A DNA stretch of 64,000 nt from a virus. Its lineage: Duplodnaviria > Caudoviricetes. The position numbers and the translations under genes were made by a program. The stretch is taken from positions 75,731 to 139,730 of IMG/VR virus record IMGVR_UViG_3300028886_000055. The stretch is one strand, 5' to 3'. This document shows, one piece after another, positions 1 to 64,000 of this stretch; within the stretch, counting starts at the first letter, position 1; each line of letters opens with the position of its first letter. The notes below the pieces were generated by a model. The model was not told the origin of the DNA. It did no database searches and was given only the letters and a program-made list of their open reading frames with translations.

Positions 1-283
1 ATTCACGAGTAAATAATTCGTGACCTTTTCTGTATTTGAAAATAACTTTAGTAAGAATTTCACCATTATTATTTTCAGTTACGTATTCAATACCTTCGAG
101 TTCTTGAATACCTAAATTGTATCTAGCAGCTTCTTTTTCCCAATTATGAACAAGCTCTGAAAAATAGTTATCTACTTTAAAACATTGTGGTGTTGCACAA
201 TTATTCTTAATATCTATCTTCTTATTACAAGAACAATCTTTTTTAGATTGCTAATTTAAATTTATTTTTTCGTATTCTATCAT
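1..283 (-). CDS. Code-15 late protein, runs off the window edge (MIEYEKINLN[TAG]QSKKDCSC...)
   Basis: Frame is open from ATG at 283 to the window edge if one TAG is read as Gln. Confidence 0.75.
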
Positions 284-302
284 AGTTATAATTTAATAGA
301 AC

Positions 303-437
303 TTATAAACTATTATCTAATTCAATTTTAAGTATCTTATTCATAGTATCCTAATAGCAAAAATCCTAGTATCCATTATTTAATAACTTGCAATAATGTT
401 TAACTTCTGCTATTACCTACTATTTAAGAGCATCCAC
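303..437 (-). CDS. Small code-15 protein, 44 aa (GTG start, MDALKQQVIAEV...)
   Basis: Four in-frame TAGs; overlaps the stop of the upstream gene; ends TAA. Confidence 0.55.
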
Positions 438-1317
438 AGTCTGACTGTTTTTTATTTGAAGTTTCATTATTGCAAATCCCATTGCAGGTGCTTATACAAT
501 TAAGTAGTTTATTAGCGGTTACATAATCGTTACATTCTAAAGCGTACTTAATTGCATTAATCACCATCCATAAATAATCACGAATCTAGATTTGAGTTTG
601 GTCTACATTGCTTTTACACTTCGTTTCATTAAGTGAAGAATTATTACATATATTATAACTATTATTAGAACATCCTTTATACTAATCGAACAAATCACTA
701 GCTTTATTTATAAAGCATTTATAAAGGTTACAATATTGAAAGTAATCTTCTTCAATAACTTTAATATTAGTGCCATAGAGATAACCATCAACGATGTCTC
801 TTGAATTTATTTCATCAAGTAAATCATTAATATCGGTAATCTCCATCCAGTAATATAAACCTGAGCTTCTATATGGAGATGGATTAGGTTTTCTGCCTGT
901 AAAACTGAATAATGTACGTGATTTTTCATCAGCAGCTACAATTATTTCAAGTTCATTAGAAATTAGATTTTCAGGATCATCTTTATGTTTTTCCTAATAT
1001 TCTAAATCATCAAATCCATCTTCCATACCTAATTTCTTAACAAGATATTGTTTTGTAGGAACTATAAACGATAGTACTTTATATCTACCATCAGCTAAGG
1101 TTAAATCATAAACCTCACGTTGCTATTTTCCATTAATAATGTGTACAGCTGAATGTTTATCTACAAGAGTTTCAGTACCATCTACATCAATTTTATAAAT
1201 TAATGTAAATACACCAGAATCTTCCCAAGTAGGATTGTATAAAGTACTATTTTCAGGATAGTTTGTAATTGGCATTACTTGAACGCTACAATCACATTTC
1301 TACTCAACTATTCTCAT
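424..1317 (-). CDS. Code-15 late protein, 297 aa, Cys-rich C-terminus (...SDCGCS), probably virion structural
   Basis: Continuous frame with TAG=Gln; sits in the portal operon. Confidence 0.75.
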
Positions 1318-1618
1318 CTTTATTATAATCTAAGTTTTTAAAATACTTAACAATTGGCTTAAATACGGTATCCCAACTTACTAAACTAGCAATAAAACTA
1401 TATAATATCACATTTGAGTACTATCCATTATAACATATTATTCCACCTAAAAGCAATCCACATATCACAGCTATTATACGTTTTACTGCTGTTGAAACAC
1501 CTTTATTTGGGCCGTTAAGCTAATCTATAGTTTTTATAACTAGGTATGTTAATATGTTAACAGTTAACATATAACCGAAGTCAAAACTACCAAGAAGTAA
1601 GTCAATTATTTTTTCCAT
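1304..1618 (-). CDS. Small three-TM membrane protein, holin-like, 104 aa, code 15
   Basis: MEKIIDLLLGSFDFGYMLTVNILTYLVIK...IIAVICGLLLGGIIC...ILYSFIASLVSW; two TAGs. Confidence 0.65.
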
Positions 1619-3813
1619 CATGTAAATCTAACTGTATCATTATAAGGATTACCATCATAAAGCTGATTAAGTTCGATTTTAACTTTCTATTTATCAATTT
1701 CAGTTTGTCCTTCTTTATAGGTTCTATCAGTCTAAGCTTGATACCATCTGATTTCTTTATCGGTTTCAAGTTTAGCCTATTCTAGTTGTAACTTCTATTC
1801 GTTAAGTTGCTCTAGTTTTTGAGACATTTGCTAGTTCTGCTATTGAAGTTGCTACATCTATTGTTGAGCCTATTCAAGTTGTTGTTGAAGTTGATTAATC
1901 TAGTCTAATTCAGCTTTCTTTTTAGCCCATCCTTTTTTCATCATTTGCTTTAATTCAGTCATACTACGACAAGAAATAGCTTCAGCAGCCATATCTGGCT
2001 CTAGCATATTAGCCTATATCATCTATATGACTGTCTATCTCAACTACTCTAAATCTTTAAGAATTTGAGTTGAAGATATAATATGTATATCATAATCTGT
2101 AACTGTAAAATATTCTGGAAGAATTGTAAATACTTTCTACAAATGATCTCCAAGAATAATAGAACCAGTTAAACCATTTTTCCATACAATTTTAGCCATA
2201 TCAACACAATCAATCAATATATCAGTAACTAAAGTATCCATTTGTTGATAAAATGGCTTTGTGATTGTAAATGAATTTTTAGCTCCGGCTTCTATATTAC
2301 TTACAGCATCACGCTATGTAATTCCATTTAACCTTTCTCTAAATACACCTGTAATTGAAGTTACCTGATTTTCAATACGTTCAAGAACTATTTCAAATGC
2401 TTGAATAGCTTGAACTTTTGTAGCATCATCAAATCCAGACATAAATGTATTGTTATTAAATCCTCTACCTTCTTGTGAAGAATCAATAAGAGCTGTACCA
2501 CCTTTTTTATATGCTAACCATTTCTAGATACGTTCTGTCATATCTGAACCTAAAAATGCAGGAAGCATTGAAACATCAAGCCAATCTCCAATTGTACCGC
2601 TGTTAGCAAGAAGATTATCACGTAAGAAAATAGTTACATCATAACGATCTTGTAAAGTTGTACATTGTAAAACAAGGCTAGTTGGTAAATTATCACGATT
2701 CATCATAAATATACCACCTACTGATAGTTTACAATGTCTTGGAGCATCTTGTGTTCTTATAATATTCTAAGATAATCCAGTAGGAATATATATAGAGTTA
2801 CCTATACGTACACCCTCATATCGATTTTGGATATATTTACCTCCCTATTTATCTACGTCAATCCACTCAACTTCAAATACAGGAAGTAGTTTATACATAT
2901 AAGTTTCGTATCCGTCAATTGGAAATCCAGGCACCACTCGTTTACCATTATCTAAATCTCCTTCCATTGGAGCATGAAGTAATGAATTATTATGTGCAGT
3001 AACATACATAAAATTACCATCTTCATAATGATTATGCATATCATCAAGTTCAGATATTGCATCACGAGTCATTCTATCTCCATATTCTGCAAGAATTTGT
3101 TCTCGGGTCATCCATTTACGAATAACTACACGATAACTATCTTTAACATACGGAGAATCTGGATTTCTATCTACAAACGTATTTAAAGGGTTAAGACATT
3201 CAATAACCAAATTAGTACCTTCGGGAGAAGGTTTAGTACGATAAAAAGCACATCCAGCTATTAACAAGTCTTGGAGTAATATTCTTTTTTTATTTGAAAG
3301 ATCGGTTACTCTAGATTGAGATACATAATCTATAACATTTTGTGCTGCTATTTCGTACTCACTTATAAAATTGTTATCAATGTCTTCGATAAGTTTATTT
3401 ATTTGCTAATCAATAGCTGGATCTTTTAAATCCTTTCCATTTACAAAATCAAGAATCTATTTATTTAAATCTTGTTTATATAAATTAAAAAGTTGTCGTT
3501 TTATCTCAAGTAGTTTATCTCTATTTATGTTAGTTAGAGTCTATTCATCTTTACAAGAAACTTTAGCAATTGTTGGTACATCCAAATATTCGCCAAGTAA
3601 TGCATCTACATGCTTTTTAATTAACGGTGTAAACTCAACTTGTGTTGGATTACCTATACCAAAATTTTCTTCAAGATACCTAAACTATTCAGAATCTCGT
3701 CTACCGTTATAGTAATTATAAGCTTTCTATAATTTAAATTTATGATGGACAAGTTCATTAATAGCTTTGTCTACTTGTTCTATTACATATTCTTTACCCC
3801 TCGCAGCAGCCAC
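1618..3813 (-). CDS. Portal protein, crAss-like, 731 aa, code 15
   Basis: GTG start; KAYNYYNGRRD..FRYLEENFGIGNPTQVEFTPLIKKHVDALLGEY; track fragments 2524 and 2845 share this frame and are joined by TAGs; Gln-rich coiled-coil C-terminus; next to terminase. Confidence 0.9.
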
Positions 3814-4072
3814 GTGTAAAATATAATTTTTTTAATTCCGAAAATTCTATACTGTCCCAATGAATCTTTCGTAATTCTTTACATATAAAATTAAGAAACT
3901 ATTCTGCGTTTCCATCAAACGCACATTCATAAGGAATATCATTATGCCCAAAACCTAACTGTAATTTATAACCAGATTTAAGTTTAATTACTTTGATCAT
4001 TCCAGTATATTCTTTTTCATAAACGTTTTTAATAATATCCAAGACTGCTGATTCTAAGTCTTTCGTATCCAT
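3794..4072 (-). CDS. Small protein between terminase and portal, 92 aa, code 15
   Basis: Track ORF 3899..4087 extends through TAG to TAA at 3794 (...TRGCCEG*). Confidence 0.75.
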
Positions 4073-6311
4073 AATATGAATCAACATCTATTATATTTGT
4101 GTCTATTGTAGCATTAACTTCAGTTGTAGGAGCTTTAGGAATTCTACCTTTGTGAATAATTCCACGTTCATCTTTCCAATAGCCAAAGTCTTCAAATTTA
4201 TCTTGTTGCGAATCTATTTTTGGCTAAACAAACATTAATTCTTCATTAGCAAGAAATGCCATTTGCATAGCAGCTACAATATCAAATTTTCTTTTATTTT
4301 CATAAGAATATCTTGACAATTCATCAAGGATTTCTCTAAACCAAATTTCACCACAATATTCATCAATATAATCAGAGATCATATCAAGTCCATGTTTAAT
4401 TGTAGTTTCGTTGGCTGGAGCACCAAATTGTCGACTTTTACCGTTCTATATATCGGATTGACAGGCTCTAGGTCTTCGCATTAAATAACGATTTTCACAT
4501 TTTTTACTTCTAAAGAATTGAAGTAAAGATATACGAGTAGATTCAAGGCAAGCTTTCGCATTATACCATTGTAATAATCTCAGACACATTACATGTGCAT
4601 CCCTAACTTTTTGTGGCCTATCTTTATAATAAGCTACAATTTGAGGAGGATGCATACCATAAGCACGTCTAAGTATTACTACACAGAAATCAGATGGATC
4701 TTTATAACTAGCAGATGTATCTTCCTAACCTAAATCAATACCGTCAATTCCAGCAACATATAAATTAACTGGAACTTGTTTATCATCATCTATTTTAGGA
4801 GCTTCTAACACATGAACTTTTCCACCTTGTTGTGATACAAATTTCACACCTTCGATCATTTCATCAGTAACAACATTATCTTTAAATATGTATTCCAAAG
4901 TTCCATGCTAGATTGTAGGTACATCTTTACCATTCATAAGTATCCTAGCCATCTATTCTGCAATAAGTGCTTGGTCGAATTGGTTTTCACCTTCAAGAGC
5001 AAATGCTTCTTCTGCTGTAAAACAGTGTTCAGCACATTCGCGTTTATACTCTTTTGGCATACTTAATAGATTGTTTCGAGTTAGATTTCTAAACTTTTTA
5101 ACTTCCTCTCTATCAACTACACCTCTGTCATCAATAAATCGTATATATTTACCTTCTTCTGATTCATATCCATCTTTTAAAATAAAGTCAGCTGCAGATA
5201 CAAAAAATCCTGATAATTTGTATTCACCACTATCAAAATTATTATGTCTGTATGGAAGTATATTAAAAGCAATTGGATTATAAAACATATCTCTTAACTA
5301 ATCCACTGATTTCATATCACCTCCGGTACCAAATACAATTCTTGTACCTATCTTATTACCTCCAACTTCTACAAGAGCATTACCTTTAATATAAGTTTCT
5401 TTTAAAATAGGATTTGAACCTGCTTCTTCGTATAAGAGTAGATCAATACGATCACCACGAAGTTTACTAGACTAATCTATGACTAATCCTTCTATATCAG
5501 AATTCCAGGAGTTTGGTAATTCTTCACGCTATTTATTTATTTTTGATGCCTTTTTATGATAAGCAGTATTCATTTTCTAACGAACGTGTCTCATACCGCC
5601 TTCTGTATCAGCATTTAAAAAGTCTAACTATAGCCAAGCTTTTTTTAATGAGTCAGATACGAATTTGTCAGTTGCAGCAATTATAACATTGTGAGTATTA
5701 CGTCTAGTACTGTAATTATTAACTAATAAACTAGCTCCAATTTCTGACCAGCCAATACCACGACTTTTAACTGTTAAAACATCATGTTTTAATATCTAAC
5801 CCATCTCTATATAATGAAAATATTCGTATTGCTTATCAACAAAAGCTGGAAATATTAAACCTCTACCCTAGCCTGCTTTTTTAACATCAGTTTCGGGTAG
5901 TCTATAATAATTTAAAAAGAAATAGTGATCTCCAGTAATTCTATAACCATTAACACTCATACCGTTATTACATCGATCATATTCCTTTTTCCAAAAATCC
6001 ATATAAGCTTTAGTTCCCTATGGGTATGAACAATATTTACCTGTCTGTAATTTAACTTCTCTAGCTTCTGTAAACCATTCTGGTTTAAAGTCTAAACCCT
6101 TAGTTTTAGTTAACGGTCTGTAACCAGTTAATTCATAAGATAAATCAGAATCAAAATAATCAATTTTATCGTTTAATTTAACGTCCCAAGTCATTACGTC
6201 TTTATTAAATAAAGACTCTCTTAAAGCTTGTATATTATTATCAAGTGCTTGCTACTAGAGTTTATCCTAATTTATTTTTAAAGTAGGATTCTATTTCTTT
6301 TTACGAGGCAT
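4029..6311 (-). CDS. terL: Terminase large subunit, 760 aa, code 15
   Basis: GYRITGDHYFFLNYY; Walker A VKSRGIGWSE; Walker B LLYEEAGS; coupling motif FGTGGD; nuclease YVAGIDGID..SDFCVV; C-terminal KFDIVAAM; track fragments 4446 and 4953 are in this frame. Confidence 0.95.
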
Positions 6312-6649
6312 TATTTTCTTTTAGGTTTTACATCAGGTTTCCACGTAGGTCTTTGATTTTCATTAGTTGGAGTATCCTACTCTTTAGTATATTTTCTATT
6401 ACCTCTACTATCAAAACGTTCAGGATGATTCTTTTTTTCTTCTTGAAGCTTTTTTGCTTGTTTTTCCTGTTCTTGTTTTAATTTATAATTCTATTGAAAT
6501 TGTTTAAACTTATTACCTTGTTGTAACTTAGCTCCACCACAATCTTTTTTCATTTTAGCTTTACCCCCGCATTTGTATTGTTGTAAATCACTGTCTGTAA
6601 TACCTGCAATCTATGAGGCAAAATCATACATTTCTTCGTTTGAAATCAT
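6311..6649 (-). CDS. Basic code-15 protein, 112 aa, with YKCGGK / KDCGGAK motifs
   Basis: Open frame with three TAGs; abuts the terL start. Confidence 0.7.
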
Positions 6650-6660
6650 AATTATAAATA

Positions 6661-7239
6661 TTAATCAAAAGCGCCGATTTCTACATCACCCATAAGACCA
6701 TTACTGTCTTGTTCAAGCTCTTTCTTATATAGAATCTCAAGTGCTTTAAGTTGTTCTATTACATCTGAAACACCTTTCATTTCGGCCATTACATCTTTAA
6801 CTTTAAATACTGGTTTTCCATTTGGATCACGTTCATCTAAATCAATAATGGTATCGAAATAATCGGTAATTTTATCTACTGTACCTTTAGCAGCATTTAT
6901 AAGCCTAAGTATTCTAGAGGAATTCTGAAGTTCTCGATATTTACGACAAGCTGCTCTAAATTCTGGATTATTCCATTCTTCTTCTGTTAGATGTGCATCC
7001 TCTATACAAGCCTAGTGTCTTTCTTGTTCATCATAGTCTGAATAGGGACTGGCCCAATCTAACATTAACCATATATAAGTTAGTTCTCTATATGCTCTTA
7101 GACGTTTTCCTCCAGTTTTATCCTCTTTACATTCATTTCTCTTCTTATCCCATAACGCTGCAAATTCTTTTATTATAAGAACTTCAGGTTCATTAATAGT
7201 TATTTCATTAGTCGCATTATCAAAGAGGAAAAATTTCAT
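6661..7239 (-). CDS. crAss-like protein upstream of terL, 192 aa, code 15 (possible terminase small subunit)
   Basis: Track ORF 7012..7239 extends through TAG to ...GDVEIGAFD*; function inferred from position only. Confidence 0.7.
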
Positions 7240-7241
7240 AA

Positions 7242-7934
7242 TTAGTGTCTAAAGAAAGGAATACTTATAATATTTGCAGTTTTTACAGCTCTATCTTTTG
7301 GTTGTACTTGATTGTATGCTCTATCAAAAGCAGGTTTTGTTGATCTAAAACTTACAACAGGTTTTTCCATATTAGGTCCCCAATAATTATATATAGTATC
7401 GTTACCATTAGGAGTTACATCAATATTTCTTTCGTAAACTCTTCCGTCACCATATTTTACATAATCTATCTAGTTAGAATATCCTGGAGATTTTTTGTAT
7501 TTACTAATAATAGTGGTTGATTTAGGATTATTTTTTCCACTTTGCATTTTATTTATACCTCCATCTTTAAAATAAGTAGTTACATGGAATACGCCCTTAG
7601 TAGGATCTAGTTTTTTACCTTTTTCACATTTCTTGCACTTACCGCCTTTCTTCATATAACCTTCAGGACAAGTGTTATTAAGGGCTTTAATTCTATTTAA
7701 TTTAGCTCCTTTTTCTGCTTTCTACGTTTGCTTCTATTTTATTACTTCTGCCATAGTTTGTGCTACAGCTTCTGGTCCCTACTCAGCTACTTGTACACAA
7801 GCTTGAATACCATCATCACCTAACATCTAAAGAACTTGCTAAAATCCTTCTTTACTAGGTTGCTATTTCATAGCTTTTGATAGCAATTGATATCCTTGAG
7901 CAAGAACACTCATTATTTTCTCTTGATCGTTCAT
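7242..7934 (-). CDS. Code-15 protein, 230 aa, with AEKGAKL / MKKGGK / FKDGGI motifs
   Basis: Several TAGs join track ORF 7470..7655 into one frame. Confidence 0.75.
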
Positions 7935-8146
7935 ATCTTAATCAAATCTTTAGTTGAAAATACAGCTTCCTAAAGAAATCCATCTTTAGTAAACCATCTA
8001 CATCTCATACCTTTAAACTATTCAGATTTATCCGACATTCTAAAGGCCATAGTTTCTTTACCTATTATTAACATTGTAGGTTTATTAGGAAGTTCTTGGC
8101 GAACTGTTACTAGCTCACCAGGAACAAAATATACTTTATCTTCCAT
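7931..8146 (-). CDS. YodC/DUF2158-like small protein, 71 aa, code 15
   Basis: FVPGELVTVR...PTML...RCRWFTKDGFLQEAVFSTKDL; two TAGs. Confidence 0.65.
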
Positions 8147-8147
8147 A

Positions 8148-8711
8148 TTACTTTTCTTCTTTATTAATTTTTTCGAAACGCTCTTTTACACCAGCGTTAA
8201 TTACTACATGAATTTGATGTTCAGAAACAACATACAATCCTTGTCCAAAGAATGGAACAGGAACTTGACAAGCTTCACGATAATAAACAACATCACCAGG
8301 TCTTACATATTTAACCATCGGTCCAACTTCAATAACATCCGCTTGAGTTGATAAGTTATACTCCTTATCGTCTTCTCCAGTATCTGGGTTTTTAAACGAA
8401 CCATCATATACTGGAATAATAATACCATTTTCTTCTCGCATGGCTTCAAATGGATTTTCTGCATAAGGTCTTACAAGAATGTAACTATTTGCAGGAATAA
8501 TTTCCATATCTTTTGCCTTTTCGGCAACTTCTTTACCTTTTGCAAGCTTTCTATCAATTTCAGCTTTTACAGCTTCAGTTTTCTTATTTACTTCCTTATT
8601 AAAACTTTCTATTGCTTGTTTTTTAGTAGCTTCGTCAAGTGTTTGTGCATTTGCAAAACTTACTGCTGTGTCTCCTCCAAAAAAATTCATTTTACCATTT
8701 TCCATAATCAT
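8148..8711 (-). CDS. GroES-like co-chaperonin with N-terminal extension
   Basis: IIPANSYILVRP...GIIIP...ADVIEVGP...VRPGDVVYY. Confidence 0.75.
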   Translation of the reverse strand: MIMENGKMNFFGGDTAVSFANAQTLDEATKKQAIESFNKEVNKKTEAVKAEIDRKLAKGKEVAEKAKDMEIIPANSYILVRPYAENPFEAMREENGIIIPVYDGSFKNPDTGEDDKEYNLSTQADVIEVGPMVKYVRPGDVVYYREACQVPVPFFGQGLYVVSEHQIHVVINAGVKERFEKINKEEK

Positions 8712-8734
8712 TTACATTTTTTTAATTGTTAATA

Positions 8735-8953
8735 TTACCACTTTTCTAAGTAACAGGTTTCGGATTTAACTGATATTTTACTTTTAATTATACATCCACA
8801 TATATCACAATATTCTCCAAAACCTTTTGCTTTTTTTATATATTCACATTTTTTACAAATACTATATCTTCGTTTATAGTAACTAGGTCTTATTCTAAAT
8901 ACATTTCTAAAAGTTCCTAATAATATATTAGGTAGATTCTTTATTATTTTCAT
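8735..8953 (-). CDS. Small Zn-binding protein (CxxC...CxxCGC...C.L.KW)
   Basis: Cys pattern; paralogous to 9560..9830. Confidence 0.7.
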   Translation of the reverse strand: MKIIKNLPNILLGTFRNVFRIRPSYYKRRYSICKKCEYIKKAKGFGEYCDICGCIIKSKISVKSETCYLEKW

Positions 8954-9566
8954 TATATGCAAATTCTCCATAATATTCTTTTTCTGCTTTTAACCTGACT
9001 TTAACCGCTTCTTCATAAGTATCAAATCTACCTAAACTCTTAGTTTTATTGTTTATTGTGACTTGAGCTGCCCATTTACCTCGTTCTTTACAATAATAAA
9101 CTCCTTTACATCCAGATTTATTATTTTTAGGTGTGTGACAATTACAAATGTTTTCTGCATTACAACAAGTTCTTAAATTAGATTTTCTATTATCTAATCC
9201 ATTATGATTTATATGATCTACAAATATATTCTTATCGGTAATGTCTAAAATAAACCGGTGCAATCTTCCAAACTTACTATTAATACAATAAAACGTACTT
9301 CTTTGTTTTTCAGATTTATGCCATTTTATGTCTTTAATTTTATCTATATCTTCTAAATCAATTAATGCTCTCCCACATTCTTTTTGATTTTTATCATATA
9401 AAATAATTTCTGCATAATCTTCATATTTAATTATTTCATTTGGATCTGCATTAGTTCTTTCTAGAATTCTACCATGCTTTCTGAGTTGAGTATAATGTTT
9501 AGAACAATAACCTTTTGCTAACACTTTATTATTGCATCCTTCTACTTTACACATAATCATTACCAT
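8928..9566 (-). CDS. Free-standing HNH homing endonuclease with AP2 DNA-binding domain
   Basis: LHRFI...VDHINHNGLDNRKSNLR; SGCKGVY...KWAAQV...LGRFDTYEEAVKVR. Confidence 0.9.
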   Translation of the reverse strand: MVMIMCKVEGCNNKVLAKGYCSKHYTQLRKHGRILERTNADPNEIIKYEDYAEIILYDKNQKECGRALIDLEDIDKIKDIKWHKSEKQRSTFYCINSKFGRLHRFILDITDKNIFVDHINHNGLDNRKSNLRTCCNAENICNCHTPKNNKSGCKGVYYCKERGKWAAQVTINNKTKSLGRFDTYEEAVKVRLKAEKEYYGEFAYNENNKEST

Positions 9567-9830
9567 TTACCTACTGGACAATGTGTGTAAGACAATTTAG
9601 TCTTACTACTCAATTTACATCCACAACCTGATTTATATCCAGGTTTTTTAGTTTCAGAAACTTCTCCTGTAATTGTATCTAAATAAAGTCTACTGTTACA
9701 TACTGGTCCCATAGCAGTTTGTTTATATAGTGGACACTCTCGGCAAATATCCATTCTTTGTTCAAAAATATCTTGATTTTTACCGAGAGCTTCTTTTACA
9801 TGTCCATCAATTATCGCTTTTAATCCCATA
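9560..9830 (-). CDS. Small Zn-binding protein (CRECP...CGC.L.SK...CPVGKW)
   Basis: Cys pattern; likely start MGLKAIIDG. Confidence 0.7.
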
Positions 9831-9885
9831 TTTTCTATACTTAATTTTAACGTCTGAATTATCTGAATTCTAGTCCCGCTCTTAC

Positions 9886-10803
9886 TCAAAATTCTATGGG
9901 TTTGCGAGCATTTTTTCTTTTTTCTAGAATGATTGATTTTTTATAATCTTTAAGCATCCGTTCTACTTCATTTTTAAGATAATTAAGTTCATATTCTTTA
10001 GTATTACCTTGATGATCAAAATGTACTATTTTTAATCCTGCAATTTTAAATTCAGGATTAAGTTTTTGAACCATCCAAGCATAAGTAGAAAGTTGCATAG
10101 TGTAGTGCAATAAGTTACAATCCATTAAATTGTTTAAAGGATATTTCATCATATCAAATTTTTTTAATTGTGGATTGTAGTATGATTTTTCATCAAGTTT
10201 CTTATTTGTTTTCCAATCTATGATCCATATATCGTTACCTTCTTTAACTAATAAATCCACTTGCCCAGCTATCTTTAAAATCCCATCGTCAGATTGCCTA
10301 AAGATTAAATATTCTGGAAATACGCCATTTTCAATATCTAATAAGCTCGTTCCAGAATCTTCTAAAGTTTGATTGGTATTTACTTGAAATTTACCTCCTA
10401 AACCAAACTTTTTTAAATCAGTTGTTTTTTTACTTGTAAACATGTTTTCTAAATCTGCGTGAATTTTAGTTCCACGTTCACAAGCTGTTTCGTTTTCTTT
10501 TTGCCAACCATCAAGAACTGCTTGTTGTTCTCGATTGAAATCGTTTTCAGTAATACCATACATATCAATATAGTATTTAAGCTCTATCTTTTTAGTATCA
10601 AGTAGCATCTCCTTTTCTATTTTAAAGTTCTCTTTACTGAGTAATTTTTCTAAAGCTTTATACCCAGACCAGAATTCTTTATCAAACGGTTGGCAATACT
10701 TTCCAATTAATGTTGTTACACTTATGTATTTACCATTATCATCCCAGTATAAATGTTCTTCATCATTATACTTCACATTACCATTTTTCTTATCAATTTT
10801 CAT
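9886..10803 (-). CDS. PD-(D/E)XK superfamily nuclease
   Basis: YISVTTLI; RGTKIH; AGQVDLL...IIDWKT; QLSTYA. Confidence 0.85.
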   Translation of the reverse strand: MKIDKKNGNVKYNDEEHLYWDDNGKYISVTTLIGKYCQPFDKEFWSGYKALEKLLSKENFKIEKEMLLDTKKIELKYYIDMYGITENDFNREQQAVLDGWQKENETACERGTKIHADLENMFTSKKTTDLKKFGLGGKFQVNTNQTLEDSGTSLLDIENGVFPEYLIFRQSDDGILKIAGQVDLLVKEGNDIWIIDWKTNKKLDEKSYYNPQLKKFDMMKYPLNNLMDCNLLHYTMQLSTYAWMVQKLNPEFKIAGLKIVHFDHQGNTKEYELNYLKNEVERMLKDYKKSIILEKRKNARKPIEF

Positions 10804-11489
10804 AATTCTTTAATTCCATGAACATAATTGTAATCTAATAAAACTGCTAAAGGCTATATATTTGGAGCTATAGCCTTTCTAATATCATCTAATGTTAATT
10901 CCGAAAGTTCTTGTTTATAAAGAACAACTAACATACCTACGGATCCATCTACTCCAATAATCGGATAAAAAACAGCAGATGAGGCGTTACTTCTCTCTAT
11001 TAAATACGTAAACTTTGGATATTCCTCTCTAAACATCTGTACGTTGTGCATCAATAAACACCTGCGTATTGTTATTTTTTGAATTTCTTCTCCATAATTC
11101 ATATAATCTAATTCCTTCCAGTAATCAATACAAGGATTAGATTCCTAAAAACTTTCACATAACCCTGTTAAATATCTATAAGATAATCCATGAGAACTAG
11201 TTAAGGTGTTATGATAATTTAGTAATAGTACGTTTGTAGCTTTTTCATCCTGAGTTAAAATATCTTCAAGAATATTATGAACCTTAGGAGTTATTTCTAT
11301 CGTATACTATTCTCGATCTTGTTTAGCTTTAGTCTCACGCTATATTTCTTGTCTAAACATATTCACCATTCCGTCTTTACTACACTGGAATAGGACAACT
11401 CCCATTAAAAATATTATAAGGAGTCGTAAGAAATCTGGAGATAACTTTGCAAGCCATTCCCAAATAATTTTTAAATTTGATAAATTCAT
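10800..11489 (-). CDS. Probable holin with one N-terminal TM and a soluble GAF-like C-terminal domain (T4 T-holin-like layout), 229 aa, code 15
   Basis: LRLLIIFLMGVVLF TM; VLLLNYHN...SAVFYPIIGVDGSVGMLVV; track ORF 10854..11102 extends both ways through TAGs. Confidence 0.6.
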
Positions 11490-11674
11490 TGTATCTTATT
11501 CTACATATTTAGCTATGTATTGTTTATAATTATTAAGTCGTGCTATTAATTCTATCAAAAGTTATTTATTGCACATTTATCTATTTGTTTATACACAAAA
11601 ATATTAATAATTTTACTAACTAACAAGTAAATAATGAAGAAGATAAATTTTATAAATCCAAACATATATAATCT

Positions 11675-11992
11675 ATGAACTTTTATAGTATAAACACTTT
11701 TTAGCATATTCCATATTTTAAAAATGGACATAAGATACATATAAAGAAAAGCAATCGTGGTAAATTTACAGAATATTGTAATGGTAAAGTTACAGATGAA
11801 TGTATTTAGAGAGGAAAGAATAGCAAAGATCCAAAAATTAGGAAGAGAGCTACTTTTGCAGCAAATGCAAGACATTGGTCTAAAAAAGACGGAGGAACGT
11901 TTGGTTTAAATATGCATTCTCCAGCTGTTTTCCCTGAAGTTACTTAGATGACCAATCATTGGTATGCAATAAAAAAGAAATATGTTAAATGA
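11675..11992 (+). CDS. Small basic code-15 protein (IHIKKSNRGKFTEYC...KRATFAANARHWSKKDGG)
   Basis: Three in-frame TAGs; absent from the ORF track. Confidence 0.75.
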
Positions 11993-12710
11993 TACTTTTG
12001 TAACTTATGAAAATATTGAACAAAAATAGCCTGTAACTGATTTTTCAGAAATAGAATAGTTGAATTCAGAATTATTCAATCCTTATTCAGATATGAATTT
12101 ACAAATTTCTGGAACGTCATTTGCTCCAAAACAAGGATTGTATGACTCACTATTAGGATAGATTTCCCAACAAGTTGAAAACTAGCAAACTTCTCAGCAA
12201 GTTAGTTCATAGCAGAATATTCCCACTGGAGATAGGCGTAGCTATGTTAAAAATTGGTTAATGAAAAATCAAGGATTATCTAATGAACAAGCATCTGCAC
12301 TAACTGGAGTATGGTGGGCAGAATCTCATCTTAATCCTGGAATTCATGAAATCGGTAAAGAAAATAATCCTTATGCTGGTAAAGGTATTGCACAATGGAC
12401 AGGCAGATAGAGATAGAAACACGCAGAAGATATATATAGACAAATATATGGTAAATCTAAACCTATAAAAGAAATGTCTTTAGATGAACAATTAAATGTT
12501 GCTATTGCTGAATTTAAAGAACGTGGTACTTGGCAACAGTTCTTAAACGCCAAAGATATTAAAACAGCAACTGATGTCGTATGGAGAGGCTACGAAAATG
12601 GGTACAACACTTTAGCTTCTCACGAATCAATGAAAAAAACTTATGGTAAAAATTATAACAAATAGTGGGCTGATAGGTTTAGATTTGCACAGGAAATAAG
12701 TAGAATATAA
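11982..12710 (+). CDS. Phage tail-lysozyme-domain protein, 242 aa, code 15
   Basis: GLSNEQASALTGVWWAESHLNP...GKGIAQWTG.R; includes track ORF 12474. Confidence 0.85.
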
Positions 12711-13330
12711 TGGTAGAATATCAAGTAGTAAGACCTTCATTTGAATTACAAATGCCTGATTTTAACATTGAACGTTTTTATAATTAGCCTAAATTAGATT
12801 ATACAGACGCATATAATCCTGACTTTGGAACTAAAATACAAAACGATAATATATATGATAGTTTATTAGGAGATATTAAAGAATCTGATCCTGTATAGCA
12901 AACTGTAAATGTAGATACTTCTAAAAAGTTAACAGATGCAATTCAAAAGCATTTAGGTGAATCTTATAGCCAAGCAAGAAGAGGACAATTTGGTTTCTCA
13001 GATTGTTCTAGTTTTGTTGGTAAAGTATTAAAAGATGCTGGTATAAATACATTTAATGGGTTACCTACTGCTAAAGCTATGTACGAAAGTGGTAAGTTAG
13101 AATCAGTAACAAAAGCACAGCCTGGGGATTTAATATTCTTTAGAGGGACAGATAACAGAGGTTCTAATTATATATCTCATATTGGTATAGTAGCAGAGGT
13201 TGATCCAAATGGCAATCCAACTAAAATGGCACATGCTTCAGCTAGATAGTACAAAAAAACAGTGATAGTAAATTATAATCCAAATTACTGGAATAAATAT
13301 AAACCAGAAATTAAAAGATTAAAAACTTAA
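12710..13330 (+). CDS. NlpC/P60 peptidoglycan hydrolase, 206 aa, code 15
   Basis: FSDCSSFV...QPGDLIFF...SHIGIV...MAHAS. Confidence 0.9.
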
Positions 13331-13342
13331 TTTATTTAAACT

Positions 13343-13385
13343 AAAAATCCCGAGCCTAGGATAAAACCTAAGTTCGGGATTTTTG
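13343..13385. terminator. Bidirectional intrinsic terminator between convergent genes
   Basis: AAAAATCCCGAGCCTAGG ataaaa CCTAAGTTCGGGATTTTT. Confidence 0.85.
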
Positions 13386-13461
13386 TTTTTAATGAACATA
13401 ATTAAACATCTTCTCCTAAGATAAATTCTCCACTTCCAGCATTGCCAACATTCTGCTCATG

Positions 13462-16010
13462 TCAATCAATGTCTGTGTCAACCAATGCCGTCCCATCAAG
13501 GTTAACCCACGCAGAGCCATTCCACAATATTTTCTTTCCTAGTGTTTCATCAAAGTACTCCATACCTGCATATTTGTTGCAATAAGGTCTGTTATCAGTA
13601 GTGCCATGATTCTTTTTTGGGAAATACTTCTTGATAGTGTCAGCATCGTTAACCCAACCATCATAACCGTATTTATACCATACAGGAGTGTCACCATCCA
13701 TCAATATCGCAACATGACCAATCTGTGCAGTGGTTGGCAAAGTTGCTAATACTAACTTTCCTCTAGTTGCTCCATTTTCACCATATCCACGATAATAATC
13801 ATAGGCATTGTTACCTGTATATACAAGATATATATTAAGGTCTAAAACATGAATTACCTTATTTTTACTCAAAAGTGAAGTAATTTTGAATATATCATCA
13901 TGATATACAACACCATCCACTACATTATTTGATTTCATTAAATATACATTCTCTCCATCTATATTTTCTAAATATATTCTGGAGCCTGTAGCTGAGCTAG
14001 CGTTTGTCGGGTTGGTATATAAAGTATAGCCTGCACTTAGTTTGTCAGGATAGTCATATAAATCAGCGGATGTAAAAGTGCCATATGCAGGACTCGTAAA
14101 TATCAATGGGTAATACTCATCACCAAAATCAAATTTAGTGTTGTTACCTAAATCTGTACGAGAGCCTTGAATAGTTGAATTTAGTCTTAATGGTGCTCTT
14201 AAAAACGCAAAACTTGGATCTTTATATAGTTTGTCGCCATTAATGTAGCAGTTGCGCCCATCATTAGCAATATTTGATTTCGTGCGAGTGTTTCTAATCA
14301 CCAAATTTTCAGGGAAATCTACCTCCGAATCTAATGATGGATAACTTAATGGATTGTCAGTATAAGCATAATCACCATCCACAAAAGTGTTATTCTTGAT
14401 AATTGTGTAACTTAATTCAGCAATTTGTAGGAAACACCACTTTTTTGAAGTTATATCCGTATCACCAGATGCATACAACCCCCAAGCATTATCGGTACTA
14501 TACCTGCAATGCCATATATGGTTGTTGACAAATGTTAGACTTTGTGGTCTAAAGTTAGATTTACCTCCAAAAGTGAAACAACAATCAAATATGTTCCCAT
14601 TAAAAACATTATTGCTAACAATATTTCCACCACTAGAGCCAGCTCTACGAATTATGTATTTCCAAAAGTCGATAAAGTTTCCTGACACAATTGTACTGCC
14701 AATAGCACCAGAGAATAATGATTTATCCTTAGTTATTGCACCACCTGCACTTGTACATACAGCATTTATATAGTTATCTCTGACAAATGAATCTACACTG
14801 CAATAAATATTGCCTGCATTTGCAGCCTCAGAGTCAAATTCATCTTCCTTGAAAGCGGAAATTAACGAATAACCTAGACTGACTATATGACATTTGCTGA
14901 TTTCAGTACAATCTTTAATAGCTCCTCTAATAAAAATGCCAGCACGATAAACTCTGATATTACTAATCTTTGTTGCATTAAATGTGACATTTTCAAAAAT
15001 TGTACCCATGTAATTAGTTGCATCACCTCCAGTCCTTTCACGAACAAATGCTATATCCCTAATATATCCATTTACAGTTGCCCCTTGAAAATCAAAGCAA
15101 ATAGGATAATTTCTGCCATCTTGCTTGTACATAGATATAATAGAATATCGCCCAGTTCCAATAATCTTGACAAATGTTGGAGTCCAAACTATGGGACTTT
15201 TGACAACCCAGTAACCCTTAGGAATATAAAGAGCCATCTTACTTGCTTCAACAAGTTTCAGTGCAGCAGAAGCATACAGTGCAAAATCTTGAGCAGCAGC
15301 ATAACTCTCATTAGTATTCTCAGCAGCAATTGCACCGAACCATCATGGGTCTACATCATCACACCTAAACGTGCCACTAAAATCAACATCCAACCCAAAG
15401 CGTATATCTCCGCTCAATGTTGTTGCAGCACCAACAAGTGTACCATTTTGAATTGACCCACCCTCAAATTTCAGTTTCACGCCGCTAGGAACAGTAATAC
15501 TAGCACCATTAAGGTCATAATCATATTGAACAACATAGATAGTGTTAGTATCTTGCAGCATCGCCTAAGTCAATACATTCTTATTATTTACTACGTTCTT
15601 CTGCAAGTACTTCCTGCCCAGCCCGCTGAAATTAGAAGGATTGTAAACTTTATTAGGTAATTCTTCTTCTAATATAATAAGGTTACCTCCTTCTAAAAAG
15701 CGATTGATTATTGATAGTCTTTAAATTATCAAAAAGCTAGATTCATTTCAGGATTTGTTACATAATCTGTATACTGGGTTTCATCTACATTTCCAAGATA
15801 TTCCCAATTGTTATTTTTCCAAGTATACTGTTCATAAGTACCAGGATTTACTGTACTAGGTACTAAATATAAATAGTTCTCCTAACCTTCAGTTGGAAGA
15901 GTATCTACTACAACTTTTTGGGATATACTATTTAGTATCTCTTGTATTTCCTCTTTAGTATAAAAACATTTCGGTCTATTTTTATACTCTTTTAATTCCT
16001 CTAAGGTCAT
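13462..16010 (-). pseudogene. Tail fibre/spike with beta-helix (pectin-lyase-like) domain, interrupted by two +1 frameshifts and one TGA
   Basis: VVDTLPTEGQENYLYLVP..WEYLG; KTINNQSL; LGRKYLQKN..VLTQAML..YDYDLNG; P*WFGA; C-terminal GTTDNRP...YFDETLGKKILWNGSAWVNLDG; lesions at about 15733, 15697 and 15343. Confidence 0.75.
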
Positions 16011-16450
16011 TCAAAGTCAAAAGCTATAGTTACTTTTCTATTATCTATTTCTTCATTTACAGAATCCCAAACAAGCTCTAAAGCGTTACTGTACATACTT
16101 GGTGCATCCTTTTGCATACTGTTTGCAATGAAGATTCTAATTGTACCGTCTGCAAACACTGTCAACATTCCGTTACCGCCAGAACTTGCTTTTAATTTTG
16201 TTAAATATTCCCAATTATAAGGGAAAAATTTGTTACCATCTTTATCAAAAAATTCTATTTCCAGAGAACGAGTAGATGTGGCACCAGCAGCAACAACAAA
16301 AGTGTTTTTGCCATCATTGATGTCTACTGTTTCTTCATTGTAAATAGTTGTGTTTTTGTAATTCTTGTAATGAATTTTATAAGTTGCACAAATAGATTTG
16401 AACTCAATCTTTTTTGTTTTAGTATTTATTAAATCGTATTCTAGTTTCAT
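16007..16450 (-). CDS. Hypothetical late protein (MKLEYDLIN...)
   Basis: ORF track; tight operon packing. Confidence 0.7.
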   Translation of the reverse strand: MKLEYDLINTKTKKIEFKSICATYKIHYKNYKNTTIYNEETVDINDGKNTFVVAAGATSTRSLEIEFFDKDGNKFFPYNWEYLTKLKASSGGNGMLTVFADGTIRIFIANSMQKDAPSMYSNALELVWDSVNEEIDNRKVTIAFDFE

Positions 16451-17190
16451 TGATGTATATAATTTGGAAGTTCTGGTTGTATTATCTAATATTCGTTTTC
16501 AGGATTAAACACCAAAGGTAAAAACGGAGAGTTTTTAGAATATCCTAAACTTGTAAGATCTTCTGATTCTATATTATTATTTGCATAATAAGGTATAAAC
16601 CAACAATATTCACCATCTTCTATACTACCATGTATCATTGGAAACATTTTGTTATAGATTAAACATTCTTTAATATGCTATTTAAAATAGTTAATAAATT
16701 CTTCCGATTCGTAACTATCAAAATCAGGCTATTGGTATTCAGTGTGTTCTGGAGTAAATAATATTCGATCATGCACAAATAAACGACTATCTCCTGTTTC
16801 ATTATCTGTTTCTACACCTGCTGTAAACTTTCCTATATACTCATCTCCAAAATCAAGATGTACTGTATAAGAATGTGCTTCCGAATTTAATTCAATTTTG
16901 TTAATAGGTACTATTAGTTGGAAACCAAACCCACCTCCACAAAAAACAAATCCAAACGGATAATCGTTTACATTATAAGATTTATTATACTCTGAGAAAA
17001 CACGTTCTATTGTATCACCACCTGTAGGCTACTCTTTAGCATAAGGATATGCCACAAAACTTCTAACTTTAGTTGGAGTTGCAACAGGACGACCTACTAA
17101 ATCTGAAAAGTAACCATCTAATATAGTAGCTGCTTCTTCCTTTTTATTAGAATTAGTAATTATGTTAATTAAATTATAATCAAGTTTCAT
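16447..17190 (-). CDS. Hypothetical code-15 late protein, 247 aa (MKLDYNLIN...)
   Basis: Open with TAG=Gln; ATGA overlap with the next gene. Confidence 0.7.
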
Positions 17191-17374
17191 TGTGTATTAT
17201 TTTCTAATTTTTAGATGTCATATCTTCTAAATGCTTTTTCTTAGGAGTTAATAAAATTCCATCTTCCTAGGCATCAGATTCGACTATACAGTCTATAATC
17301 TTTAACATTGTATCAAGTTGGTACCTCGGAAACTCCTGATGGAGATTCTTTAGTGTTGCTATTTTGTCTAACAT
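17180..17374 (-). CDS. Small code-15 protein, 64 aa
   Basis: MLDKIATLKNLHQEF...; two TAGs. Confidence 0.5.
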
Positions 17375-17528
17375 TTTCATTCAATTTATTTGTTAACTCT
17401 TTTATCTAAGAATTTAAGTTATCTATCTGCTATAAGGCATTATTATATTGATTTTGTAAATAATCAATTTTCTCCTACGCCTAATTCAAAGAAAGCTCTA
17501 GTTGACTTTCAATATCAGATAGAGCCAT
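17313..17528 (-). CDS. Small coiled-coil code-15 protein, 71 aa
   Basis: MALSDIESQLELSLNQAQEKIDYLQNQ...; four TAGs in a Gln-rich heptad pattern. Confidence 0.6.
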
Positions 17529-17678
17529 CCGCACTTTACGTAATTCTATTATCATAAGTTCATTTTCGCTTGAAATCCTTCTTGATATTCTAAAGGATCC
17601 TATATCGTAGTACAATAGACTGGCCCAGGTTTAATACTTTCGTAGGTATGTACTACGGATATTGTAGAAAGCTTTTCA

Positions 17679-17906
17679 TTAATTTGTTTCAATTGCTCCA
17701 ATATTTCTTGCAGTATATTCATTTTCATCCATCATTGTTATACAAGTATTTAAATCTTCATCTGCTATTTTTCTTTGTACTAATTCTAAAGTTTCATTAA
17801 TTCGAGTTTGAAATAACTCTAGAATCATTAACATATCTTCCCAAGTTAAATCAGAAATATCTGATAAAACATCATATTTCATACAAGTTATAAACTGATT
17901 TTTCAT
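17679..17906 (-). CDS. Hypothetical protein
   Basis: ORF track. Confidence 0.6.
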   Translation of the reverse strand: MKNQFITCMKYDVLSDISDLTWEDMLMILELFQTRINETLELVQRKIADEDLNTCITMMDENEYTARNIGAIETN

Positions 17907-18032
17907 CCTCTTACCGATATTTCATTAAGTGTATCAAGCCACGATAGGACTTCTTGTTCATCTTGTAATTCGTTTTCTTCAACTATATCCCATACTTTAT
18001 TTGCGAGATATATAACAGTATCCATCAAGATT

Positions 18033-18338
18033 TTAGTCTACTTGTTCATAACCATTCATTTTCAGATTATTATAGATTGATGTTATACTCCACCCAGTTT
18101 GTCTATTTATATAATGGTGAAGTACAACTTTATCTTCATCATAATTAACCTCAGAAGCTTTTCCATTCATTTCTTTACATAACTCTTGTAAAGTTGCATT
18201 AGGCATTTCTTTTATTATCTTGAAATCTCCAGAAGTTTTCTTTGCTTTCTTCTGGAGATTCATACAGTAATTAAATTTACCATTTAATTCATAAATCCCA
18301 GGACAAGCTGGAATATCATTAACATTATCCATAAACAT
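18033..18338 (-). CDS. Hypothetical protein
   Basis: ORF track. Confidence 0.65.
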   Translation of the reverse strand: MFMDNVNDIPACPGIYELNGKFNYCMNLQKKAKKTSGDFKIIKEMPNATLQELCKEMNGKASEVNYDEDKVVLHHYINRQTGWSITSIYNNLKMNGYEQVD

Positions 18339-18348
18339 ATAAAATTAG

Positions 18349-18422
18349 TCGGGGATCTCGGACTCGAACCGAGACCTTGGGTTTTAGAGACCCTTGCGCT
18401 AACCTAATTACGCTAATCCCCA
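18349..18422 (-). tRNA. Amber suppressor tRNA (anticodon CUA), Gln-like acceptor
   Basis: TGGGGAT...ATCCCCG-A acceptor; anticodon loop CT-CTA-AA; T loop GGTTCGAGTCC; 5' UGGGG resembles tRNA-Gln. Confidence 0.92.
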
Positions 18423-18455
18423 ATTTAAGCCTGTTATTTCAAGGCTTATTATCTA

Positions 18456-18785
18456 TTACTCACCAATTGTCATTCTTAACAATTTCATAAGTGATCTTTC
18501 ATCTAGCTCATTTAATACTTTCATTATTTCTTCAAGCTTCTCCATATCGGGACGCTGAGAAAGATAATCCTCCAATGTATGAATAGCTTCTTCAAGAAGT
18601 TCTCTATCTTCTAGAATGGCATCATTACTCATGGTTGAAATTTTTGCAAATACAGGATGTTCTTTATATAAATCAAGTATTTCATCATCTTCTACCAAGT
18701 CTAAAAGACCTGATGCGTACTCATACATTGCAACTGCAATGTTATGATTGTACTTTTTCTGTAGTTCTATTATTTCATTTCTCAT
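18456..18785 (-). CDS. Hypothetical protein (MRNEIIEL...), no TAG
   Basis: ORF track; start chosen just downstream of the promoter box. Confidence 0.65.
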   Translation of the reverse strand: MRNEIIELQKKYNHNIAVAMYEYASGLLDLVEDDEILDLYKEHPVFAKISTMSNDAILEDRELLEEAIHTLEDYLSQRPDMEKLEEIMKVLNELDERSLMKLLRMTIGE

Positions 18786-18789
18786 ATAA

Positions 18790-18797
18790 CAAATATA
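18790..18797 (-). promoter_or_regulatory. Bacteroidota-type -7 promoter box TATATTTG upstream of the suppressor-tRNA unit
   Basis: Matches the TAnnTTTG consensus. Confidence 0.55.
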
Positions 18798-18853
18798 ATA
18801 CATTTTTTGCAATAAAACAACAAATATTGCAAATTTAACGTTTGTTAACTGTA

Positions 18854-19432
18854 TTACAATAATTTGGTTTTAACGTGAAGCCAAGATAGATTCCATTCGG
18901 CAATTGAAGGAAATCCAGATGCATTAGACCAATCTAAAACCTCTTGTTGTCCTTTAAATAAACCATCTTTCACAGTATTGAAATCAGTTAAGGTATGAAA
19001 CTACGCATTTTCACTACTATCTGAATCTTCGGTAAGAGTACAACTATCATAAAAATAAATCTAATTTTCTGATGGAGTTAAATCCTTAATACCTTCAATA
19101 TAATTAGATTGTGAGCTATTCATTCTATATTCTCCCGTAGTAAAATCAAATTCAGGATAATTTGCAGAACTTGTAGAGGAATCTGAACTTGTGTGAGTAT
19201 TTATATAATTAGATAACGGTAATTCTAAAGTATATGTTTCATTGTCGTCATTTAAAGTACCATTTATCTTTATATCATATATCTTCATATCATGTTTGCT
19301 TGGATTTAATTCGTTAATAGTAACCCAAACGAATTTATCTTTTTTAGTATCAGATGTATAAAAATAAGTTAATGGGTAATCTGAATTTATAATGTCATAA
19401 GTTAATATTTTATTTTTATCGGCTAGTTTCAT
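18854..19432 (-). CDS. Hypothetical code-15 protein, 192 aa (MKLADKNKILTYDIIN...)
   Basis: Track ORF 19061..19432 extends through two TAGs. Confidence 0.7.
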
Positions 19433-19471
19433 AAAAATTTAATTATAAAGTTAATTGTTATTGAATCTTAT

Positions 19472-21650
19472 TTAATGATTTCCTTTGAACTAAAATTTTC
19501 TAGGAATTAATCTTCCACCTTTTCGATTAGATTGAATTAATCCGTAGCTCCCTATTATTGGAACTGATATACTTAATACTGAATTAATATATTTTTTAAC
19601 CGATTCTGGTGTATAATATCTTTCTAACTATTCCTAATTTAATGTTTTATAAGTTGGTTTTAAATTCTACATTAACTATGAAGTGTATCCTCTAGCGTAT
19701 AATTCCTGTTCATCTGTAGCATACTTAAAATGTCTATATTGTTCTAATAAATCATTAATTTCACTTGGAGAGTAATTATTCCATTTTAAATAATGTTTTA
19801 ATACGTTTTCAGAATCAAAATCACTAAATAATTTTCCTTTTTCATTTAGTTCTAATGTTGTATCAGCTATTGTTTTATTTTTTCTTGTAAACTATTTCAT
19901 TCTAGGAAACCATTTTCCAAATTTCGTTGATACAACATCGTTTGGATTCTATCTAATAGATAATGTTTTTCCATGTCCTCCAATTTCATGAATAATAGTT
20001 TCTAAAGCCTACTCCACATTTGCAATTCTATCTTTATTTAAGGATAGTTTTTGTCTTGCTTCAGCATTTGTTCCTTCACCAATAACTTTACCAGAACTAG
20101 ATCCTATATCTGTAAAACCGCTTTGTAAATCTCTAATATTAACATCAGCTTGAGTTCCTAAGATACGCATTAATTCATCCTAAAATTCATCATATTCTTT
20201 ATCTCCCCAATGCATTTCAGATTTAACTTGTTCAATTTTTTGAGGATTAGTAAAATAATCTTTTAAAACATCTATTTGAGAATCATAAGCCATTTGAGAT
20301 AATTCGTTATCTGTTCCAGGAAATGGAGTTGGAGTTATTTCTTTTCCAAACGAATCTTTTAAATAAGCTTCTCCCTATGAATGAGAATTAAGAGGTTTCT
20401 CACCTTTTATAAAACTATTTCCAGTAAACGTTTGTAAATTGCCATCTTTATCCGTATAGATTAATGTACCTGTAGTATTTCCACGTTGGAATCTAGGATC
20501 TCTAGATAAATGAGTTAATGCTGCTACTGTACCTCTAGTTGCAGGATAATCAGCACTAGATTCTGGGAATAATATTTCAGCACCTTCAGGAAGTTCATTA
20601 TATACTGATTCAAATAATGCAGTTTTTTCTTGAGGGTTTAGATTAGCTGGAATGTGATCACCATCCCAAGTTCGGATATGTAATTCATATTGCTTATTTC
20701 CATGAGGTACTAATACAATTTCTCTAGGTTTTTCTTGAGTATGTGAAGGTAAACGTAAACGTATTTTATCTCCTGATACTTTAGTTATTTGATATGGATT
20801 ATCAAATTTATGTAAAATGGATGGTGTATATAAAGACTGTTTGTCTACAGATTCATTTACAGCTTTAGCTAAATCTTTAGTAGTTGGATTAATTGGAATT
20901 CCTTTAAATGTATTATCTAAAGCTAGTTGATCTAAAGCTTCCTTAGTTAAAGTACGTCCTGCGTTTGCTACTTGTTTGCCAACAAGATCTCCAGTAACAT
21001 AAAAAGGTAAATCTCCAACCATCTAAATTCCAAAATCTCCCCATTGACTCTATGGAATACCTAAATAATGGGCAGCATTAACTGCATGTTCTCCTAGAGT
21101 TTTACCTGTTCCATACTTCATAGCTTGATTTAATGCTTCACCAAACGCAGTAGTTCCTATAATGTTACCACCTAACGTTCCTGGTGCTAAGAAAGGAGCT
21201 AACGTTGCTCCTCCGATACCCGCTAATGTTGCAGCTACAGGAGCGACAACAAACGTTCCAGCTCCAGGAGTTAATTGATTTGCTTTTCTATCAGCAGCTC
21301 GTAATCTCATCTATTGTCCTATTTTGTCATTAGCATCATATTGCTAAGTAAAATAGTTATTTAAATTTTTGGTAAATGGAGATAGGTTCTATTGATCATA
21401 AAAATAATCATAAGCGGTAGTTAAACCCTTATTTTTAAGAAAGTTATTAACGATATTAGATGGAAGTAAATACCCATCTTCTCCTGCTAAATAGTACTCT
21501 TCTCCCTATTTCTAAGCAGTACCTAATAGCCTATCGTCTGGTTTTATATCCGAGCGTGGTATATAATGCCAACCAGTTCCTTCAAAAATCTTTATCTGTA
21601 TATCTTTTATTTAAAGCTCCTGCTGGAGACTAATATTTTTTAATTCTCAT
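19472..21650 (-). CDS. KKYQ-family code-15 protein, about 725 aa, with a Gly/Ala hydrophobic segment and C-terminal zincin-like metallopeptidase; one +1 frameshift at 21584..21588
   Basis: MRIKKY[TAG]SPAG...; TIIHEIGGH...EQELYARG; C-terminal RKGGRLIPRKFQ; joins track ORFs 21050 and 20375. Confidence 0.75.
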
Positions 21651-21786
21651 ATTATTTTAAGCTTAAAATTTTTACATTTCCTATATTAATATATTATTAT
21701 ATAAATTTATATATATTATAGTATATAAACTACTGAATATAAAAGTATTGAAATATATAAAGCTGAGATATAGTTAAAGTCTAAAA

Positions 21787-21849
21787 AATACCCCCGTAGG
21801 TAAATATATAAAAATTGAAGTTCTGAAAATAGACCCCCCCGGGGGTATT
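21787..21849. repeat. GC-rich inverted repeat and palindrome at the strand switch
   Basis: AATACCCCCG (21787) / CGGGGGTATT (21840); CCCCCGGGGG palindrome at 21836..21845. Confidence 0.7.
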
Positions 21850-21985
21850 GATAGGAAAGCGATTTGCTAGATAATTGAAATTTTGGATATGTTGGGAGAG
21901 GGAGAGGAGTATCCCCTTTTACACCTCCTACCACTTTTTGATAGAAAGTAAATAATTTTATTAACAATTTTAAAATTTTACAACA

Positions 21986-22423
21986 ATGAAAAAATTTAGT
22001 GATTACAGTACCGAGCGTGCTAGCAACTTGTCTGGAACTTCTTATGTGGAAGTGAGCGACACAGTGACTATTGGTCAACTTGCTTTAGTGGGGACTACAA
22101 TCCTCAAAAGTGGGAAAATTGCAATGTACGCTCTCGTTGGCAAGGACTCTAGTGGCAATGATGCTGTCGCAAAACAGCAAAACTCGAAAGGGGATAACAT
22201 CAATCCCACGCCTCGAGCACTAGCAACCGTCAGTGAGAATGGCGACTTGTTGCGTGTGAGTTATCTTCGCTTGTTGGCAAACGCTGCAAAGGTTAAGATT
22301 ACTTTCAGCGCTGACAAGAAGTCGTACACGCTCGCCAAACCGATTGTTATCGACGAATTGCCCGTTTGGGATAGAGAAGCGGGCAAGTACACTGGCAAGT
22401 GTAACGCTACCGCTATCGACTAA
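21986..22423 (+). CDS. First plus-strand (early) gene, hypothetical, higher GC
   Basis: ORF track; followed by a terminator. Confidence 0.75.
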   Translation: MKKFSDYSTERASNLSGTSYVEVSDTVTIGQLALVGTTILKSGKIAMYALVGKDSSGNDAVAKQQNSKGDNINPTPRALATVSENGDLLRVSYLRLLANAAKVKITFSADKKSYTLAKPIVIDELPVWDREAGKYTGKCNATAID

Positions 22424-22454
22424 AAAAATTGGGGGTTTCCCCCAATTTTTTTTT
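22422..22454. terminator. Intrinsic terminator
   Basis: AAAAAAATTGGGGG ttt CCCCCAATTTTTTTTT. Confidence 0.85.
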
Positions 22455-22489
22455 GTTCGCTCGCTCGTTCTTAAATCGGTAAAAAGGTT

Positions 22490-22687
22490 ATGTCCAATAA
22501 TCTAATTACCGTAAAGATTACTCCTATCAGGAGTAACGTGTACAAAGTTGAGGGAATTGAGAATGAATTTTATGATATAAATTTGTTCTCAGACGGGATG
22601 ATCGGTAAGAAATTCTACGCTCTTATCCGTCCCAGATCTCCACTTGATGTTATCTATCGTCTTGTAAAATGTGAACAAGACAATTGA
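22490..22687 (+). CDS. Hypothetical early protein
   Basis: ORF track. Confidence 0.6.
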   Translation: MSNNLITVKITPIRSNVYKVEGIENEFYDINLFSDGMIGKKFYALIRPRSPLDVIYRLVKCEQDN

Positions 22688-23024
22688 ATAGCCCTGACAA
22701 CTAACCTACATTTTTCAAATTTTCGAGGGTTAGTTATGAATAAGAGAAAATTTTGTTTCCAAAGTCGGTACAGGGACTAAGGAGTAAAAACAGAAAGAAG
22801 TCCCAAGTGGATGAGCACTCTGTACGCTGTACGAACAATTAAAGATGTAGCACTGAAGTGAGTAAGTGTGATGAATTTGTATCGGTAAAACTATGGCAAC
22901 ATAGTAGATGTTATCCTTGCAGCAAGGACGTGATAAGGATAGAGAAGATCACTTATGCTCCAACTCTCTATCTACGTGATATGGAACATTGCTTCTACGA
23001 GAGCATCGTGTTAAGGAAGCTTTT

Positions 23025-23101
23025 GGTCCTATAGCTCAGTTGGTTAGAGCACCTGACTCATAATCAGGGAGTCCTTGGTTCAAGCCCAAGTAGGACCACC
23101 A
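23025..23101 (+). tRNA. tRNA with CAU anticodon, Ile2-like (or elongator Met), CCA encoded
   Basis: GGTCCTATAGCTCAGTTGGTTAGAGCACCTGACTCATAATCAGG...TAGGACCACCA. Confidence 0.9.
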
Positions 23102-24001
23102 CGTTATCTAATACAAGATGCTCGTAATACCATATTCCCAGGGGGAAGTGAGGTAACAAAGTTACGTGAGTATTTAGATAACTAACAGCGTATCTAGCGA
23201 GTGAGAAGGCTATGTATAGAGGCTTTTTGGTGATGCTAAACCATTTTTTTTACTAACTTTATAAGCCTGTAGGTGTATTGGTTAACCTTCATTTTATGTA
23301 TTTTTAATTAAAGGTTGGCCTCAACCTTGGCGGGAATTCAGATTCACTATATGGTGAATCTCCTTGCCTAAATTAAGTGGCATTTGTAAGATTGCAACAA
23401 CGGCATCGGTTGTTGGGAACTAAGCAAAGAGCGGATGTAGAATGTTAGTGGATAGACCTCACTAAAAGTGACTTAAACAACAATATCATTTGATATTGGA
23501 GGGAGAAAAGTATCTAGTTTTCCTGGGTTTCTAAATGGAAAGGATACTCCCTTGTTTAAGTTGCCGTACGCATTTGTCAGTAGCGTGTTTTTTGAATAAC
23601 TGTCATTTAAAAATTATGTGTATAGTAAGTCGAAACCCAGGTAGTAGAAGGTACTAAGAAGATTCCTAATCCTATTAACTTGATAGGTAGTTATGCTGTG
23701 TATGATCGCTCAATAACATCGGCGGTCTACTTTGAACTTTGAGTTTGTTGCAGCATCTCAGAGTTCAGCATAATTAGTCTGTGATCGCTGCAACGATTGT
23801 ATGACGAAGCGTTCCCACTAGGTGGAGAGAAGTCTCTGCGTCGCGACTAGTTGGGAAGTTGGACATGAGTGTTGGAGTCCAACAAGTGAATAAGACACTC
23901 CAAAGGGTGTTTGTAAAGAGACCTACAGTTCTGTGAAATACTAGTCAGAACATTTTTCTACATCTGAGCTTCCTTACATAGATGGAATACTGATGTAGAA
24001 A

Positions 24002-24063
24002 TCTTTAATGCAGCCATTCTTTGGAATGAGAGTCACAAGCCTCTATAAATTGCAGAGTGGAGA
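24002..24063 (+). ncRNA. Twister ribozyme (P1 type)
   Basis: UCUUUAAUGCAGC-CAUUCuuugGAAUG-AGAGUCACAAGCCUCU-AUAAAUUGCAGAGUGGAGA: UA cleavage dinucleotide, P2 UGCA/UGCA, P3, P4 and pseudoknot CAC/GUG as in twister consensus. Confidence 0.85.
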
Positions 24064-24670
24064 AAGAGATAAAAACAGGTCTGGCTACGAAAGGTTCGAC
24101 TCCTACTAGTGAATATCGTTATGTAAACATCTATAGTACCGTTTGCATAAAATAGCTCAAGGATATCCCTGGATTCGGAATCTATCTCTTTTCTTTTTAA
24201 ATAAAATTTTTAATAGTGCTGAAGCAAGAAAACAGTCAGCACGGTTTAAAAAACTCAATAACTTCCCAAGTCGTTGAGGGCACCAGTTTCTTGGTAATAT
24301 AGACAGTAAGCAAGTCGGTAGTGAGTTTAAAACGACAACTATTCCCAAACTACCATCACCCGCAGGGAGATTGCCGCAGATGGGTTTAAAGCGGAGATAC
24401 TGTTTACCAAGTTTTAGGTGTAAAACGCAAAAAGGTAGAAGGTACCTGTATGTTCCTAATCCTGTTAGTATAAGTTGTATTAGCAGGTATAAGTTCTGAA
24501 TATCTGACAGAACGGATTTGTGCAGAAATAGTCAAGAACGCACCATAAACATTACTTGACTAACCAACCTAAAGAAAATTAATTAGGTCGTAGTATTCTA
24601 CGTTTGGTTGGTTTTGGGAGTTTATAAACCCATGTAAAACCTATTTTTATTAATTTTTAGTTTAACTATC

Positions 24671-24880
24671 ATGACAAAGATCTTTAAAACAAAACAAGGT
24701 TCTATTCTCTACTATGATGGAGAAAGAAAGCTTCTTTATGTACAAACAAAAGAGGCTTTGAGTGACATCATGGCATCTCTTAATGAAGATGCTAAGAGTA
24801 TTAATCCTGTCGATAGAATGTGTGCACAAGATATTCTTGCCGACATTGAGAAGTTAGGCATAACGACACAAGTGTTTTAG
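24671..24880 (+). CDS. Hypothetical early protein ending in TAG used as stop
   Basis: ORF track; followed by structured intergenic sequence. Confidence 0.7.
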   Translation: MTKIFKTKQGSILYYDGERKLLYVQTKEALSDIMASLNEDAKSINPVDRMCAQDILADIEKLGITTQVF

Positions 24881-24996
24881 GAGTGTTCTCCTTGTGCCTA
24901 TTTATATACTCCGAGATTTTTGACCTTATGTTTTGGTATAAAAACAATAGGTGACACTGGAGAGACAGAATTTTCTATAACAAAAAGATTAAGATT

Positions 24997-25134
24997 ATGT
25001 CTGAATTTATTATTATTTCACTTATTTGTATTCTTATTTGTCATGTTATTGATAGAATTCACTTATGTCACATCGAGGACAAAATTGACGAACTCAAGGA
25101 AGAAATCAAAACATTTAAAAATAAAGAAAATTAA
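24997..25134 (+). CDS. Small membrane-anchored protein, 45 aa
   Basis: MSEFIIISLICILICHVIDR... Confidence 0.5.
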   Translation: MSEFIIISLICILICHVIDRIHLCHIEDKIDELKEEIKTFKNKEN

Positions 25135-25142
25135 GATTAAAT

Positions 25143-25589
25143 ATGACACCAAACATTAAGAAAACAGAAACGGGAGTATCTGTACAAATAGTACTCCCGT
25201 TTGTTGAAGGGAATAGTATTCCCAAGTTGAGAAAGACACCTAAATATCAGTGTCTCAAAGACAACAAAGAAGCGTTAATCAAGGCCGTTAAAACACGTAT
25301 GCAAGCGTGTTATGACGATCTTGTTGCAGGAATGGACAACATCGTGTATAATGATGGTATGACCATTCATTACAAAATTGAGGATAAATATTCTTATTTC
25401 AACCTTCCGAGTTGGGAGGTTATGGAGAAGCTTCTCAAAGCACTTGAGGAGGATGCTTATTATAACTGGGATATTCCCATGTATGAGCAACTTCTCAAGT
25501 CAGTTGTTCTGCATTCTGAGGCCACACTTTATAAGGATTATGACAAGATGGTTTGTTATTTAATTAACCATCTTGCGGTTCAAGGTTGA
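25143..25589 (+). CDS. Hypothetical early protein
   Basis: ORF track. Confidence 0.7.
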   Translation: MTPNIKKTETGVSVQIVLPFVEGNSIPKLRKTPKYQCLKDNKEALIKAVKTRMQACYDDLVAGMDNIVYNDGMTIHYKIEDKYSYFNLPSWEVMEKLLKALEEDAYYNWDIPMYEQLLKSVVLHSEATLYKDYDKMVCYLINHLAVQG

Positions 25590-25615
25590 AATCCCTGGCT
25601 CTTTAAGAGCCAAAA

Positions 25616-25672
25616 TCCCTGACAAGTCTAGACCTTCACGTGGGTCAGGGGTCGCATTAGCGCATACTAGAC
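25616..25672 (+). ncRNA. Candidate minimal HDV-like pseudoknot RNA
   Basis: P1 CCCUGA/UCAGGG; P2 GUCUAG/CUAGAC; L3 UUCACGU; P4 CGC-auua-GCG; J4/2 CAUA; lacks the canonical G1. Confidence 0.4.
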
Positions 25673-25897
25673 ATTGCTCTTTTATCTTTTCTATGCTGCG
25701 AAGAATAGTAACAGCCGCTTAAGTAAAAGGTTGAATTGCCAGATATAAATAACTGGAACCCATAAATAGAGAGATTCGTTCAACTTCAGAAACTTTGTTT
25801 TCATTTTTCTCTTCCATATTGATAAAGCACTTAACATTGAAAGAATCTCTCTATTTTCTCTTACCTTAAATAAATCCTGGGTAAGCAGGTGAACACT

Positions 25898-27760
25898 ATG
25901 CGTAAGTATAGCCATATCAACAAGAACCGCAAGAATGGTGTCAATCGCTCCTACCTTCGTATGAAGAAGGAACGTAAGACACGCTCCTTTTCTTTCGCTG
26001 GTGTCAAGCTAGACATCCAACTGAACAACCGTGGCGGCATCGTAGATGTACAGCCACGTATTGGCGATCTCTTTAACAGAATCTGTGGTCGTCAGTGGGG
26101 TCTTCTCGAAGTTAAGAACATTCTTCGAGACGAGTGTATAGATTTTGCTAACTCTAACAAGAACTAAACTATGGCACGAGTTAACTACGATAATTTTGAC
26201 TACAAGCAAGCAACTGCCAAATTCAATATGGTGCGTATGCACTATATTGGAAAGGCAGTACAGAAGGCAGAAATCAAACAAGCCATTCTTACTTCAGGTT
26301 TAGGATGGCATTCTATCCTATTAACGATCTTAATCAATCACAAATGTGTGATTAAAGAAGGTCGTGGTCGTGCTTGTAAGTTGTTCTTTACAAAAGAACC
26401 ACTCCACTTTACACAGCTCTACGATGCGCATAAAGCGTATTTAAGAGCAAGAAGAGAAAAGAAAACAGAGGTCAAACCCGTACAGAATGAAACTGAGAAA
26501 ATTCCTTATTGGACATCGACCACAACTTGGTAATGACCTCTTAAAGGTAATTGGAGGGCTTGCTTTTATAGTAAGCCTTCCAGTTACTATCGTTTTGCTA
26601 GCATCTCCTAATAAAATTTGGGAGATGATTATACCCTCTTTAATCATACTGGTAAGTTCTTTTATAATTTTAATAAAGAAATAACTATGAATTACTATAT
26701 TACTATTTTATCGTCTAACGACGATTACGATGAGATAGCAGATAAAATGCTAAAGTTGTTTGGTACGTTGCACATCTTTTTGCGCAACGATATCAAGACG
26801 ATTGAGATCAAGGACCATGAAGTTGATCAGCCTATTTACGATAAGCTGACCAAAATCATAAACGATCTGGATGCGACTGCATTCATGTTCAAAGCTGATC
26901 CTAACCAACTTGAGGAAATGTGTGCTTCCGAAGTTGAAACAATTCCGACTCTCAGTTGGTGATGGGGACGTTTATCTTTTGGCTTTGTGAACAGCCATCC
27001 TGGAGCATTCCTCTGATTCTTATCGGAGGAATTCTCCTTTTTATCTGCATCCTTACAGGTATTGCAGATTTAATTGAACATTATCAATTTAAAAACTTTG
27101 AAAAATGAAGTATCTTATCAAATTTAACAATGGTAATGACGAAATGCTCATCATTAGTGACGATGCATTTTACGGCTTTATTCGTATTGCCGTTCAGCAT
27201 AACAAGGACATCATGGATTTTCATGTGACATGCTATCCTGACGACACGATGATTTATCGTTGTGTTTACGCAGGAAAAGCACACTATTACACTTATGAGG
27301 ACTTTAAGAAATTCTTTAATCACGAGGGCGGACAGCATCGTGACCTCAGAATTACAATCGCATGAAGTGTAGAATTTGCGGATCAGAAATTGACCACGAA
27401 ATATATATTTGTGGTCAAGAAATGGTTGATCGTCAACTCTGTTTCACTTGTAATCACTGGCAAAATCAGCTTGAAGCTGATAAAGAGCGTGGTGATTACA
27501 AGTGGACAGTGATTGATGGAGGACATTACGTCATTGCACCAGAGAATGAAAAATCCAGATTCAGAGGTTTTGGTGGACAAAAATTTATCATTATCTTTGA
27601 AGATGGAACTATTGTTAGAACTACCAATCTTTGGTTCCAAGGACACATACCTCCTGAATGGAAATCGCAGTTTCCTGACAATGCTGTTTTTGCTGACAAT
27701 CGAAAATGGCAGAAAATTGGAGATTGTGAGTATCTTGCTCCGTCTATCTCGACGACATAG
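25898..27760 (+). CDS. Run of small hypothetical early genes (25898..26167, 26171..26533, 26687..26962, 27105..27365, 27362..27760)
   Basis: Co-oriented standard-code ORFs with AT-rich leaders. Confidence 0.65.
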
Positions 27761-28044
27761 AGAGGCTTTCGTAAGGTTGAAGTTACCATCCGTACAATGG
27801 TTAAACCTTACCTAGAAGCACAATAGGTATTGTGTGATGAGAGGGCACCTTCTTATCTGAAAGAAAATGGTGACGAGGCAGCTGATAATTTGCAATACGC
27901 AGCTGTGACATAGATCTGTTATAAGCCTCCAATCGTGAGCAGATTGTGCTACTTAACAATCTATAATGAGTGTAACTTGCAAAACTCTGTAAAAACTTCT
28001 GCAAGTAGGTTGCCGACATCCCTAAGAGACAATTGTCGGTACAA

Positions 28045-28115
28045 TGAGGTTTGGTGTAATGGCAGCACACAACATTTTGGATGTTGTAGTACAGGTCCGA
28101 ATCCTGTAATCTCAA
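28045..28115 (+). tRNA. tRNA-Gln(UUG)
   Basis: TGAGGTT/AATCTCA acceptor; CAACA-TTTTGGA-TGTTG anticodon arm. Confidence 0.85.
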
Positions 28116-28255
28116 CTCGTTTGTCATGATGTTTAAAGGTTAAACGGTAGCTGTGCCTGCTGAACTCTGTGAAGATAGTAAGCTAAAACAGCATTTATTA
28201 TTAAATATTAACTAATATTAATTACTATTAGATTTTTAATATAGATATTTTTTAT

Positions 28256-28263
28256 TACATTTG
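28256..28263 (+). promoter_or_regulatory. Bacteroidota-type -7 box TACATTTG directly before tRNA-Pro and the endonuclease
   Basis: TAnnTTTG consensus. Confidence 0.55.
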
Positions 28264-28267
28264 TAAT

Positions 28268-28341
28268 AGGGAAGGAGCCAGTAAGGATGGGCACTAGTTT
28301 TGGGAACTAGATGAAAGCAGGAGCGTTACCTGTCTTCCCTA
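28268..28341 (+). tRNA. tRNA-Pro(UGG) with atypical T loop
   Basis: AGGGAAG/CTTCCCT; CTAGT-TTTGGGA-ACTAG; T loop AGCGTTA. Confidence 0.75.
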
Positions 28342-28379
28342 CTTAGATAAATACAAAAACAAATATAAATGATTACATT

Positions 28380-29156
28380 ATGGATTACACTTAGGTTATA
28401 GGAAATACAAATGAATTAAAATGTATGATTGCATTTATGGAATTAGGATACGATTGTTCAATTCCATATGGAAACTGTTCAAAATACGATTTTATTGTAG
28501 ATTTAGGGGATAAATTTATTAAAATACAATGTAAAAGCTCTCATTATGTAAGAAAACACGGAAGTCAAAAAGAAGATGCTTTTACTTTTTCCACTGTTTG
28601 TAGTACGCTTAATACGAAAGAAAAAATTACGTATAAATATAATAATAATCAAATAGATTATTTTGCTACTAGTTTTAATAAACAAGTTTATGTTATTCCG
28701 TTTAAAGAATGTGAAGGATTAACATCTAAAACATTAAGACTAGCTCCTCCAGCAAATGGAAATTCAAATTGTTCTTATGCGGAAGAATATCTTATAGAAA
28801 AACAATTCCCTGAATATCAACCATATATAGAGTCTAAAGAAAAATATTTGAGCCGAAACATAAAACCATCTATAGGAATATCTAATCCAGATTTATTTAA
28901 ATGCTCTGAATGTGGAGCTGAAACAACTGTTAAAAACGGTTTATGTATAAATTGTGCTAGAGAAAAATCTAGAAAAGCAGAAAGGCCAGATAGAGAAACT
29001 TTAAAAAGTTTAATTAGAACAACACCATTTACTACCATAGGAAAAAATTATAATGTTACAGATAATACTATACGTAAATGGTGTAAAGCATATAATCTCC
29101 CTCATAAAAGTTCTGAAATAAAGAATATTTCAGATGTTGATTGGGAATTAATATAA
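28380..29156 (+). CDS. PD-(D/E)XK homing-type endonuclease with C-terminal Zn ribbon and HTH; TAG at codon 5
   Basis: MDYT[TAG]VIGNTNELKCM...SIPYG..SKYDFIVD...KIQCKS...IDYFA; C-terminal RP...IGKNYNVTDNTIRKWCK. Confidence 0.85.
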
Positions 29157-29273
29157 TGATAAAGATTTGTTTGTGCCAGACCCCATGTCTGATGTTTTTT
29201 GGGTTAATTACCGAAAGTATGTGAATATAAGTAGGTAATTTTTATTTTGTTTAATCATTAAAACTCTATAAAG

Positions 29274-29597
29274 ATGAATATGCAATTTATTCAAGAACGT
29301 ATTAAAGAGATTAAAAAAAATGTTCCAAATTTTAAGTTGGACATCACTTATGCAATTATTTATCCTACAGTTGGCAAATTGAAGTTCTGTAATCGTTCTG
29401 AAATGATTGCAGAACTAGGTATTCTTAAAGACCAAGATGTAGCTCACATGGAGATCATCTGGGTAAACAAGAATATGGCAGTAGACTCAGCATTACACAT
29501 TGCCAGACAATTTGATCTGGAGTATGAAGTAATGTATGACATTACGGCTAATTGTATGACGCCGTATCAAGCACTTCAAGAGTGGGATATTATTTAA
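29274..29597 (+). CDS. Hypothetical protein
   Basis: ORF track; terminator at about 29579..29612. Confidence 0.7.
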   Translation: MNMQFIQERIKEIKKNVPNFKLDITYAIIYPTVGKLKFCNRSEMIAELGILKDQDVAHMEIIWVNKNMAVDSALHIARQFDLEYEVMYDITANCMTPYQALQEWDII

Positions 29598-29667
29598 TCC
29601 CACTCTTTTTTTAAATGAGAGATAATTTTATTTTTTAATTTACATTTAAACTTATATATTTGTAAAC

Positions 29668-30531
29668 ATGATTAGCAAAAAATACTTTGGAGAGAAAGGT
29701 CTTACCAGTACGTCTGCCAACTATTTGACAAATGTAGGACAAGAAGCCCTTACTGGGTATAAGACTACTTTAGACAATCTGAGATGGTACAGCGAGACTA
29801 TGGTTCTTCTTTCTTCTGGAAAGGAAGTTCCTATGGTGAATGGTAACACACCAACTTTAGAGGAGATTAAAGTCATCATCAACGAGATGAGCAAGATCAA
29901 CGCCTTCTGTGCTTGGATACGTGAAGCCATTAAAGCTAAGGAGGTTCTTGAAGGAGAATTTCCTGATTTCGACGAGTGGAAGGCAGATAAAGAAACAGTA
30001 TCTTCACCTGCTCGTCCTCAACGTTTCACTGAAGCTGATGTTGTAGCCGAGTTTGATGTTAAGAAGCTCAATGAGTATCTTACTCTTGAGGCTTATGCAG
30101 CAACTCTCGGTAAGTTAATTCATCAAAATGGTTCAATTAGCACTGCACGTAAGCAATTACATAACGTGCTAGAAACTCCCAACTCTGTTGATAAGATGGA
30201 TAGCGATGTAGTGATTACACGCTATACTCCGATTCTCAACACAAATGAGGTTGATGATTGGTACATGCAACTTCAAAACAAATACCGTGAGGTAGAACGT
30301 CAACTTAATCAGATCAAGTATCAGATTAAGGAAGAAGTTGCTACACGCAATCGTGTTGCTCAAACTCAATACAACGCTGAACTTAGAAAGTATAATGCTG
30401 AACAAGAGCAATTGTTCGCTGAATACCGTACTGAGTCAGAAGCGTATCGTAATGAGATTGCTAAGTTAAAAATTATCGTTCCTCGAGAACTTGAAGGAAC
30501 GTTCAATCATCTTCAATCTTTAGGTAAGTGA
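29668..30531 (+). CDS. Coiled-coil protein (GLTSTSANYL...AWIREAIKAKE...AATLGKLIH..G), function unknown
   Basis: 287 aa ORF; followed by about 400 nt of non-coding-like patterned sequence. Confidence 0.8.
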   Translation: MISKKYFGEKGLTSTSANYLTNVGQEALTGYKTTLDNLRWYSETMVLLSSGKEVPMVNGNTPTLEEIKVIINEMSKINAFCAWIREAIKAKEVLEGEFPDFDEWKADKETVSSPARPQRFTEADVVAEFDVKKLNEYLTLEAYAATLGKLIHQNGSISTARKQLHNVLETPNSVDKMDSDVVITRYTPILNTNEVDDWYMQLQNKYREVERQLNQIKYQIKEEVATRNRVAQTQYNAELRKYNAEQEQLFAEYRTESEAYRNEIAKLKIIVPRELEGTFNHLQSLGK

Positions 30532-30941
30532 TTTATCTAAAGTAGAATAGGTTCAAGAACTTGATTCTCATTGGAATCTAATCTTGATTTACAGAGATAA
30601 GAAAGAAACGTCATATTTATAAATTATGTACATTACTCAAAGTTTAGTTAACTTTGTACCTTCGTTGGGAAGGACTGGCGTTTCTATCGAAATTAAAGAA
30701 CTCTCTGTCTTCGTCTTCGTTGATAGAAACGGTCTTTGTCTAGGACTTAGACTTTGTTGTAGTTGTTTCTTTCTTATCTTTGACTATTTTTTAAGGCCCT
30801 GTAGTTTAGAAGCAGAACGCAAGATTTTCATTCTTGAGAACACGGAGCGTTACCGTGCTGGGCTACTATAATACAAAACTTCACCAACTATAATCAGCGA
30901 TTTGGAAGTTTATGCAAGCTGAAGTTTTGTATTTTACATAT

Positions 30942-31011
30942 TGTGGGTTAGTGAAACTGGAATCATGTGGGGCTCATAACCCTTCGTTGCCGTTCGAGTC
31001 GGCGCCCGCCA
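30942..31011 (+). tRNA. tRNA-Met(CAU), initiator-like
   Basis: Unpaired 1:72 position; three consecutive G-C pairs GGG-CTCATAA-CCC. Confidence 0.75.
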
Positions 31012-31112
31012 CTAATTTAAAGTTCACGTGAATTTTTAACGTGCTTGGTTTATCATAAGATTGGTTCGACTCCTTAGTGTAACGGTAGCACGATGATAAA
31101 TCAAACATAAAA

Positions 31113-31270
31113 CGGAAAATAGTGTAACGGTAGCACTCCCCTTTAGGTAGGGTACTTCGGGAATAATAGCGCGGAATACCGAAGACGATATATAAATGTT
31201 TCAATTCAATAATTGCGCAGTTATAGAAATATTTATATATTGAGTGAAGGTTCGAATCCTTCTTTTCCGA
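31113..31270 (+). ncRNA. tRNA-like RNA whose anticodon arm is replaced by a three-hairpin domain
   Basis: CGGAAAA/TTTTCCG-A acceptor; D arm GTGT-AACGGTA-GCAC; T arm GAAGG-TTCGAAT-CCTTC; about 100 nt insert. Confidence 0.7.
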
Positions 31271-31387
31271 CTAAATTGGAATTTATTTAATAGAAATGTA
31301 ATTCTTGGTAGTGTAAGTAGGGTTCGATTCCTGTAAATAGTAACTTACTGTATTTTTATTAAATATCTAGCTAGAATTCCAATTTTA

Positions 31388-32038
31388 GATCTCGTAGCTC
31401 AGTTGGTTTTTAGAGCACCACACTTTGATTTAAGAGTGCTATGGCGAGAAATCCCATAGTAGAATCACCTAAATTCGGTGGAAACCCTTTTTATACTGAT
31501 AATATAAATTCATTTGTATATAAAATTTATGTTAAAATAAATATAAAACTTTTGAATATAAATAGCGTCTTGGCTATATCCAAGCAATAATATCAGTAAC
31601 ACTAACCAATAATGTGTAAGGACAATACCGAGCGAAAATAATGAATCAGATAATATATTGAATATTCTGTGGGAAGGAATTGTTCCATACCTGACATTAT
31701 TCATTATAATCGTGTAGAGACTGAACGGGTGATACCGTAAATTAGTAAAGAGATTATATGTGTAGAACGGTGCTGGTGAAATGGGTACCTTTAAGGCTTG
31801 TCCTTTGAAGCATATAATTTGGAGCAGTTCACCCTCCACTAATACGGTACTTAGACAGTCCAGACCACAACAAATGAGATAGTATAGAGCTGGCACGGCT
31901 GTTCGGCTGATATAAACCGAATAATAAATGTGCAAAAAGTTGATTTGTTTCAAACTATCGGTGATGTTTCATTTGGCTATGGTAACATAGAGTGGTAGGT
32001 TAATGTGGGAGTCCTGGGTTCGAATCCCAGCGGGATCA
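31388..32038 (+). tRNA. tRNA-Lys(UUU) split by a group I intron after U34
   Basis: Exons ...CCACACTT | TTAATGTGG... rebuild the loop CTTTTAA. Confidence 0.85.
31426..31999 (+). mobile_element. ORF-less group I intron, 574 nt
   Basis: P1 CACTT/GAGTG with terminal U-G; AAATTCGGTGGAAAC; CAATACCGAGC; GTAGAGACTGAACGGGTGAT; ACAGTCC; terminal G. Confidence 0.85.
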
Positions 32039-32042
32039 CTAA

Positions 32043-32124
32043 GCGGTTGTGCTGTAACTGGTAGCCAGGTCTGGTTTAGGCCCAGATGTCGAAAGGCGTG
32101 GGGGTTCGAGTCCCTTCAACCGCA
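32043..32124 (+). tRNA. tRNA-Leu(UAG)
   Basis: TCTGG-TTTAGGC-CCAGA; long variable arm. Confidence 0.88.
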
Positions 32125-32152
32125 CATTTATTAACAATTAATTTATTTAATT

Positions 32153-32816
32153 ATGAACAAGGTAGTTTATAACAACTGTTATGGAGGATTTGGTTTAAGT
32201 ATGAAGGCAGTTGCTCATATTCTCCGACAGAACAAACCAGATATTGAACTATTCTTTTATAAAGAAGATGTTAAAAATGATGATTGGCACTATACAAAGT
32301 GTAGTGAAGCTGAAGCTACTCACGTCTTTCTGAGAGACTTTGGAGACGAATTTTATTATAAGCAAGTGAATCAAGTACAATTTAATGATAATGTTGTTTA
32401 TGATTCACAAGTTTATACGAGTCGTCATGATCCTCGCTTAATTAAAGCGGTTGAAGAACTCGGAGAAGAAGTTAACAGCGATTACGCAGAACTTCGTATT
32501 GCTGAAATTAATTCTGATTTATATCTTATCCGAGAATATGATGGTCTGGAAAGAGTAGTAACTCCAGAGGATGTGGAATGGATTAAAATTGAATAATATG
32601 AAGAAGCGAAAGAAATTCCCGGATATTCCGTGTATCATAGTAAAATGTGTAGAGCTTTCTGATCAATGGGAAACTGATGCAGATAGAACGCCTATGTTAT
32701 ACTTTAATTCTGCAAAAGAATTAGAAAATTTTGATCCGAATTATTATTATGAAGTTTATCTTATCGAAAACGGAGAACTTGTTCTTAGTAAAAAACTTAG
32801 CACTTATCGAATTTAA
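32153..32816 (+). CDS. Two hypothetical phage genes (32153..32596 with YGGFGLS..RHDPRL..EYDGLE; 32598..32816)
   Basis: ORF track. Confidence 0.7.
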
Positions 32817-32988
32817 ATTGAATATCTCATAATTTCATTTAATGACCTAAGCATGTCTTAAAACTGCTTAAATTGCTCGATTGGCGAAATTCTAGGTAAA
32901 CGCAGTAGACTTAGAGGATATTTTTATTCTAAAGATTTTCATTAACTAAATTTAACAATTTTGACTTGGAAGACTCGAAATTTTTCTT

Positions 32989-32996
32989 TATATTTG
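32989..32996 (+). promoter_or_regulatory. Internal -7 box TATATTTG for the intron HNH ORF
   Basis: TAnnTTTG about 20 nt before the ATG. Confidence 0.55.
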
Positions 32997-33017
32997 TGTA
33001 TATAAATAATACATAAT

Positions 33018-33881
33018 ATGAGTAAGGAAAAATATACAAACGAAGAATTTATTCAAGCCGTTGCTAAAAATAAATCTTATGCAGGAGTAATGAAACAATT
33101 AGGTTTAAAACCTGCTGGAGGAAATTATGCAACTGTAAAGAAAAAGATCCAAGAGTTAAATTTAGATACATCACATTTTACAGGTAAAGGTTGGAATACT
33201 GGTTTAAAGTTTAAACCAAAAGTCGCAAAGCCTTTGTCTGAAATAATGGTGGAAAATAGTAATTATCAGTCTTATAAACTTTCTCAAAGATTAATAAAAG
33301 AGGGTTTAAAAGAGCATAAATGTGAGAATTGTGGGAGAACTGAATGGGAAGGATTTCCTATTGCATTAGAACTGCATCATATAAATGGTGTACATACTGA
33401 TAATAGATTTGAAAACCTACAAATGTTATGCCCTAATTGTCACGCTATGACTGATAATTATAGAGGTAAAAATATCAAATTGAGTGCACAGAAAGAAATT
33501 TCTGATGTAGAACCTTGTAAATTCAAGGAAACCTTAACAGATAATGCTGATGGCAATCTTGAGCCAAGCCAAAATGTTATTTTGGAAGGTGCAGAGACTA
33601 GACACAAGGAACCTAAACCTAAAAAGAAAAAGATTTTAGAGCCAAAATATTGTGCGTATTGTGGTATTGAACTAATAGGAAGTGCTAGAAAAAACAAATA
33701 TTGTTCATCAGAATGTGCACATAAAGCTAATGGAAGTAAAAGACCTGACGTTTTTACATTGTTAAATGATTTCAAAGAATTAAAATCGTTCGTACAAGTT
33801 GGTAAAAAATATGGTGTAACTGACAATTCTGTTAGAAAATGGTGTAAACTCTATGGAATTTTAGACAGGGTTAAGGAATAG
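33018..33881 (+). CDS. Intron-encoded HNH endonuclease
   Basis: CENCG...LELHHINGVHTDNRFENLQMLCPNCH; C-terminal Zn finger and HTH. Confidence 0.92.
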   Translation: MSKEKYTNEEFIQAVAKNKSYAGVMKQLGLKPAGGNYATVKKKIQELNLDTSHFTGKGWNTGLKFKPKVAKPLSEIMVENSNYQSYKLSQRLIKEGLKEHKCENCGRTEWEGFPIALELHHINGVHTDNRFENLQMLCPNCHAMTDNYRGKNIKLSAQKEISDVEPCKFKETLTDNADGNLEPSQNVILEGAETRHKEPKPKKKKILEPKYCAYCGIELIGSARKNKYCSSECAHKANGSKRPDVFTLLNDFKELKSFVQVGKKYGVTDNSVRKWCKLYGILDRVKE

Positions 33882-34294
33882 TCCAGCCTACAAACTTAAA
33901 AAGGTAGTGAAAACTATAGTAGGAAGAAAATCTACCGGTCTGAAAAGGCCTTGCTGGTTCGAGTCCAGTATCGAGCACTAATTAAACAAAAAATATAACA
34001 CTGAGGTGGACTTCAAACGCAAAACCTATTAAACTAGGCGTATGTGCGAAGTATTAGAGTTGGGAAGGATCGCTACCTTGGTAAGTGTTGTATTTTATAA
34101 TCCTTTTCAGCGTTTACGGTGTAACAGAGCGCTACGCTTGGTCTATAAGTACCTTGAACTTACAAAAACCGTTAACTGTCGTATTAGGTAGAGGAAGCCT
34201 AATATTCATAATTATTAGAGGTGGCTAATATAACCTTTTGCTCATATTGTTTGCTCAGTATCCACCTATACTGAGCTTTTTAAAATTAAGGATT

Positions 34295-35101
34295 ATGACA
34301 TCTGAGGAATTATTTGAGAAAGTGTCAGAACTTATAGATAAGACTTTTAAATATAAACCTATCAGTGAAAAAGAAGCTGTTGGTAAAACAATAGAGAAAA
34401 TCTATACACTTTATAATGGCTGGAGTGATAATTACAAAGTAATCACTTTTACTGATAAAACTGCTTTATATTATGAATGTGATAAAGATCCAGAAAGACA
34501 TCCTAAGTTAATAACATCATATGGTGACATAGAAAGCGGCATTAATGTTTATTTAAGTAGCCTTGGAAGTTCACTTTATGATGAAGGTCTTTTAAATGAT
34601 ACTACTGAACTTTTAAAAGCTGAAGAGCAATATAGATTAACATTTCTTGAAGAAAATAGACAAGAACAAATTAGAAAACTTAAAGAAATATTAAAGCAAT
34701 TAGAAAATAATTGAATTATGGAATCATTACTTAAATATCCTGCAGTTAAAGACTTTGAAGGTAAAGTCTTAGATAGAATTATCTTTCGAAAAATGCGTAT
34801 TGCGCAATTAACAATCCTCATATTTAAGGATAATACAGCTTGTTATATTATTGGACAAACAATTGCCAGTGATCCTATAATTGTAAACACTATACATTAT
34901 GATGATGGAGATGTTGATGTGATTTATACAGACTTAGGTTGTGAACTTTCAGACTTAGGTTTACTAAATATATCCGAAGTTGAAAAAGAAACATTAAGAC
35001 TTAAAAAAGAAGCTCTTGCTGAAAAAGCATCAATAATTGCCCAAATAAAAGAACTTGAAAAGAAAATAAATGAACTAAAGAGTAATTATAACATTGTTTA
35101 A
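34295..35101 (+). CDS. Two related hypothetical proteins (34295..34714, 34718..35101)
   Basis: Both have GK.(I/L)..I...I.F.D.TA...(S/T).LG..L.D.GLLN and a C-terminal coiled coil. Confidence 0.7.
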
Positions 35102-35154
35102 TTACTTTATAGGCTGCCTCGGTAGCATAATGGATAATGCAACGGGGTAATGTT

Positions 35155-35238
35155 GGAGGGATAGCGCGTAATTGGAAGCGCCTCAGTCTTCTAAACTGAT
35201 GCCAGTTGGCCTTGTGGGTTCGAGTCCCACTCCCTTCA
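35155..35238 (+). tRNA. tRNA-Arg(UCU) with extended variable arm, nested inside the split tRNA
   Basis: GGAGGGA/TCCCTTC-A; TCAGT-CTTCTAA-ACTGA; GTGGG-TTCGAGT-CCCAC. Confidence 0.8.
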
Positions 35239-35943
35239 CTAATAACTAAATAAAATTATTATGGAAAGTAAATGGTTTAATGAAAAAGAAAATCTAGAAT
35301 AGATGATTCTAGTAGATAAATTATCTTATGAAGAAATAGGAAGAAGATATAATTGTTCTGGAAGTAACATTAAGAAAGTTGCATCTAGAATTGGTATAGA
35401 ATTACCAAAAAGAAGAAAAATAAACGGTTCTGAACACTTTAATAAAGGAACTGGAAAACTTAATGTCTGTCTTAATTGTGGTAAAGAATTTAAATCGTAT
35501 TCTGGATTAAGTGGAAAATATTGTTGTTCAGAATGTGAAAAAGAATATAAACATAAACAAAAATATCAGCTCATATTAGATGGTGACCCTTCAATAATGA
35601 GAGCTAATTATTCTCCTAAAATTTTCAGACAAGACATAATTAATGAACAAAATGGAGTATGTGCAATATGTGGTATGAAACCAGAATGGAATGGTAAACC
35701 TTTAGTTTTCATTATTGATCACATTGATGGTCATGCTTCAAATAACAAACGAGACAACCTTAGATGTATTTGTCCAAATTGTGATTCGCAGTTAGATACT
35801 TATAAATCCAAAAATAAAAACGGAGAACGTAGTTATTATAGGTATCATAAAGAAGAATAAGCAATCGGTCGTGCGTGCAAGTCGTACCTGGGGTACTAAA
35901 ATTGATATGAGTTAACCTTATAGGTTACACTCCCTTCACTAAT
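35228..35943 (+). repeat. 16 bp direct repeat CACTCCCTTCACTAAT (35228..35243 and 35928..35943)
   Basis: Exact copy of the tRNA-Arg 3' end 700 bp downstream. Confidence 0.85.
35261..35860 (+). CDS. HNH endonuclease with N-terminal HTH; TAG at codon 14
   Basis: MESKWFNEKENLE[TAG]MILVDK...CAICG...IDHIDGHASNNKRDNLRCICPNCD. Confidence 0.88.
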
Positions 35944-36002
35944 GATTAATTCTTTTAATTATTTTATTTAAGATATAAATACTAATTTAAAAATAATGCA
36001 TT

Positions 36003-37070
36003 ATGAAAATTAAAAACAATACTAAAAATTTAATTCCACGTCATTAGACTGGTGGATTAGTTAGAAAATATCAACTTGCTGCTGGTTCACGAGGTATTGA
36101 ACGATATAAACCGACATTCACTGATCGAATTGTTTTAATGTCACGTAATACACCACAAAATAGAGCTGTTAATAGAGCAATATTTGCAGCTAAGGATAAT
36201 ACAGGACTTCCGATTAGTACATGGCCTAAATACTCATCGATTACGAACAAAACGATGTCTACATGGCCGGATGGTGAAACAACAATGTATATTAATAATA
36301 ATAAAGATAGTATAGGTCTTGATGGTACTATATATAATAATAGTGGAAAGGTTATAGGTAATGATGGTATTATTACAACTGCTTCTAAACCAGCTCAAAA
36401 CAAAGGAACTCAAGGTAAACCTGCAGGAACTAAAGGTAACAGTTCTAAAGGTGGTACTAGAGGTAGTAAAGGTAATGTAAGAACTACTGCTAAACCTGCT
36501 GCAACAACCACTACCACAACACCTACTGTAACACCAGCATCCACAGAAAACACAGGTAATTATACTATTCAACGTGGTGATACACTTGGAGCATTAGCAA
36601 AACGATTTGGAATGTCAGTAGATGAACTCGCTAGATTAAACAATATTAGTAATCCTAATCGTATTTATGCTGGTCGAACTTTAATTACTAAAGCTCCTAC
36701 TGTTGAAACTCCCGACATTAAAATTGAAACTCCTAGTGTTCCTAATTATGGATATGGAGTTACAGATAGTAATCTAAAACTAGGAACAAACTAGCAATAC
36801 TATCCTTCATATAACTAGGATGAATTATTAAGATCTGCATTTTCTAAATTTGGATTGAACTTTGATGATTATAAACAATTAACTGCTGATAAATTACCAA
36901 CAAATGTAGCGCCTGTTAGTCAGGAAGTTAAGACTTTTAATCCAGGTAATACTGTTTAGACTCCATCTTATAAAGCTTTAAGAGATGCACGCTTAGAAGA
37001 TGAAGCATTAAAAAGAAGTAAATTATTATCTTTTGCAAAACAAGGAACTAAATTAATTAGAAAAAAATGA
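36003..37070 (+). CDS. KKYQ-family LysM protein, 355 aa, code 15
   Basis: LIPRH[TAG]TGGLVRKYQ...; YTIQRGDTLGALAKRFGMSVDELARLNNISNPNRIYAG; C-terminal FAKQGTKLIRKK. Confidence 0.85.
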
Positions 37071-38171
37071 GTAAATTAGTACCTAAACATCAGAATACAT
37101 CTTCAATCTGGGGAAAGATATTCAGCAAAACAATATGTAACTCCAACAACTGGAATTTAGATAATTGATGATGCTGTTGAGAAGACCAAACAACAACAAA
37201 GTTTGAGAAGTCGTCAACGCAGAAGAGGAACAGCTTCTAAGATAGGTGCAGCTTCACCTGGTGCCCAGAAACAAGCTATCATGGAACGTCAACGTAAACT
37301 CAAAGAAGCGGGTTATTATACTGGCAAAATTGATGGTATTTGGGGCAAAAAGAGCAAAGCTGCATAGACTGCATATGATAAACGTAATTAGTCTTCAAGC
37401 TCTCTAACTGGTCCACAAGCTTATCGTAGAGCTGCAGGTCGACCTGAACCTAAGGAATTTGTAGTATCTGAAGTACCAAATCATCGAATATATCGAGTTT
37501 TTAAGGACGATACACGAGAAGTAGGTATCCCATTTAGTGATGATATGGAACTTGTTTATTAGTCTAATCAAAATGGAAGATATGGGGTTTTAGATAAACC
37601 ACAAGGTACACTCATCACTTTTGAGAACGGATCTCCTACTTTTACTAGTAAAGTTGGACGCGGTAAAAATAAAGGTGATGGAGTATATGACTATTCTAGT
37701 GATCCTAGAAACGCAAATACAAAAAGTACAAGCGATACAAACTATTACACTAAACAAAGTTCTACAACTCCTGCAGGTGTATTTACTATTATTCCCGTTG
37801 AAACTAGTGATTATTATGGTCATGAGCCTATGTTTAGATTAGCTACACCAAAATATAAATCAGCCGTAGCTTTTCATGCACCTCCTGGAGCAAAGGCTGT
37901 ATCAACTAGTAATTTTAATAAAGGTGATAATCCTTATGTCTCTACAGGATGTATTAGAGGAGAATGCGGTAACACGAGTTATGTTTATCGTAATAGGTTA
38001 TTATAGAAAGGAGATCCGTTTTATATTACTCCTGAAACGGAAGGAAATTATTTTACTAAAGACTGGAAAGGAAATATAAAACTTGTATTAGGCAATAATA
38101 ATGCAAAAACATATACTACTCGTCTAAAAGACGGATCAGAATGGATTGGAGATTTATTATATTTAAATTAA
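37067..38171 (+). CDS. KKYQ-family protein with peptidoglycan-binding and L,D-transpeptidase (YkuD-like) domains, code 15, +1 frameshift near 37110..37117
   Basis: MSKLVPKHQ; QRKLKEAGYYTGKIDGIWGKKSKAA; TPAGVF...AFHA...STGCIR. Confidence 0.75.
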
Positions 38172-38178
38172 TAGATAA

Positions 38179-38814
38179 ATGAAAATTTTAAAATTAACAA
38201 TTGTAATGGCATGTGTCTTTCTTTTGAGTTGCAATAAATCCAATGAAGTAGAAGTTATGCCCTGTTGTCCTACATGTTCAATTCTATTTCAACCATATGA
38301 TAGTGTCTCTTATCAAGAAGCACAACGCTTAGCCCAGACATTTGGATATCAATTATCTTCACTGCTAGGTAACATTAACGTGCGAGAAGTGAGTGTTTTA
38401 CCGATTAAGCTGTTGACTAACCAACAGCTCAATAGCACAAACACCCGATATCGCGCAGAGAAGATTTTGAAATATCAGAATGACATAGCTAAAGATGTGA
38501 TTAAAGATGAACATTTCGATGTGATTATTGGTTTAACGAGTAAAGACATTTCGACATCACTTCACAATATTGATGATTATGGAATCCAAGGTTTATCATA
38601 TATTGGTAAAAATAATTGTGTTGTGTCGACTTTTAGAATTAAGAATAAGAAGGATGTATGGAAACTTGTTGCTCATGAATTTTGTCATGGATATTTTTAC
38701 ACACAAATGCGACACTGTCCGGCCGATGATCCAACATGCATCATGCAGGATGGGCACGGCAAGCCAAACTGGACAAAGAGAACCAAAATTTGTGATAAAT
38801 GTTTAGGGATATAA
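38179..38814 (+). CDS. Lipoprotein Zn metalloprotease, archaemetzincin (M54)-like
   Basis: Lipobox LLSC; HEFCHG...HC....CIM...CDKC. Confidence 0.8.
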   Translation: MKILKLTIVMACVFLLSCNKSNEVEVMPCCPTCSILFQPYDSVSYQEAQRLAQTFGYQLSSLLGNINVREVSVLPIKLLTNQQLNSTNTRYRAEKILKYQNDIAKDVIKDEHFDVIIGLTSKDISTSLHNIDDYGIQGLSYIGKNNCVVSTFRIKNKKDVWKLVAHEFCHGYFYTQMRHCPADDPTCIMQDGHGKPNWTKRTKICDKCLGI

Positions 38815-39188
38815 TACACCCTAACTGACTTTATGTTATAACGTAAAATATTTTAAAGTAATCGTAAGATTAAACGTTATAAAAAAGCTCTTCTTTAAAG
38901 TCTAGAGCTAGGAAAGACTATTTTTTACGAGAAGCAATGAAATGCTAGTTCAATCTAAAGAACTAGCCACTCCTAGTTCTCAACTACTACCAATGTCCTC
39001 AAGATAGACAAAAAAAGTGGAAATATATCTATCTGAGGATTCTTTCAGATTTATTCATAATCTAAAGAATTTAATGTGTACAATCTTTTAAGCCTGTGTA
39101 CACAATCAGACTAGAAAAGCTTAATTCATGAACGTTTAATCTTACTTTTTTATTATATCTTATTAACCCACTTTAGGCTATAAAGTAT

Positions 39189-39196
39189 TACCTTTG
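39189..39196 (+). promoter_or_regulatory. -7 box TACCTTTG upstream of the KKYQ gene at 39273
   Basis: TAnnTTTG consensus. Confidence 0.55.
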
Positions 39197-39272
39197 CAAA
39201 GAAAAAATAATGGGAACAACAGATTCATACCGCAAAGGTAATACTTTTTTTTAATCTTAATACTCAAAAATT

Positions 39273-40796
39273 ATGCAAATCAAAAAATATCAAAACACAC
39301 CTGGGCCAATCAGTAGAGCAACTGACGAATATTACAACGGTACTGGCTGGCATTTTGTTCCAGGAAACTAGTTAAAGCAATCCGATCCAAACTACTCAGT
39401 TGTTCAAAGAAAAGGATTAGATAACAGTTACCTTGTTGATGCTAATGGTATATTAGTACCAGAGAGAGTCAGAAATGCTTATGAACAGAAAAGAGAAGAC
39501 ATTTTACGCATGGCTAAAGAATCTCAAGAAAACCAAGGAGAAATAACTCCGTTGACTGACGCTGAGGCTGAAGAACGTATGGGATTCTTTGCTAATCTTG
39601 GAGACGCTTTAGGTGTGACAAACGCACGTCACGATACAAATCGTTCCTTGGCAGCACGAATGGCAGATTAGATGCTTTGGAATTTAGATGGTCGTAATCC
39701 TAGAAGCAACGAAACGTATTTTGGAATTACAGCCCCATTACAAATGACAACACTTCCTGCAACTACTAATATTTACGGAATTGGTTCAATTTTAAGTGGT
39801 ATAGGTGGAGCAGAATTATTTAATTATTTCACTTATCCTTTTACTGGGAAAACTGTCGGTTAGTATTTAGGTGATTATATCCCAGTATTGACTAGTACAG
39901 CTGGTAATAACATAGCAACTTTTACAGGAGGCATAGGAGGATATAAATGGTACGATGGTGCAGTTAGAAGAGGTATTGAGACGGCGATGCGAACAACAAG
40001 TGCTCCAAGTCCAATAAATGAAGTTAAACGTGGATTTCATGATACTTTTCATCCAAATGATGGGAAATTTCAAATTACAAAACAAGGGGTTGATCGTATC
40101 AATTATATCTTAACTGGACATCGTTCAAAAAACCCTGGATATGACACGTGGTCAAATGACCCAGCAATAAATATTGAGAATGGAATAATCGAACCTTATC
40201 GTTTTACTGGATTAATAAGTAAAAATAATTTAGGTATAAATGCAAATTTTCATGCACAAAAAGGGTATGGTGATATAATTGATGCATATCTTTATGGAAA
40301 AGAACTTGATCCAAGAATTGCTACTAAAGTAGATCACGGTTATGGAATACACACAAAATACATATAGTCGAAGTATAAAGATAAACATGTTCCAGTATAT
40401 GAATTAAATGAAGAACCCTTAGTTGATGGTAAAAAAGGAATTAGTGCTGATATTGAAACACCACAAAATGTTAGTGGCGATTAGCGAAATATTTCTTTAA
40501 TTGCACCATCAGGACAAAATCATGCTGTTAATGTAGCAGGGCATTTGAAATTATCTACTCCGATAAATGGAGTAAGTCATATTGCAAGATAGGATATTTG
40601 GAAATTTGATCCAGATGCGTATACAACAAAATGGTTAAAAGATGGAAAGCATATATACACAACTAGTCAAAAGGATTATCCATTATTATAGAAAATTGGT
40701 CTAAATATTGTTAATGATATAGGAACTCCACTTATCTTAAAGACTAAATGGTATGAAAATCCGTTTAATGGAAATAGGTTTGGTTTAAGTATATAA
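39273..40796 (+). CDS. KKYQ-family code-15 protein, 507 aa, Gly-rich hydrophobic middle, uncharacterised C-terminal domain
   Basis: MQIKKYQNTPGPI...GTGWHFVP; seven TAGs join track ORFs 39672 and 39888; C-terminal AGH...QDIWKFDP...GTPLI. Confidence 0.8.
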
Positions 40797-40801
40797 GAAT
40801 T

Positions 40802-41167
40802 ATGAAAGCATTATTTTTAGGGATGGTTTTGACAGTTATCACAATACAAACGTATGAAGGCAACTTGTCTTTAAACATGTTTTTATTGGTATTATTTATT
40901 ATTGGAATTCTTTCTACATTTATGTTTAGACAGGAAGACGATACGCTGCAAAAAATTCAAGATTTCTGTTCGGAATACGATATTGCTGAATATAAAAATA
41001 TTGCCAAAGTAGAAGCATCTAAATTAAAATCGACTTACGAAGAAAAATTAACTTATAATAAATGTTTTCAGCATATTGGCAATCTCAATATTTATCGCAA
41101 TTTAGATGAATTTAATATTAGTATCTTAAAAGCCCACATCGCCAACTATTATTACAACTTAAAATAA
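40802..41167 (+). CDS. Two-TM membrane protein, no TAG
   Basis: ORF track; hydrophobic N-terminus. Confidence 0.7.
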   Translation: MKALFLGMVLTVITIQTYEGNLSLNMFLLVLFIIGILSTFMFRQEDDTLQKIQDFCSEYDIAEYKNIAKVEASKLKSTYEEKLTYNKCFQHIGNLNIYRNLDEFNISILKAHIANYYYNLK

Positions 41168-41174
41168 AACCAAT

Positions 41175-41846
41175 ATGCAAATCAAGAAATACCAAAGTCC
41201 CGACAGCGGGATTATCAGAATTTAGGACTTACCACAAGAGTATGTCACAAAAATACATAACAATAATTTCTTGCCAATAAGAATAAAAGATTATGTACGT
41301 AGATACATCTTTAGTAATCGAGATTTAGGTCGATATATTCCATATAAAGATTCATAGGGATGGCACCCTGATATTAATGGAAAAGGATTTGGAAAAGTCA
41401 TTGGAGTAGGTTCTGAACAGACGGTCTATGAAAATCTTGATAATCCTAATATGGTTCTCAAAATGCTAGATATCAGTTATCCAACAAAAACGGCATTGAG
41501 AGCAGGTGTAAAACAATACAACAAACGAAATTTAATTCCACTTCAAGAAAGAGCTAAATTCCTCGGATATGTAAAAGGCCCAAACAATGCAGGAACACAA
41601 GAAGCATATTATCCAATCTTTAGCTAGAAGAAACTAACAATACCGACAGATAAATCTTGGACTACCTGGGAAAGTGAGTATTTACCTCAGATTGAATATG
41701 CTATGAGAAATCTAGGAATTTCAGTAGGCAATGGTGTATATAATTACAGAGGATACAAAATTAGCGATTTGTCACCAGACAATATTGGATTTGATGAAAA
41801 TGGAAATTTGCGACTAATTGATGCCTATGTTGATAGAAACGGATGA
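41175..41846 (+). CDS. KKYQ-family protein kinase-like protein (polyvalent-protein kinase type), 223 aa, code 15
   Basis: MQIKKYQSPDSGI; IGVGSEQTVY...VLK...YPIFSQ...ISDLSPDNIG...LIDA; three TAGs; absent from the ORF track. Confidence 0.82.
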
Positions 41847-42142
41847 GAGCAAATCAATCTGATTCACTCTCTAAAAATGCTGATTATTTCATAAATCTAT
41901 CTCAATCGTCAGATCAACAACTAAAGAGAATCTCAGTGATAGCGAAGGTAACTATGGCACTAAGATATAACTCCTTAGTAATTGTTGCTATACAAACAGA
42001 GATTATAATTTGTATAACAGCTCTCAGCAAATATTGGATATTAAAATACTACTTCATTGGCAAACATCTCCTTTCTACGTTCACCTTTGTTTTGATTGTT
42101 AATCTTTGGTCTCAAAAGAAATAACGATTAAATGATTTTTAA

Positions 42143-42713
42143 ATGGGAACTCTTATACATTATAACCGAATTCTTGGTTTAGATCAAGATGGAGAACTAA
42201 TTCTTGAAGAAAGAAATGAAAAATTACTTTCTCAATATAAAGTAGAAATAAAAAAATTAGTTGAAGAAATTAGAAAATGTTATCCTAATACTAAATTTAG
42301 AACTCATGTTCAAAAATTATTCGATACTTTAATAATGGCAAATTCTAAATGCGATATAGAGAGAATACTTGTAGAATATGATAGAAAAGATTTAGACAAT
42401 GAAGAACGTTATCAAAATCAAAAGACATCCTTTTGGCAAAAACTATTTGGCCATTAATCTGTTTGGATTCATCTTCACATTGCGTAACCTTGATTCTGTG
42501 GAGCTTAACCATGAATTGATACACTCAGCCCAACAACGCGAGTTGCTCTATCTGCCGTTCTTCATCTGGTATGGCATAGAGTGGCTTATGTTGTGGTTCA
42601 AGTATCACGACTGGACCACCGCCTATTATCATATCCGCTTTGAGCAAGAAGCCTACAGACACCAGAATGATCTAAATTACTTACAAACCAGAAAAAAGTA
42701 CAAATTCAAATGA
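42143..42713 (+). CDS. Two small genes (42143..42457; 42399..42713 with HELIH..FEQEAY zincin-like motif)
   Basis: ORF track; HExxH in the second. Confidence 0.7.
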
Positions 42714-43038
42714 AAAACTAAAGGCTCCCTGTCAAGCGTGAGCCTTTGTCTGTCAACGAAGTAAACCAATCCATTTAAGTAGTTTCTCACCTATCGTCAG
42801 TAACGCTTCAGTGAGACTAAACTTAAATCCAAAAGACTTCTTGACTTCTTCTATCTAAGATTCGGTAACTTCACGAACCTTAGACTAATAGCTATAATAA
42901 ATCATATCTATTAAGTTTTAAAACGAGCAACACAAACCAATGCTCAAATTTGGTAGGGTTATATCTAATTAGCCCTACCTTTGAAAACGCAAAATTCAAT
43001 AACGATATTATATCGCTAACAACTTTATTATTAATACA

Positions 43039-43082
43039 ATGAAAAAGATTGAAATTCCTGAAGGAAAAGAAGTGCAATCTGA
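43039..43082 (+). pseudogene. Truncated copy of the 5' end of gene 43456
   Basis: ATGAAAAAGATTGAAATTCCTGAAGGAAAAGAAGTGCAA versus ATGAAAAAGATCGAAATCGAAATCCCCGAAGGAAAAGAAGTACAA, with a similar leader. Confidence 0.65.
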
Positions 43083-43455
43083 TAACAACAATTAGTTCTA
43101 TAGTAGTAACAATGTTATCATAACGTGATAAATACTGTTATTATTTCAATGAAAAACTCTCCACATCCGTATAGAGAATGCAGAGAGTAGATATGAGAAA
43201 GATTAATACTTCTTCTTATTGTAGATCTATTCTACAATGTGCCAAGATTGATCGCATCTTGGATAATTCTTTACTTCAGCACCTAAATGTAAAAGTAAAA
43301 GAATAATTAAACTCTATTTTAACAAAGTCTATCTCATGTCAATCACCTCCTTTCTGACTTTGTATTAATTTACCCATCGTAAACAAATCCTAGTCAGAAA
43401 GGAGATTATTACAAAAACTATACCAAATCAAGAAATATCAAAACATATTAACACA

Positions 43456-43974
43456 ATGAAAAAGATCGAAATCGAAATCCCCGAAGGAAAAGAAGTACAA
43501 TGGGTAGGTGATACTCTTAAATTAGTAGATATTAAGAAACCTATTACTGAACGTATCAAGACATTTGAGGATGCTTTTAATTTATGTTATAATCCTACTT
43601 TAATGCGAGAATATGTTAATAACCAGAATGCTAGTACCGATTTAGTTGCTTATCTAAAACTTCGTATTATTATTGCTGCTCTTAATGAAGGTTGGGAACC
43701 GAAATTCACAGAAGATGAGTATAGATATTATCCTTGGTTCTATTTTTATACCAAAGAACAATATAATAAATTAACCGATGAGGAAAAAGAATGTTGTGTT
43801 CTTCGCTCCGGCTACAACACGTTCTCATACTTCGGCTTCATGCGTTGCGGCGCGTATCTCGATGCTTCGTACTCGTCCGCCAACTTCGGTTCACGACTCG
43901 TATTTAAAACCAAAGAACTTGCTAAATATGCAGGTAAACAATTTATTGATATATACGCAGATTTTTATTTGTAA
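43456..43974 (+). CDS. Phage protein with a C-terminal DGR-variable-region-like segment
   Basis: IKTFEDA...ALNEGWEP...YYPWF...VLRSG...GF...AS.S.ANFGSRL. Confidence 0.8.
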   Translation: MKKIEIEIPEGKEVQWVGDTLKLVDIKKPITERIKTFEDAFNLCYNPTLMREYVNNQNASTDLVAYLKLRIIIAALNEGWEPKFTEDEYRYYPWFYFYTKEQYNKLTDEEKECCVLRSGYNTFSYFGFMRCGAYLDASYSSANFGSRLVFKTKELAKYAGKQFIDIYADFYL

Positions 43975-43979
43975 AAACT

Positions 43980-44366
43980 ATGCAAGACATTATAGAACTG
44001 AATATTCCGAATGTATGTTTCTCATTAACTAATGATCTTAATAAAGATGATAAACGTCAAGAAACATTTAAACAGCAACGCCTTGAACGCGGATTTGATG
44101 ATACCGAAACTTGGAATCTAGATTATACAATTGCTTCGTTTATTCTTCCGAGATTAAAACGATTTAAGCAAGTTGCTAATTGTTATCCAGGTAATATGAC
44201 TCTTGAGGAATGGGAAGACATTCTTGATAAAATGATCGATGCTTTTGAATTTAAAGTTAAAGAAGATGATGAATCTTGGACTTTAGAAGAAGAAAAAGCA
44301 GTAAGTGATCGAGTTCAAGAAGGACTTGATTTATTTGCTAAGTATTACTTCTGTCTTTGGTGGTAA
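43980..44366 (+). CDS. Hypothetical phage protein (RGFDDTETWNLD...GLDLFAKYY..LW)
   Basis: ORF track. Confidence 0.75.
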   Translation: MQDIIELNIPNVCFSLTNDLNKDDKRQETFKQQRLERGFDDTETWNLDYTIASFILPRLKRFKQVANCYPGNMTLEEWEDILDKMIDAFEFKVKEDDESWTLEEEKAVSDRVQEGLDLFAKYYFCLWW

Positions 44367-44375
44367 TACGTTTTT

Positions 44376-44461
44376 AGTAGGGGAATCCAAGCGGCCTTGG
44401 AGCTTGTCCTGAAAACAAGTCGTACGGTAAAACGTATGGGGATCGACACCTCTCCCTACTG
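44376..44461 (+). tRNA. tRNA-Ser(UGA), atypical (C33, T loop ATCGACA)
   Basis: AGTAGGG/CCCTACT-G; CTTGT-CCTGAAA-ACAAG; long variable arm. Confidence 0.75.
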
Positions 44462-44481
44462 CTATTTAAATAATAATAACT

Positions 44482-46493
44482 ATGCCAAAATTAAACATTA
44501 CTGAAGTAGAGAATGATCCAGAAGTTAAGTTAGTTACTGATCCTAATGAATGGGAACATAGATGTGGTAGTTGTGATAATTTCTGTGATCCTTATGAAGG
44601 ATATTCTGAATGGGCAGTATGTAAATGTCCGTTTGAAGGTAAAGTTCTTGCCGATACTGATTATAGAAAGTTTAATTGTAAAAAATATTGGTCATGAATA
44701 TTGGAGATTATGTTAGATTTAAAGATAGTAATCATATCTACAGAGTTAGACGAGACGGTATAGCAGTAAGACCTGTTATTGGTATAAAACGCACTGCTAT
44801 TCTTGACATAGACGAATTTGAACTCGTAGATGAACCACCTTATGTGATCGTTTATGAAGTTGCTGGTAAATTATTTGTAAGTAAGAATGATGCACTTCAA
44901 TATGGTGAACCTATAGAACGTAAAGTATATGGATAAGGTTTATATTGTAATTTGGGAAGCTAATGAAGGAACTTCTTATGTTTGGCATATAGTTGGCTGT
45001 TATAAAAGTCATAACGATGCTAAATTCTGTATGAATACGTGTGCAGAAATATATCTTGAATCAAGTACAGATAATGTCACTATTATAAATTCGGATAATC
45101 AGATTCTAATAAATTTCGATGACAAGAATCATTTCCAAAAAATTCATTTAGAAGAAATAATTTGTTATGGCAGCAATAGATAGAATTTATCTCAAGAAAG
45201 ACGATTATTTGGCATTCAAGGAGTGGTGTAAAAACCAACCACCACTTCATGACAAGTATGGAAAGGAAATACATATCACTGACTATTTGTGGTATATAGA
45301 TGACGATACCTGGAGGGACGGAGACAATACCCGCCCTGTGATGAATGCTCCATGTTATGTTGATGCATACATCATTCGTAACTGCCCAATTAAAGGTGTA
45401 CAAGAAGATCTTATGCTCAATTATGGGCACTGGTCACAGGAACGAATTCGTGATTTTTATGAAAGTGTAAAGAATTATGACCCTGATAAAGATGGTTCAC
45501 CGTACTGGGCTAAACTTGAGGATTTCATCTTCAATGAGGACGGCACAATGACAATTAAAGGTCTTGAAAAATCTTCTTATGAGGAAATTATTGATGGTGA
45601 ATTATATACTTTACCATACCGCACTAATGTAGAGTATGGAACTCATTTCCGACTAACTAAATCACCAAATGGAAGAAAAACCATTCCATTTGAACGTCCA
45701 TTAAGAGGAAATTGGTGGGTACATGTAGAAAATGCAAATAATAAATATGATTTCATGTGGTATAATAAAGATACTGACACATGGGATTTCGGAGATGAAT
45801 TTGTTATTTCAAAATGGAAATCAGATACTGCATATGTAAAAACAATAACTGCACTAAAAAGAAAAATAAGAAAGTGGCGACTTCCCATTGGAACTAAAGT
45901 AATTGCTACTGGAAGATATGTTAGTGAGGAATATGAATTTGTAGTAACAAAATAATGTCAAGAACATATAATAAAAACGTAAGAGTTGGTATTGCTGGAG
46001 GTTCTAATACTGAGTATTATCGAAGCAGGAATCGTCAATCTAGAAGAAAGAATAAGAAACATTTAAAGTATATTAGTTCTCAGTATGACGATAATGAAAT
46101 TCAAGAAAATCTTGAGTTTGAAAAATTACCTAAAGATCATTGGGATGAACCTACTGATGGAATAGTTACATATAGAAAGAAGCAATTGGATTTATTGCTT
46201 GAAATTGAAAACGACAACTATTTCAAAAAATGGTATAGAAAGCTATTAAGAAGATTTAAGAAATAATAAATATGATAAGAAGACGTGCTACAGTCGACGA
46301 CCTTCAAAAAGAATATTGGCTAAGACAACGTAAATATATTATTTGGAGAACTAAAGATGGGAAAGACATTCCTATTGATAAGTTAACTGATGAACATCTA
46401 GAAAATATTCTTAAAATGTTAAATAAATCTTCATTTGAACAAACTTACATTCCAGAAGATTTAATTGGAGATTACGAAGATGCGATGGGATAA
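44482..46493 (+). CDS. Run of hypothetical genes (44482..44697, 44694..44936, 44929..45183, 45167..45955, 45955..46266, 46272..46493)
   Basis: Tightly packed or overlapping standard-code ORFs. Confidence 0.7.
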
Positions 46494-46515
46494 CAATTGT
46501 TTTCATAATTAACGT

Positions 46516-46552
46516 TAGAGGATTGGACTATTGGTTCAATCCTCTATTTTTT
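46516..46552 (+). terminator. Intrinsic terminator
   Basis: TAGAGGATTGGAC tattg GTTCAATCCTCTA TTTTTT. Confidence 0.8.
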
Positions 46553-46699
46553 ATTAGTATACTATGAAAGTAATTAAACGAAAAGCAAAAGGCAAACTTA
46601 AAGAATTTATTGATAATCTTGATGTAAATTCAGAAAGTTATATAAAAACTAGAGATGAAATGTTAGCAATTGCTAAAGAAGAAGATTTAAAAATTAGCA

Positions 46700-49600
46700 A
46701 TGATGATCCAAACGAAGAATAAATACGATGCTTTTATGAAAGCAAAACGAGTTATTGAGAGTTGTAAGACTTACGCTCAATTAGTAAATGCAAGAAAATA
46801 CTATCGTCTATTTGAGGATATGTATCAGGATACGTTTTTAAGTTCTGAATTAAATACTATTTTCTTTAACAAGGTAGATCTCGTTGACTGAAAATTATTG
46901 TTTAATTGTATTTGGAATCAAATATAGTATTTAAATTTTTACCAAAGAATATGAATAAGATTATCTTACTAGTGCTTACTGCCTTGATTATGGTAGGATG
47001 CGATAACAAAACCGACGCTAAGAAAATAGAAGAAGCAAACCGTTTAAATGGGTTCAATATTGTTGTTATAGACAGTTGTGAGTATCTTATAAAGACAAGG
47101 GCGATGGGGTATCAAGGATTTGGCTATTTTGCTCACAAAGGCAACTGCCGATTCTGTGCAGAGCGCAGAAAACAAGAGTTGGAATCATTGATTGAACAAA
47201 TAAAAGGAAAAAGGTATGAAAGCAAGGATAAAGAAAACAGGTGAAATTGTTAATCTAGCGTCATACGCAACGATTACGCTTGAACAACATGACTCTTGGG
47301 GCAATCCAATAGATGTTAAGCCAGAGGAGATTGAACTTATTCAAGAACTCACCGAAGATGAACATTGGCAAGATGTCAGAGAGCGTGCTGTTATTGCGGC
47401 TATGCAAGGAGTTATGAACTTCTTTGGGTCTATTGACTATAACAAGGAGACAATAGCAAAGCTTGCTATCGAGCAGGCTGATGCGTTAATAAAAGAACTA
47501 AGAAAGGAGAAATAACTATGGAAATACATGGGATGTTAGCATACGCGATTTGTGCACTTATTATGTTTTCGTGTATATACACATCACTTGCTTTAATAAC
47601 AAGTGCAATAGAACATTTAAGAGAGTTTTGGACTAAACTTAAAAAAAAGAAATAACTATGGCAACAATAAAATCATACACTAACATAGAGCAAAGCAAGA
47701 AGTTGGCGGAGATATTGCCGGTAATAAAATTTACGTAGCTGTTGAATAAAACTTTTTGTGATTATGGATAATAGTCAGTTTGATAACTCGGATATTAAAC
47801 CTAAAAAGACCGAAACAGTTTATACTTGTGACAACTGTCCTCATGCGGGAAATTTAATGTGTTGTCATAATTGTCCTAATTTCTCAAACTTTGTTGATGA
47901 TGAAAGTATTGTCAACAGAACAAAAGCCCAAAGATACGATGAGGTTGTAAAGAAAGTAAAGGACTATTATGAAGGGAAGACAAAAATGTATTCTGATGTT
48001 AAACAAACATTGGATTTACTTTTCCCCGAGTTCAAAGAGAAAGATAGCGAGGACGATAGAGCAAGAAAAGCAATTCTTGCTGGACTTATTGATTGTAGAG
48101 ACGCCCCAGATTTGGGGTGGAGCGATTTTGGCGGCATTAATATTGATGAATGTATTGCTTGGCTCGAAAAGCAATGCGAGCAGAAACCTTACGGACAAAG
48201 AAAAGAATGCGAAGATTGTCAATTTAACTATGCTGGCGAGTACAAAGGTCATTGTCAGATGAAAAAAGATGAGCAAAAGCCTACGGATAATGTTGAACCA
48301 AAGTTTAAGGTCGGTGATTGGGTGGTATATGACCACAGACCTTACCAAGTCGTAGAACTTCCAAAAGAAGGTTATATTAATTTAGGTTTAAGAAGAAATG
48401 GAAAAGTCGAATTTGCACCCTCCCCTTATTGCAGACATTGGACTATCGCTGACGCAAAGGACGGCGATGTGCTTGTCGCTTCTGATGGTTCAATCTTTCT
48501 TTTTGCGGGCGTTGATGATTGTGCTTGTAAGTATTATGTCGCACTCAACTATGTCAAAATCAATATCAATAAAGAAGCAAAAGGTGGATATTGGGAAACA
48601 TCAAGAGCAGTACATCCAGCCACCAAAGAACAGCGCGATACTTTGATAGAAGCAATGACTAATGCTGGATATACCTTTGACTTTGAGAAGAAAGAGTTAA
48701 AGAAGGCTGAATCCAAGACACTTGACCCCGACAAGGTGATTGAGTGGTTAAACGACCAAGCATGTCAGGGTTGGATTGAAGATGTTGAAGTTGATAAATT
48801 CGTAAATAAATTTAAAAGAGATTTCGGGATATGATAACTGAAGATTACTGCTCGTATGAGGTAGCCAAACTCCTTAAAGAAAATGGGTTCTCGATGGGTG
48901 AGCATTTATTTATGTATGTCAACAAAGATGGCAAACTAATGACTGACCATCAAGCATGTCTGACTATGACTAACGAGGAATATGGAACATTTTTTGATGA
49001 CTATATCCCAACTGTCACACAAGCACTTGCAATGAAGTGGTTAAGAGAAGAGCAAGGCATTGTGATTACAATTGATTATAATGAAGACGAAGATTGTGAA
49101 GACAATGAAAAGTATGGATTTACAGTCTATCGTAAAAACAAAAGAGAAATAGATTTAGCAACATTCCCTACTTATGAAGAAGCAGTAGATGCTGCATTAA
49201 AATGGTGTCCAACCGAATTATTTTAAAAAAAATTATGGAAAAAGAAATGAAAATTATTCCACCTGAGGGATATGAAATTGATAAAGAGAATAGTACTTTT
49301 GAATGTATAAAGTTTAAACCAGTTATTAAAAGATGGAGAGATGATTCAAAAGCAAAAATTACAGGTTATTATATGATGGATAACAAATTAGCTCCATTTA
49401 GAGGAGATAATGTAAAATGTAATTTCAATGTTTTTGCTACTAAAGAGTTAGCTAAATCAGCACTAGCAATGGCAAGAATCAGCCAAATTATGGCAAATGA
49501 TGAAAGATTTGGAGGTCCTGTAACTGATAATGAATGGAATAATTCTGATCTTGCAAAATATACTATTTTTAGAGAGGTAAATCATATTGAACGAGGCACT

Positions 49601-52600
49601 AATTTTTCATTATATCGCTTTTTATCGTTTCATGCAGTATATCAACGTGATTTGTTTCTTGAAGAAAATGAAGATTTAATCAAGGATTATTTAATGATGA
49701 ATTGATGGAAGCAAAAGACTTGATGATAGATGACTGGGCCGCTTGTGAAGGCAAGAACGGTAAGGTCAAAGAACTACGTGAACACAAGCTGTCATTGAAA
49801 ACCGAAAACTCGGTGATGATAGTTTACTACAACAATGTTAAACCTATTCCTATCACACCCGAAATCTTGGAGAAGAACTTTACATACGACTCATTCGGGT
49901 TTTTTTATTTCTTTGGTGATACTTACCTTGATATAAAGGAATATACCGATGGTTTATGGCAGGTGAAAGTTGACGAAATAATGAGTAGTTTGCCGGCATG
50001 GAGAATGTTCGTTATTAATGTCCATGAACTTCAGCATGCTCTACGGTTGGCTGGGATTGACAAGGAGATAACTATCTAACTATGGAATTTTCAACAGACA
50101 TTAACGATAAGAAGATAGACCTTTGTTTCTACGAAGATGGTCACAAGGTCAGCGATTTTAGCCTGACAAAGGACGAGACTTTTGCATTACTCAAAAAACT
50201 CATGATTGCAATATGCCGCTACGATGGTTGTGAAGTTATCACTTTCAGAGTATCCAAACTTGAAAAGGAAGATTAAGATATGTTTATTGATGGTGAAAAT
50301 GGCGAAAACTTTATGACAGTGCTAGGATTTTCAGGATATGGTATAGCAAGATTAAAAAGGTAAAACTATGACAAAGGAAGACTTTATTAAAATTAGCGAA
50401 GATACTATTCATTGTGATGAATGTGCATTTTTCGAAGATTGCGAAAATAGATTTACGCAATGTGTTGCAAATTATCAACATGAAGGAAAACCTGTTCATT
50501 TAAAGTCTTGCGAATATTTACAATGGAACACAATGTCTGATGAATCAAAGGCATTTTTCTTGCAGGAGTGCTTACCACATGAATATAAATTATGACAGGA
50601 GAAGAAAGAAGAAAAAGGCTTATTGAGAAGATTGTTAATAAACTCGATTCACGATATGTCACAATAGATATGTTAGAACGAATTTATAATATTGTCAATA
50701 ACGCATGATACAAAATAGACAATAACGATGAAATATAAATTAATATCAGAGACCTTTTATGATGAAGAAGAATATACTGTCTATAAGGTACTTTGTAAAA
50801 AACGTTGGTATCTTCCATGGAAAGGTATTGGACTTGATGGGAGCTTGCATTGTTATGCTGAACTACATGAATGGTATAATTCTAAAGAAGATGCAATTAA
50901 TGCTCTAAAGAAAGCGTTAAAGGAAATTGAAATTCAAGAAAATTATCCAATAATAAAAGAAGAAGAGATTGAACTATGACTCAAAATGAGAAGGAGCTAG
51001 CTGAATGGTTCTTTGATCTCGTTGGTTATTTTAACCATTACGAATTTTTCACAAAAAGATTGTGGAAAAAAGTAAAAGGATTTGAACGAGAAGATGAAGC
51101 AGAAATAAAATGTATGTTTATGCATTATTGGTTTCATCACAAATTTGATTATTATACTTGTCCATGTGGTAGTAGCTGGTTTACTGTAGTTGATAAAGAG
51201 TCTTATGATAATTATATAACAAGATATAAACCTATAATAGGTGCGTTTGAAATATGGATAATAGAGCAAAGATGACAAATCAACTTAAAAAATACCTTGA
51301 ATGGAGATGCCGAATGAATTGGCATACAAAATATAGACATCTTATAGATAAATGGATAGATAATGTATTGCCATATCAATGTGAATATTTTGAAAGAGAA
51401 ATGAACAATTTAATTAATAGAGGAATTTATAATCCATAAAATATGACACAAGAAGATAAACAACTGCTTTTGGTAGACCTTTGCGCAAGGTTACCGTATG
51501 GAGTTATTGGTGTAGTTAAACACTATGATGAAGTGGATGACAGTCCAGCAGATGTTTTAGGTACTCTTCAAGGGTTTGATAATAATTCTAAAGAAATTAA
51601 ATTCGTATATTTGCCAGATTATACCGATGATGTCGGTGCCTATAATTGGTTTAGTTATATACGTTTTAAACCCTACCTCCGTCCTCTTTCATCAATGTCT
51701 GACGAAGAATACGAAGAGTTTGGGGCCACTAGGCTTGAGCATCAGCTCAAATGCCTTGAGATTGACGAGAAGCGAAAGGCGTTCGAGGCAGGAATAAAGT
51801 TTGATGCTGAGGACCTTGAGTACCTATATTCACACCATTACGATATCCGTGGACTTATTCCTAAAGGTCTTGCGTTAAGTACAGAAGAATTTAATCCCTA
51901 TAAAGATTGAAATTATGAAAAAGATATTATTTTATTTAAACACTATCATTATGCTGCCGTTCTTTCTTATAGGAAAATGTTTCTATGGAATGGCGATTGC
52001 CTGCAATTGGATTATGGATAAGATTGATTTTCGTTTAAATCTTATTAATGACTAAAAAATGACAGTCAAAGAATTAAAAGACATTTTATCCAAATTACAA
52101 GATGATATAGAAATAAAAATTGGATATGGTCCTAAATCTTATCCAATAAAATTTGTAATGGCGGATATCGAATGCGTTGTTTTGTGTAATAGAGTTTATA
52201 AAGCAAACCCCGAAATAGAACTACTTAAAACATTAGCGATATATGGAAAACGAGAAATTCATAGAGCCAATGGATAGGTTAGCATACTGGGTATTTACAA
52301 CAAAGTTTCAGGGCAGCAAAGACGATTGCCCGAAAGTTGGCTATCTTGGATACGCCAACGGGATGTGTAATGCCGAATGGTTGGCGGTTAACATGGCCAA
52401 GGAATTGCTAACCGAGAAAGGCAAGAACTGGAAAGATTATCTAGAATATAAGGTTGATTCAAGTGACTAGTCTAGTTATGAAATGATTATCAAGTTGCAC
52501 GAACAAAAAGTTTTGTAATTATGACTAATATAAAAATAGTAAGAAGATTTGCTAAAGGACAATATGAAGAAGGAACTGAACCTGAAGTATATGACATATA

Positions 52601-55600
52601 TTTCGATGTAGGTCTTTTCAGTCCACTTATTAAACGGTGGAAAATTGATAAGGCATCTTTGGATAGAGAAGAGGCTATTAAGTATCTTGAACCTTGGTTG
52701 TTAGATATTGCTAATAATAAGATTTATGTAGCTGTTGAATAAAATTTCGTGATTATGATTAATTTTGAAAGCCTTGGTTATAAAAATATAACAAAAGATA
52801 AACCAATTACTTTTATAGAATGTCTAGGGGAATTTTTTGATAGTACTTATCCTTATAACCAAAGATTTTATAAACAAGAAGGAAATATAACTACAATGTT
52901 AAAAGTAGGAAATATTCATGATATTGTTCTTATTTCTGGTATATGCTATTATTCTAAAGGGTTGGAAAAATTTGAACTGATACTCCCTGAGAAATATATA
53001 GTTGAAAGGTTTGAACAAATTCTTAATTCAGTTAAGCAAATAATTAAAAACAAATTAAATTATGACAACAGAACAAAAAGCAAAAGCCTATGACGAGGCT
53101 ATTAAAAGAGGACTTGATTATATTAGGCACACACCAGCGACAGAAATGGTTACACGCCAAGATATTTTTGAAGCTATTTTTCCTGAATTCAAAGAACCAA
53201 AAGATGAGAAAATAAGGAAAAGTATAATTGAACTTGTCAAACAATCATCAGAAGTTCTTAATAAACAAAATCAAAAAGACATGATTACTTGGCTTGAGAA
53301 CCAAGGTAAGCAGAAGGTGCCGGATTCCTCCCAAACCTGCAAGATGGAAACATTAATGACCCTTGATGAGGCTATTGAACATTGCAAGGAAAAGTCTTGT
53401 AATGACACAATCTGCGGTAAAGAACATAAACAGTTAGCTGAATGGTTGACTGAACTAAAAGGTTATCGTGCTGCTATTACTAAAGAGACGCAAAAGTCTG
53501 TGGATAATGATGAATCGAAGTTTCATGAAGGTGAGTGGATTACTAATGGTGATTATACTTGGAAAATAGTAGTTGTAAATCCTTTGGATTATACACTCCA
53601 ATCACAAGATGGTAATATAGTAGATGACAATATATCTTATGTAGATAAACACTTTCATCTTTGGACTATCCAAGACGCTGAAAACAAGGAGTTGAAGAAG
53701 ATCGAGTCAAAGAAACTCGATACCGATAAGATCATAACGTGGGTGAAAAATACATTTCCTACACCTGATATGCTTATCGATAAATTTAAAAAAGATTTTA
53801 GCTTATGAAACGATTATTTTCTAAATTCAAGTGCGACAAATTAGATTGGCATATACCTGAAGATAAAATCACTTATACAGGTGGGACTAACTTTAAATCA
53901 AAATGTAAGTATTGCGGAAGACCTATTCTTTGGAGCAGCGGAGGATAGTTTTCTTGTAGTAACAAAAGAAAATAATCCTTATGAGGATTAAAGTAGGACA
54001 TGGAACAAATGGTGACATATATGCAGATTTAGAGAAGGTAAAAGCTTGTAATTACTGTGTATATTTTATGGGATATGGATTACATGCTGCTAGTGGTCAC
54101 TGTTCAATATTGGATAAAGATATAGATGGTGGATATATTGGCAATTATACTAAAACAGCTAAAGAATGTAATGTCTTTAACGTTAAACAAGAATTAATAG
54201 AAGAAAATAATCCTTATAAAGATTAATAATATGAAACTTTTTGGATTGGCTTTGCATAGGAATAATTGGCCAGCTTTTTGTGTTGGCAAAAAGGCATGGG
54301 TATGCAAAATAATATGGTCACCCGTATATCGCAAATTTAAATGTTATCATTTCACTTCTGTGTCTGAGAATATATGGTGGCAAAGAGTAAACAGTTACCC
54401 TTTCAGATTCTTTGGTATAATGATATTACCAAATGAAAATGTTTATGACTTAAACAATTAAAGTATATGGAAAATAATTATCTATACATAGAAAACAATG
54501 AATGGAACTATTGTGATGGGGTGTTCAGTGGTATCGCTACTGTAAAACCTGAAAGAGTTTCAAATTTTTGTCTTGAAAAAGCTGAGGATATGCGACATTC
54601 TGATTTAGGTAATTATGATGATTTATCTAAGGATGAACGTGAGAGACTTGCACAACTTTGGGAGACAGCTAAAGACTTACCCGAAGGAAAATATGAATAC
54701 TATTTTAACCTTGAAAATAAGAAAGAAGTGTTTATACAATCAGTTAAAGCACTTGCAACAAGATTGGGTATAAAGTATGATTTAATATTATATGATTATG
54801 AATAACTACGAACAGAAATACAAGAAAGCTTTAGAGGCTGTCAAGTTCTTACAAGAAGTGAATCCTTCTGATGAAGGTATTCAAAATTGGGTAAAAGACA
54901 ATTTTCCAGAACTCAAAGAGTCGGAGGATGAAAGAATAAGAAAAACGCTCATAGCTTTCTTTAGAGATTGGGAAAGAACCAAAAGCCATTGTTGGAATGT
55001 TAACGTAAGTGATATTCTTACCTGGCTTGAAAAAGCAAAAGCGCTTAAAGCTATTAAACCGATTTTCAAGACCGGTGATGAGGTGTATAACAGGTTTGAT
55101 AAATCACTTGGTCACGTTGTCATTGAAAGTGTTGATGATACCACATACTATGGTGATACAACTAACTTTGATATTACGGACCAAGACCAATGGGGAATCG
55201 TTAGAAGTTGCGAGAATTGCCAATGCGGACACTATATTTGCAAGAGCAAGAAATATAATCACCATGCCGTGTCGTGTTATCTTCACGAAGATTGCGGCGG
55301 AGACGAGCCTATTATAATTCCTGATGATGACTTTGTGGAAACTGCAATGACCTGTAAAGAGTTTGAACAGGAAAATTAAAACGAGAAAAATATGACACAG
55401 GAAGAATTATATCAACAATATCTTGATGAAGCTAGTTTATTTGAAAGATATGGCAGTAAAAATGTTATCACGTTTGACGAGTGGAAATGGATTAAATCCA
55501 CAATAGAGAATACTCGCCCGGTATGTGAGTCTGAACTAAATTCATACAAAGAATTATTGGATCACACAACTCAAGACATTGATACATTAGAAAATGACTA

Positions 55601-57419
55601 AAGAAGAATTAAAAAAGATACAATTCCATTTTGCATCGCATCTGTCAATGAGCGACCAATATCAGACAATATATGTGGACGATAGCGGACGGCTTGCCAT
55701 TTGCGATATAACTGAGCGAATTAGCGAATTTGAAACGGGAAAGGTTCGCAGAGAATACCGCATTGATGGCAAGTGGTATAAAACTAAAGCGGCATTTGAA
55801 AAGGCGATGGAAACATTTGAATACAAGAAAGGAGGCAAGCAATGACACGACACAACAACGACATCGCAGCATGCGGTCACGCCACCTGCCACAGCCGACA
55901 CACCTGTCTGCGCTGGATTTATAACATGAAAGAATACGAATTTGTACGATTTAAATCTTTAACTACAGGTGAAGAAAGCCATAAATGGTGGTTTGCAGCA
56001 AAAACTGTAAAGCAAGTTATAGAGCACGCTGAGAAGTTCTTCAAACCAACGATGCAAGAGGGATTTAATAGTGCTGCACACGATGCTGTAGAAGCAATTT
56101 TTAAATATGGTGGGATAATGGCTCATGCCACAAACGAGGTTGCTTCTTCGATAGAAACTATTACAGAGATTAAAGGATTTAAGCGTTCTTCGCCATTAGC
56201 TCTATTTGATACTGCTAATGAATTATTATTAACAGCAATCAATAATAGGCTTAAAGACATTGCTAATGGTAATGTCGTCTATGTTGAAGATGGAGTTCGT
56301 CAATTCGGATACACATTAAAAAATCCGCATTTTGAAATTGTTGAAACATATTATAGTGATAAATTAGAATATCCAGATTTTAAGAAACCAACATTAGATG
56401 ATGTGAGATTCATCCAGTGGGAAGGTGGTAAACACTGGTATGCCAAGGTAAACAAAGAAGATATTACCGATGAATTTGGCAGACAAAAATGGAACTCGAA
56501 AGAGGAAGCAGAAAATGCAGCAAAATGGTATATAGAAAAATACTATTAAACAGATAACTATAATAAAATATTTGATAATGGGAACTAATTATTACATTAA
56601 GCAAAAACCTTTAGTTAATGACGTTAATAGATTAGTATCATTGATTGAAGACACTCTTGATAATCAGGATGTAAACTATCAAGAAATTAAGGACCTAGTA
56701 GACGAACTATATGATGAACGTACACCGTTTAATCTAAATGGTAGAGTAATACATATAGGTAAAAATAGTATAGGTTGGAAATTCTTATGGAATCCTAACA
56801 TTATTGAAATACCTAACTACAATTATACAGATAATGGTAAAAAAATTACTGTTACATCTTCTACTTATGATAAGGTATACGAACTTACAAAAGAATCTAT
56901 TCGGGAATTTATTATGCGTCCAGAAAATATTCTAGTAGATGAATATGGTGACATTCAAGATAAGGAAGAATTTCTAGACTGGGCATTTAATAAAGATGGA
57001 CTTGATTCTGAATCATATGCTGAAAAATATAAGGATGAAAGTAGACATTCCGAATATCCAGAAACTGAAAGACAAAAAATGTGGAAAGATTTAGGATTTA
57101 CTTTTAATAGTATTTATCAGCATGATTTTTATAGTGACGGATTACGTTTTAGTACAAGTGTAGAATTTAGTTAATTATGAATGATTTAAAAGAAAATCTC
57201 GGATATGGCTGTGTTGGAATTACAGTCATTTTATTAATAGCGTTTACTATTAAATTAATCTTTGCTTGTATTACTGGACTGTTAGTTTATTGGTTTTGGA
57301 ATTATGCTTTGGTAAGTTGGTTTCCAACATTATTTACAGTTCAATATTGGCAATGTGTATTGACAATGTTTATTTTATACGTAATATTTTGGCGTATAAA
57401 ACTTAATATCAAAGATTGA
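46700..57419 (+). CDS. Dense array of about 30 small accessory genes, including modular paralogues 47764..48834, 53062..53808 and 54798..55379
   Basis: Co-oriented abutting ORFs in the track; shared FPE(F/L)KE..D..(I/A)RK...WLE, KF..GD/GE.., WTI.DA and DKFKKDF modules. Confidence 0.7.
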
Positions 57420-57451
57420 ACTATTTAAGTTTTTTAATCAGTTTAATTTAC

Positions 57452-57459
57452 TATATTTG
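57452..57459 (+). promoter_or_regulatory. -7 box TATATTTG upstream of lipoprotein 57508
   Basis: TAnnTTTG consensus. Confidence 0.55.
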
Positions 57460-57507
57460 TAACACCAAGCCTTAGATAATTTTTATTATTAACTCAAATT
57501 TATTTTT

Positions 57508-58149
57508 ATGAAAAAGTTTATGTTATTGATGGCCATCGTATGTAGTATGGCCTTTGTTTCTTGCACAGGCTGTGCTGACAAGAAGGTTGTCGGTAATGAT
57601 TCTATTACTAACGATTCAACAGTTACTAATTCAGTAAATTATGTTGAGAATGCAATTGCTATGGACAAAGAGAATATGTATCTTACCTATGGCAAGGATT
57701 ACAAGTGGTTTGAGACTTGTATTGTTATGAATGAGTATATGGATAGTGAGAATACTAATGATTCCGTTGTTGGTATTTCTAATATCTTCCAAGTTCTCGA
57801 ACAGAAGAGTAGCAAGTCATTTGATGTTCATGTAATTATGTATACTCACGTTGGTGATAGTACACAAGTTGATGTTAAGCATGATTTTTGGATTGAGGAC
57901 ATGCCGATGAACAATGATGCAATTAAAGTTACCTTCAAGGAAGCTTATGCTAAGATGATGGCAACTAATCTTCCTAAGCCTCACAGTCGTCAGTGTGTGT
58001 TGCGTAAGGAAATCGGTCCTAAGGATTGCAATCCTCAGTACATCTTTGGTAATTCAGAAGCTCAAATTTACGTAGATGCTGTTACTGGAAATGTTACTGA
58101 TATGAATCCTGCTTTTCCTACTAAGTTGAACTATTCGTTTAACTGGTAA
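57508..58149 (+). CDS. Lipoprotein with PepSY-like C-terminus
   Basis: Signal peptide ending FVSC; IYVDAVTGNV. Confidence 0.7.
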   Translation: MKKFMLLMAIVCSMAFVSCTGCADKKVVGNDSITNDSTVTNSVNYVENAIAMDKENMYLTYGKDYKWFETCIVMNEYMDSENTNDSVVGISNIFQVLEQKSSKSFDVHVIMYTHVGDSTQVDVKHDFWIEDMPMNNDAIKVTFKEAYAKMMATNLPKPHSRQCVLRKEIGPKDCNPQYIFGNSEAQIYVDAVTGNVTDMNPAFPTKLNYSFNW

Positions 58150-58186
58150 AAACATTAACTTAGAGCTTAATAACTCTAAGTTATAT

Positions 58187-58260
58187 TGCGCAGTAGCTTA
58201 GACAGTAAAAGCACCAGCCTTATAAGCCGGAGATAGTGGGAGCATTACCCACCTGCGCTA
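58187..58260 (+). tRNA. tRNA-Ile(UAU) with atypical T loop
   Basis: GCGCAG/CTGCGC; CCAGC-CTTATAA-GCCGG; GTGGG-AGCATTA-CCCAC. Confidence 0.72.
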
Positions 58261-58285
58261 CTATTAATTTTTAAATTGTTTAATT

Positions 58286-59914
58286 ATGAAGAAAATTTTA
58301 ATAACAGTACTTATTTCATTGATAAGTATCTTTTCTTATGCTCAAAAAATAGTAGCAGATGAGATGCAAGATGATTTAAGAGTAGTTGAAACATCAGCAA
58401 TTGTTGCAAGAAATTTTACAGATACTAAAGTCTATATTTTTGGTTTGCGTGGATATTCTTATAATACGGAAGATGTTGATTACACGCTTATAATAAGAAT
58501 AAACGGATTTTCAAACATTTCAGAAAATAGTAAAAAAGTACTGATTAAAACATTTAATAATAACGTGTTAAATTTAAGTACATTATCATCTAGTAATAAT
58601 AAATATAATTTACAGGTAATAGGAAACCATATATATAATTTAAATTATTGTATTTTTTATGTTCCAATAAGTGAAAACGACATAATAACATTAAAATCCG
58701 GATTAAAAAAGTTACGAATTGAGTTAGATTCAGGATATATTGATAAAGAATATAAAAAAGATAAAGTTGGAGAAAAATTATATAATTCTTATCTACTTAT
58801 TAAAAACCAGTTTAAGTATGTTAAAGCTCCTACTTTAGAATCTAATTTTTAAAACTTAAAATAATTATGACAGTACACGAAATGATTAAGAGACGGCAGG
58901 AATATAATAAAAAGATTCTTGCCGTTATTAGTAAAATGATAGACAAATATCCAGATTGGAGATTTGGGCAAATCCTTAGCAATTTGGGTATTGCTATGCG
59001 AGGTAAAGATTGTTTTTACGATGAGAGTGTAGAAACTTATGATAATTTAACACCACAATTTAAAGAACTATGAAACATTATATTAGTAGAAGCGATATTA
59101 TTGAAGAGGCATGCCATAGAATGTTAAAGGAAATGTATATGCGTGCTCAACCTCCAGTGGATATTGATGATTATATTGCCAAATATAAAGACGGTACCTT
59201 TGATAAAGAGAAAGATCGTTGTTATGAATGGCATTATCTTCCTAATCAAGTAGAAACTCAAATTATTGAAAGTTATCTAGAAGCATATAACGCAAATGAT
59301 CAAATGCATGAATATTTCAATTGGCTTCTTGATTTGTTCAAAAACGGAGGACATCGTACTGTTTATAAAGATATATTTGGGGAAGGTAAAAAAACTCGTA
59401 GTGCAGAAGAAACTGAAAAACTTCCAGAATTAATTGGAGAAGAAAATGCCGAGAAAGTTTATGGTTTAATTAATGATTTTCTTGGCTTTTATAGACGAAA
59501 TAGAGATGAATGTTCTATTCGTTGGACTATAATGCAAGCTCCAACTAGTAACCCTAATACTGTAAAGGAGCATTGGGGACAAGATTTTGAAGTAGATGAT
59601 AGTGTTTATAAGAATAATGATGATGAATGGGATTATACTTATAAGGACTATTATGACGGAGAAATCAACGAAGATAGTTGGTATACTGCTGATAAAGAAG
59701 ATTAGAAATGATAGGATATATAATTCCCATAGTAGTATTGGTTATTTTTATCTTTATAATGGAATTAAAGAAAGAAAAAGATGACTTGAAATGTCCCAAA
59801 TGTGGGAATTATATGTCCTGTTATCATTTCCACTATATTTGTGATAATAAAGACGTTGACCAATATACTTATACTTGTAAAAATTGCGGATATAAAACGA
59901 TAATGAAAGTTTGA
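58286..59914 (+). CDS. Hypothetical genes (58286..58852 secreted; 58867..59073; 59070..59705; 59708..59914 TM plus Zn ribbon)
   Basis: ORF track; signal peptide in the first. Confidence 0.7.
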
Positions 59915-60021
59915 TAAAAATCATTTGGTTATGAATGATTTTTTTATTATATTAGTGTTTGTATTAAAACACGAATTGTGTTATATCCTAAATGCTCACA
60001 AAAGTGAAAGGAGAACTCGAT

Positions 60022-60426
60022 ATGATAAAAATTAAAAGAATATTCAGAAAAGTATTGATTTTCATTCTAGTGACATTCATTTGTTCAATGGAAATTAGTG
60101 CTAACCATACAGTAAGAGCAACCAAATATTATGCTGGACATAATTGTGGTTGGAGAACTGCGAGTGGCGATCGCATTAACAACCAAAAAGTTAGAAGCGG
60201 AGAACATAGATGGGTAGCGTTATCCCACGATATGTTCAAAAAGCACGGTTTTAAAATGGGAGATAAGATCCGTGTAGAAAGTAACAATCCTGTCCTACGG
60301 GGAGAATGGATTGTTAAAGATAAAATGGCACCAAGACTTCGTAAAGCGATAGACTTTTTATTTACAAGAGATATGAAAGGTTTTAATAACCCTTGTAAGG
60401 TAGTCATTTATCGAATCAAGGATTAA
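60022..60426 (+). CDS. Secreted 3D/RlpA-like domain protein
   Basis: ATKYY...TASG...WVALS.D...GDKIRV...G.W.VKD...IDF. Confidence 0.75.
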   Translation: MIKIKRIFRKVLIFILVTFICSMEISANHTVRATKYYAGHNCGWRTASGDRINNQKVRSGEHRWVALSHDMFKKHGFKMGDKIRVESNNPVLRGEWIVKDKMAPRLRKAIDFLFTRDMKGFNNPCKVVIYRIKD

Positions 60427-60528
60427 TTATTAAACAAATTATTAACCGAGTATTTAGGAAACTTTTAATAATTAATTTATAAGAGACAACAGACCTTTTA
60501 CAGTATGTAATTGGCGAGTTGTCTATAA

Positions 60529-60601
60529 GGCTTCTTAGTATAGTTGGTTATTACACAGGATTTGTAACCCTGAAACTCCAGATCGTGCCTGGAAGAAGCC
60601 T
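60529..60601 (+). tRNA. tRNA-Thr(UGU) with atypical T loop
   Basis: GGCTTCT/AGAAGCC; loop TTTGTAA; TCCAG-ATCGTGC-CTGGA. Confidence 0.72.
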
Positions 60602-60638
60602 CTTTTCATTGTAATTAAGACTTATTTTTACTTTATTT

Positions 60639-60667
60639 GGAGAGTCTAAAAATAGGCTCTCCTTTTT
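60639..60667 (+). terminator. Intrinsic terminator
   Basis: GGAGAGTCTA aaaa TAGGCTCTCC TTTTT. Confidence 0.8.
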
Positions 60668-60725
60668 GTTAAGTAGATATATGCATCTAAAAGTAAGAAA
60701 ATAAATGTTTAATAATAAGAAATAT

Positions 60726-61313
60726 ATGGAAAAGAAAAGATATAAAATATTGTTCTGCGATCTTGATGGAACGCTAATAGATACAGTCAGTGGAGAAGTA
60801 TTCCCTAAAGGAGTTTGGGATATGCGTTTCAAGTTTGACGTGCTTGAAGCAATAAAGAACATGTCTCCTAAATGTATTTTTATAGCAACAAATCAGGGTG
60901 GTATAGAAAATGGTTTTATAGATGAACTCAGTTTTATACGTAAGATGGAATACATAAAAAGCGCATTATCTGAATATTGTGAATGCGATTATGTAGACTA
61001 CTTGTATTGCTCGTCTAACAACAAGAACTATAAAAACAGAAAACCGAATGTTGGTATGTTGCAAGATCTGCTGTTTCGTTATTTTGCTTCATTCCAATCA
61101 GAATGTAAAAAAGACTGTCTAATGGTTGGCGACGCAAGCGGGAAAGACGGGCAATTCTCCGACAGCGACAAGAGAACTGCCGAAAATTTCGGTATTGACT
61201 ATATGGACATCAATGATTTTGTTGACGAATATGGAAATACTAAGCAACTTGACGCTAGAGAAGGAAATATTGAAGATAAAAAAATTAAACAATATGAAAC
61301 TAATAAGCTATAA
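60726..61313 (+). CDS. HAD-IIIA phosphatase (polynucleotide 3'-phosphatase-like)
   Basis: DLDGTL; TNQGG; RKPNVGM; MVGDASG...SDSD. Confidence 0.88.
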   Translation: MEKKRYKILFCDLDGTLIDTVSGEVFPKGVWDMRFKFDVLEAIKNMSPKCIFIATNQGGIENGFIDELSFIRKMEYIKSALSEYCECDYVDYLYCSSNNKNYKNRKPNVGMLQDLLFRYFASFQSECKKDCLMVGDASGKDGQFSDSDKRTAENFGIDYMDINDFVDEYGNTKQLDAREGNIEDKKIKQYETNKL

Positions 61314-62818
61314 TAAAGAAACTATGGCATTACATTTGGGAGATACTAGACATTTTGCATCTTTCCAATGTCCATTTGCCACTTGGTGGAAAGCTAGAAA
61401 ATGGTTTAAGCGTCCTAGATTTAAATTCTATTTTGGACCAACTTTTAAATTTAAAGGACACAAAGTAACTGAATTTGGAGAATATGATGATTATGAACAA
61501 AAAGGACTTTGGCCATTTGCAAGCACAGAGGTTTTAAAATGGGGAAATTTTATGCCTAAATGGTGGCCAATAAGTATTATAAGTTGGGATATTGGATGGA
61601 AAGATAAATATAACAGTCCACGTTACGAACATCCTGGACATTTTATTATATTCTTTGGTAAAAATTATAGAACTTGCTGGCAATTTAGTATGCAGGTAAA
61701 TGCACCTATTACATATAGTAGGAATGACTGTACTGAAATAGATATGGCTGAAAACTATTGGGAATCTATTTTGTGGTATCTAAATTACGCTAAAGAATAT
61801 GGTATGCCAGACTATAAGCATTTGGATTTGCTAAAAGCTAGGGCAACAATGCAAAACCATTGGTCTAGAAGTAGAAATATAGATATTAAAGAATTTAAAA
61901 TTCTAGAGGCACACAAAGGGATTAATTTTGATAAAAGTTATGGTGTGGTTAAGATAGAATCTAAACAACTTCGAAACTTATGTACAGTATTCCCCGAGTT
62001 TAATACTAATACTGAGTTAATGCTTACGATGAAACTAAATGATAAAATTTATTTCTTTCATAACGATTATATACATTGTAAGTTTGATCGAAGTTGTGAA
62101 AGTAATATAGTAGAAGTATGGTTTAAAGCAGATAGCAAAATCGGAGTAGATGAGTTTATTGACATTATTAATTCTAAGAAATTTGATAATTTAGAATTAA
62201 CTGAAAGTAAGTATGTAGATTTAGGTCCTAGTTTCAAAGATGAATTTTTAACTAAACGTGGAATTAAATTAGTAAGGGACAATGTATCTAAGAATAAACG
62301 CGATTGATCCGACTTATATAGGATTACAAGATATACTTATAAATCTAGACACTGATTGTATTGAATCTGGAACAATTAATTTATATAAAGAGGGAAAGGA
62401 AATTAGTTCTAGTATTCAAGAATATGTACAATTTTATGATACAATATTTACTAAAGTTAAAGATTTAGGAGTATATGAAATTATAGATGATGATGTTATA
62501 ATTAGACAAGAAGGATACGTTCCAGATTGGGTAGATAAGAAATATAATCAAGAACGTGGGTTTGGAGATTATCTGTATTTCAAGATTAACGTTAATTGTA
62601 AACTTATGGCTAGATCTGAAGAATTAATTAATCTAATGCTTGCGTCATTAATAAGCTCCGAAAATAACTATGATTTAGAATCTTGTATATCTAATATTGG
62701 TAGATTGACTGTGTTAAAAAGACGTTTTGAAGAAAAAGGTGAAACCAAATACTCGGATTGTATAGATAAAAGTATAGAAACTTTAATGCGAGATTTGGAA
62801 CAGTGGAAGACATCTTAA
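61294..62818 (+). CDS. Two hypothetical genes (61294..62307, 62282..62818)
   Basis: ORF track. Confidence 0.7.
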
Positions 62819-62869
62819 TTGCAGCAATTGGGATTATAGTAATTTATTTAATTGCTTATTTATATACTA

Positions 62870-63283
62870 ATGATGATTGATTATATAGTATATACAGATG
62901 GAGCATATTCTCCGAAAAATAATATCGGAGGAATTGCATTTACAATTTTCAACAACAAAGGAGAAAAAGTTTGTACGTTTAGTAAACCTTTTTCTAATAC
63001 AACAAATCAACGGATGGAACAAATGGCGTGTATATTAGCCTTACATAGCATCAAAGTTCCATCCGTTGTTCTTATATATACAGATTCTATGTATGTTGTA
63101 GGAACAATGATGGCTGGTTGGAGACGTAATTGCAATGAAGATTTATGGGCTGAATTAGATAGCCTTGTTACTAAACACAAAGTAATTTTTAAACACGTTA
63201 AAGGACACGATGGAAATGAAAAGAATGACGAAGTTGACAGACTTGCAGTTGAGATTACAAAACTGCATAGAAAAGATTGTTGA
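62870..63283 (+). CDS. rnhA: Ribonuclease HI
   Basis: YTDGA...TTNQRME...YTDSMYV...NEDLW...HVKGHDG...NDEVDRLA. Confidence 0.92.
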   Translation: MMIDYIVYTDGAYSPKNNIGGIAFTIFNNKGEKVCTFSKPFSNTTNQRMEQMACILALHSIKVPSVVLIYTDSMYVVGTMMAGWRRNCNEDLWAELDSLVTKHKVIFKHVKGHDGNEKNDEVDRLAVEITKLHRKDC

Positions 63284-63995
63284 GGAGGTAGATTGGAAAA
63301 AAATCCATAAGGCTATGGTATGCGTCGATTGGACTTGGGCACCTTATGGTAGAACTCCAACAGTTGATGAACTTAAGCAACGTACTAGAGAACAATTAGA
63401 GGAAGTAGCTATTCAAGCTCTTTATAACAAAGAAAATTATACTATTTCTTGTGGTGGTATTGAAACTACTGCAAGATTTTTGGAAGATGACGATGATGAA
63501 TCAGGATGGACTCTTGAATTTAAGTTTATTTTAGACAGTTGGTACGATGAAATATAAGAAGAAATTAGCAGCACTTAAAGCCGCAAAAGAATGGTGGGAT
63601 AAACAACCAGAAAGTTATAAACAAGCTACTACACGACCTGGAGGTATTAATCAAACAGTTGTAAAGTTAAAATGAGCATTAAAGATACAATTAAAGAATT
63701 TACTGCAAAGAAAGAATTTACTGCAGTACGTGCATATTCACTTACTAAGTATGGTGAGCCTATGGATGAGGATCAAATATTCAACAAATATGTAAAAACT
63801 ATAAGTGAACTCGTTGAATCTAAAGCTCAACGTGGTTATTATAGTTTAGTTATTGATATTGATCCAGGATTTCCAGAAATATCAACTAACCTTGTTGAAT
63901 GCTTCTCTAATAAAGGATATACTTGTTTTGTTCTTGATAGTAGTATTGACACTCGTATTAAAACTCCGCAATTATTTGTAAGTTGGGATAGATGA
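63216..63995 (+). CDS. Two hypothetical genes (about 63216..63557, 63672..63995)
   Basis: ORF track. Confidence 0.65.
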
Positions 63996-64000
63996 TTGAA

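What the first reader, a model, noticed from the sequence alone, without database searches (positions are those of the whole stretch)
19472..41846. Dispersed amber-gated 'KKYQ-tag' protein family with interchangeable effector domains
Seen: five TAG-containing genes that code-11 calling misses or fragments share a short basic-Gln leader. The leaders are MRIKKY[TAG]SPAG (21650, minus), LIPRH[TAG]TGGLVRKYQ (36003), MSKLVPKHQ (37067), MQIKKYQNTPG (39273) and MQIKKYQSPDSG (41175). Two end in a related tail (RKGGRLIPRKFQ; AKQGTKLIRKK). Genes 21650 and 39273 also share about 65 aa (TDxxxxGTGWH[YF]xP...YL...G.L.P) followed by Gly/Ala hydrophobic stretches. The payloads differ: zincin HEIGGH protease, LysM, PG-binding plus L,D-transpeptidase, an unknown D-x-W-K-F-D-P domain, and a kinase. 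Four of the five are recoded islands inside the standard-code early region. In two, the tag's conserved Gln is itself the amber codon. Inference: a polymorphic-effector system in which the tag routes late-made proteins into the capsid for delivery at the next infection, while amber codons block early expression.
Basis: partly seen in the sequence, partly recalled or inferred. Interest (0 to 1): 0.88.

Follow-up and report, generated by a model that had tools for sequence, protein, structure and literature searches.

The report
Shared end-tag on phage cargo effectors
Five scattered late-code genes of this rumen crAss-like phage carry the short basic peptide that also heads the proteins in the phage's cargo gene block; the peptide joins many swappable enzyme domains in related phages and most likely marks proteins packed into the virus particle and injected, though no experiment shows this.

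Summary
All five leaders are where stated. M[RQ]IKKYQ occurs three times in the window against 0.00 expected. In genes A (19472-21650, minus) and C (37067-38171), one extra base separates leader and body, so each needs a +1 shift. Homologues read both junctions uninterrupted.

The tag is a position-independent motif, roughly GG-K-L-I-[PK]-[KR]-[YFH]-Q-x-GG. It occurs at N-termini, C-termini and fusion junctions. Outside the window it heads three genes between the muzzle gene and the giant RNA-polymerase-block genes, where phicrAss001 has cargo proteins C1 and C2. TGA-recoding relatives keep it there.

Metagenomic homologues keep the tagged modules but swap payloads: ART-PolyVal, HD, lysozymes, PD-(D/E)XK, YkuD, an NleH/OspG-like kinase. 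Related phages differ in which tagged genes they carry. In the plus arm, only B-E have internal TAG codons.

Best reading (about 0.55): late-made virion cargo or ejection effectors, a crAss-lineage analogue of T4 capsid-targeting sequences and of polyvalent proteins. What the motif does is unknown. No paper found describes it.

The parts
21585..21650 (-). Gene A leader: MRIKKY(TAG)SPAGALNKRYTDKDF. The 0 frame then stops at TGA (21584-21582). The T5 run is at 21587-21583.
   Evidence: Homologues P0066, P0067 and P0070 read MRIKKYQSPAGALNKRYTDKDFEGTGWHY without a break.
19472..21583 (-). Gene A body (703 codons, +1 frame relative to the leader, 17 TAG). In order: GTGWH N-domain, Gly/Ala-rich hydrophobic stretch, GNAT-like domain, conserved HE(I/A/L)GGHG region, C-terminal hydrophobic segment, tail NRKGGRLIPRKFQFKGNH.
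36003..37070 (+). Gene B (355 aa, 4 TAG). Two tandem motifs (NLIPRH(TAG)TGG and GGLVRKYQ), a Thr/Lys-rich linker, a LysM domain (187-228) and the tail AKQGTKLIRKK.
   Evidence: (LysM, E 7.6e-16).
37067..37114 (+). Gene C leader MSKLVPKHQNTSSIWG. Its ATG overlaps B's TGA (ATGA). An extra A at 37115 breaks the frame.
   Evidence: Homologues read M-x-T-LIPKHQNTSPIWGRYSAKQYVTPTTGIQIIDD.
37116..38171 (+). Gene C body: RYSAKQYVTPTTGI(TAG)II..., a PG_binding_1-like stretch and a YkuD (L,D-transpeptidase fold) domain.
   Evidence: YkuD E 1.4e-6, 29.4 bits, above cut-off; PG_binding_1 E 7e-4, 20.1 bits against a cut-off of 23; P0055, 85% identical.
39273..40796 (+). Gene D (507 aa, 7 TAG): tag MQIKKYQNTPG, GTGWH N-domain, hydrophobic Gly-rich stretch, and a conserved C-terminal domain (about 225-500; invariant R233, H424, D441, K444, F445) of unknown fold.
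41175..41846 (+). Gene E (223 aa, 3 TAG): tag MQIKKYQSPDSG plus a minimal protein-kinase-like domain (G-x-GSEQ-V, VLK, D-x-x-P-x-N, ID).
   Evidence: (profile against PDB: NleH2, NleH1 and OspG kinases, E 2e-4 to 5e-2).
18348..18422 (-). Amber suppressor tRNA (anticodon CUA), needed to read the TAG codons of all these genes.

Best explanation
The five genes encode late-made accessory cargo (ejection) proteins of a crAss-like phage. Each carries one or two copies of a short basic motif, roughly GG-K-L-I-[PK]-[KR]-[YFH]-Q-x-GG. At an N-terminus it reads M-x-I-K-K-Y-Q. At a C-terminus it reads ...KGGKLIPRK.

The same motif heads the small acidic protein, the C1-position protein and the C2-position protein in the cargo block next to the muzzle gene.

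Inferred mechanism:
1. The genes are translated only once the phage's suppressor tRNA(CUA) is active, because they contain in-frame TAG codons.
2. The motif lets the proteins join the cargo that is loaded into the procapsid and tail barrel. It may act by docking to a virion component or to other cargo.
3. On infection the proteins are extruded with the core cargo.
4. The cell-wall modules (LysM, PG_binding-like stretch plus YkuD) and the Gly-rich hydrophobic segments would act in the envelope.
5. The kinase-like, GNAT-like and HExxxH domains, and the ART, HD and nuclease domains found in relatives, would act inside the cell.

The motif also marks the joints at which domains are exchanged, which makes the repertoire polymorphic.

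Shown here: the motif, its positions, its presence in the cargo block, late-code usage and payload swapping. Inferred: virion location, the routing role of the motif and expression timing.
For: 1. The tag is far beyond chance and is conserved as a peptide.
2. The genome has the order muzzle (PF25731, 106 bits), 526-aa gene, DUF192 gene, GIY-YIG-like gene (by its YIG(Q)T start; not run against Pfam), 94-aa MRIKRF(Q)EGG, 1711-aa MAQVIRKY(Q)EGG, 625-aa MRIKKLAGGG, then the giant RNAP-block genes. This matches muzzle-C1-C2-RNAP in phicrAss001 (PMC10172136).
3. TGA-recoding relatives G001, G002 and G004 keep the tags on the same three genes.
4. The C1 cargo of phicrAss001, detected by MS in virions, ends ...KAKGGKVRTKKKK. 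The gene in the same position in phicrAss002 (gp30) ends ...CGGKKKIA.
5. TAG density is 15 per 1000 codons in the five genes, 21 in the late arm and 1.7 in the plus arm. Only B-E have internal TAG in the plus arm.
6. Homologues share the tagged modules but carry ART-PolyVal, HD, Phage_lysozyme2, Phage_lysozyme or PDDEXK_1 domains. Others carry a different C-domain in place of YkuD or kinase domains on 200-1049 aa proteins. This domain spectrum is the one described for injected polyvalent proteins, including an HEXXXH peptidase variant (PMC5512222).
7. Of 201 homologues, 51 have GG[KRNST][LIVMF] in their last 18 residues, a 25-fold enrichment. Internal copies sit at fusion junctions.
8. The locus content differs among close relatives.
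9. A separate Amidase_3 endolysin with small membrane proteins exists, so B and C are not needed for lysis.
Against: - No virion proteomics exists for this phage or any tagged relative.
- The 1711-, 625- and 94-aa proteins match no cargo family by sequence. gp45 against the 1711-aa protein gives only E 0.3, so the 'cargo block' assignment is positional.
- phi14:2 cargo proteins, verified by MS, have no tag or tail. phicrAss001 gp46 has no tag. The motif is therefore lineage-specific and not required for cargo loading in general.
- About 60% of the homologues retrieved lack an N-tag.
- Two of the five genes are frame-broken right after the tag.
- LysM, PG-binding and lysozyme payloads also fit a lysis or envelope role.
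Confidence: 0.55

Rival explanations
1. The motif is a conserved joint between protein modules: an inter-domain linker, a recombination or fission-fusion boundary, or a processing site of polyproteins. It is kept by descent and by its role in domain shuffling or cleavage, not as an address label. Proteins begin or end with it only because genes split there.
For: - The same motif is internal exactly at fusion points. P0097 and P0099 read lysozyme-KSGGKLIKRGQQG-module, and that module starts MGKLIKRGQSG in P0091. P0106 reads NRKGGKLIPRKFQFGG followed by an extra domain, where A ends. P0015 reads ...SSGGILKFQ-PISRATDEYYNGTGWH.
- Neighbouring genes pair a tail with a tag. B ends ...GTKLIRKK and C starts MSKLVPKHQ. 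The 94-aa gene ends ...GAKLVRVR and the 1711-aa gene starts MAQVIRKYQ.
- The motif is often flanked by GG on both sides.
- A family member carries an HExxxH peptidase-like motif that could do the cutting (PMC5512222).
Against: - A pure linker would not need this degree of sequence conservation across unrelated proteins and across TAG- and TGA-recoding lineages.
- Half-motifs at free termini are conserved on their own.
- DNA identity at the joints is low, so it is not a recombination sequence.
- This reading does not conflict with cargo status and may be part of the same story, as with the T4 CTS, which is both a targeting signal and a cleavage site.
Confidence: 0.2
2. The tagged proteins are late envelope or lysis-associated proteins that act from within the infected cell, as peptidoglycan binders or remodellers and membrane proteins. 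The basic motif would be a membrane, peptidoglycan or holin-related targeting or regulatory element.
For: - Payloads include LysM, a PG_binding_1-like stretch plus YkuD, and lysozyme domains in homologues.
- PHROG hits are to 'endolysin' families through the binding domains.
- A and D have Gly/Ala-rich hydrophobic stretches.
- The genes use the late code.
Against: - Kinase-like, GNAT-like, ART, HD and PD-(D/E)XK payloads act on cytoplasmic targets.
- The tag heads the C1/C2-position genes beside the virion RNAP block.
- A canonical Amidase_3 endolysin with two small membrane proteins is encoded elsewhere.
- None of the five has a signal peptide.
Confidence: 0.12
3. The shared start is a translation-initiation feature: an A-rich, unstructured 5' coding region that suits Bacteroidota-type initiation. 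It would have no function as a peptide.
For: The tags are encoded by A-rich codons directly after ATG. Bacteroidota rely little on Shine-Dalgarno pairing (general knowledge).
Against: - The motif also occurs at C-termini and internally.
- Tyr/Phe-Gln and the flanking Gly residues are conserved.
- Synonymous codons vary.
- About 65 other plus-arm genes lack it.
Confidence: 0.03

Closest known systems
T4 capsid targeting sequence (CTS) on internal proteins IPI, IPII, IPIII and Alt, and the hypervariable internal-protein locus of T4-like phages (own knowledge: Mullaney and Black 1996; Comeau and Krisch 2005)
   Same: A roughly 10-residue N-terminal peptide is shared by otherwise unrelated proteins that are packed in the head and injected. 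The gene set is polymorphic between related phages. An ADP-ribosyltransferase is among the payloads.
   Different: - The sequence is unrelated, and the phage lineage is different (a podovirus-like crassvirus with tail and capsid cargo zones).
- The motif here also occurs at C-termini and at internal junctions.
- No prohead protease or cleavage is known.
- Packaging has not been shown.
- The genes are scattered and gated by a code switch.
Polyvalent proteins of phages and conjugative elements (Iyer et al. 2017, PMC5512222)
   Same: The domain repertoire matches: ART-PolyVal, HD, lysozymes, PD-(D/E)XK, GNAT, an HEXXXH zincin-like peptidase variant, and kinases. Both are predicted to be packaged and injected, and both show rampant domain shuffling.
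   Different: Here most members are one- or two-payload proteins rather than giant multi-domain chains. They are joined or terminated by a specific short motif that the parts of that paper read here do not mention (term look-up).
phicrAss001 cargo proteins C1 (gp45) and C2 (gp46) (Bayfield et al. 2023, PMC10172136)
   Same: - Gene position matches: directly after the muzzle gene and before the RNAP-block genes.
- Both have a basic N-terminus, a Gly-rich hydrophobic segment and a basic ...KGGK... C-terminal tail (gp45).
- The concept is the same: cargo stored in capsid and tail and extruded first.
   Different: - There is no significant sequence similarity (no Pfam or PHROG family matched; BLASTP E 0.3).
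- gp46 has no tag.
- phicrAss001 is not known to have a dispersed family of tagged effectors.
Stop-codon recoding as a late-gene switch in gut phages (bioRxiv 10.1101/2021.08.26.457843; PMC7886860; PMC10136315)
   Same: TAG is read as Gln in late genes. The phage encodes a suppressor tRNA. The early arm uses the standard code.
   Different: Here single recoded genes sit as islands inside the standard-code arm, and in this window they coincide one-to-one with the tagged genes.

Membership tests
T4-type capsid-targeting-sequence cargo | A short N-terminal peptide shared by unrelated proteins of one phage | tested here: met
T4-type capsid-targeting-sequence cargo | The proteins are present in the virion and the peptide is necessary and sufficient for packaging | not testable with these tools
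   No proteomics or genetics is available. Only the position of three tagged genes in the cargo block speaks to this.
T4-type capsid-targeting-sequence cargo | The peptide is removed by the prohead protease at a defined site | not tested
   No protease was searched for. GG flanks are only suggestive.
Polyvalent proteins (Iyer 2017) | Conflict-type enzymatic domains (ART-PolyVal, MPTase, HD, nucleases, lysozymes) combined variably in phage proteins | tested here: met
   ART-PolyVal in 3 members, HD in 4, Phage_lysozyme2 in 4, Phage_lysozyme in 1, PDDEXK_1 in 1, all among A's homologues. GNAT-like fold, Z 5-7.4.
Polyvalent proteins (Iyer 2017) | Zincin-like MPTase fold around the HEXXH or HEXXXH motif | tested here: inconclusive
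   HE(I/A/L)GGHG is conserved in divergent homologues. The AF2 model of that region has pLDDT 30-45. There is no Pfam hit.
   Pfam-A scans of A, D and the 1711-, 625-, 526- and 94-aa proteins returned no cargo family. I did not confirm that PF25725 is in this Pfam copy. gp45 residues 413-548 against the 1711-aa protein residues 1557-1692 give only E 0.3.
Crassvirus cargo protein 1 (phicrAss001 gp45) | Gene lies directly downstream of the muzzle gene and upstream of the virion RNAP genes | tested here: met
   The same order holds in G001 and G004.
LysM (PF01476) | Pfam score above the gathering cut-off | tested here: met
   Gene B scores 58.2 bits against a cut-off of 20.9.
YkuD L,D-transpeptidase (PF03734) | Pfam score above the gathering cut-off | tested here: met
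   Gene C scores 29.4 bits against a cut-off of 23.4. Catalytic residues were not checked.
NleH/OspG-type minimal protein kinases | Kinase signature motifs (Gly-rich loop, VxK Lys, D-x-x-x-x-N catalytic loop, metal-binding Asp) and profile similarity | tested here: inconclusive
   The motifs are present and K96, D198 and N203 are conserved. Profile against PDB gives E 1.8e-4 to 5e-4, but over the N-lobe only. No fold model was made.
prfB-type programmed +1 frameshift | A slippery P-site codon that re-pairs in the +1 frame, followed by an in-frame stop, and conserved in relatives | tested here: not met
   A has UUU-UGA, but its homologues have no shift. C's site, GGA-AAG-A, is not slippery and has no stop, and its homologues are unshifted.

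The most novel reading that the evidence does not exclude
N-tag and C-tail are two halves of one GG-flanked 'cargo connector' used by a large clade of crAss-like phages, including both TAG- and TGA-recoding lineages. It would load a freely exchangeable effector repertoire into the tail and capsid cargo zones. It might act by docking at the muzzle or portal, by head-to-tail chaining of cargo, or as a GG-specific processing site. Code-switch gating would then let such late cargo genes sit anywhere in the genome. The single-base frame breaks right after the tag in A and C would be a further on/off layer or natural tag-uncoupling variants.
Probability: 0.25. Interest if true: 0.8.

Novelty: new variant of a known kind. 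Interest (0 to 1): 0.62.

Why it matters
Crass-like phages are among the most abundant viruses of gut ecosystems. How they choose what to pack and inject besides DNA is unknown.

A short, portable motif that marks cargo would help in three ways:
- It would allow a sequence-based census of injected effectors across uncultured phages.
- It would point to the protein-protein contact that loads cargo.
- It would offer a handle for packaging foreign proteins.

The payload list (cell-wall binders, a minimal kinase, GNAT, ART, HD, nucleases) is a catalogue of candidate host-takeover and anti-defence tools. The one-to-one match between tag and amber recoding in this window's early arm is a clean natural test of the idea that stop-codon recoding times protein production.

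Tried and rejected
The two frame breaks could not be checked against reads.
- **Scans with no result:**
  - Two metagenome pattern scans for junction variants.
  - A blastn of D-E against phage records.
  - Single-protein scans of IMG/VR for D and for the 625-aa protein.
  - A tblastn of the 625-aa protein against phage records gave only two unannotated genomes.
- **D's C-terminal domain** has no fold match (Foldseek best E 0.6; VIA-align wide Z 3.5 or less). This does not show that the fold is new.
- **A's HExxxH region** could not be modelled.
- **Amber at the tag's Gln** as a special design was rejected. The rate of 4 in 8 equals background TAG usage.
- **Other 'recoded' plus-arm ORFs** (27362, 28287, 44887, 50656) were rejected. 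Their TAGs precede a downstream ATG, overlap tRNA-Gln, or are true stops.
- **The downstream genes** 38179-38814 and 40802-41167 were considered as immunity partners and not supported. The first is a lipoprotein zincin. No such gene follows D's homologues.
- **Complex prediction** was not used. The muzzle and other partners need TAG or TGA read-through, and no specific binding claim is made.
- **Our earlier findings** by sequence look-up returned nothing.

Full report
**Setting.** The window is the last 64 kb of a 139,730-bp single-contig phage genome with 31% G+C. Runs that hold the stretch are labelled bovine gut metagenome.
- A minus-strand arm (genome 11.3-97 kb) is full of in-frame TAG codons: 21 per 1000 codons, 45% of all Gln codons.
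- The plus-strand arm almost lacks TAG, at 1.7 per 1000 codons.
- A tRNA with anticodon CUA lies at window 18348-18422 on the minus strand.
- The 1589-aa late protein is a crassvirus muzzle protein (PF25731, 106 bits).
- An Amidase_3 endolysin with two small membrane proteins sits elsewhere in the late arm.

**Observation.** Reading TAG as Gln restores five genes that code 11 fragments.
- The start M[RQ]IKKYQ occurs three times in the window, against 0.00 expected from shuffles.
- It occurs once more outside the window as MRIKRF(Q).
- The copies differ at synonymous sites.
- [KR][KRH][YFH]Q is almost confined to protein ends, with 6 of 7 copies terminal.

**Two leaders are out of frame.**
- *Gene A.* The leader MRIKKY(Q)SPAGALNKRYTDKDF runs into TGA at GAT TTT TGA. 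The body EGTGWHY... follows in the +1 frame.
- *Gene C.* The leader MSKLVPKHQNTSSIWG is followed by an extra A at 37115, before RYSAKQYVTPTTGI(Q)II....
- Homologues from other assemblies read ...KDFEGTGWHY... and ...IWGRYSAKQ... without interruption. The leaders are therefore genuine, and this genome carries one added base at each junction.
- More than 12,000 codons of giant late ORFs in the same contig are unbroken, so two random assembly errors at exactly these places are unlikely.
- A's site (UUU UGA) resembles the prfB shift site; C's does not.

**What the tag is.** It is not only an N-terminal leader.
- The same residues occur at C-termini. A ends NRKGGRLIPRKFQFKGNH, B ends AKQGTKLIRKK, and the 94-aa protein ends RRGAKLVRVR.
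- B carries two in tandem: NLIPRH(Q)TGG and GGLVRKYQ.
- Among 201 homologues retrieved:
  - The core motif is N-terminal in 21 by a strict pattern. About 42 of the first 103 homologues carry a tag by eye.
  - 51 have GG[KRNST][LIVMF] in their last 18 residues, a 25-fold enrichment over the rest of the sequences.
  - The clear internal copies lie at fusion points.
- Examples of internal copies:
  - P0097 and P0099 read lysozyme-KSGGKLIKRGQQG-module, and the same module starts MGKLIKRGQSG in P0091.
  - P0106 continues past NRKGGKLIPRKFQFGG, where A ends.
  - P0015 reads ...SSGGILKFQ-PISRATDEYYNGTGWH.
- Tag and tail are therefore parts of one motif, roughly GG-K-L-I-[PK]-[KR]-[YFH]-Q-x-GG.

**Link to cargo.** Outside the window the late arm has this gene order:
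1. muzzle
2. a 526-aa gene
3. a DUF192 gene
4. a GIY-YIG-like gene (judged from its YIG(Q)T start; not run against Pfam)
5. a 94-aa gene starting MRIKRF(Q)EGG, with an acidic middle and a basic tail
6. a 1711-aa gene starting MAQVIRKY(Q)EGG
7. a 625-aa gene starting MRIKKLAGGG
8. the giant genes of 3073, 3500, 846 and 1532 aa

phicrAss001 has muzzle gp44, cargo C1 gp45, cargo C2 gp46 and then RNAP-associated gp47. All of its cargo proteins were detected in virions (PMC10172136).

A scan of IMG/VR for the tag's DNA pattern recovered large crass-like contigs.
- In them, MKIKKYQ heads the C2-like protein and a roughly 105-aa acidic protein.
- MAQVIKKFQSGG heads the C1-like protein.
- These relatives recode TGA, not TAG, so the tags predate or cross the code change.

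The comparison with cultured phages is mixed.
- gp45 of phicrAss001 and gp30 of phicrAss002 end in ...KAKGGKVRTKKKK... and ...CGGKKKIA.
- phi14:2 cargo proteins and gp46 have no tag.
- No sequence family links my tagged block proteins to gp45 or gp46.
- The cargo assignment is therefore positional and the motif is lineage-specific.

**Payloads.**

| Gene | Payload | Evidence |
|---|---|---|
| B | LysM | |
| C | PG_binding_1-like stretch (just under Pfam's cut-off) plus YkuD | |
| E | Minimal kinase-like domain; nearest solved relatives by profile are NleH1, NleH2 and OspG (E 2e-4 to 5e-2). In 98 representative homologues it is the C-terminal payload of 200-1049 aa proteins, many with N-tags and ...YKKGGKL tails | |
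| D | Conserved C-terminal domain that models well (pLDDT about 85) but matches no solved fold | |
| A | Best-modelled part is a GNAT-like domain (VIA-align Z 5-7.4, all top 50 hits GNAT). Its HE(I/A/L)GGHG motif is conserved but unmodelled | |

An HEXXXH variant of the polyvalent-protein metallopeptidase is described in PMC5512222.

**Polymorphism.**
- D's homologues P0005, P0006, P0012 and P0013 keep a 68-97% identical N-terminal 75-100 residues with unrelated C-terminal parts.
- C's homologues P0058, P0060 and P0062 keep the tag and PG-binding stretch but replace YkuD.
- A's homologues carry ART-PolyVal, HD, two lysozyme families or PD-(D/E)XK domains.
- In TAG-recoding relatives (L152-L164), an array of TAG-rich tagged genes next to the D homologue differs in content between otherwise syntenic genomes.

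**Code link.** In the plus arm only B, C, D and E have internal TAG codons. None of the roughly 65 standard-code plus-arm genes has the tag. TAG at the tag's own Gln (4 of 8 motifs genome-wide) is what codon usage predicts.

**Interpretation.** The best reading is a lineage-specific equivalent of T4's capsid-targeting system combined with the polyvalent-protein repertoire. These would be late-made, virion-loaded, injected effectors whose modules are joined and terminated by one short motif.

Virion location, the routing role of the motif and the timing are inferred, not shown. The main rival is that the motif is a module joint or processing site, which could be part of the same mechanism. A lysis or envelope role is weaker. 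It does not explain the cytoplasm-directed payloads or the cargo-block tags, and the phage has a separate endolysin cassette.

Bayfield et al. report an unassigned 14-residue helical cargo segment bound at the muzzle ring-joining domain, thought to be an N-terminal piece of gp45. This gives a concrete docking site to test.

**Novelty.** Four literature searches, on cargo, polyvalent proteins, virion proteomics and recoding, turned up no paper that describes this motif. Earlier notes of this scan describe similar shared start tags in other crass-like genomes. Those notes are unchecked AI notes and are not independent support.

Noticed in passing
L128-L145 (IMG/VR relatives G004 and G001), e.g. 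G004:C1:111551-115840: These crass-like relatives recode TGA, not TAG, in late genes: the C1-like gene has 15 in-frame TGA and no TAA or TAG. They keep the same N-tags on the small acidic, C1-like and C2-like genes.
   Followed up: partly
window 38179-38814 (+): A standard-code gene 8 nt after C. It has a lipoprotein signal (..LLSC) and an HEFCHG...HC...C.IM...C..C pattern, which is archaemetzincin-like. Pfam gives only a weak SprT-like hit (E 0.009).
   Followed up: partly
window 40802-41167 (+): A standard-code 121-aa gene 6 nt after D, with two hydrophobic segments. No family was found.
   Followed up: partly
window 19472-21310 (-), residues 170-305 of the 612-aa ORF: A roughly 130-residue GNAT-like domain (LPSHT...RTWDG...LYNELPEGAEILFP...RDPRF) is the most widely shared module among A's homologues. 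One of them is a JGI protein named as an exonuclease V beta subunit. It has no Pfam family.
   Followed up: partly
window 27362-28129 (+) and 28045-28116 (+): The TAG read-through ORF at 27362 runs across a tRNA-Gln(UUG) gene, so the TAG at 27761 is the real stop. This is an example of TAG acting as a stop in the plus arm.
   Followed up: yes
window about 39188-39255 (+), just upstream of D: A long inverted repeat (ggtattacctttgc ... gcaaaggtaatac) is followed by a T-run. It looks like a terminator, so D may have its own transcription unit.
   Followed up: no
genome 54114-55248, 59456-61097 and 79524-82041 (the last pair is window 3794-6311, the first two lie outside the window): Pairs of same-strand late ORFs overlap by 58-112 nt in different frames. 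These may be further frame breaks or programmed shifts.
   Followed up: no
genome 40091-45226 (-), residues 1557-1692: There is weak similarity (E 0.3, 23% over 144 aa) to the portal-binding domain of phicrAss001 gp45 (residues 413-548). The 526-aa gene next to the muzzle weakly resembles gp45's Gly-rich N-part.
   Followed up: partly

Follow-up and report, generated by a model that had tools for sequence, protein, structure and literature searches.

The window, by which we mean the whole 64-kb stretch of DNA that was analysed, is the right-hand part of an IMG/VR virus record of 139.7 kb, whose completeness is estimated at 78%. Its minus-strand late genes, which include those for the portal and the large terminase, can be read only if TAG is a sense codon, and a suppressor tRNA(CTA) is encoded at 18348-18422. 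The terminase is nearest to those of crAss-like phages (57% for an unannotated record from the human gut, ~30% for named Crassvirales), and the record names of related contigs indicate sheep rumen and gut samples. A strand switch and the minimum of the cumulative GC skew both lie near 21.4-21.9 kb. The plus-strand block starts at 21986 and is presumably the early block; 0.7 kb into it, past two small ORFs, begins the gene-free stretch studied here (22690-24660), which we term the island, and the first ORF 3' of it is found at 24671. The GC content of the island is 0.36-0.43, compared with 0.31-0.33 in the downstream flank and 0.43-0.48 in the gene just upstream (22000-22600), such that the higher GC content claimed for the block in the original prediction holds against the downstream flank and fails against the GC-richer upstream gene.

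The phage lineage that carries the island is rare. Searches using flanking proteins and sequence patterns gave five island haplotypes from rumen and gut assemblies: that of the window, which is identical in L009, L010 and L012; that of L002, a 77.8-kb IMG/VR contig, which is identical in L006, L007 and L017; two further haplotypes on the two short JGI contigs L020 and L016; and a reduced haplotype in the Logan assemblies L026/L027. The short contigs Ga0255060/61 consist of island sequence alone. When IMG/VR was searched via the flanking proteins, three proteins returned no relatives and one returned a single contig. The nearest GenBank relative, MT835470.1 (57% in TerL), has no island-like gaps or tRNAs in the 64 kb examined.

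The original prediction had stated that the block holds no plausible coding sequence, and this is borne out in code 11, with TAG read as glutamine (TAG=Q) and in code 4. No ORF of more than 65 aa lies within 22690-24660 in code 11; the longer frames that appear with TAG=Q or in code 4 are mostly on the minus strand, need one to five recoded stops and match no Pfam or PHROG family. Gene callers applied to the independent assemblies placed zero genes in the stretch. Substitutions relative to three other haplotypes are spread over the codon phases without three-base periodicity (13/16/18, 13/19/20 and 16/17/17) and the majority of small indels between haplotypes are not multiples of three, whereas the adjoining 148-aa gene, used as a control, has an excess at third positions (e.g. 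16/6/46). The features that were instead found in and beside the island are collected in Table 1.

Table 1. Features of the island and its upstream neighbourhood, with positions counted from the first letter of the window.
Feature	Position	Strand	Remarks
Perfect 14-bp palindromic hairpin	22422..22452	.	A/T-run flanks, bidirectional terminator-like; inverted repeat 100% complementary; upstream of island
S0, conserved leader upstream of tRNA	22684..23024	+	97% identical in L002; two haplotypes
tRNA, anticodon CAT (Met or Ile2 type)	23025..23101	+	CCA encoded; Rfam 72.6 bits (vs 29) and ARAGORN
S2, window-specific spacer	23102..23292	+	Weak, degenerate terminator-like remnant near 23228-23256
S3, 83-nt RNA	23301..23383	+	Three helices (outer helix around two hairpins); five haplotypes
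S4, hairpin and linker	23384..23442	+	Hairpin 23395-23401/23409-23415; unrelated longer sequence in L002
M5, 122-nt six-helix RNA	23444..23565	+	Hairpin plus branched domain; apical loop invariant
M7, ~225-nt multi-stem RNA	23636..23860	+	98-100% identical in four haplotypes; folding z -2.15
S8, variable segment	23861..24001	+	hpY (23925-23954) and pre-twister hairpin (23957-23999)
Twister-P1 (RF03160)	24002..24063	+	59.7 bits, E 2.7e-12; 59.9 bits in L002
M10, ~127-nt RNA	24064..24200	+	8-bp closing helix, then U-rich tail
hpX, 7-bp hairpin	24216..24242	+	Loop 13-65 nt by haplotype; recurs ahead of relatives' modules
M11	24243..24432	+	Conserved 5' hairpin; closing helix 24280-24284/24417-24421; interior swapped in L002
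M12, ~216-nt RNA	24433..24648	+	98-99% identical in three haplotypes, flanks 72-90%

At the upstream end of the island, the homology of S0 to its counterpart in the relative sets in exactly where unrelated upstream ORFs have their stop codon, and a TTG / TAnnTTT pair at this point (22684-22714) was noted by inspection as a possible promoter-like candidate. S0 is not claimed as structured because its folding z is only -0.43; S2 scores -0.32, and the two segments together (about 530 nt) gave no evidence of structure. The tRNA that had been placed inside the block was recovered by ARAGORN and by the Rfam model RF00005, with a cloverleaf above threshold and its anticodon. In the L002 haplotype the same slot is filled by a tRNA-Ile(TAT), and homology between the two haplotypes breaks exactly at the tRNA borders. 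Where the window has S2, one or two small ORFs stand in the relatives L002 and L026, along with canonical GC-rich terminators; the ORFs of L002 measure 93 and 106 aa.

Downstream of S2, the island contains at least five structured RNAs of 80-230 nt that are outside described families (S3, M5, M7, M10, M11 and M12). A search of Rfam 15 at E values up to 10, using lax filters and short sub-windows, matched the tRNA and the twister only, in agreement with the earlier statement that most units are not recognisable. The four stems that had been named at the outset (22773-22778/22799-22804, the hairpin 22892-22905, 23470-23480/23554-23564, which is the outer helix of M5, and 23813-23858) were all found in the sequence. 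Smaller elements recur within and between the modules. M10 contains a 3-bp hairpin capped by a 7-nt T-loop-like loop, and hpY is present once in the window and twice in L020/L016, with a closing pair that is either U-A or C-G in six copies. M7 and M12 are both headed by a two-box element (23644-23672 and 24435-24462), in which boxes of 11 nt and 10 nt stand 7-8 nt apart and have a hairpin of varying length after them; each genome has two copies, and the element is confined to the relatives of the island. The possibility that this element represents a widespread family was rejected, the other metagenome matches being one unrelated repeat and one site on a 500-kb contig that was put down to chance. 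Its second box has 7-nt complementarity to the 790 region of 16S rRNA, which we take to be at chance level and dismissed. A search for the S3 pattern in GTDB genomes likewise gave nothing beyond one match in a cyanobacterial MAG, ascribed to chance.

What speaks for RNA structure is covariation and not folding energy: in thermodynamic stability, the island does not stand out from its background. Folding z ranges from -0.3 (S0, S2) to -3.2 (M5, M11, M12), with M11 at -3.06 in the window and -2.63 in L002; a genuine coding control scored -6.4, on account of which the measure was discarded, and M12 scored -3.2 on its reverse strand and -3.24 on its forward strand. In S3, compared over five haplotypes, 22 pairs are 98.2% paired and three of them carry compensatory changes; the covariation score is 0.218, compared with 0.105 in shuffles (none of 500 as good), and it collapses when the partners are slid. 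Independent minimum-free-energy folds of the window and L020 versions of M5 arrive at the same six helices, even though the two have almost no sequence in common in the 10-11-bp outer helix. The M5 model R1, built only from the window and L002, finds L020/L016 at 68.6 bits, and its 42 pairs are 98.4% paired with 8 compensatory changes, in an alignment that was fitted to the model. For M10, 34 pairs are 98% paired and three are compensatory, two of these lying in the T-loop-like hairpin; the statistics here are weak (27 of 500 shuffles as good) because there are only three distinct sequences. Independent folds of M11 from the window and L002 keep the 5' hairpin and the closing helix around an entirely different interior, and the second helix differs between the two by compensatory changes. 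M7 and M12, at 98-100% identity, are too conserved for a covariation test, and the counts for the other modules are small because the five haplotypes amount to two or three sequence types per module. Both S3 and M5 have many conserved G-U/U-G pairs, which on the other strand would be A-C mismatches; these are therefore RNAs read from the plus strand, as are the tRNA and the twister. The structured RNAs that had been expected of the block are thus seen, on checking for covariation, in the compensatory changes that preserve the helices of S3, M5, M10 and M11, and the gene-free 2-kb stretch of this uncultured, TAG-recoded crAss-like phage of the rumen is best read as a series of small RNA genes, each with a fold of its own.

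The twister ribozyme, also named in the original prediction, is a full-length match to twister-P1 that scores below the Rfam gathering threshold of 67.2 bits. It aligns over model positions 1-68 with P1, P2 and P4 (plus P3) formed in the type-P1 arrangement, as does the copy in L002; the UAA junction and the GCNGCC, AAGCC and UAAA blocks are present, and the U-A cleavage step is kept. The sub-threshold score is explained by two departures from the consensus (CAC for CCC in L4 and GUG for GGG in L1), which are complementary to each other. Positions in L4 and L1 pair as the pseudoknot T1 in published twister structures (PMC5408937), and a covariance model gives no credit for pseudoknot covariation. 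We infer that the deviant bases belong to T1, and their complementarity argues for an active ribozyme. The scissile bond is predicted to lie between U24006 and A24007, so that after cleavage the ribozyme should remain joined to M10, at its 5' end. L020 and L016 lack the twister core between the same flanking sequences; no Rfam ribozyme class substitutes for it there, and just upstream of the twister-less site both carry an insert with the second copy of hpY. No twister was found in MT835470.1 or MT835539.1.

Comparison of the haplotypes revealed turnover of the modules. In the reduced haplotype (L026/L027), the end of S3 is joined directly to the middle of the M12 hairpin, and ~1.1 kb of modules, corresponding to 23384-24464 of the window, is missing, namely S4, M5, M7, S8, the twister, M10 and M11. 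Module order also differs, with M12 preceding the body of M11 in L002 and following M11 in the window, and the haplotypes are mosaic, since L020 has S8 in common with the window and M5 in common with L016. Several assemblies break in or beside the island, which fits population-level heterogeneity at the locus. The modules behave like independent cassettes that related phages gain, lose, swap and reorder; from these sequences, most units appear to be dispensable in some circulating phage. Such units may nonetheless be covered by shared read-through transcription.

Taken as a whole, the explanation that we consider probable is that of a plus-strand island of separate small non-coding RNA genes, with the transcription, processing and accessory role that follow. 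The host RNA polymerase or the phage's own would read rightward through the island, early, producing a single precursor or a small number of them. The tRNA would be released by host RNase P and by trimming at its 3' end, which would separate the upstream leader from the downstream RNA, and the twister would cut between U24006 and A24007, giving a 5'-hydroxyl on a twister-plus-M10 RNA that would end at the closing helix and U-tract; the remaining modules would owe their stability to the helices at their ends. The processing model of the original prediction, one polycistronic transcript divided into units by tRNA maturation and self-cleavage, is a plausible candidate. The comparative data weaken it, and with it the view of the twister and tRNA processing as essential cutters: the twister is absent from two haplotypes that keep the flanking modules, one lineage is without ~1.1 kb of modules, and the canonical terminators inside the island of relatives argue against one obligatory long precursor. 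The search for promoters yielded none that was convincing, with no enrichment of the Bacteroidota -7 motif in a scan and with sigma-70-like sites matching as often in shuffled sequence. Of the four occurrences of an AT-rich box (WATTTTTARTW) in the 64 kb, three are on the plus strand within the island and directly precede S3, hpX and the first ORF downstream. The box is of low information and was noticed post hoc; it may stand for promoters or for sites of processing. As for function, an accessory role in modulating the host or the infection, for example as decoys or regulators, is the most likely one for these RNAs, rather than a core part in replication; their turnover favours this, as does the finding that most of the modules can be dispensed with in one circulating relative or another.

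A related, rather doubtful reading would make the island the RNA counterpart of the islands of anti-defence and accessory genes, that is, a recombination hot spot with interchangeable cassettes directed against host defence or RNA handling, each of which could be a decoy, sponge or inhibitor; one of the cassettes could, in addition, be a new self-cleaving or processing motif, for which the best candidates could be the two-box element of M7 and M12 and hpY, the latter being duplicated where the twister is missing. It is also conceivable, if on balance unlikely, that the RNAs are real and that each is transcribed separately, from a promoter of its own to a terminator of its own, such that neither tRNA processing nor the twister is a defining feature. 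The placement of three of the four AT-rich boxes would be in keeping with this, as would the terminator-like ends after M10 and, in relatives, before S3, and the fact that modules move independently; however, the box carries little information and was recognised after the fact, the relatives' terminator is ~20 nt from S3, which is too short for a separate promoter, and no known promoter consensus matches.

We think it very unlikely that the stretch goes untranscribed and serves as an origin of replication, a site for packaging or a landing pad for regulators, with hairpins that act as DNA. Its distance from the strand switch and from the minimum of the cumulative GC skew near 21.5 kb is ~1 kb, and assemblies often break in or beside it, but the AT-rich strand-switch region at 21400-21900 is the better candidate for an origin and haplotype variation accounts for the breaks; moreover, the tRNA and the twister are RNA genes, and the helices accept G-U pairs and show compensatory substitutions that are specific to one strand. 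Descent from decayed or unusually recoded protein genes is highly improbable in the face of absent codon periodicity, mostly frame-breaking indels between haplotypes, a lack of family matches and the absence of gene calls in the assemblies examined, although relatives do have small ORFs at the position of S2, which may itself be a remnant of a deleted gene region, and frames of 108-153 codons are open under TAG=Q or TGA=W. Hardly credible, finally, is one giant ornate RNA of the GOLLD/ROOL type, which is tied to phage tRNA genes: the size of ~2 kb, the neighbouring tRNA, the rumen origin and the many stems would suit it, but neither GOLLD, ROOL nor any other large RNA is matched at E values up to 10, and a conserved long-range architecture is absent. 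Near-identical phages differ by the deletion, insertion, exchange and reordering of modules, and in relatives the region is broken up by protein genes; because the modules vary independently, it is not one large RNA.

Loci of this general kind have been described before. Self-cleaving ribozymes of bacteria and phages cluster together and with unexplained conserved RNA structures near phage genes (PMC6765202), and such ribozyme-associated intergenic arrays include twister, hammerhead, hatchet and pistol ribozymes alongside non-cleaving RAGATH motifs (Weinberg et al. 2015, per PMC6765202). The island resembles them in having a ribozyme within a long intergenic region, among structured RNAs and in a phage context, the ribozyme being interchangeable or optional. 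It is unlike them in that its companions are new modules and the tRNA belongs to the array, and for the island a presence/absence polymorphism between near-identical phages is documented. The hatchet, pistol, twister-sister, hammerhead and RAGATH families gave no match at E values up to 10 in the island or its relatives. In the crAss-like phage phi14:2, transcripts of the long intergenic regions (g004-g006) with which the early block opens exceed those of most genes and last throughout infection (bioRxiv 10.1101/2020.03.07.982082, Drobysheva et al.), which gives a precedent for expression of the island. The island is placed alike, as a gene-free stretch close to where the rightward early block begins in a crAss-like phage, and the gap in phi14:2 is of similar kind at ~1.7 kb (2904-4602); however, neither BLAST nor the R1 model detected similarity between the two, and the phi14:2 region is without a twister or a tRNA and has a near-threshold tmRNA match. 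The non-coding regions of crAss-like phages are not mentioned in the paper of Yutin et al. (2021).

With GOLLD and ROOL RNAs the island has in common that it is phage-associated, near a tRNA gene and from a rumen or gut habitat, whilst it differs in being modular and in giving no match to either model. The tRNA cluster of phage T4 comprises eight tRNAs and the stable RNAs known as species 1 and 2 (rnaC, rnaD), with no ribozyme, and these tRNAs and small stable RNAs are made as common precursors that are matured by tRNA-processing enzymes of the host. This maturation is the mechanism that the original prediction proposed for the island. The parts of the island are all on one strand, without intervening genes in the window haplotype, and relatives have internal terminators; unlike T4, the island has a single tRNA along with a ribozyme, and its other RNAs are numerous and larger. 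In recoded gut phages, theta (HDV-like) ribozymes trim the 3' trailers of tRNAs (PMC10879173). The island is similar in that a recoded gut or rumen phage has a self-cleaving ribozyme and a Met-type tRNA in one non-coding region, and dissimilar in that the ribozyme is a twister 900 nt downstream of the tRNA and not an HDV-like fold abutting its 3' end. A descriptor search for theta/HDV-like folds gave no candidate near 23099-23110 or after the suppressor tRNA, and the 29 matches of a loose HDV-like descriptor elsewhere are within the range of shuffles (1-54).

What is new here is the individual RNA modules and their documented cassette-like turnover; the kind of locus is already known, and on present evidence it is extended by this example rather than a new kind being revealed. 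The locus bears on the question of what phage non-coding RNAs do, among them bacterial and phage twisters and the abundant early long non-coding RNAs of crAss-like phages. Several of its RNAs are compact, have defined boundaries and adopt folds that covariation supports. Natural knock-outs circulate, some relatives lacking the twister and others five of the modules, and these would make functional tests and the mapping of transcript ends straightforward, given a host or a metatranscriptome.

The island, a gene-free block of small RNA modules, differs between related phages. In two contigs, L026 (Logan DRR507852) and L027, one stretch of the island has no counterpart, and the end of the module S3 is fused to the middle of the hairpin of a second module, M12. 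This L026-type circulating relative is a natural deletion in which five modules are gone. A tRNA(CAT) in the window and a tRNA-Ile(TAT) in another contig, L002, from a closely related phage, occupy one slot, and homology between the two haplotypes stops precisely at both of its borders. Because the same slot, with exact borders, holds tRNA-Ile(TAT) in L002, the CAT tRNA may be of the AUA-reading Ile2 type; the slot itself may be a target for the exchange of tRNA cassettes.

Coordinates of features in the window and in related phages
Feature	Coordinates	Strand	Basis
AT-rich box WATTTTTARTW	window 23299-23309; 24205-24215; 24652-24662	+	pattern match
tRNA(CAT)	window 23025-23101		
tRNA-Ile(TAT)	L002 6692-6766		
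14-codon ATG frame	window 22737-22781	+	
Stretch absent from L026 and L027	window 23384-24464		
Deletion-bearing locus	L026 436-751		
Hairpin-containing gene segment	window 25143-25360	+	
tmRNA-model match	phi14:2 (L028, NC_021806.1) 4031-4502	+	Rfam

Three of the four AT-rich boxes in the window lie inside the island (those tabulated), each directly preceding a module or the first ORF, and these could be promoter or processing signals. Directly 3′ of the first hairpin of the leader (S0) is a short ATG frame that is identical in the window and L002 haplotypes; it may encode a leader peptide or be due to chance, and two copies without variation favour neither reading.

A strong predicted fold also lies in the neighbouring 148-aa gene, whose excess of third-position substitutions (16/6/46) marks it as truly protein-coding. 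Its 5′ third contains a long perfect hairpin and folds far more stably than shuffled sequences (z -6.43), and may harbour an embedded RNA element or regulatory structure. In the crAss-like phage phi14:2, a match to the tmRNA model (46.0 bits, E 2.6e-16; just below the gathering score of 47) falls within the highly transcribed early ‘lncRNA’ gap, and one unexplained early transcript of this phage may be a phage tmRNA-like RNA.

Six contigs (L004, L005, L008, L011, L025 and L027), all independent assemblies, break off inside or beside the island, 30-770 nt ahead of the 148-aa gene, which suggests that strain-level variation breaks assembly graphs here. Two short contigs, L016 (Ga0255060_10086773; 1.4 kb) and L020 (Ga0255061_10071245; 1.7 kb), contain little besides the island; should their samples prove to be metatranscriptomes, both would directly demonstrate that long transcripts of the island exist.

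Follow-up and report, generated by a model that had tools for sequence, protein, structure and literature searches.

To our knowledge, the non-tRNA RNAs of phage tRNA clusters have stayed unexplained since the species 1 and species 2 RNAs of T4 were sequenced in the 1970s. Species 1 RNA (rnaC) is a stable small RNA of the T4 tRNA cluster without a known role (PMC3014915). Among tRNAs, the class II and other long-variable-arm molecules comprise tRNA-Ser, Leu, Tyr and Sec and the allo-tRNAs, and certain allo-tRNA-like sequences have been proposed to form a junction of five stems (PMC7609411). In gut phages, the tRNA genes of Lak megaphages carry "enigmatic" small introns that are highly conserved and belong to no known intron class (PMC6784885). 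Here we describe a tRNA-like RNA that shares features with each of these. On the sequence comparisons given below, we favour, with some reserve, the reading that it is a dedicated tRNA-shaped non-coding RNA gene, very probably non-decoding, and that it is an accessory cassette which a clade of gut or rumen phages would carry within a hypervariable tRNA cluster.

The window, that is, the whole stretch of 64,000 nt that was analysed, comprises bases 75731-139730 of the IMG/VR record IMGVR_UViG_3300028886_000055 (139,730 bp; Duplodnaviria; Caudoviricetes), the completeness of which is 78% by CheckV estimate. It is AT-rich (GC 29-37%), and its tRNA array is interleaved with HNH and PD-(D/E)XK homing-endonuclease genes. 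The tRNA-like RNA, 158 nt at window positions 31113-31270, lies inside this array on the strand of the tRNAs, and a promoter and terminator scan found no enrichment. From 5' to 3' it consists of the acceptor strand, a D arm, three hairpins, a T arm and the returning acceptor strand, as follows (L114 and L115 are contigs of relatives that carry diverged full-length copies).

31113-31119, plus strand: 5' strand of the acceptor stem, CGGAAAA; C1 pairs with G72, and 7 of 7 pairs are kept in the window, L114 and L115
31122-31136, plus strand: D arm with the 4-bp stem GUGU/GCAC and the loop AACGGUA, which contains G18 G19
31138-31153, plus strand: hairpin 1, CCCU/AGGG with the 6-nt loop UUAGGU, at the anticodon-arm position
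31155-31184, plus strand: hairpin 2, 6-bp stem CUUCGG/CCGAAG and 18-nt loop (consensus RAAUAAKAGCGCRGAAUA)
31186-31242, plus strand: hairpin 3, made of a 17-bp AT-rich lower stem, an internal loop, the upper helix H3b and the apical loop UGCGCA
31186-31202 with 31226-31242, plus strand: lower stem of hairpin 3, 92-93% paired, with consistent changes
31209-31213 with 31220-31224, plus strand: H3b, the 5-bp upper helix of hairpin 3, 100% paired
31214-31219, plus strand: apical loop UGCGCA of hairpin 3
31243-31245, plus strand: RGU junction before the T stem; AGU, GGU and GGU in the three full-length copies
31246-31262, plus strand: T arm, stem GAAGG/CCUUC and loop UUCGAAU; 100% of its cells paired
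31263-31270, plus strand: 3' strand of the acceptor stem, UUUUCCG, and discriminator A73; CCA is not encoded

The acceptor stem CGGAAAA/UUUUCCG is formed by seven Watson-Crick pairs, beginning with C1-G72 and followed by A73, and U8 and A9 are present between the acceptor and the D arm. The RGU junction could, as we assume from general knowledge of tRNAs, represent tRNA positions 46-48, with U48 opposite A15. The 7-bp acceptor, the D arm with G18 G19 and the T-loop consensus are all found in the window, L114 and L115. The neighbouring tRNA-Lys and tRNA-Leu are likewise without an encoded CCA and read A73-C-U/A at this point. A preliminary description of this DNA had proposed an intact acceptor (C1-G72, A73), D and T arms, with the anticodon arm replaced by three hairpins. 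The three arms are in place, and so are the hairpins CCCT/AGGG (6-nt loop) and CTTCGG/CCGAAG (18-nt loop), while the AT-rich stem, given as 16 bp, exists but measures 17 bp (15 Watson-Crick and 2 G-U pairs). The placement has to be revised: hairpin 1 begins one nucleotide 3' of the D stem, which is the site of a normal anticodon arm, but hairpins 2 and 3 lie in the variable region. The most apt description of the element is that of a six-helix junction, or of a tRNA body whose variable region is 88 nt long and holds two hairpins.

Minimum free energy folding arrives at the same layout with -44.7 kcal/mol and a z of -3.6; of 200 shuffles, not one was as stable. The Rfam tRNA model RF00005 matches the element end to end at 38.2 bits against a gathering score of 29, a local insertion of 104 nt taking the place of 18 positions of the model; this match was seen only in E-value mode and is absent from the default Rfam scan listing. 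No Rfam family other than tRNA gave a match at the element, and ARAGORN at its default settings did not call it. With introns allowed, ARAGORN proposed a Leu(tag) tRNA with a 66-nt intron, which we rejected because its stem is mismatched.

The relatives' contigs were reached through a 287-aa protein encoded 600 bp upstream of the element, of which about 20 variants with 85-100% identity exist in public assemblies (ENA, Logan). The few distant homologues of this neighbouring protein were binned by their submitters with Prevotella or Parabacteroides (ENA and Logan assemblies), from which we infer that the host is probably a gut or rumen member of the Bacteroidales. All 158 nt are unchanged in two independent samples, L106 (Logan SRR9008756) and L107 (JGI 3300037696), so the gene is not an assembly artefact. 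Identical DNA is also present in sample SRR11060116. Diverged copies are found at L114:4683-4841 (91% identical to the window) and L115:5276-5434 (71.5%), and a shortened form of 114 nt occurs in a more distant phage lineage (L125:5851-5964, the same as L126), where R1, our covariance model for this RNA, built from an alignment of the three full-length copies, scores 62 bits. In the L125 form the D loop is deleted, pair 2-71 is mismatched, position 73 is C and hairpin 3 is reduced to about 20 nt; either the elbow would be dispensable, or this copy may be decaying. Four distinct sequence variants are thus known (window, L114, L115 and L125), the first two of which are close.

The gene is missing from the close relatives L102, L104 and L109-L113, and its absence from L102, L104 and L109 indicates that it is not essential. 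In L109 the flanks are joined directly, and in the window TAAA stands on either side of the unit. The flanks differ in every gene-bearing lineage, and similarity spans C1 to about position 73; these limits of conservation coincide with tRNA ends, as would be expected were the functional unit an RNA with such ends. Wider searches added nothing to the family. IMG/VR was searched with exact and degenerate DNA patterns (acceptor plus T arm; the 5' half; the downstream spacer; the start of the tRNA-Lys intron; the hairpin 2 loop block), which returned no homologue, only one relative without the element; two DNA patterns found none in GTDB genomes; blastn of the region against GenBank phages gave tRNA-Leu matches only; and R1 run over the whole records of five related IMG/VR contigs met ordinary tRNAs only. 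A scan for the gap between D arm and T loop returned mostly adjacent tRNA pairs and a few oversized tRNA-like genes (L031, L038, L046, L058, L069 and L090), which we rejected as family members, their R1 scores of at most 40 bits being no better than those of plain tRNAs. The RNA family is small, and it is absent from Rfam.

The preliminary description had called for a homologue search with covariation analysis, and had set a tRNA mimic against a decayed tRNA with a random insertion. Two alignments bear on this question. In a plain MAFFT alignment of the three full-length copies (window, L114 and L115), which was not guided by structure, the seven-helix structure (acceptor, D, hairpin 1, hairpin 2, hairpin 3 lower stem, H3b and T) leaves 94% of cells paired and has 8 pairs changed on both sides, against 41-53% paired cells and 1-2 double-sided pairs in controls in which the partners were slid by 1-3 columns. 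RNAalifold, to which the structure was not supplied, returned the same seven helices from this alignment. When L125 was added through the covariance model, a procedure that leans towards the model's own structure, 94.6% of cells were paired, with 19 double-sided pairs over all helices, and none of 500 shuffles did as well. Every helix is held by compensatory substitutions. The search thus yielded both homologues and compensation in all helices, and the 8 double-sided pairs among three sequences and 19 among four side with the mimic.

Individual helices illustrate the pattern. Acceptor pair 5-68 changes from A-U in the window to U-A in L115, and D-stem pair 11-24 from U-A to C-G, also in L115. 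Among the four variants, three of the five T-stem pairs are changed on both sides (GAAGG/CCUUC, GGGGG/CCUCC, AGUGG/CCACU). The hairpin 1 stems of the homologues have 5-6 bp (CCCCAC/GUGGGG, CCCAC/GUGGG, CUCAC/GUGAG), with one pair switched from U-A to A-U. All cells of the hairpin 2 stem are paired even though four of its six pairs are changed on both sides (CUUCGG/CCGAAG, CUCCAG/CUGGAG, UUUUGG/CCAAAA), and H3b shows two double-sided and two single-sided changes (A-U to U-A, A-U to G-C, U-G to C-G).

Although hairpin 1 occupies the site of an anticodon arm, it is not built like one. Its loops in the four variants are UUAGGU, AUAGG, GAGGGU and AAGAGGU (5-7 nt), in which AGG alone is constant, and none of the four unites the 5-bp stem, 7-nt loop, U33 and defined anticodon that make up a canonical anticodon arm. 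Normal codon decoding by this RNA is therefore very unlikely, since the loop varies between 5 and 7 nt and has no fixed U33 or anticodon. The preliminary description had suggested a decoy for anticodon nucleases, synthetases or EF-Tu; such roles are conjectural, and the same variation in loop size argues against mimicry of one particular anticodon loop. Proline-accepting tRNAs are marked by C1-G72, A73 and G35 G36. In the present family C1-G72 is found in four of four variants and A73 in three of four, and the GG of hairpin 1 is conserved, but the loop that holds it is non-canonical. The tRNA-Gln genes of these phages score 35-36 bits with R1, above the 20 bits of their tRNA-Pro genes, so that the ancestry of the tRNA body is not fixed as Pro. 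We also considered that the element is a mere substitute for tRNA-Pro; this was ruled out, as L114 and L115 carry a normal tRNA-Pro(UGG) alongside it. In the window, a PD-(D/E)XK nuclease gene occupies the usual tRNA-Pro(UGG) site.

The loop of hairpin 2 is the best-conserved part of the molecule. It keeps 17 of 18 positions where overall identity is 71.5%, and it is conserved more strongly than the tRNA body, so the 18-nt loop likely marks a candidate binding site. Searching the phage genome for an antisense target of this loop gave nothing above shuffled loops. According to the preliminary description, the two large loops of hairpins 2 and 3 were complementary and formed a kissing-loop domain. 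The complementarity, 11 of 12 pairs with G-U included, is real in the window, where the loop-loop duplex reaches -10.2 kcal/mol against -4.1 +/- 1.9 for shuffled loops (15 of 2000 shuffles were as good); L114 gives -10.7, and the three full-length copies all keep GCGC in both loops. Yet the complementarity is not conserved in the homologues: compensatory change is seen in 0 of the 12 pairs, four of the eight pairs outside the GCGC core are broken in L115, the 3' partner is engaged in the covarying local helix H3b instead, and L125 retains the GCGC of the hairpin 2 loop but lacks the hairpin 3 apex. It seems distinctly unlikely, then, that the domain is organised by an intramolecular kissing helix of 12 bp between the large loops. 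A four-pair GCGC:GCGC contact, intra- or intermolecular, is possible, because those bases never vary.

The surroundings of the element contain further unusual tRNA-related sequences. An initiator-like tRNA(CAU), which scores only 30.2 bits, lies at window 30942-31012 (plus strand) and at L114:4607-4677; three G-C pairs form the base of its anticodon stem, its T stem has 4 bp, and positions 1 and 72 are mismatched. In L114 it precedes the tRNA-like RNA by 5 nt, and in L102 and L109 its site is taken by a normal tRNA-Met. Between this tRNA and the element, at window 31020-31112 (plus strand), is a mini-helix composed of the T-loop-like GGTTCGACTCC followed by the D-arm copy TAGTGTAACGGTAGCAC within a closing stem of 8-10 bp; L109 has this element with 91% conservation and an insertion in the 5' stem strand. 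Seventeen nucleotides of the element's D arm, U8 and A9 included, recur at 31075-31091, 45 nt upstream, and the insert itself is unique in the genome. On the 3' side, L114 (about 4842-5035) and L115 (about 5435-5620) have a noncoding block of about 190 nt directly after the element, which is absent from the window and gave no Rfam match. The tRNA-Lys(UUU) at window 31389-32038 (plus strand) is interrupted 3' of U34 by some 580 nt of intervening sequence, which does not match the Rfam group I intron model; an uninterrupted tRNA-Lys at L109:5729-5802 fixes the insertion site.

A second, unrelated tRNA-like gene (gene B) is found in the same cassette of relatives, at L102:11644-11767 and L109 about 5385-5510. 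A T arm and two long hairpins are present and a D arm is missing, and its acceptor contains tandem U-U mismatches as in T4 rnaC; in L109 one of the hairpins shows two uncompensated mismatches. An apparent homology between the window and L102 from the T arm onward was rejected, since two different genes are involved, gene A (the 158-nt RNA) and gene B. In L109, gene B and the upstream mini-helix are present and gene A is absent.

Oversized tRNA-like genes of 111-156 nt were also seen in unrelated IMG/VR phages:

L038 2303-2417 and 3567-3677 (reverse-complement coordinates), minus strand: two oversized tRNA-like genes, including a Pro-like gene
L069 37-189 (reverse-complement coordinates), minus strand: an oversized tRNA-like gene, Thr(UGU)-like
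L031:1067-1222, L058:1586-1716 and L046:2739-2884: oversized tRNA-like genes

In some of them (for example, the Pro-like gene of L038 and the Thr(UGU)-like gene of L069) complementary anticodon-stem halves surround an insert of about 40-90 nt. From these genes in unrelated phages, small intervening sequences seem to be recurrent in phage tRNA genes.

Phage tRNA clusters are now viewed as a battleground with tRNA-cutting host nucleases, and in T4, an RNA ligase and PNK3P-type enzymes mend tRNA cleaved by host anticodon nucleases. The present phage encodes a PNK3P phosphatase (window 60705-61313, plus strand) directly 3' of a tRNA-Thr, and an RNA ligase family gene (C1:1222-1782) at the opposite end of the phage record. 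By analogy, these two suggest a T4-like RNA repair pair, which would be a circumstantial sign of conflict over tRNAs, with no tie to the tRNA-like RNA itself. The 139.7-kb record yielded no aminoacyl-tRNA synthetase class IIb core, CCA-adding enzyme or RtcB. A tRNA with anticodon CUA, labelled "Pyl" by ARAGORN and an amber suppressor, is encoded at window 18348-18422 (minus strand), and the HNH gene of L115 (4183-4779) contains in-frame TAG codons; together they point to a possible recoding of TAG in this phage group.

Several other identities were weighed for the element. The preliminary description had allowed for an unknown small intron. On that account, a Pro-type tRNA would be interrupted by hairpins 2 and 3, which would be excised post-transcriptionally, perhaps through a nuclease acting with the RNA ligase and phosphatase of the phage, leaving hairpin 1 as the anticodon arm. 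The inserts in the L038 and L069 genes and the introns of Lak phage tRNAs (PMC6784885) give it precedents; the adjoining tRNA-Lys is split by an intron and has an intron-less allele in L109; and the ligase and PNK3P genes are at hand in the phage. Nevertheless, no homologue regains a canonical anticodon arm by excision, as the resulting loop would have 5, 6, 6 or 7 nt with U33 and the anticodon inconstant, and no insert-less allele was found, the lineages without hairpins 2 and 3 being without the whole gene. Moreover, the hairpin 2 loop outdoes the tRNA body in conservation, which is unusual for a passive spacer, and the intron call of ARAGORN relies on a mismatched stem. We regard this account as quite improbable, and a small intron of the Lak-phage kind is probably not what the sequences represent. 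A group I intron in a tRNA takes about 200 nt or more, has a P3-P9 core and restores the cloverleaf upon exon ligation. Here the insert has 88-104 nt, RF00028 does not match, no excision restores an anticodon arm and there is no insert-less allele, so a group I intron was ruled out; the earlier judgement that the insert is too small for a group I intron is borne out.

A functionless origin, as a decaying pseudo-tRNA or as a scar left by recombination in a tRNA cluster with many homing endonucleases, would fit a region crowded with HNH and PD-(D/E)XK nuclease genes and tRNA fragments, the 17-nt D-arm repeat 45 nt upstream, the presence or absence of the gene among close relatives and the degraded D arm of the L125 copy. 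Against a decaying pseudogene, all helices show compensatory changes where identity is 71.5%, both the acceptor stem and the T stem are perfect, and the loops are conserved; we hold such an origin to be highly improbable. A miniature tmRNA-like molecule, with a tRNA-like domain and a short internal reading frame, was suggested by a 15-codon frame that the window has within hairpin 3 (AUG near 31195, UGA near 31240), but L114 has lost both start and stop (GUG, UGG) and L115 has no stop, and no conserved ORF exists in the element among the homologues. Its substitutions track base pairing and not codon positions, G3-U70 is absent (the 3-70 pair is G-C), and neither ARAGORN nor the Rfam tmRNA model (RF00023) calls it, which makes this reading barely conceivable. 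YrlA (RF02553) gave no match up to E = 10 in window 30000-33000.

With a dedicated tRNA-shaped RNA as the preferred reading, our best guess at its function is a scaffold RNA that is processed like a tRNA and presents effector loops. The tRNA body (acceptor, T arm and D/T elbow) would allow host RNase P and 3'-end enzymes to excise the RNA from the transcript of the tRNA array and, judging from known tRNA maturation, would permit CCA addition and confer tRNA-like stability. The working surfaces of the RNA would be its three conserved loops: that of hairpin 1 with its AGG, the 18-nt one of hairpin 2, and the apex of hairpin 3 with its GCGC. A partner may bind there, most probably one of the proteins whose usual ligand is tRNA, which could make the RNA a sponge, decoy or adaptor in the infected cell. 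As a guess, prolyl-tRNA synthetase (ProRS) would be the most concrete candidate partner, because C1-G72, A73 and the hairpin 1 GG resemble the bacterial tRNA-Pro identity set. A bolder version, which we think unlikely, is a chargeable non-decoding tRNA mimic that is matured and given its CCA by the host and aminoacylated by ProRS via C1-G72, A73 and the hairpin 1 GG, with the hairpin 2 loop capturing a host factor (for example, a tRNA-directed defence nuclease) or diverting the charged amino acid from the ribosome. If true, it would be an RNA-only counter-defence or reprogramming device in a tRNA scaffold.

Comparison with the known systems places the element between several of them. Like tmRNA and YrlA, it joins an acceptor/T-arm module to non-tRNA helices, but it differs from tmRNA in having neither G3-U70 nor a conserved tag frame, and the termini of YrlA are presumably unlike the acceptor-stem termini found here. 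The Lak tRNA genes are likewise oversized genes of gut phages with a conserved insert outside the known intron classes; they exist as alleles with and without the insert, the removal of which yields a typable tRNA, whereas neither is the case for our element. Class II tRNAs similarly keep the acceptor, D and T arms and place additional helices between the anticodon arm and the T arm. The variable region of the present RNA is, in contrast, 88 nt long and made of two hairpins, one of 57 nt, and the loop at the anticodon position varies in size and has no anticodon, for which reason normal decoding is implausible. It thus appears that a tRNA core tolerates an 88-nt two-hairpin variable region.

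The closest analogue seems to be T4 species 1 RNA, rnaC (NC_000866 70908-71046, equal to L122:2909-3047 on the minus strand; 139 nt), and "rnaC-type tRNA-like stable RNA" would be a descriptive kind, not a curated family. Both RNAs are encoded within phage tRNA arrays and have a homing endonuclease gene as neighbour, and in both, non-tRNA hairpins lie between an acceptor-like stem that closes the molecule and a T arm of canonical form with the loop UUCGAAU. T4 rnaC has two such hairpins, one of them directly 5' of the T arm, compared with three in our element; it lacks a D arm, and its acceptor is weak with two U-U mismatches, whereas the element has a D arm and a perfect acceptor. No sequence homology between the two was detected by R1 on L122:2909-3047, and the Rfam tRNA model gave no match on rnaC. 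Gene B of the relatives (L102:11644-11767) is closer to rnaC than the 158-nt RNA is. The 158-nt RNA may thus stand as a second and far better defined non-tRNA RNA of phage tRNA clusters, by virtue of its full tRNA body, six-helix junction, covariation in every helix and sharply conserved 18-nt loop, and it is far more tRNA-like than T4 rnaC.

Follow-up and report, generated by a model that had tools for sequence, protein, structure and literature searches.

SegB of phages T4 and T6 is the closest described system to the locus analyzed here. It is a free-standing GIY-YIG homing endonuclease encoded in a tRNA gene cluster, and it cuts inside the tRNA genes of phages that lack it and is co-inherited with the neighboring tRNA genes, the recipient's markers being lost (PMC2330249; PMC13096335). 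In T6, a unit of tRNA-Tyr and segB has been amplified via microhomology (PMC2330249; PMC13096335). SegB recognizes a T-psi-C stem-loop motif and has no isotype preference (PMC13096335).

We analyzed a 64-kb stretch of DNA from a gut phage (the window, whose coordinates are used throughout), which is part of a 139.7-kb viral record. Five pieces lie in series on its plus strand at positions 35116-35943: the 5' part of a broken tRNA gene (psi-A), a complete tRNA gene (tRNA B), an HNH endonuclease gene, the 3' half of psi-A, and the remnant of a further tRNA gene (psi-B'). We consider that they probably represent a homing-endonuclease cassette that carries its own spare tRNA and that two or more successive replacements have left their traces here. 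Loci used for comparison carry L numbers; they either encode relatives of the window HNH protein or were recovered by a flank-word search.

Layout of the locus

An initial annotation had described the halves of an outer tRNA gene at 35116-35943, ∼710 bp apart, with a complete tRNA-Arg(UCU) and an HNH gene between them, and we recovered all of these elements at those positions. The inner gene, tRNA B (35155-35239, plus strand, 85 nt), is called by ARAGORN and is intact, with the anticodon UCU, a structured long variable arm that gives it a class-II shape, and A as the discriminator base. It scores 49.6 bits with the Rfam tRNA model and 45.3 bits with a tRNA-Arg(UCU) covariance model built for this analysis, and across 11 homologues of the B family, compensatory changes were found in 16 of 24 base pairs, including all three pairs of the variable arm. 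Both A20 and C35, the established identity elements for ArgRS, are present. ARAGORN found no second tRNA-Arg gene in the 139.7-kb record, and AGA makes up 58% of the Arg codons in its long ORFs (687 of 1191).

Long-armed tRNA-Arg(UCU) genes also occur elsewhere (L125:2351-2435, L141:3072-3159, and L182:2347-2435). Together with the window gene they represent at least three tRNA backbones, and all lie beside this HNH family. The literature that we searched does not describe a long variable arm for tRNA-Arg, and to our knowledge textbooks list none. Because long-armed and class-I forms swap between near-identical flanks, the two presumably do the same job.

The 5' remnant of psi-A (35116-35147, plus strand) derives from a class-I tRNA-Arg gene, as judged by its acceptor pairing and its D-arm word. 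Its first 26 nt (35116-35141) comprise a 7-nt acceptor strand (35116-35122), U8 and A9, the D arm (35125-35140), and A26; the last 6 nt, which follow A26, fit no partner anticodon stem. The 19-nt D-arm word occurs 121 times in viral contigs, 114 times as part of a tRNA-Arg(tct), and the D arm scores 13.5 bits (E 0.013) with our tRNA-Arg(UCU) model. The 3' remnant (35858-35895, plus strand) opens with the anticodon-loop bases TAA and the 3' strand of the anticodon stem. A variable loop, a T arm at 35871-35887, and an acceptor strand at 35888-35894 follow, and position 35895 is the discriminator. The stop codon of the HNH gene, TAA, doubles as T36, A37, and A38 of this half.

The acceptor strands of the two psi-A pieces pair at seven of seven positions, with three G-U pairs. 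A T-arm hairpin directly adjoined by a strand that pairs 7/7 in this way has a single instance in the 64-kb window, at 35871, against 0.16 per strand in shuffled sequence. The 3' half is most similar to its counterpart in the tRNA-Arg(UCU) gene beside the HNH gene in L139 (∼31 of 40 positions identical, including an odd T loop); taken on its own, the 3' half is weak, at just 4.8 bits with the tRNA-Arg(UCU) model. The D-arm word and the likeness to L139 bear out the proposal that the outer halves resemble tRNA-Arg(UCU). The idea that the outer gene is merely interrupted did not stand. The anticodon-stem strands of the two halves do not pair, and ARAGORN accepted none of 1350 joins as a tRNA-Arg; therefore, outer gene A is dead. 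The mismatch between the two anticodon-stem remnants may mean that the pieces stem from different alleles.

Immediately after the psi-A discriminator, psi-B' (35896-35943, plus strand, ∼48 nt) opens at C35 with CTAA. It is the decayed 3' half of a B-like tRNA and ends in the exact 16-bp repeat of the 3' end of tRNA B to which the initial annotation had drawn attention (35228-35243 and 35928-35943). The repeated 16 nt comprise the last 12 nt of the tRNA and 4 nt of trailer. Upstream of them, psi-B' matches B at 20 of 28 positions, with seven of the eight mismatches being G>A or C>T, and its T loop has a 6-nt deletion; the similarity score to B was matched in 1 of 2000 shuffles. The decay is uneven, the final 16 nt being intact versus eight changes in the preceding 28 nt. 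We rejected a target duplication as the source of the repeat. It forms the end of a third tRNA remnant, and the locus thus records at least two events.

The HNH gene (35261-35860, plus strand, 199 aa) is the only ORF of at least 60 aa between the psi-A halves. It begins 21 nt past tRNA B, and because this gap is so short, the two are probably co-transcribed. In the predicted protein, a helix-turn-helix at the N terminus and a zinc ribbon precede a C-terminal HNH domain. The protein matches phrog_10822 (E 2.7e-22) and, weakly and slightly short of the cut-off, Pfam HNH_3, and a D-H...N...N...C-P-N-C motif is conserved in six HNH homologues. Among solved structures, no chain matched better than E 0.2. 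In comparisons with GenBank phages, the sole matches of the window phage were short, lay under the HNH gene, and were to the uncultured gut phages cr116_1 and cr53_1, which we take to be crAss-like. Most HNH ORFs of the family are preceded by a conserved palindrome, TTCGTA ... TTTG ... TACGAA (e.g., L126:2435-2514), and in the same region a long hairpin pairs the first four HNH codons with upstream sequence; palindrome and hairpin are probably a promoter or operator plus a translational block. This region is missing in the window, where the ORF follows tRNA B so closely.

The reading frame of the HNH gene contains one in-frame TAG at codon 14 (35300-35302). The aligned residue is Gln in three of five homologues, in one of which it is itself encoded by TAG, and His and Lys in the other two. 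The homologue alignment supports reading TAG as a sense codon for Gln in the window phage. A tRNA with the anticodon CUA lies at 18348-18422. The in-frame TAG suggests that full-length nuclease would be produced only while this suppressor tRNA is active.

A scan for group I and other ribozymes returned no match at E ≤ 10 over 34000-37000, in agreement with the annotation, which had noted no group I core at the locus; likewise, neither a group I core (P3-P9) nor another known ribozyme was found in 19 related loci scanned. As a positive control, the same scan detected the group I core of an intron in a tRNA-Leu gene of the window (33513-33609; 39 bits, E 7e-8, which is under the Rfam gathering score). 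This tRNA-Leu gene is split at ∼32868-33976, with halves that match perfectly and an interruption of ∼1 kb after U34. Its insert contains a 293-aa HNH ORF (33018-33899), inside which the group I core match lies, and the window HNH protein is 34% identical in its catalytic domain to the protein encoded there. A complete tRNA-Leu(tag) is located at 32043-32125.

The HNH family and tRNA-Arg(UCU) genes in other phages

We examined 80 viral loci that encode relatives of the window HNH protein. At 53 of them, a tRNA-Arg(tct) is the closest tRNA on the same strand within 200 nt of the HNH gene, although this species accounts for only 63 of the 413 tRNAs across those loci; a long arm is present in 28 of these 53 adjoining genes. 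Many of the loci also contain tRNA-Arg fragments, whose sharp ends fall at CTT/CTAA, between anticodon positions 34 and 35. The 5' fragments stop after CTT in L135, L138, L140, L196-198, and L122. The 3' fragments begin with CTAA in L136, L137, L154, L122, and psi-B' of the window and with TAA in psi-A of the window and in L196-198. These ends mark the points at which DNA was joined and need not equal the cut site.

Several genes at these loci have unusual forms. In L161 (∼2360-2440), L171 (∼3110-3190), L185 (∼2350-2440), and L191 (∼2310-2390), tRNA-Arg(UCU)-like genes beside the HNH gene carry a D-loop-like segment after the anticodon arm rather than before it and were missed by ARAGORN. Suppressor-type tRNAs (anticodons UCA and UUA) occupy the usual place of tRNA-Arg(UCU) just upstream of an HNH relative at L194:2402-2474 and L244:460-531 and may have derived from tRNA-Arg(UCU) by a change of anticodon. 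A tRNA-like sequence at L001:3095-3168, immediately after a long-arm tRNA-Arg, has good acceptor, D, and T arms and an aberrant anticodon region; ARAGORN did not call it.

A search with flank words for phages that share the downstream flank of L136, L137, and L154 allowed alleles to be compared directly. L209 holds an intact long-arm tRNA-Arg(UCU) and no HNH gene. It is 99.8% identical to L154 over 1728 nt upstream and 449 nt downstream, and in place of its tRNA positions 1-34 and the 10 nt upstream of them, L154 has an 823-nt cassette composed of a class-I tRNA-Arg(UCU) and an HNH gene; identity picks up again at C35. L137 and L210 show the same junction with a fragment of a second long-arm allele, one that is whole in L204, L208, L211, and L212, where a different HNH gene precedes it. 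At this junction L136 has a hybrid allele. The loci L136, L154, and L137 are ∼99% identical over 1 kb except for a 45-nt tRNA fragment, in which about one-third of positions differ (L136:3152-3200, L154:3065-3113, and L137:690-740); the stems are kept, and the variants each match a different intact allele among sister phages. The tRNA-Arg(UCU) gene is a hot spot of allele turnover.

Replacement has also run in the reverse direction. In L135, L138, and L140, the 5' 34 nt of a class-I tRNA-Arg are followed by the HNH gene and then by a complete long-arm tRNA. L001 and L127 differ solely by an HNH insert of ∼705 nt immediately upstream of an unchanged tRNA. Nested tRNA-in-tRNA arrangements with a nuclease gene, for which the initial annotation had proposed a search in phages, are present in L122, L170, and L198 and partly in L139, with HNH proteins 56-77% identical to that of the window. 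L122, at 77%, combines a long-armed inner tRNA with class-I outer halves.

These comparisons bear on two further proposals, that an HNH element breaks its target tRNA gene while bringing in a working isoacceptor and that comparison of loci would reveal an uninterrupted tRNA-Arg allele. Both hold in relatives of the nuclease: the first in the L209/L154 pair and the nested loci and the second in L209 and in L204, L208, L211, and L212. For the window phage itself, an empty allele was not found. When viral contigs and GenBank phages were queried with the flanking DNA, the LysM protein encoded downstream, and the 127-aa protein encoded upstream, no close relative of this phage was found.

The closest relatives of the window HNH protein (76-77% identical and colinear) are encoded in intron-like inserts between positions 34 and 35 of tRNA-Arg(UCU) genes: L124:1225-1963, L126:2377-3140, L128:2385-3130, L133:2398-3134, L168:874-1600, and L270:171-902. 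The inserts are 727-764 nt long, with 626 nt in a metagenome copy (L278). The interrupted genes have perfect halves, whose joining gives a valid tRNA-Arg(tct). The split gene is the only tRNA-Arg(UCU) in the complete genomes of L126 and L128 and in those of L133 and L124, which are 96% and 82% complete, respectively; Arg(acg) is found in all four of these genomes and Arg(cct) in three. As expected for homing, one and the same insert is found in differing alleles (L126 and L231; L168, L249, and L256; L128 and L238).

At its 5' start, the insert has a probable pseudoknot with moderate support. The 3' end forms a 12-bp (7+5) tRNA-like minihelix that corresponds to an acceptor and a T arm; its T loop is invariant, and a single "discriminator" base comes after it. 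Across eight sequences, 95 of 96 minihelix pairs are standard, with many compensatory changes. Right after the extra base, the exon begins with CTAA, the sequence that usually trails tRNA genes as well. No group I or known ribozyme signal was found in the inserts, even with a focused scan, and they lack a terminal G ahead of the 3' exon. Searches of these phages for RNA ligases returned no RtcB and no Rnl1-type enzyme, but the latter blank is weak, the family having gone undetected in all control genomes. Matches to PF09414 were rejected as RNA ligases; they are ATP-dependent DNA ligases (PF01068, phrog_114).

It is conceivable, though doubtful, that these inserts (L124, L126, L128, L133, L168, and L270, plus the metagenome copies) constitute a new kind of phage tRNA intron outside group I. 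Since the minihelix and its single extra base directly precede CTAA, cleavage by host RNase Z could create the 3' splice site. Alternatively, the inserts may sit in recently killed genes, with end structures that stabilize the HNH mRNA. If the relatives are spliced, they would reveal a new pathway by which bacterial and phage tRNAs mature. The window has the same geometry as minihelix and CTAA where the T arm and acceptor of psi-A meet the CTAA of psi-B', and this junction could be a snapshot of a minihelix arising from a former host tRNA. The description of the window element as intron-free holds only in part: no group I signal is present, and because the closest HNH genes interrupt tRNAs at this very position as intron-like inserts, the intron-free condition is probably a derived state.

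Origin of the five-part order

In the history that we favor, the working unit would be tRNA B plus the HNH gene, a cassette specialized on tRNA-Arg(UCU) genes. The nuclease would cut the tRNA-Arg(UCU) genes of cassette-free co-infecting phages in or beside the anticodon, at 34/35, and the break would be repaired off the cassette-bearing genome, so that the nuclease gene and the neighboring tRNA would be copied in together. With homology on both flanks, the old allele would be converted cleanly and vanish; with homology absent on one or both sides, microhomology end joining would leave the halves of the old gene behind. One recurrent joining microhomology would be CTAA: it forms the usual trailer of tRNA genes in these phages (tRNA B and the tRNA-Leu of the window, L136, L124, and L126) and at the same time spans nucleotides 35-38 of the Arg(UCU) loop. 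In the window, the junction at 35895/35896 falls precisely at CTAA.

Within the clade of the window HNH protein, class-I genes are interrupted and long-armed tRNAs adjoin the HNH gene (the window, L122, L125, and L130-132). The long arm, inserted ∼10 nt 3' of the break, would spoil the recognition site. With A and B' both dead, B would supply AGA decoding. The sequences show directly the anatomy of the locus, the association of the HNH family with this tRNA, the point at which the gene is broken in other phages, and the presence or absence and replacement of the element between near-identical relatives. Where and how specifically the enzyme cuts, that B is immune, and the sequence in which the events took place are inferred.

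No workable history was found by which a single event yields the five-part order. At least two events are needed, and each of the two-step histories requires an extra deletion or a template switch. One such path would begin with an "HNH + A" cassette entering a B-like gene at 34/35; a "B + HNH" cassette would then enter A, and the upstream leftovers would be lost.

The locus might instead have begun as an intron that degenerated. An HNH insert at 34/35 of A, comparable to those in L126, L128, and L168, would have lost its RNA ends; the loss of the structured 5' leader and of the 3' minihelix would have killed A, capture of tRNA B would have compensated, and the mobile unit would never have been "tRNA + HNH." Such a past would account for the colinear resemblance of the window HNH to the intron-type proteins (76-77% identity), and it is also favored by the acceptor pairing of A, whose G1-U72 and U4-G69 recur in the host tRNAs of L128 and L168, by the homology between the window and the L168 type, which begins only ∼10 nt before the ATG, and by the manner in which the HNH ORF enters T36 of A directly, without a minihelix. 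We nevertheless regard it as improbable, because "tRNA + HNH" cassettes replace alleles as a unit in relatives and because it leaves the psi-B' remnant behind psi-A unaccounted for. To an intron that is still spliced, in which a 710-nt insert with B and the HNH gene would be removed and the halves of A joined into a working tRNA-Arg, we give almost no credence. It would have in its favor the 7/7 pairing of the psi-A acceptor strands and the group I intron after U34 in the window's own tRNA-Leu gene. However, neither a group I nor any other ribozyme signal appears at E ≤ 10, the psi-A 5' piece has no anticodon-stem strand able to pair with the 3' piece, C35 is missing from both junctions, and ARAGORN accepted 0 of 1350 joins as tRNA-Arg.

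Ordinary decay of a tRNA cluster, with the remnants as leftovers of duplication and deletion and the HNH gene as a bystander, is a very unlikely explanation. Phage tRNA clusters are prone to recombination, and several other orphan T-loop pieces lie in the window (e.g., 32015-32029), yet the composite match formed by the halves of A is unique in the 64 kb. Moreover, several independent lineages break the same tRNA species at the same nucleotide, always beside this HNH family, a pattern that argues against a bystander.

A homing cassette with a spare tRNA would amount to a second lifestyle for a selfish nuclease inside a needed gene, one that makes up for the gene it destroys with a second copy rather than by removal as an intron. 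In relatives, the outcome is repeated replacement, in both directions, between the ordinary and long-arm forms of one tRNA. Near-identical phages that differ sharply in exactly their tRNA-Arg(UCU) look like the product of an arms race between nuclease and target, which would explain both the variability of phage tRNA genes and the existence of genes that tRNA finders miss. The family would also offer a natural set of nucleases apparently aimed at 34/35, together with presumably immune and sensitive substrates.

Relation to known systems

The literature that we searched, which yielded SegB and general intron papers, does not describe a cassette of this type. The likeness to SegB lies in a free-standing nuclease placed among phage tRNA genes and traveling with its tRNA neighbors. 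SegB is a GIY-YIG enzyme, whereas the window nuclease is of the HNH type, and only HNH-type families match it. SegB has no isotype preference (PMC13096335), whereas the HNH family of the window is tied to one tRNA species and to position 34/35. Nested tRNA-in-tRNA scars and swaps of structural class within one isoacceptor go unmentioned in the available portions of those accounts (PMC2330249; PMC13096335).

Mobile group I introns that interrupt tRNA anticodon loops (e.g., in tRNA-Leu(UAA)), among them the tRNA-Leu intron of the window, resemble the element in their insertion after U34, in an HNH gene with a related catalytic domain, and in homing with co-conversion of exon sequence. They differ in that the window locus and the relatives scanned have no ribozyme core and the intron-like relatives no terminal G before the 3' exon. 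Moreover, the interrupted gene of the window is dead, and a second tRNA gene supplies its function. Integrase-driven elements that enter tRNA genes and bring a replacement 3' end likewise displace the 3' portion of the tRNA gene to the downstream side of their insert, and with them, too, the tRNA 3' end is repeated. In contrast with them, the window insert has the HNH gene as its only ORF and no integrase, its break lies in the anticodon rather than in the T arm or the 3' end, and it supplies a whole tRNA of another structural class.
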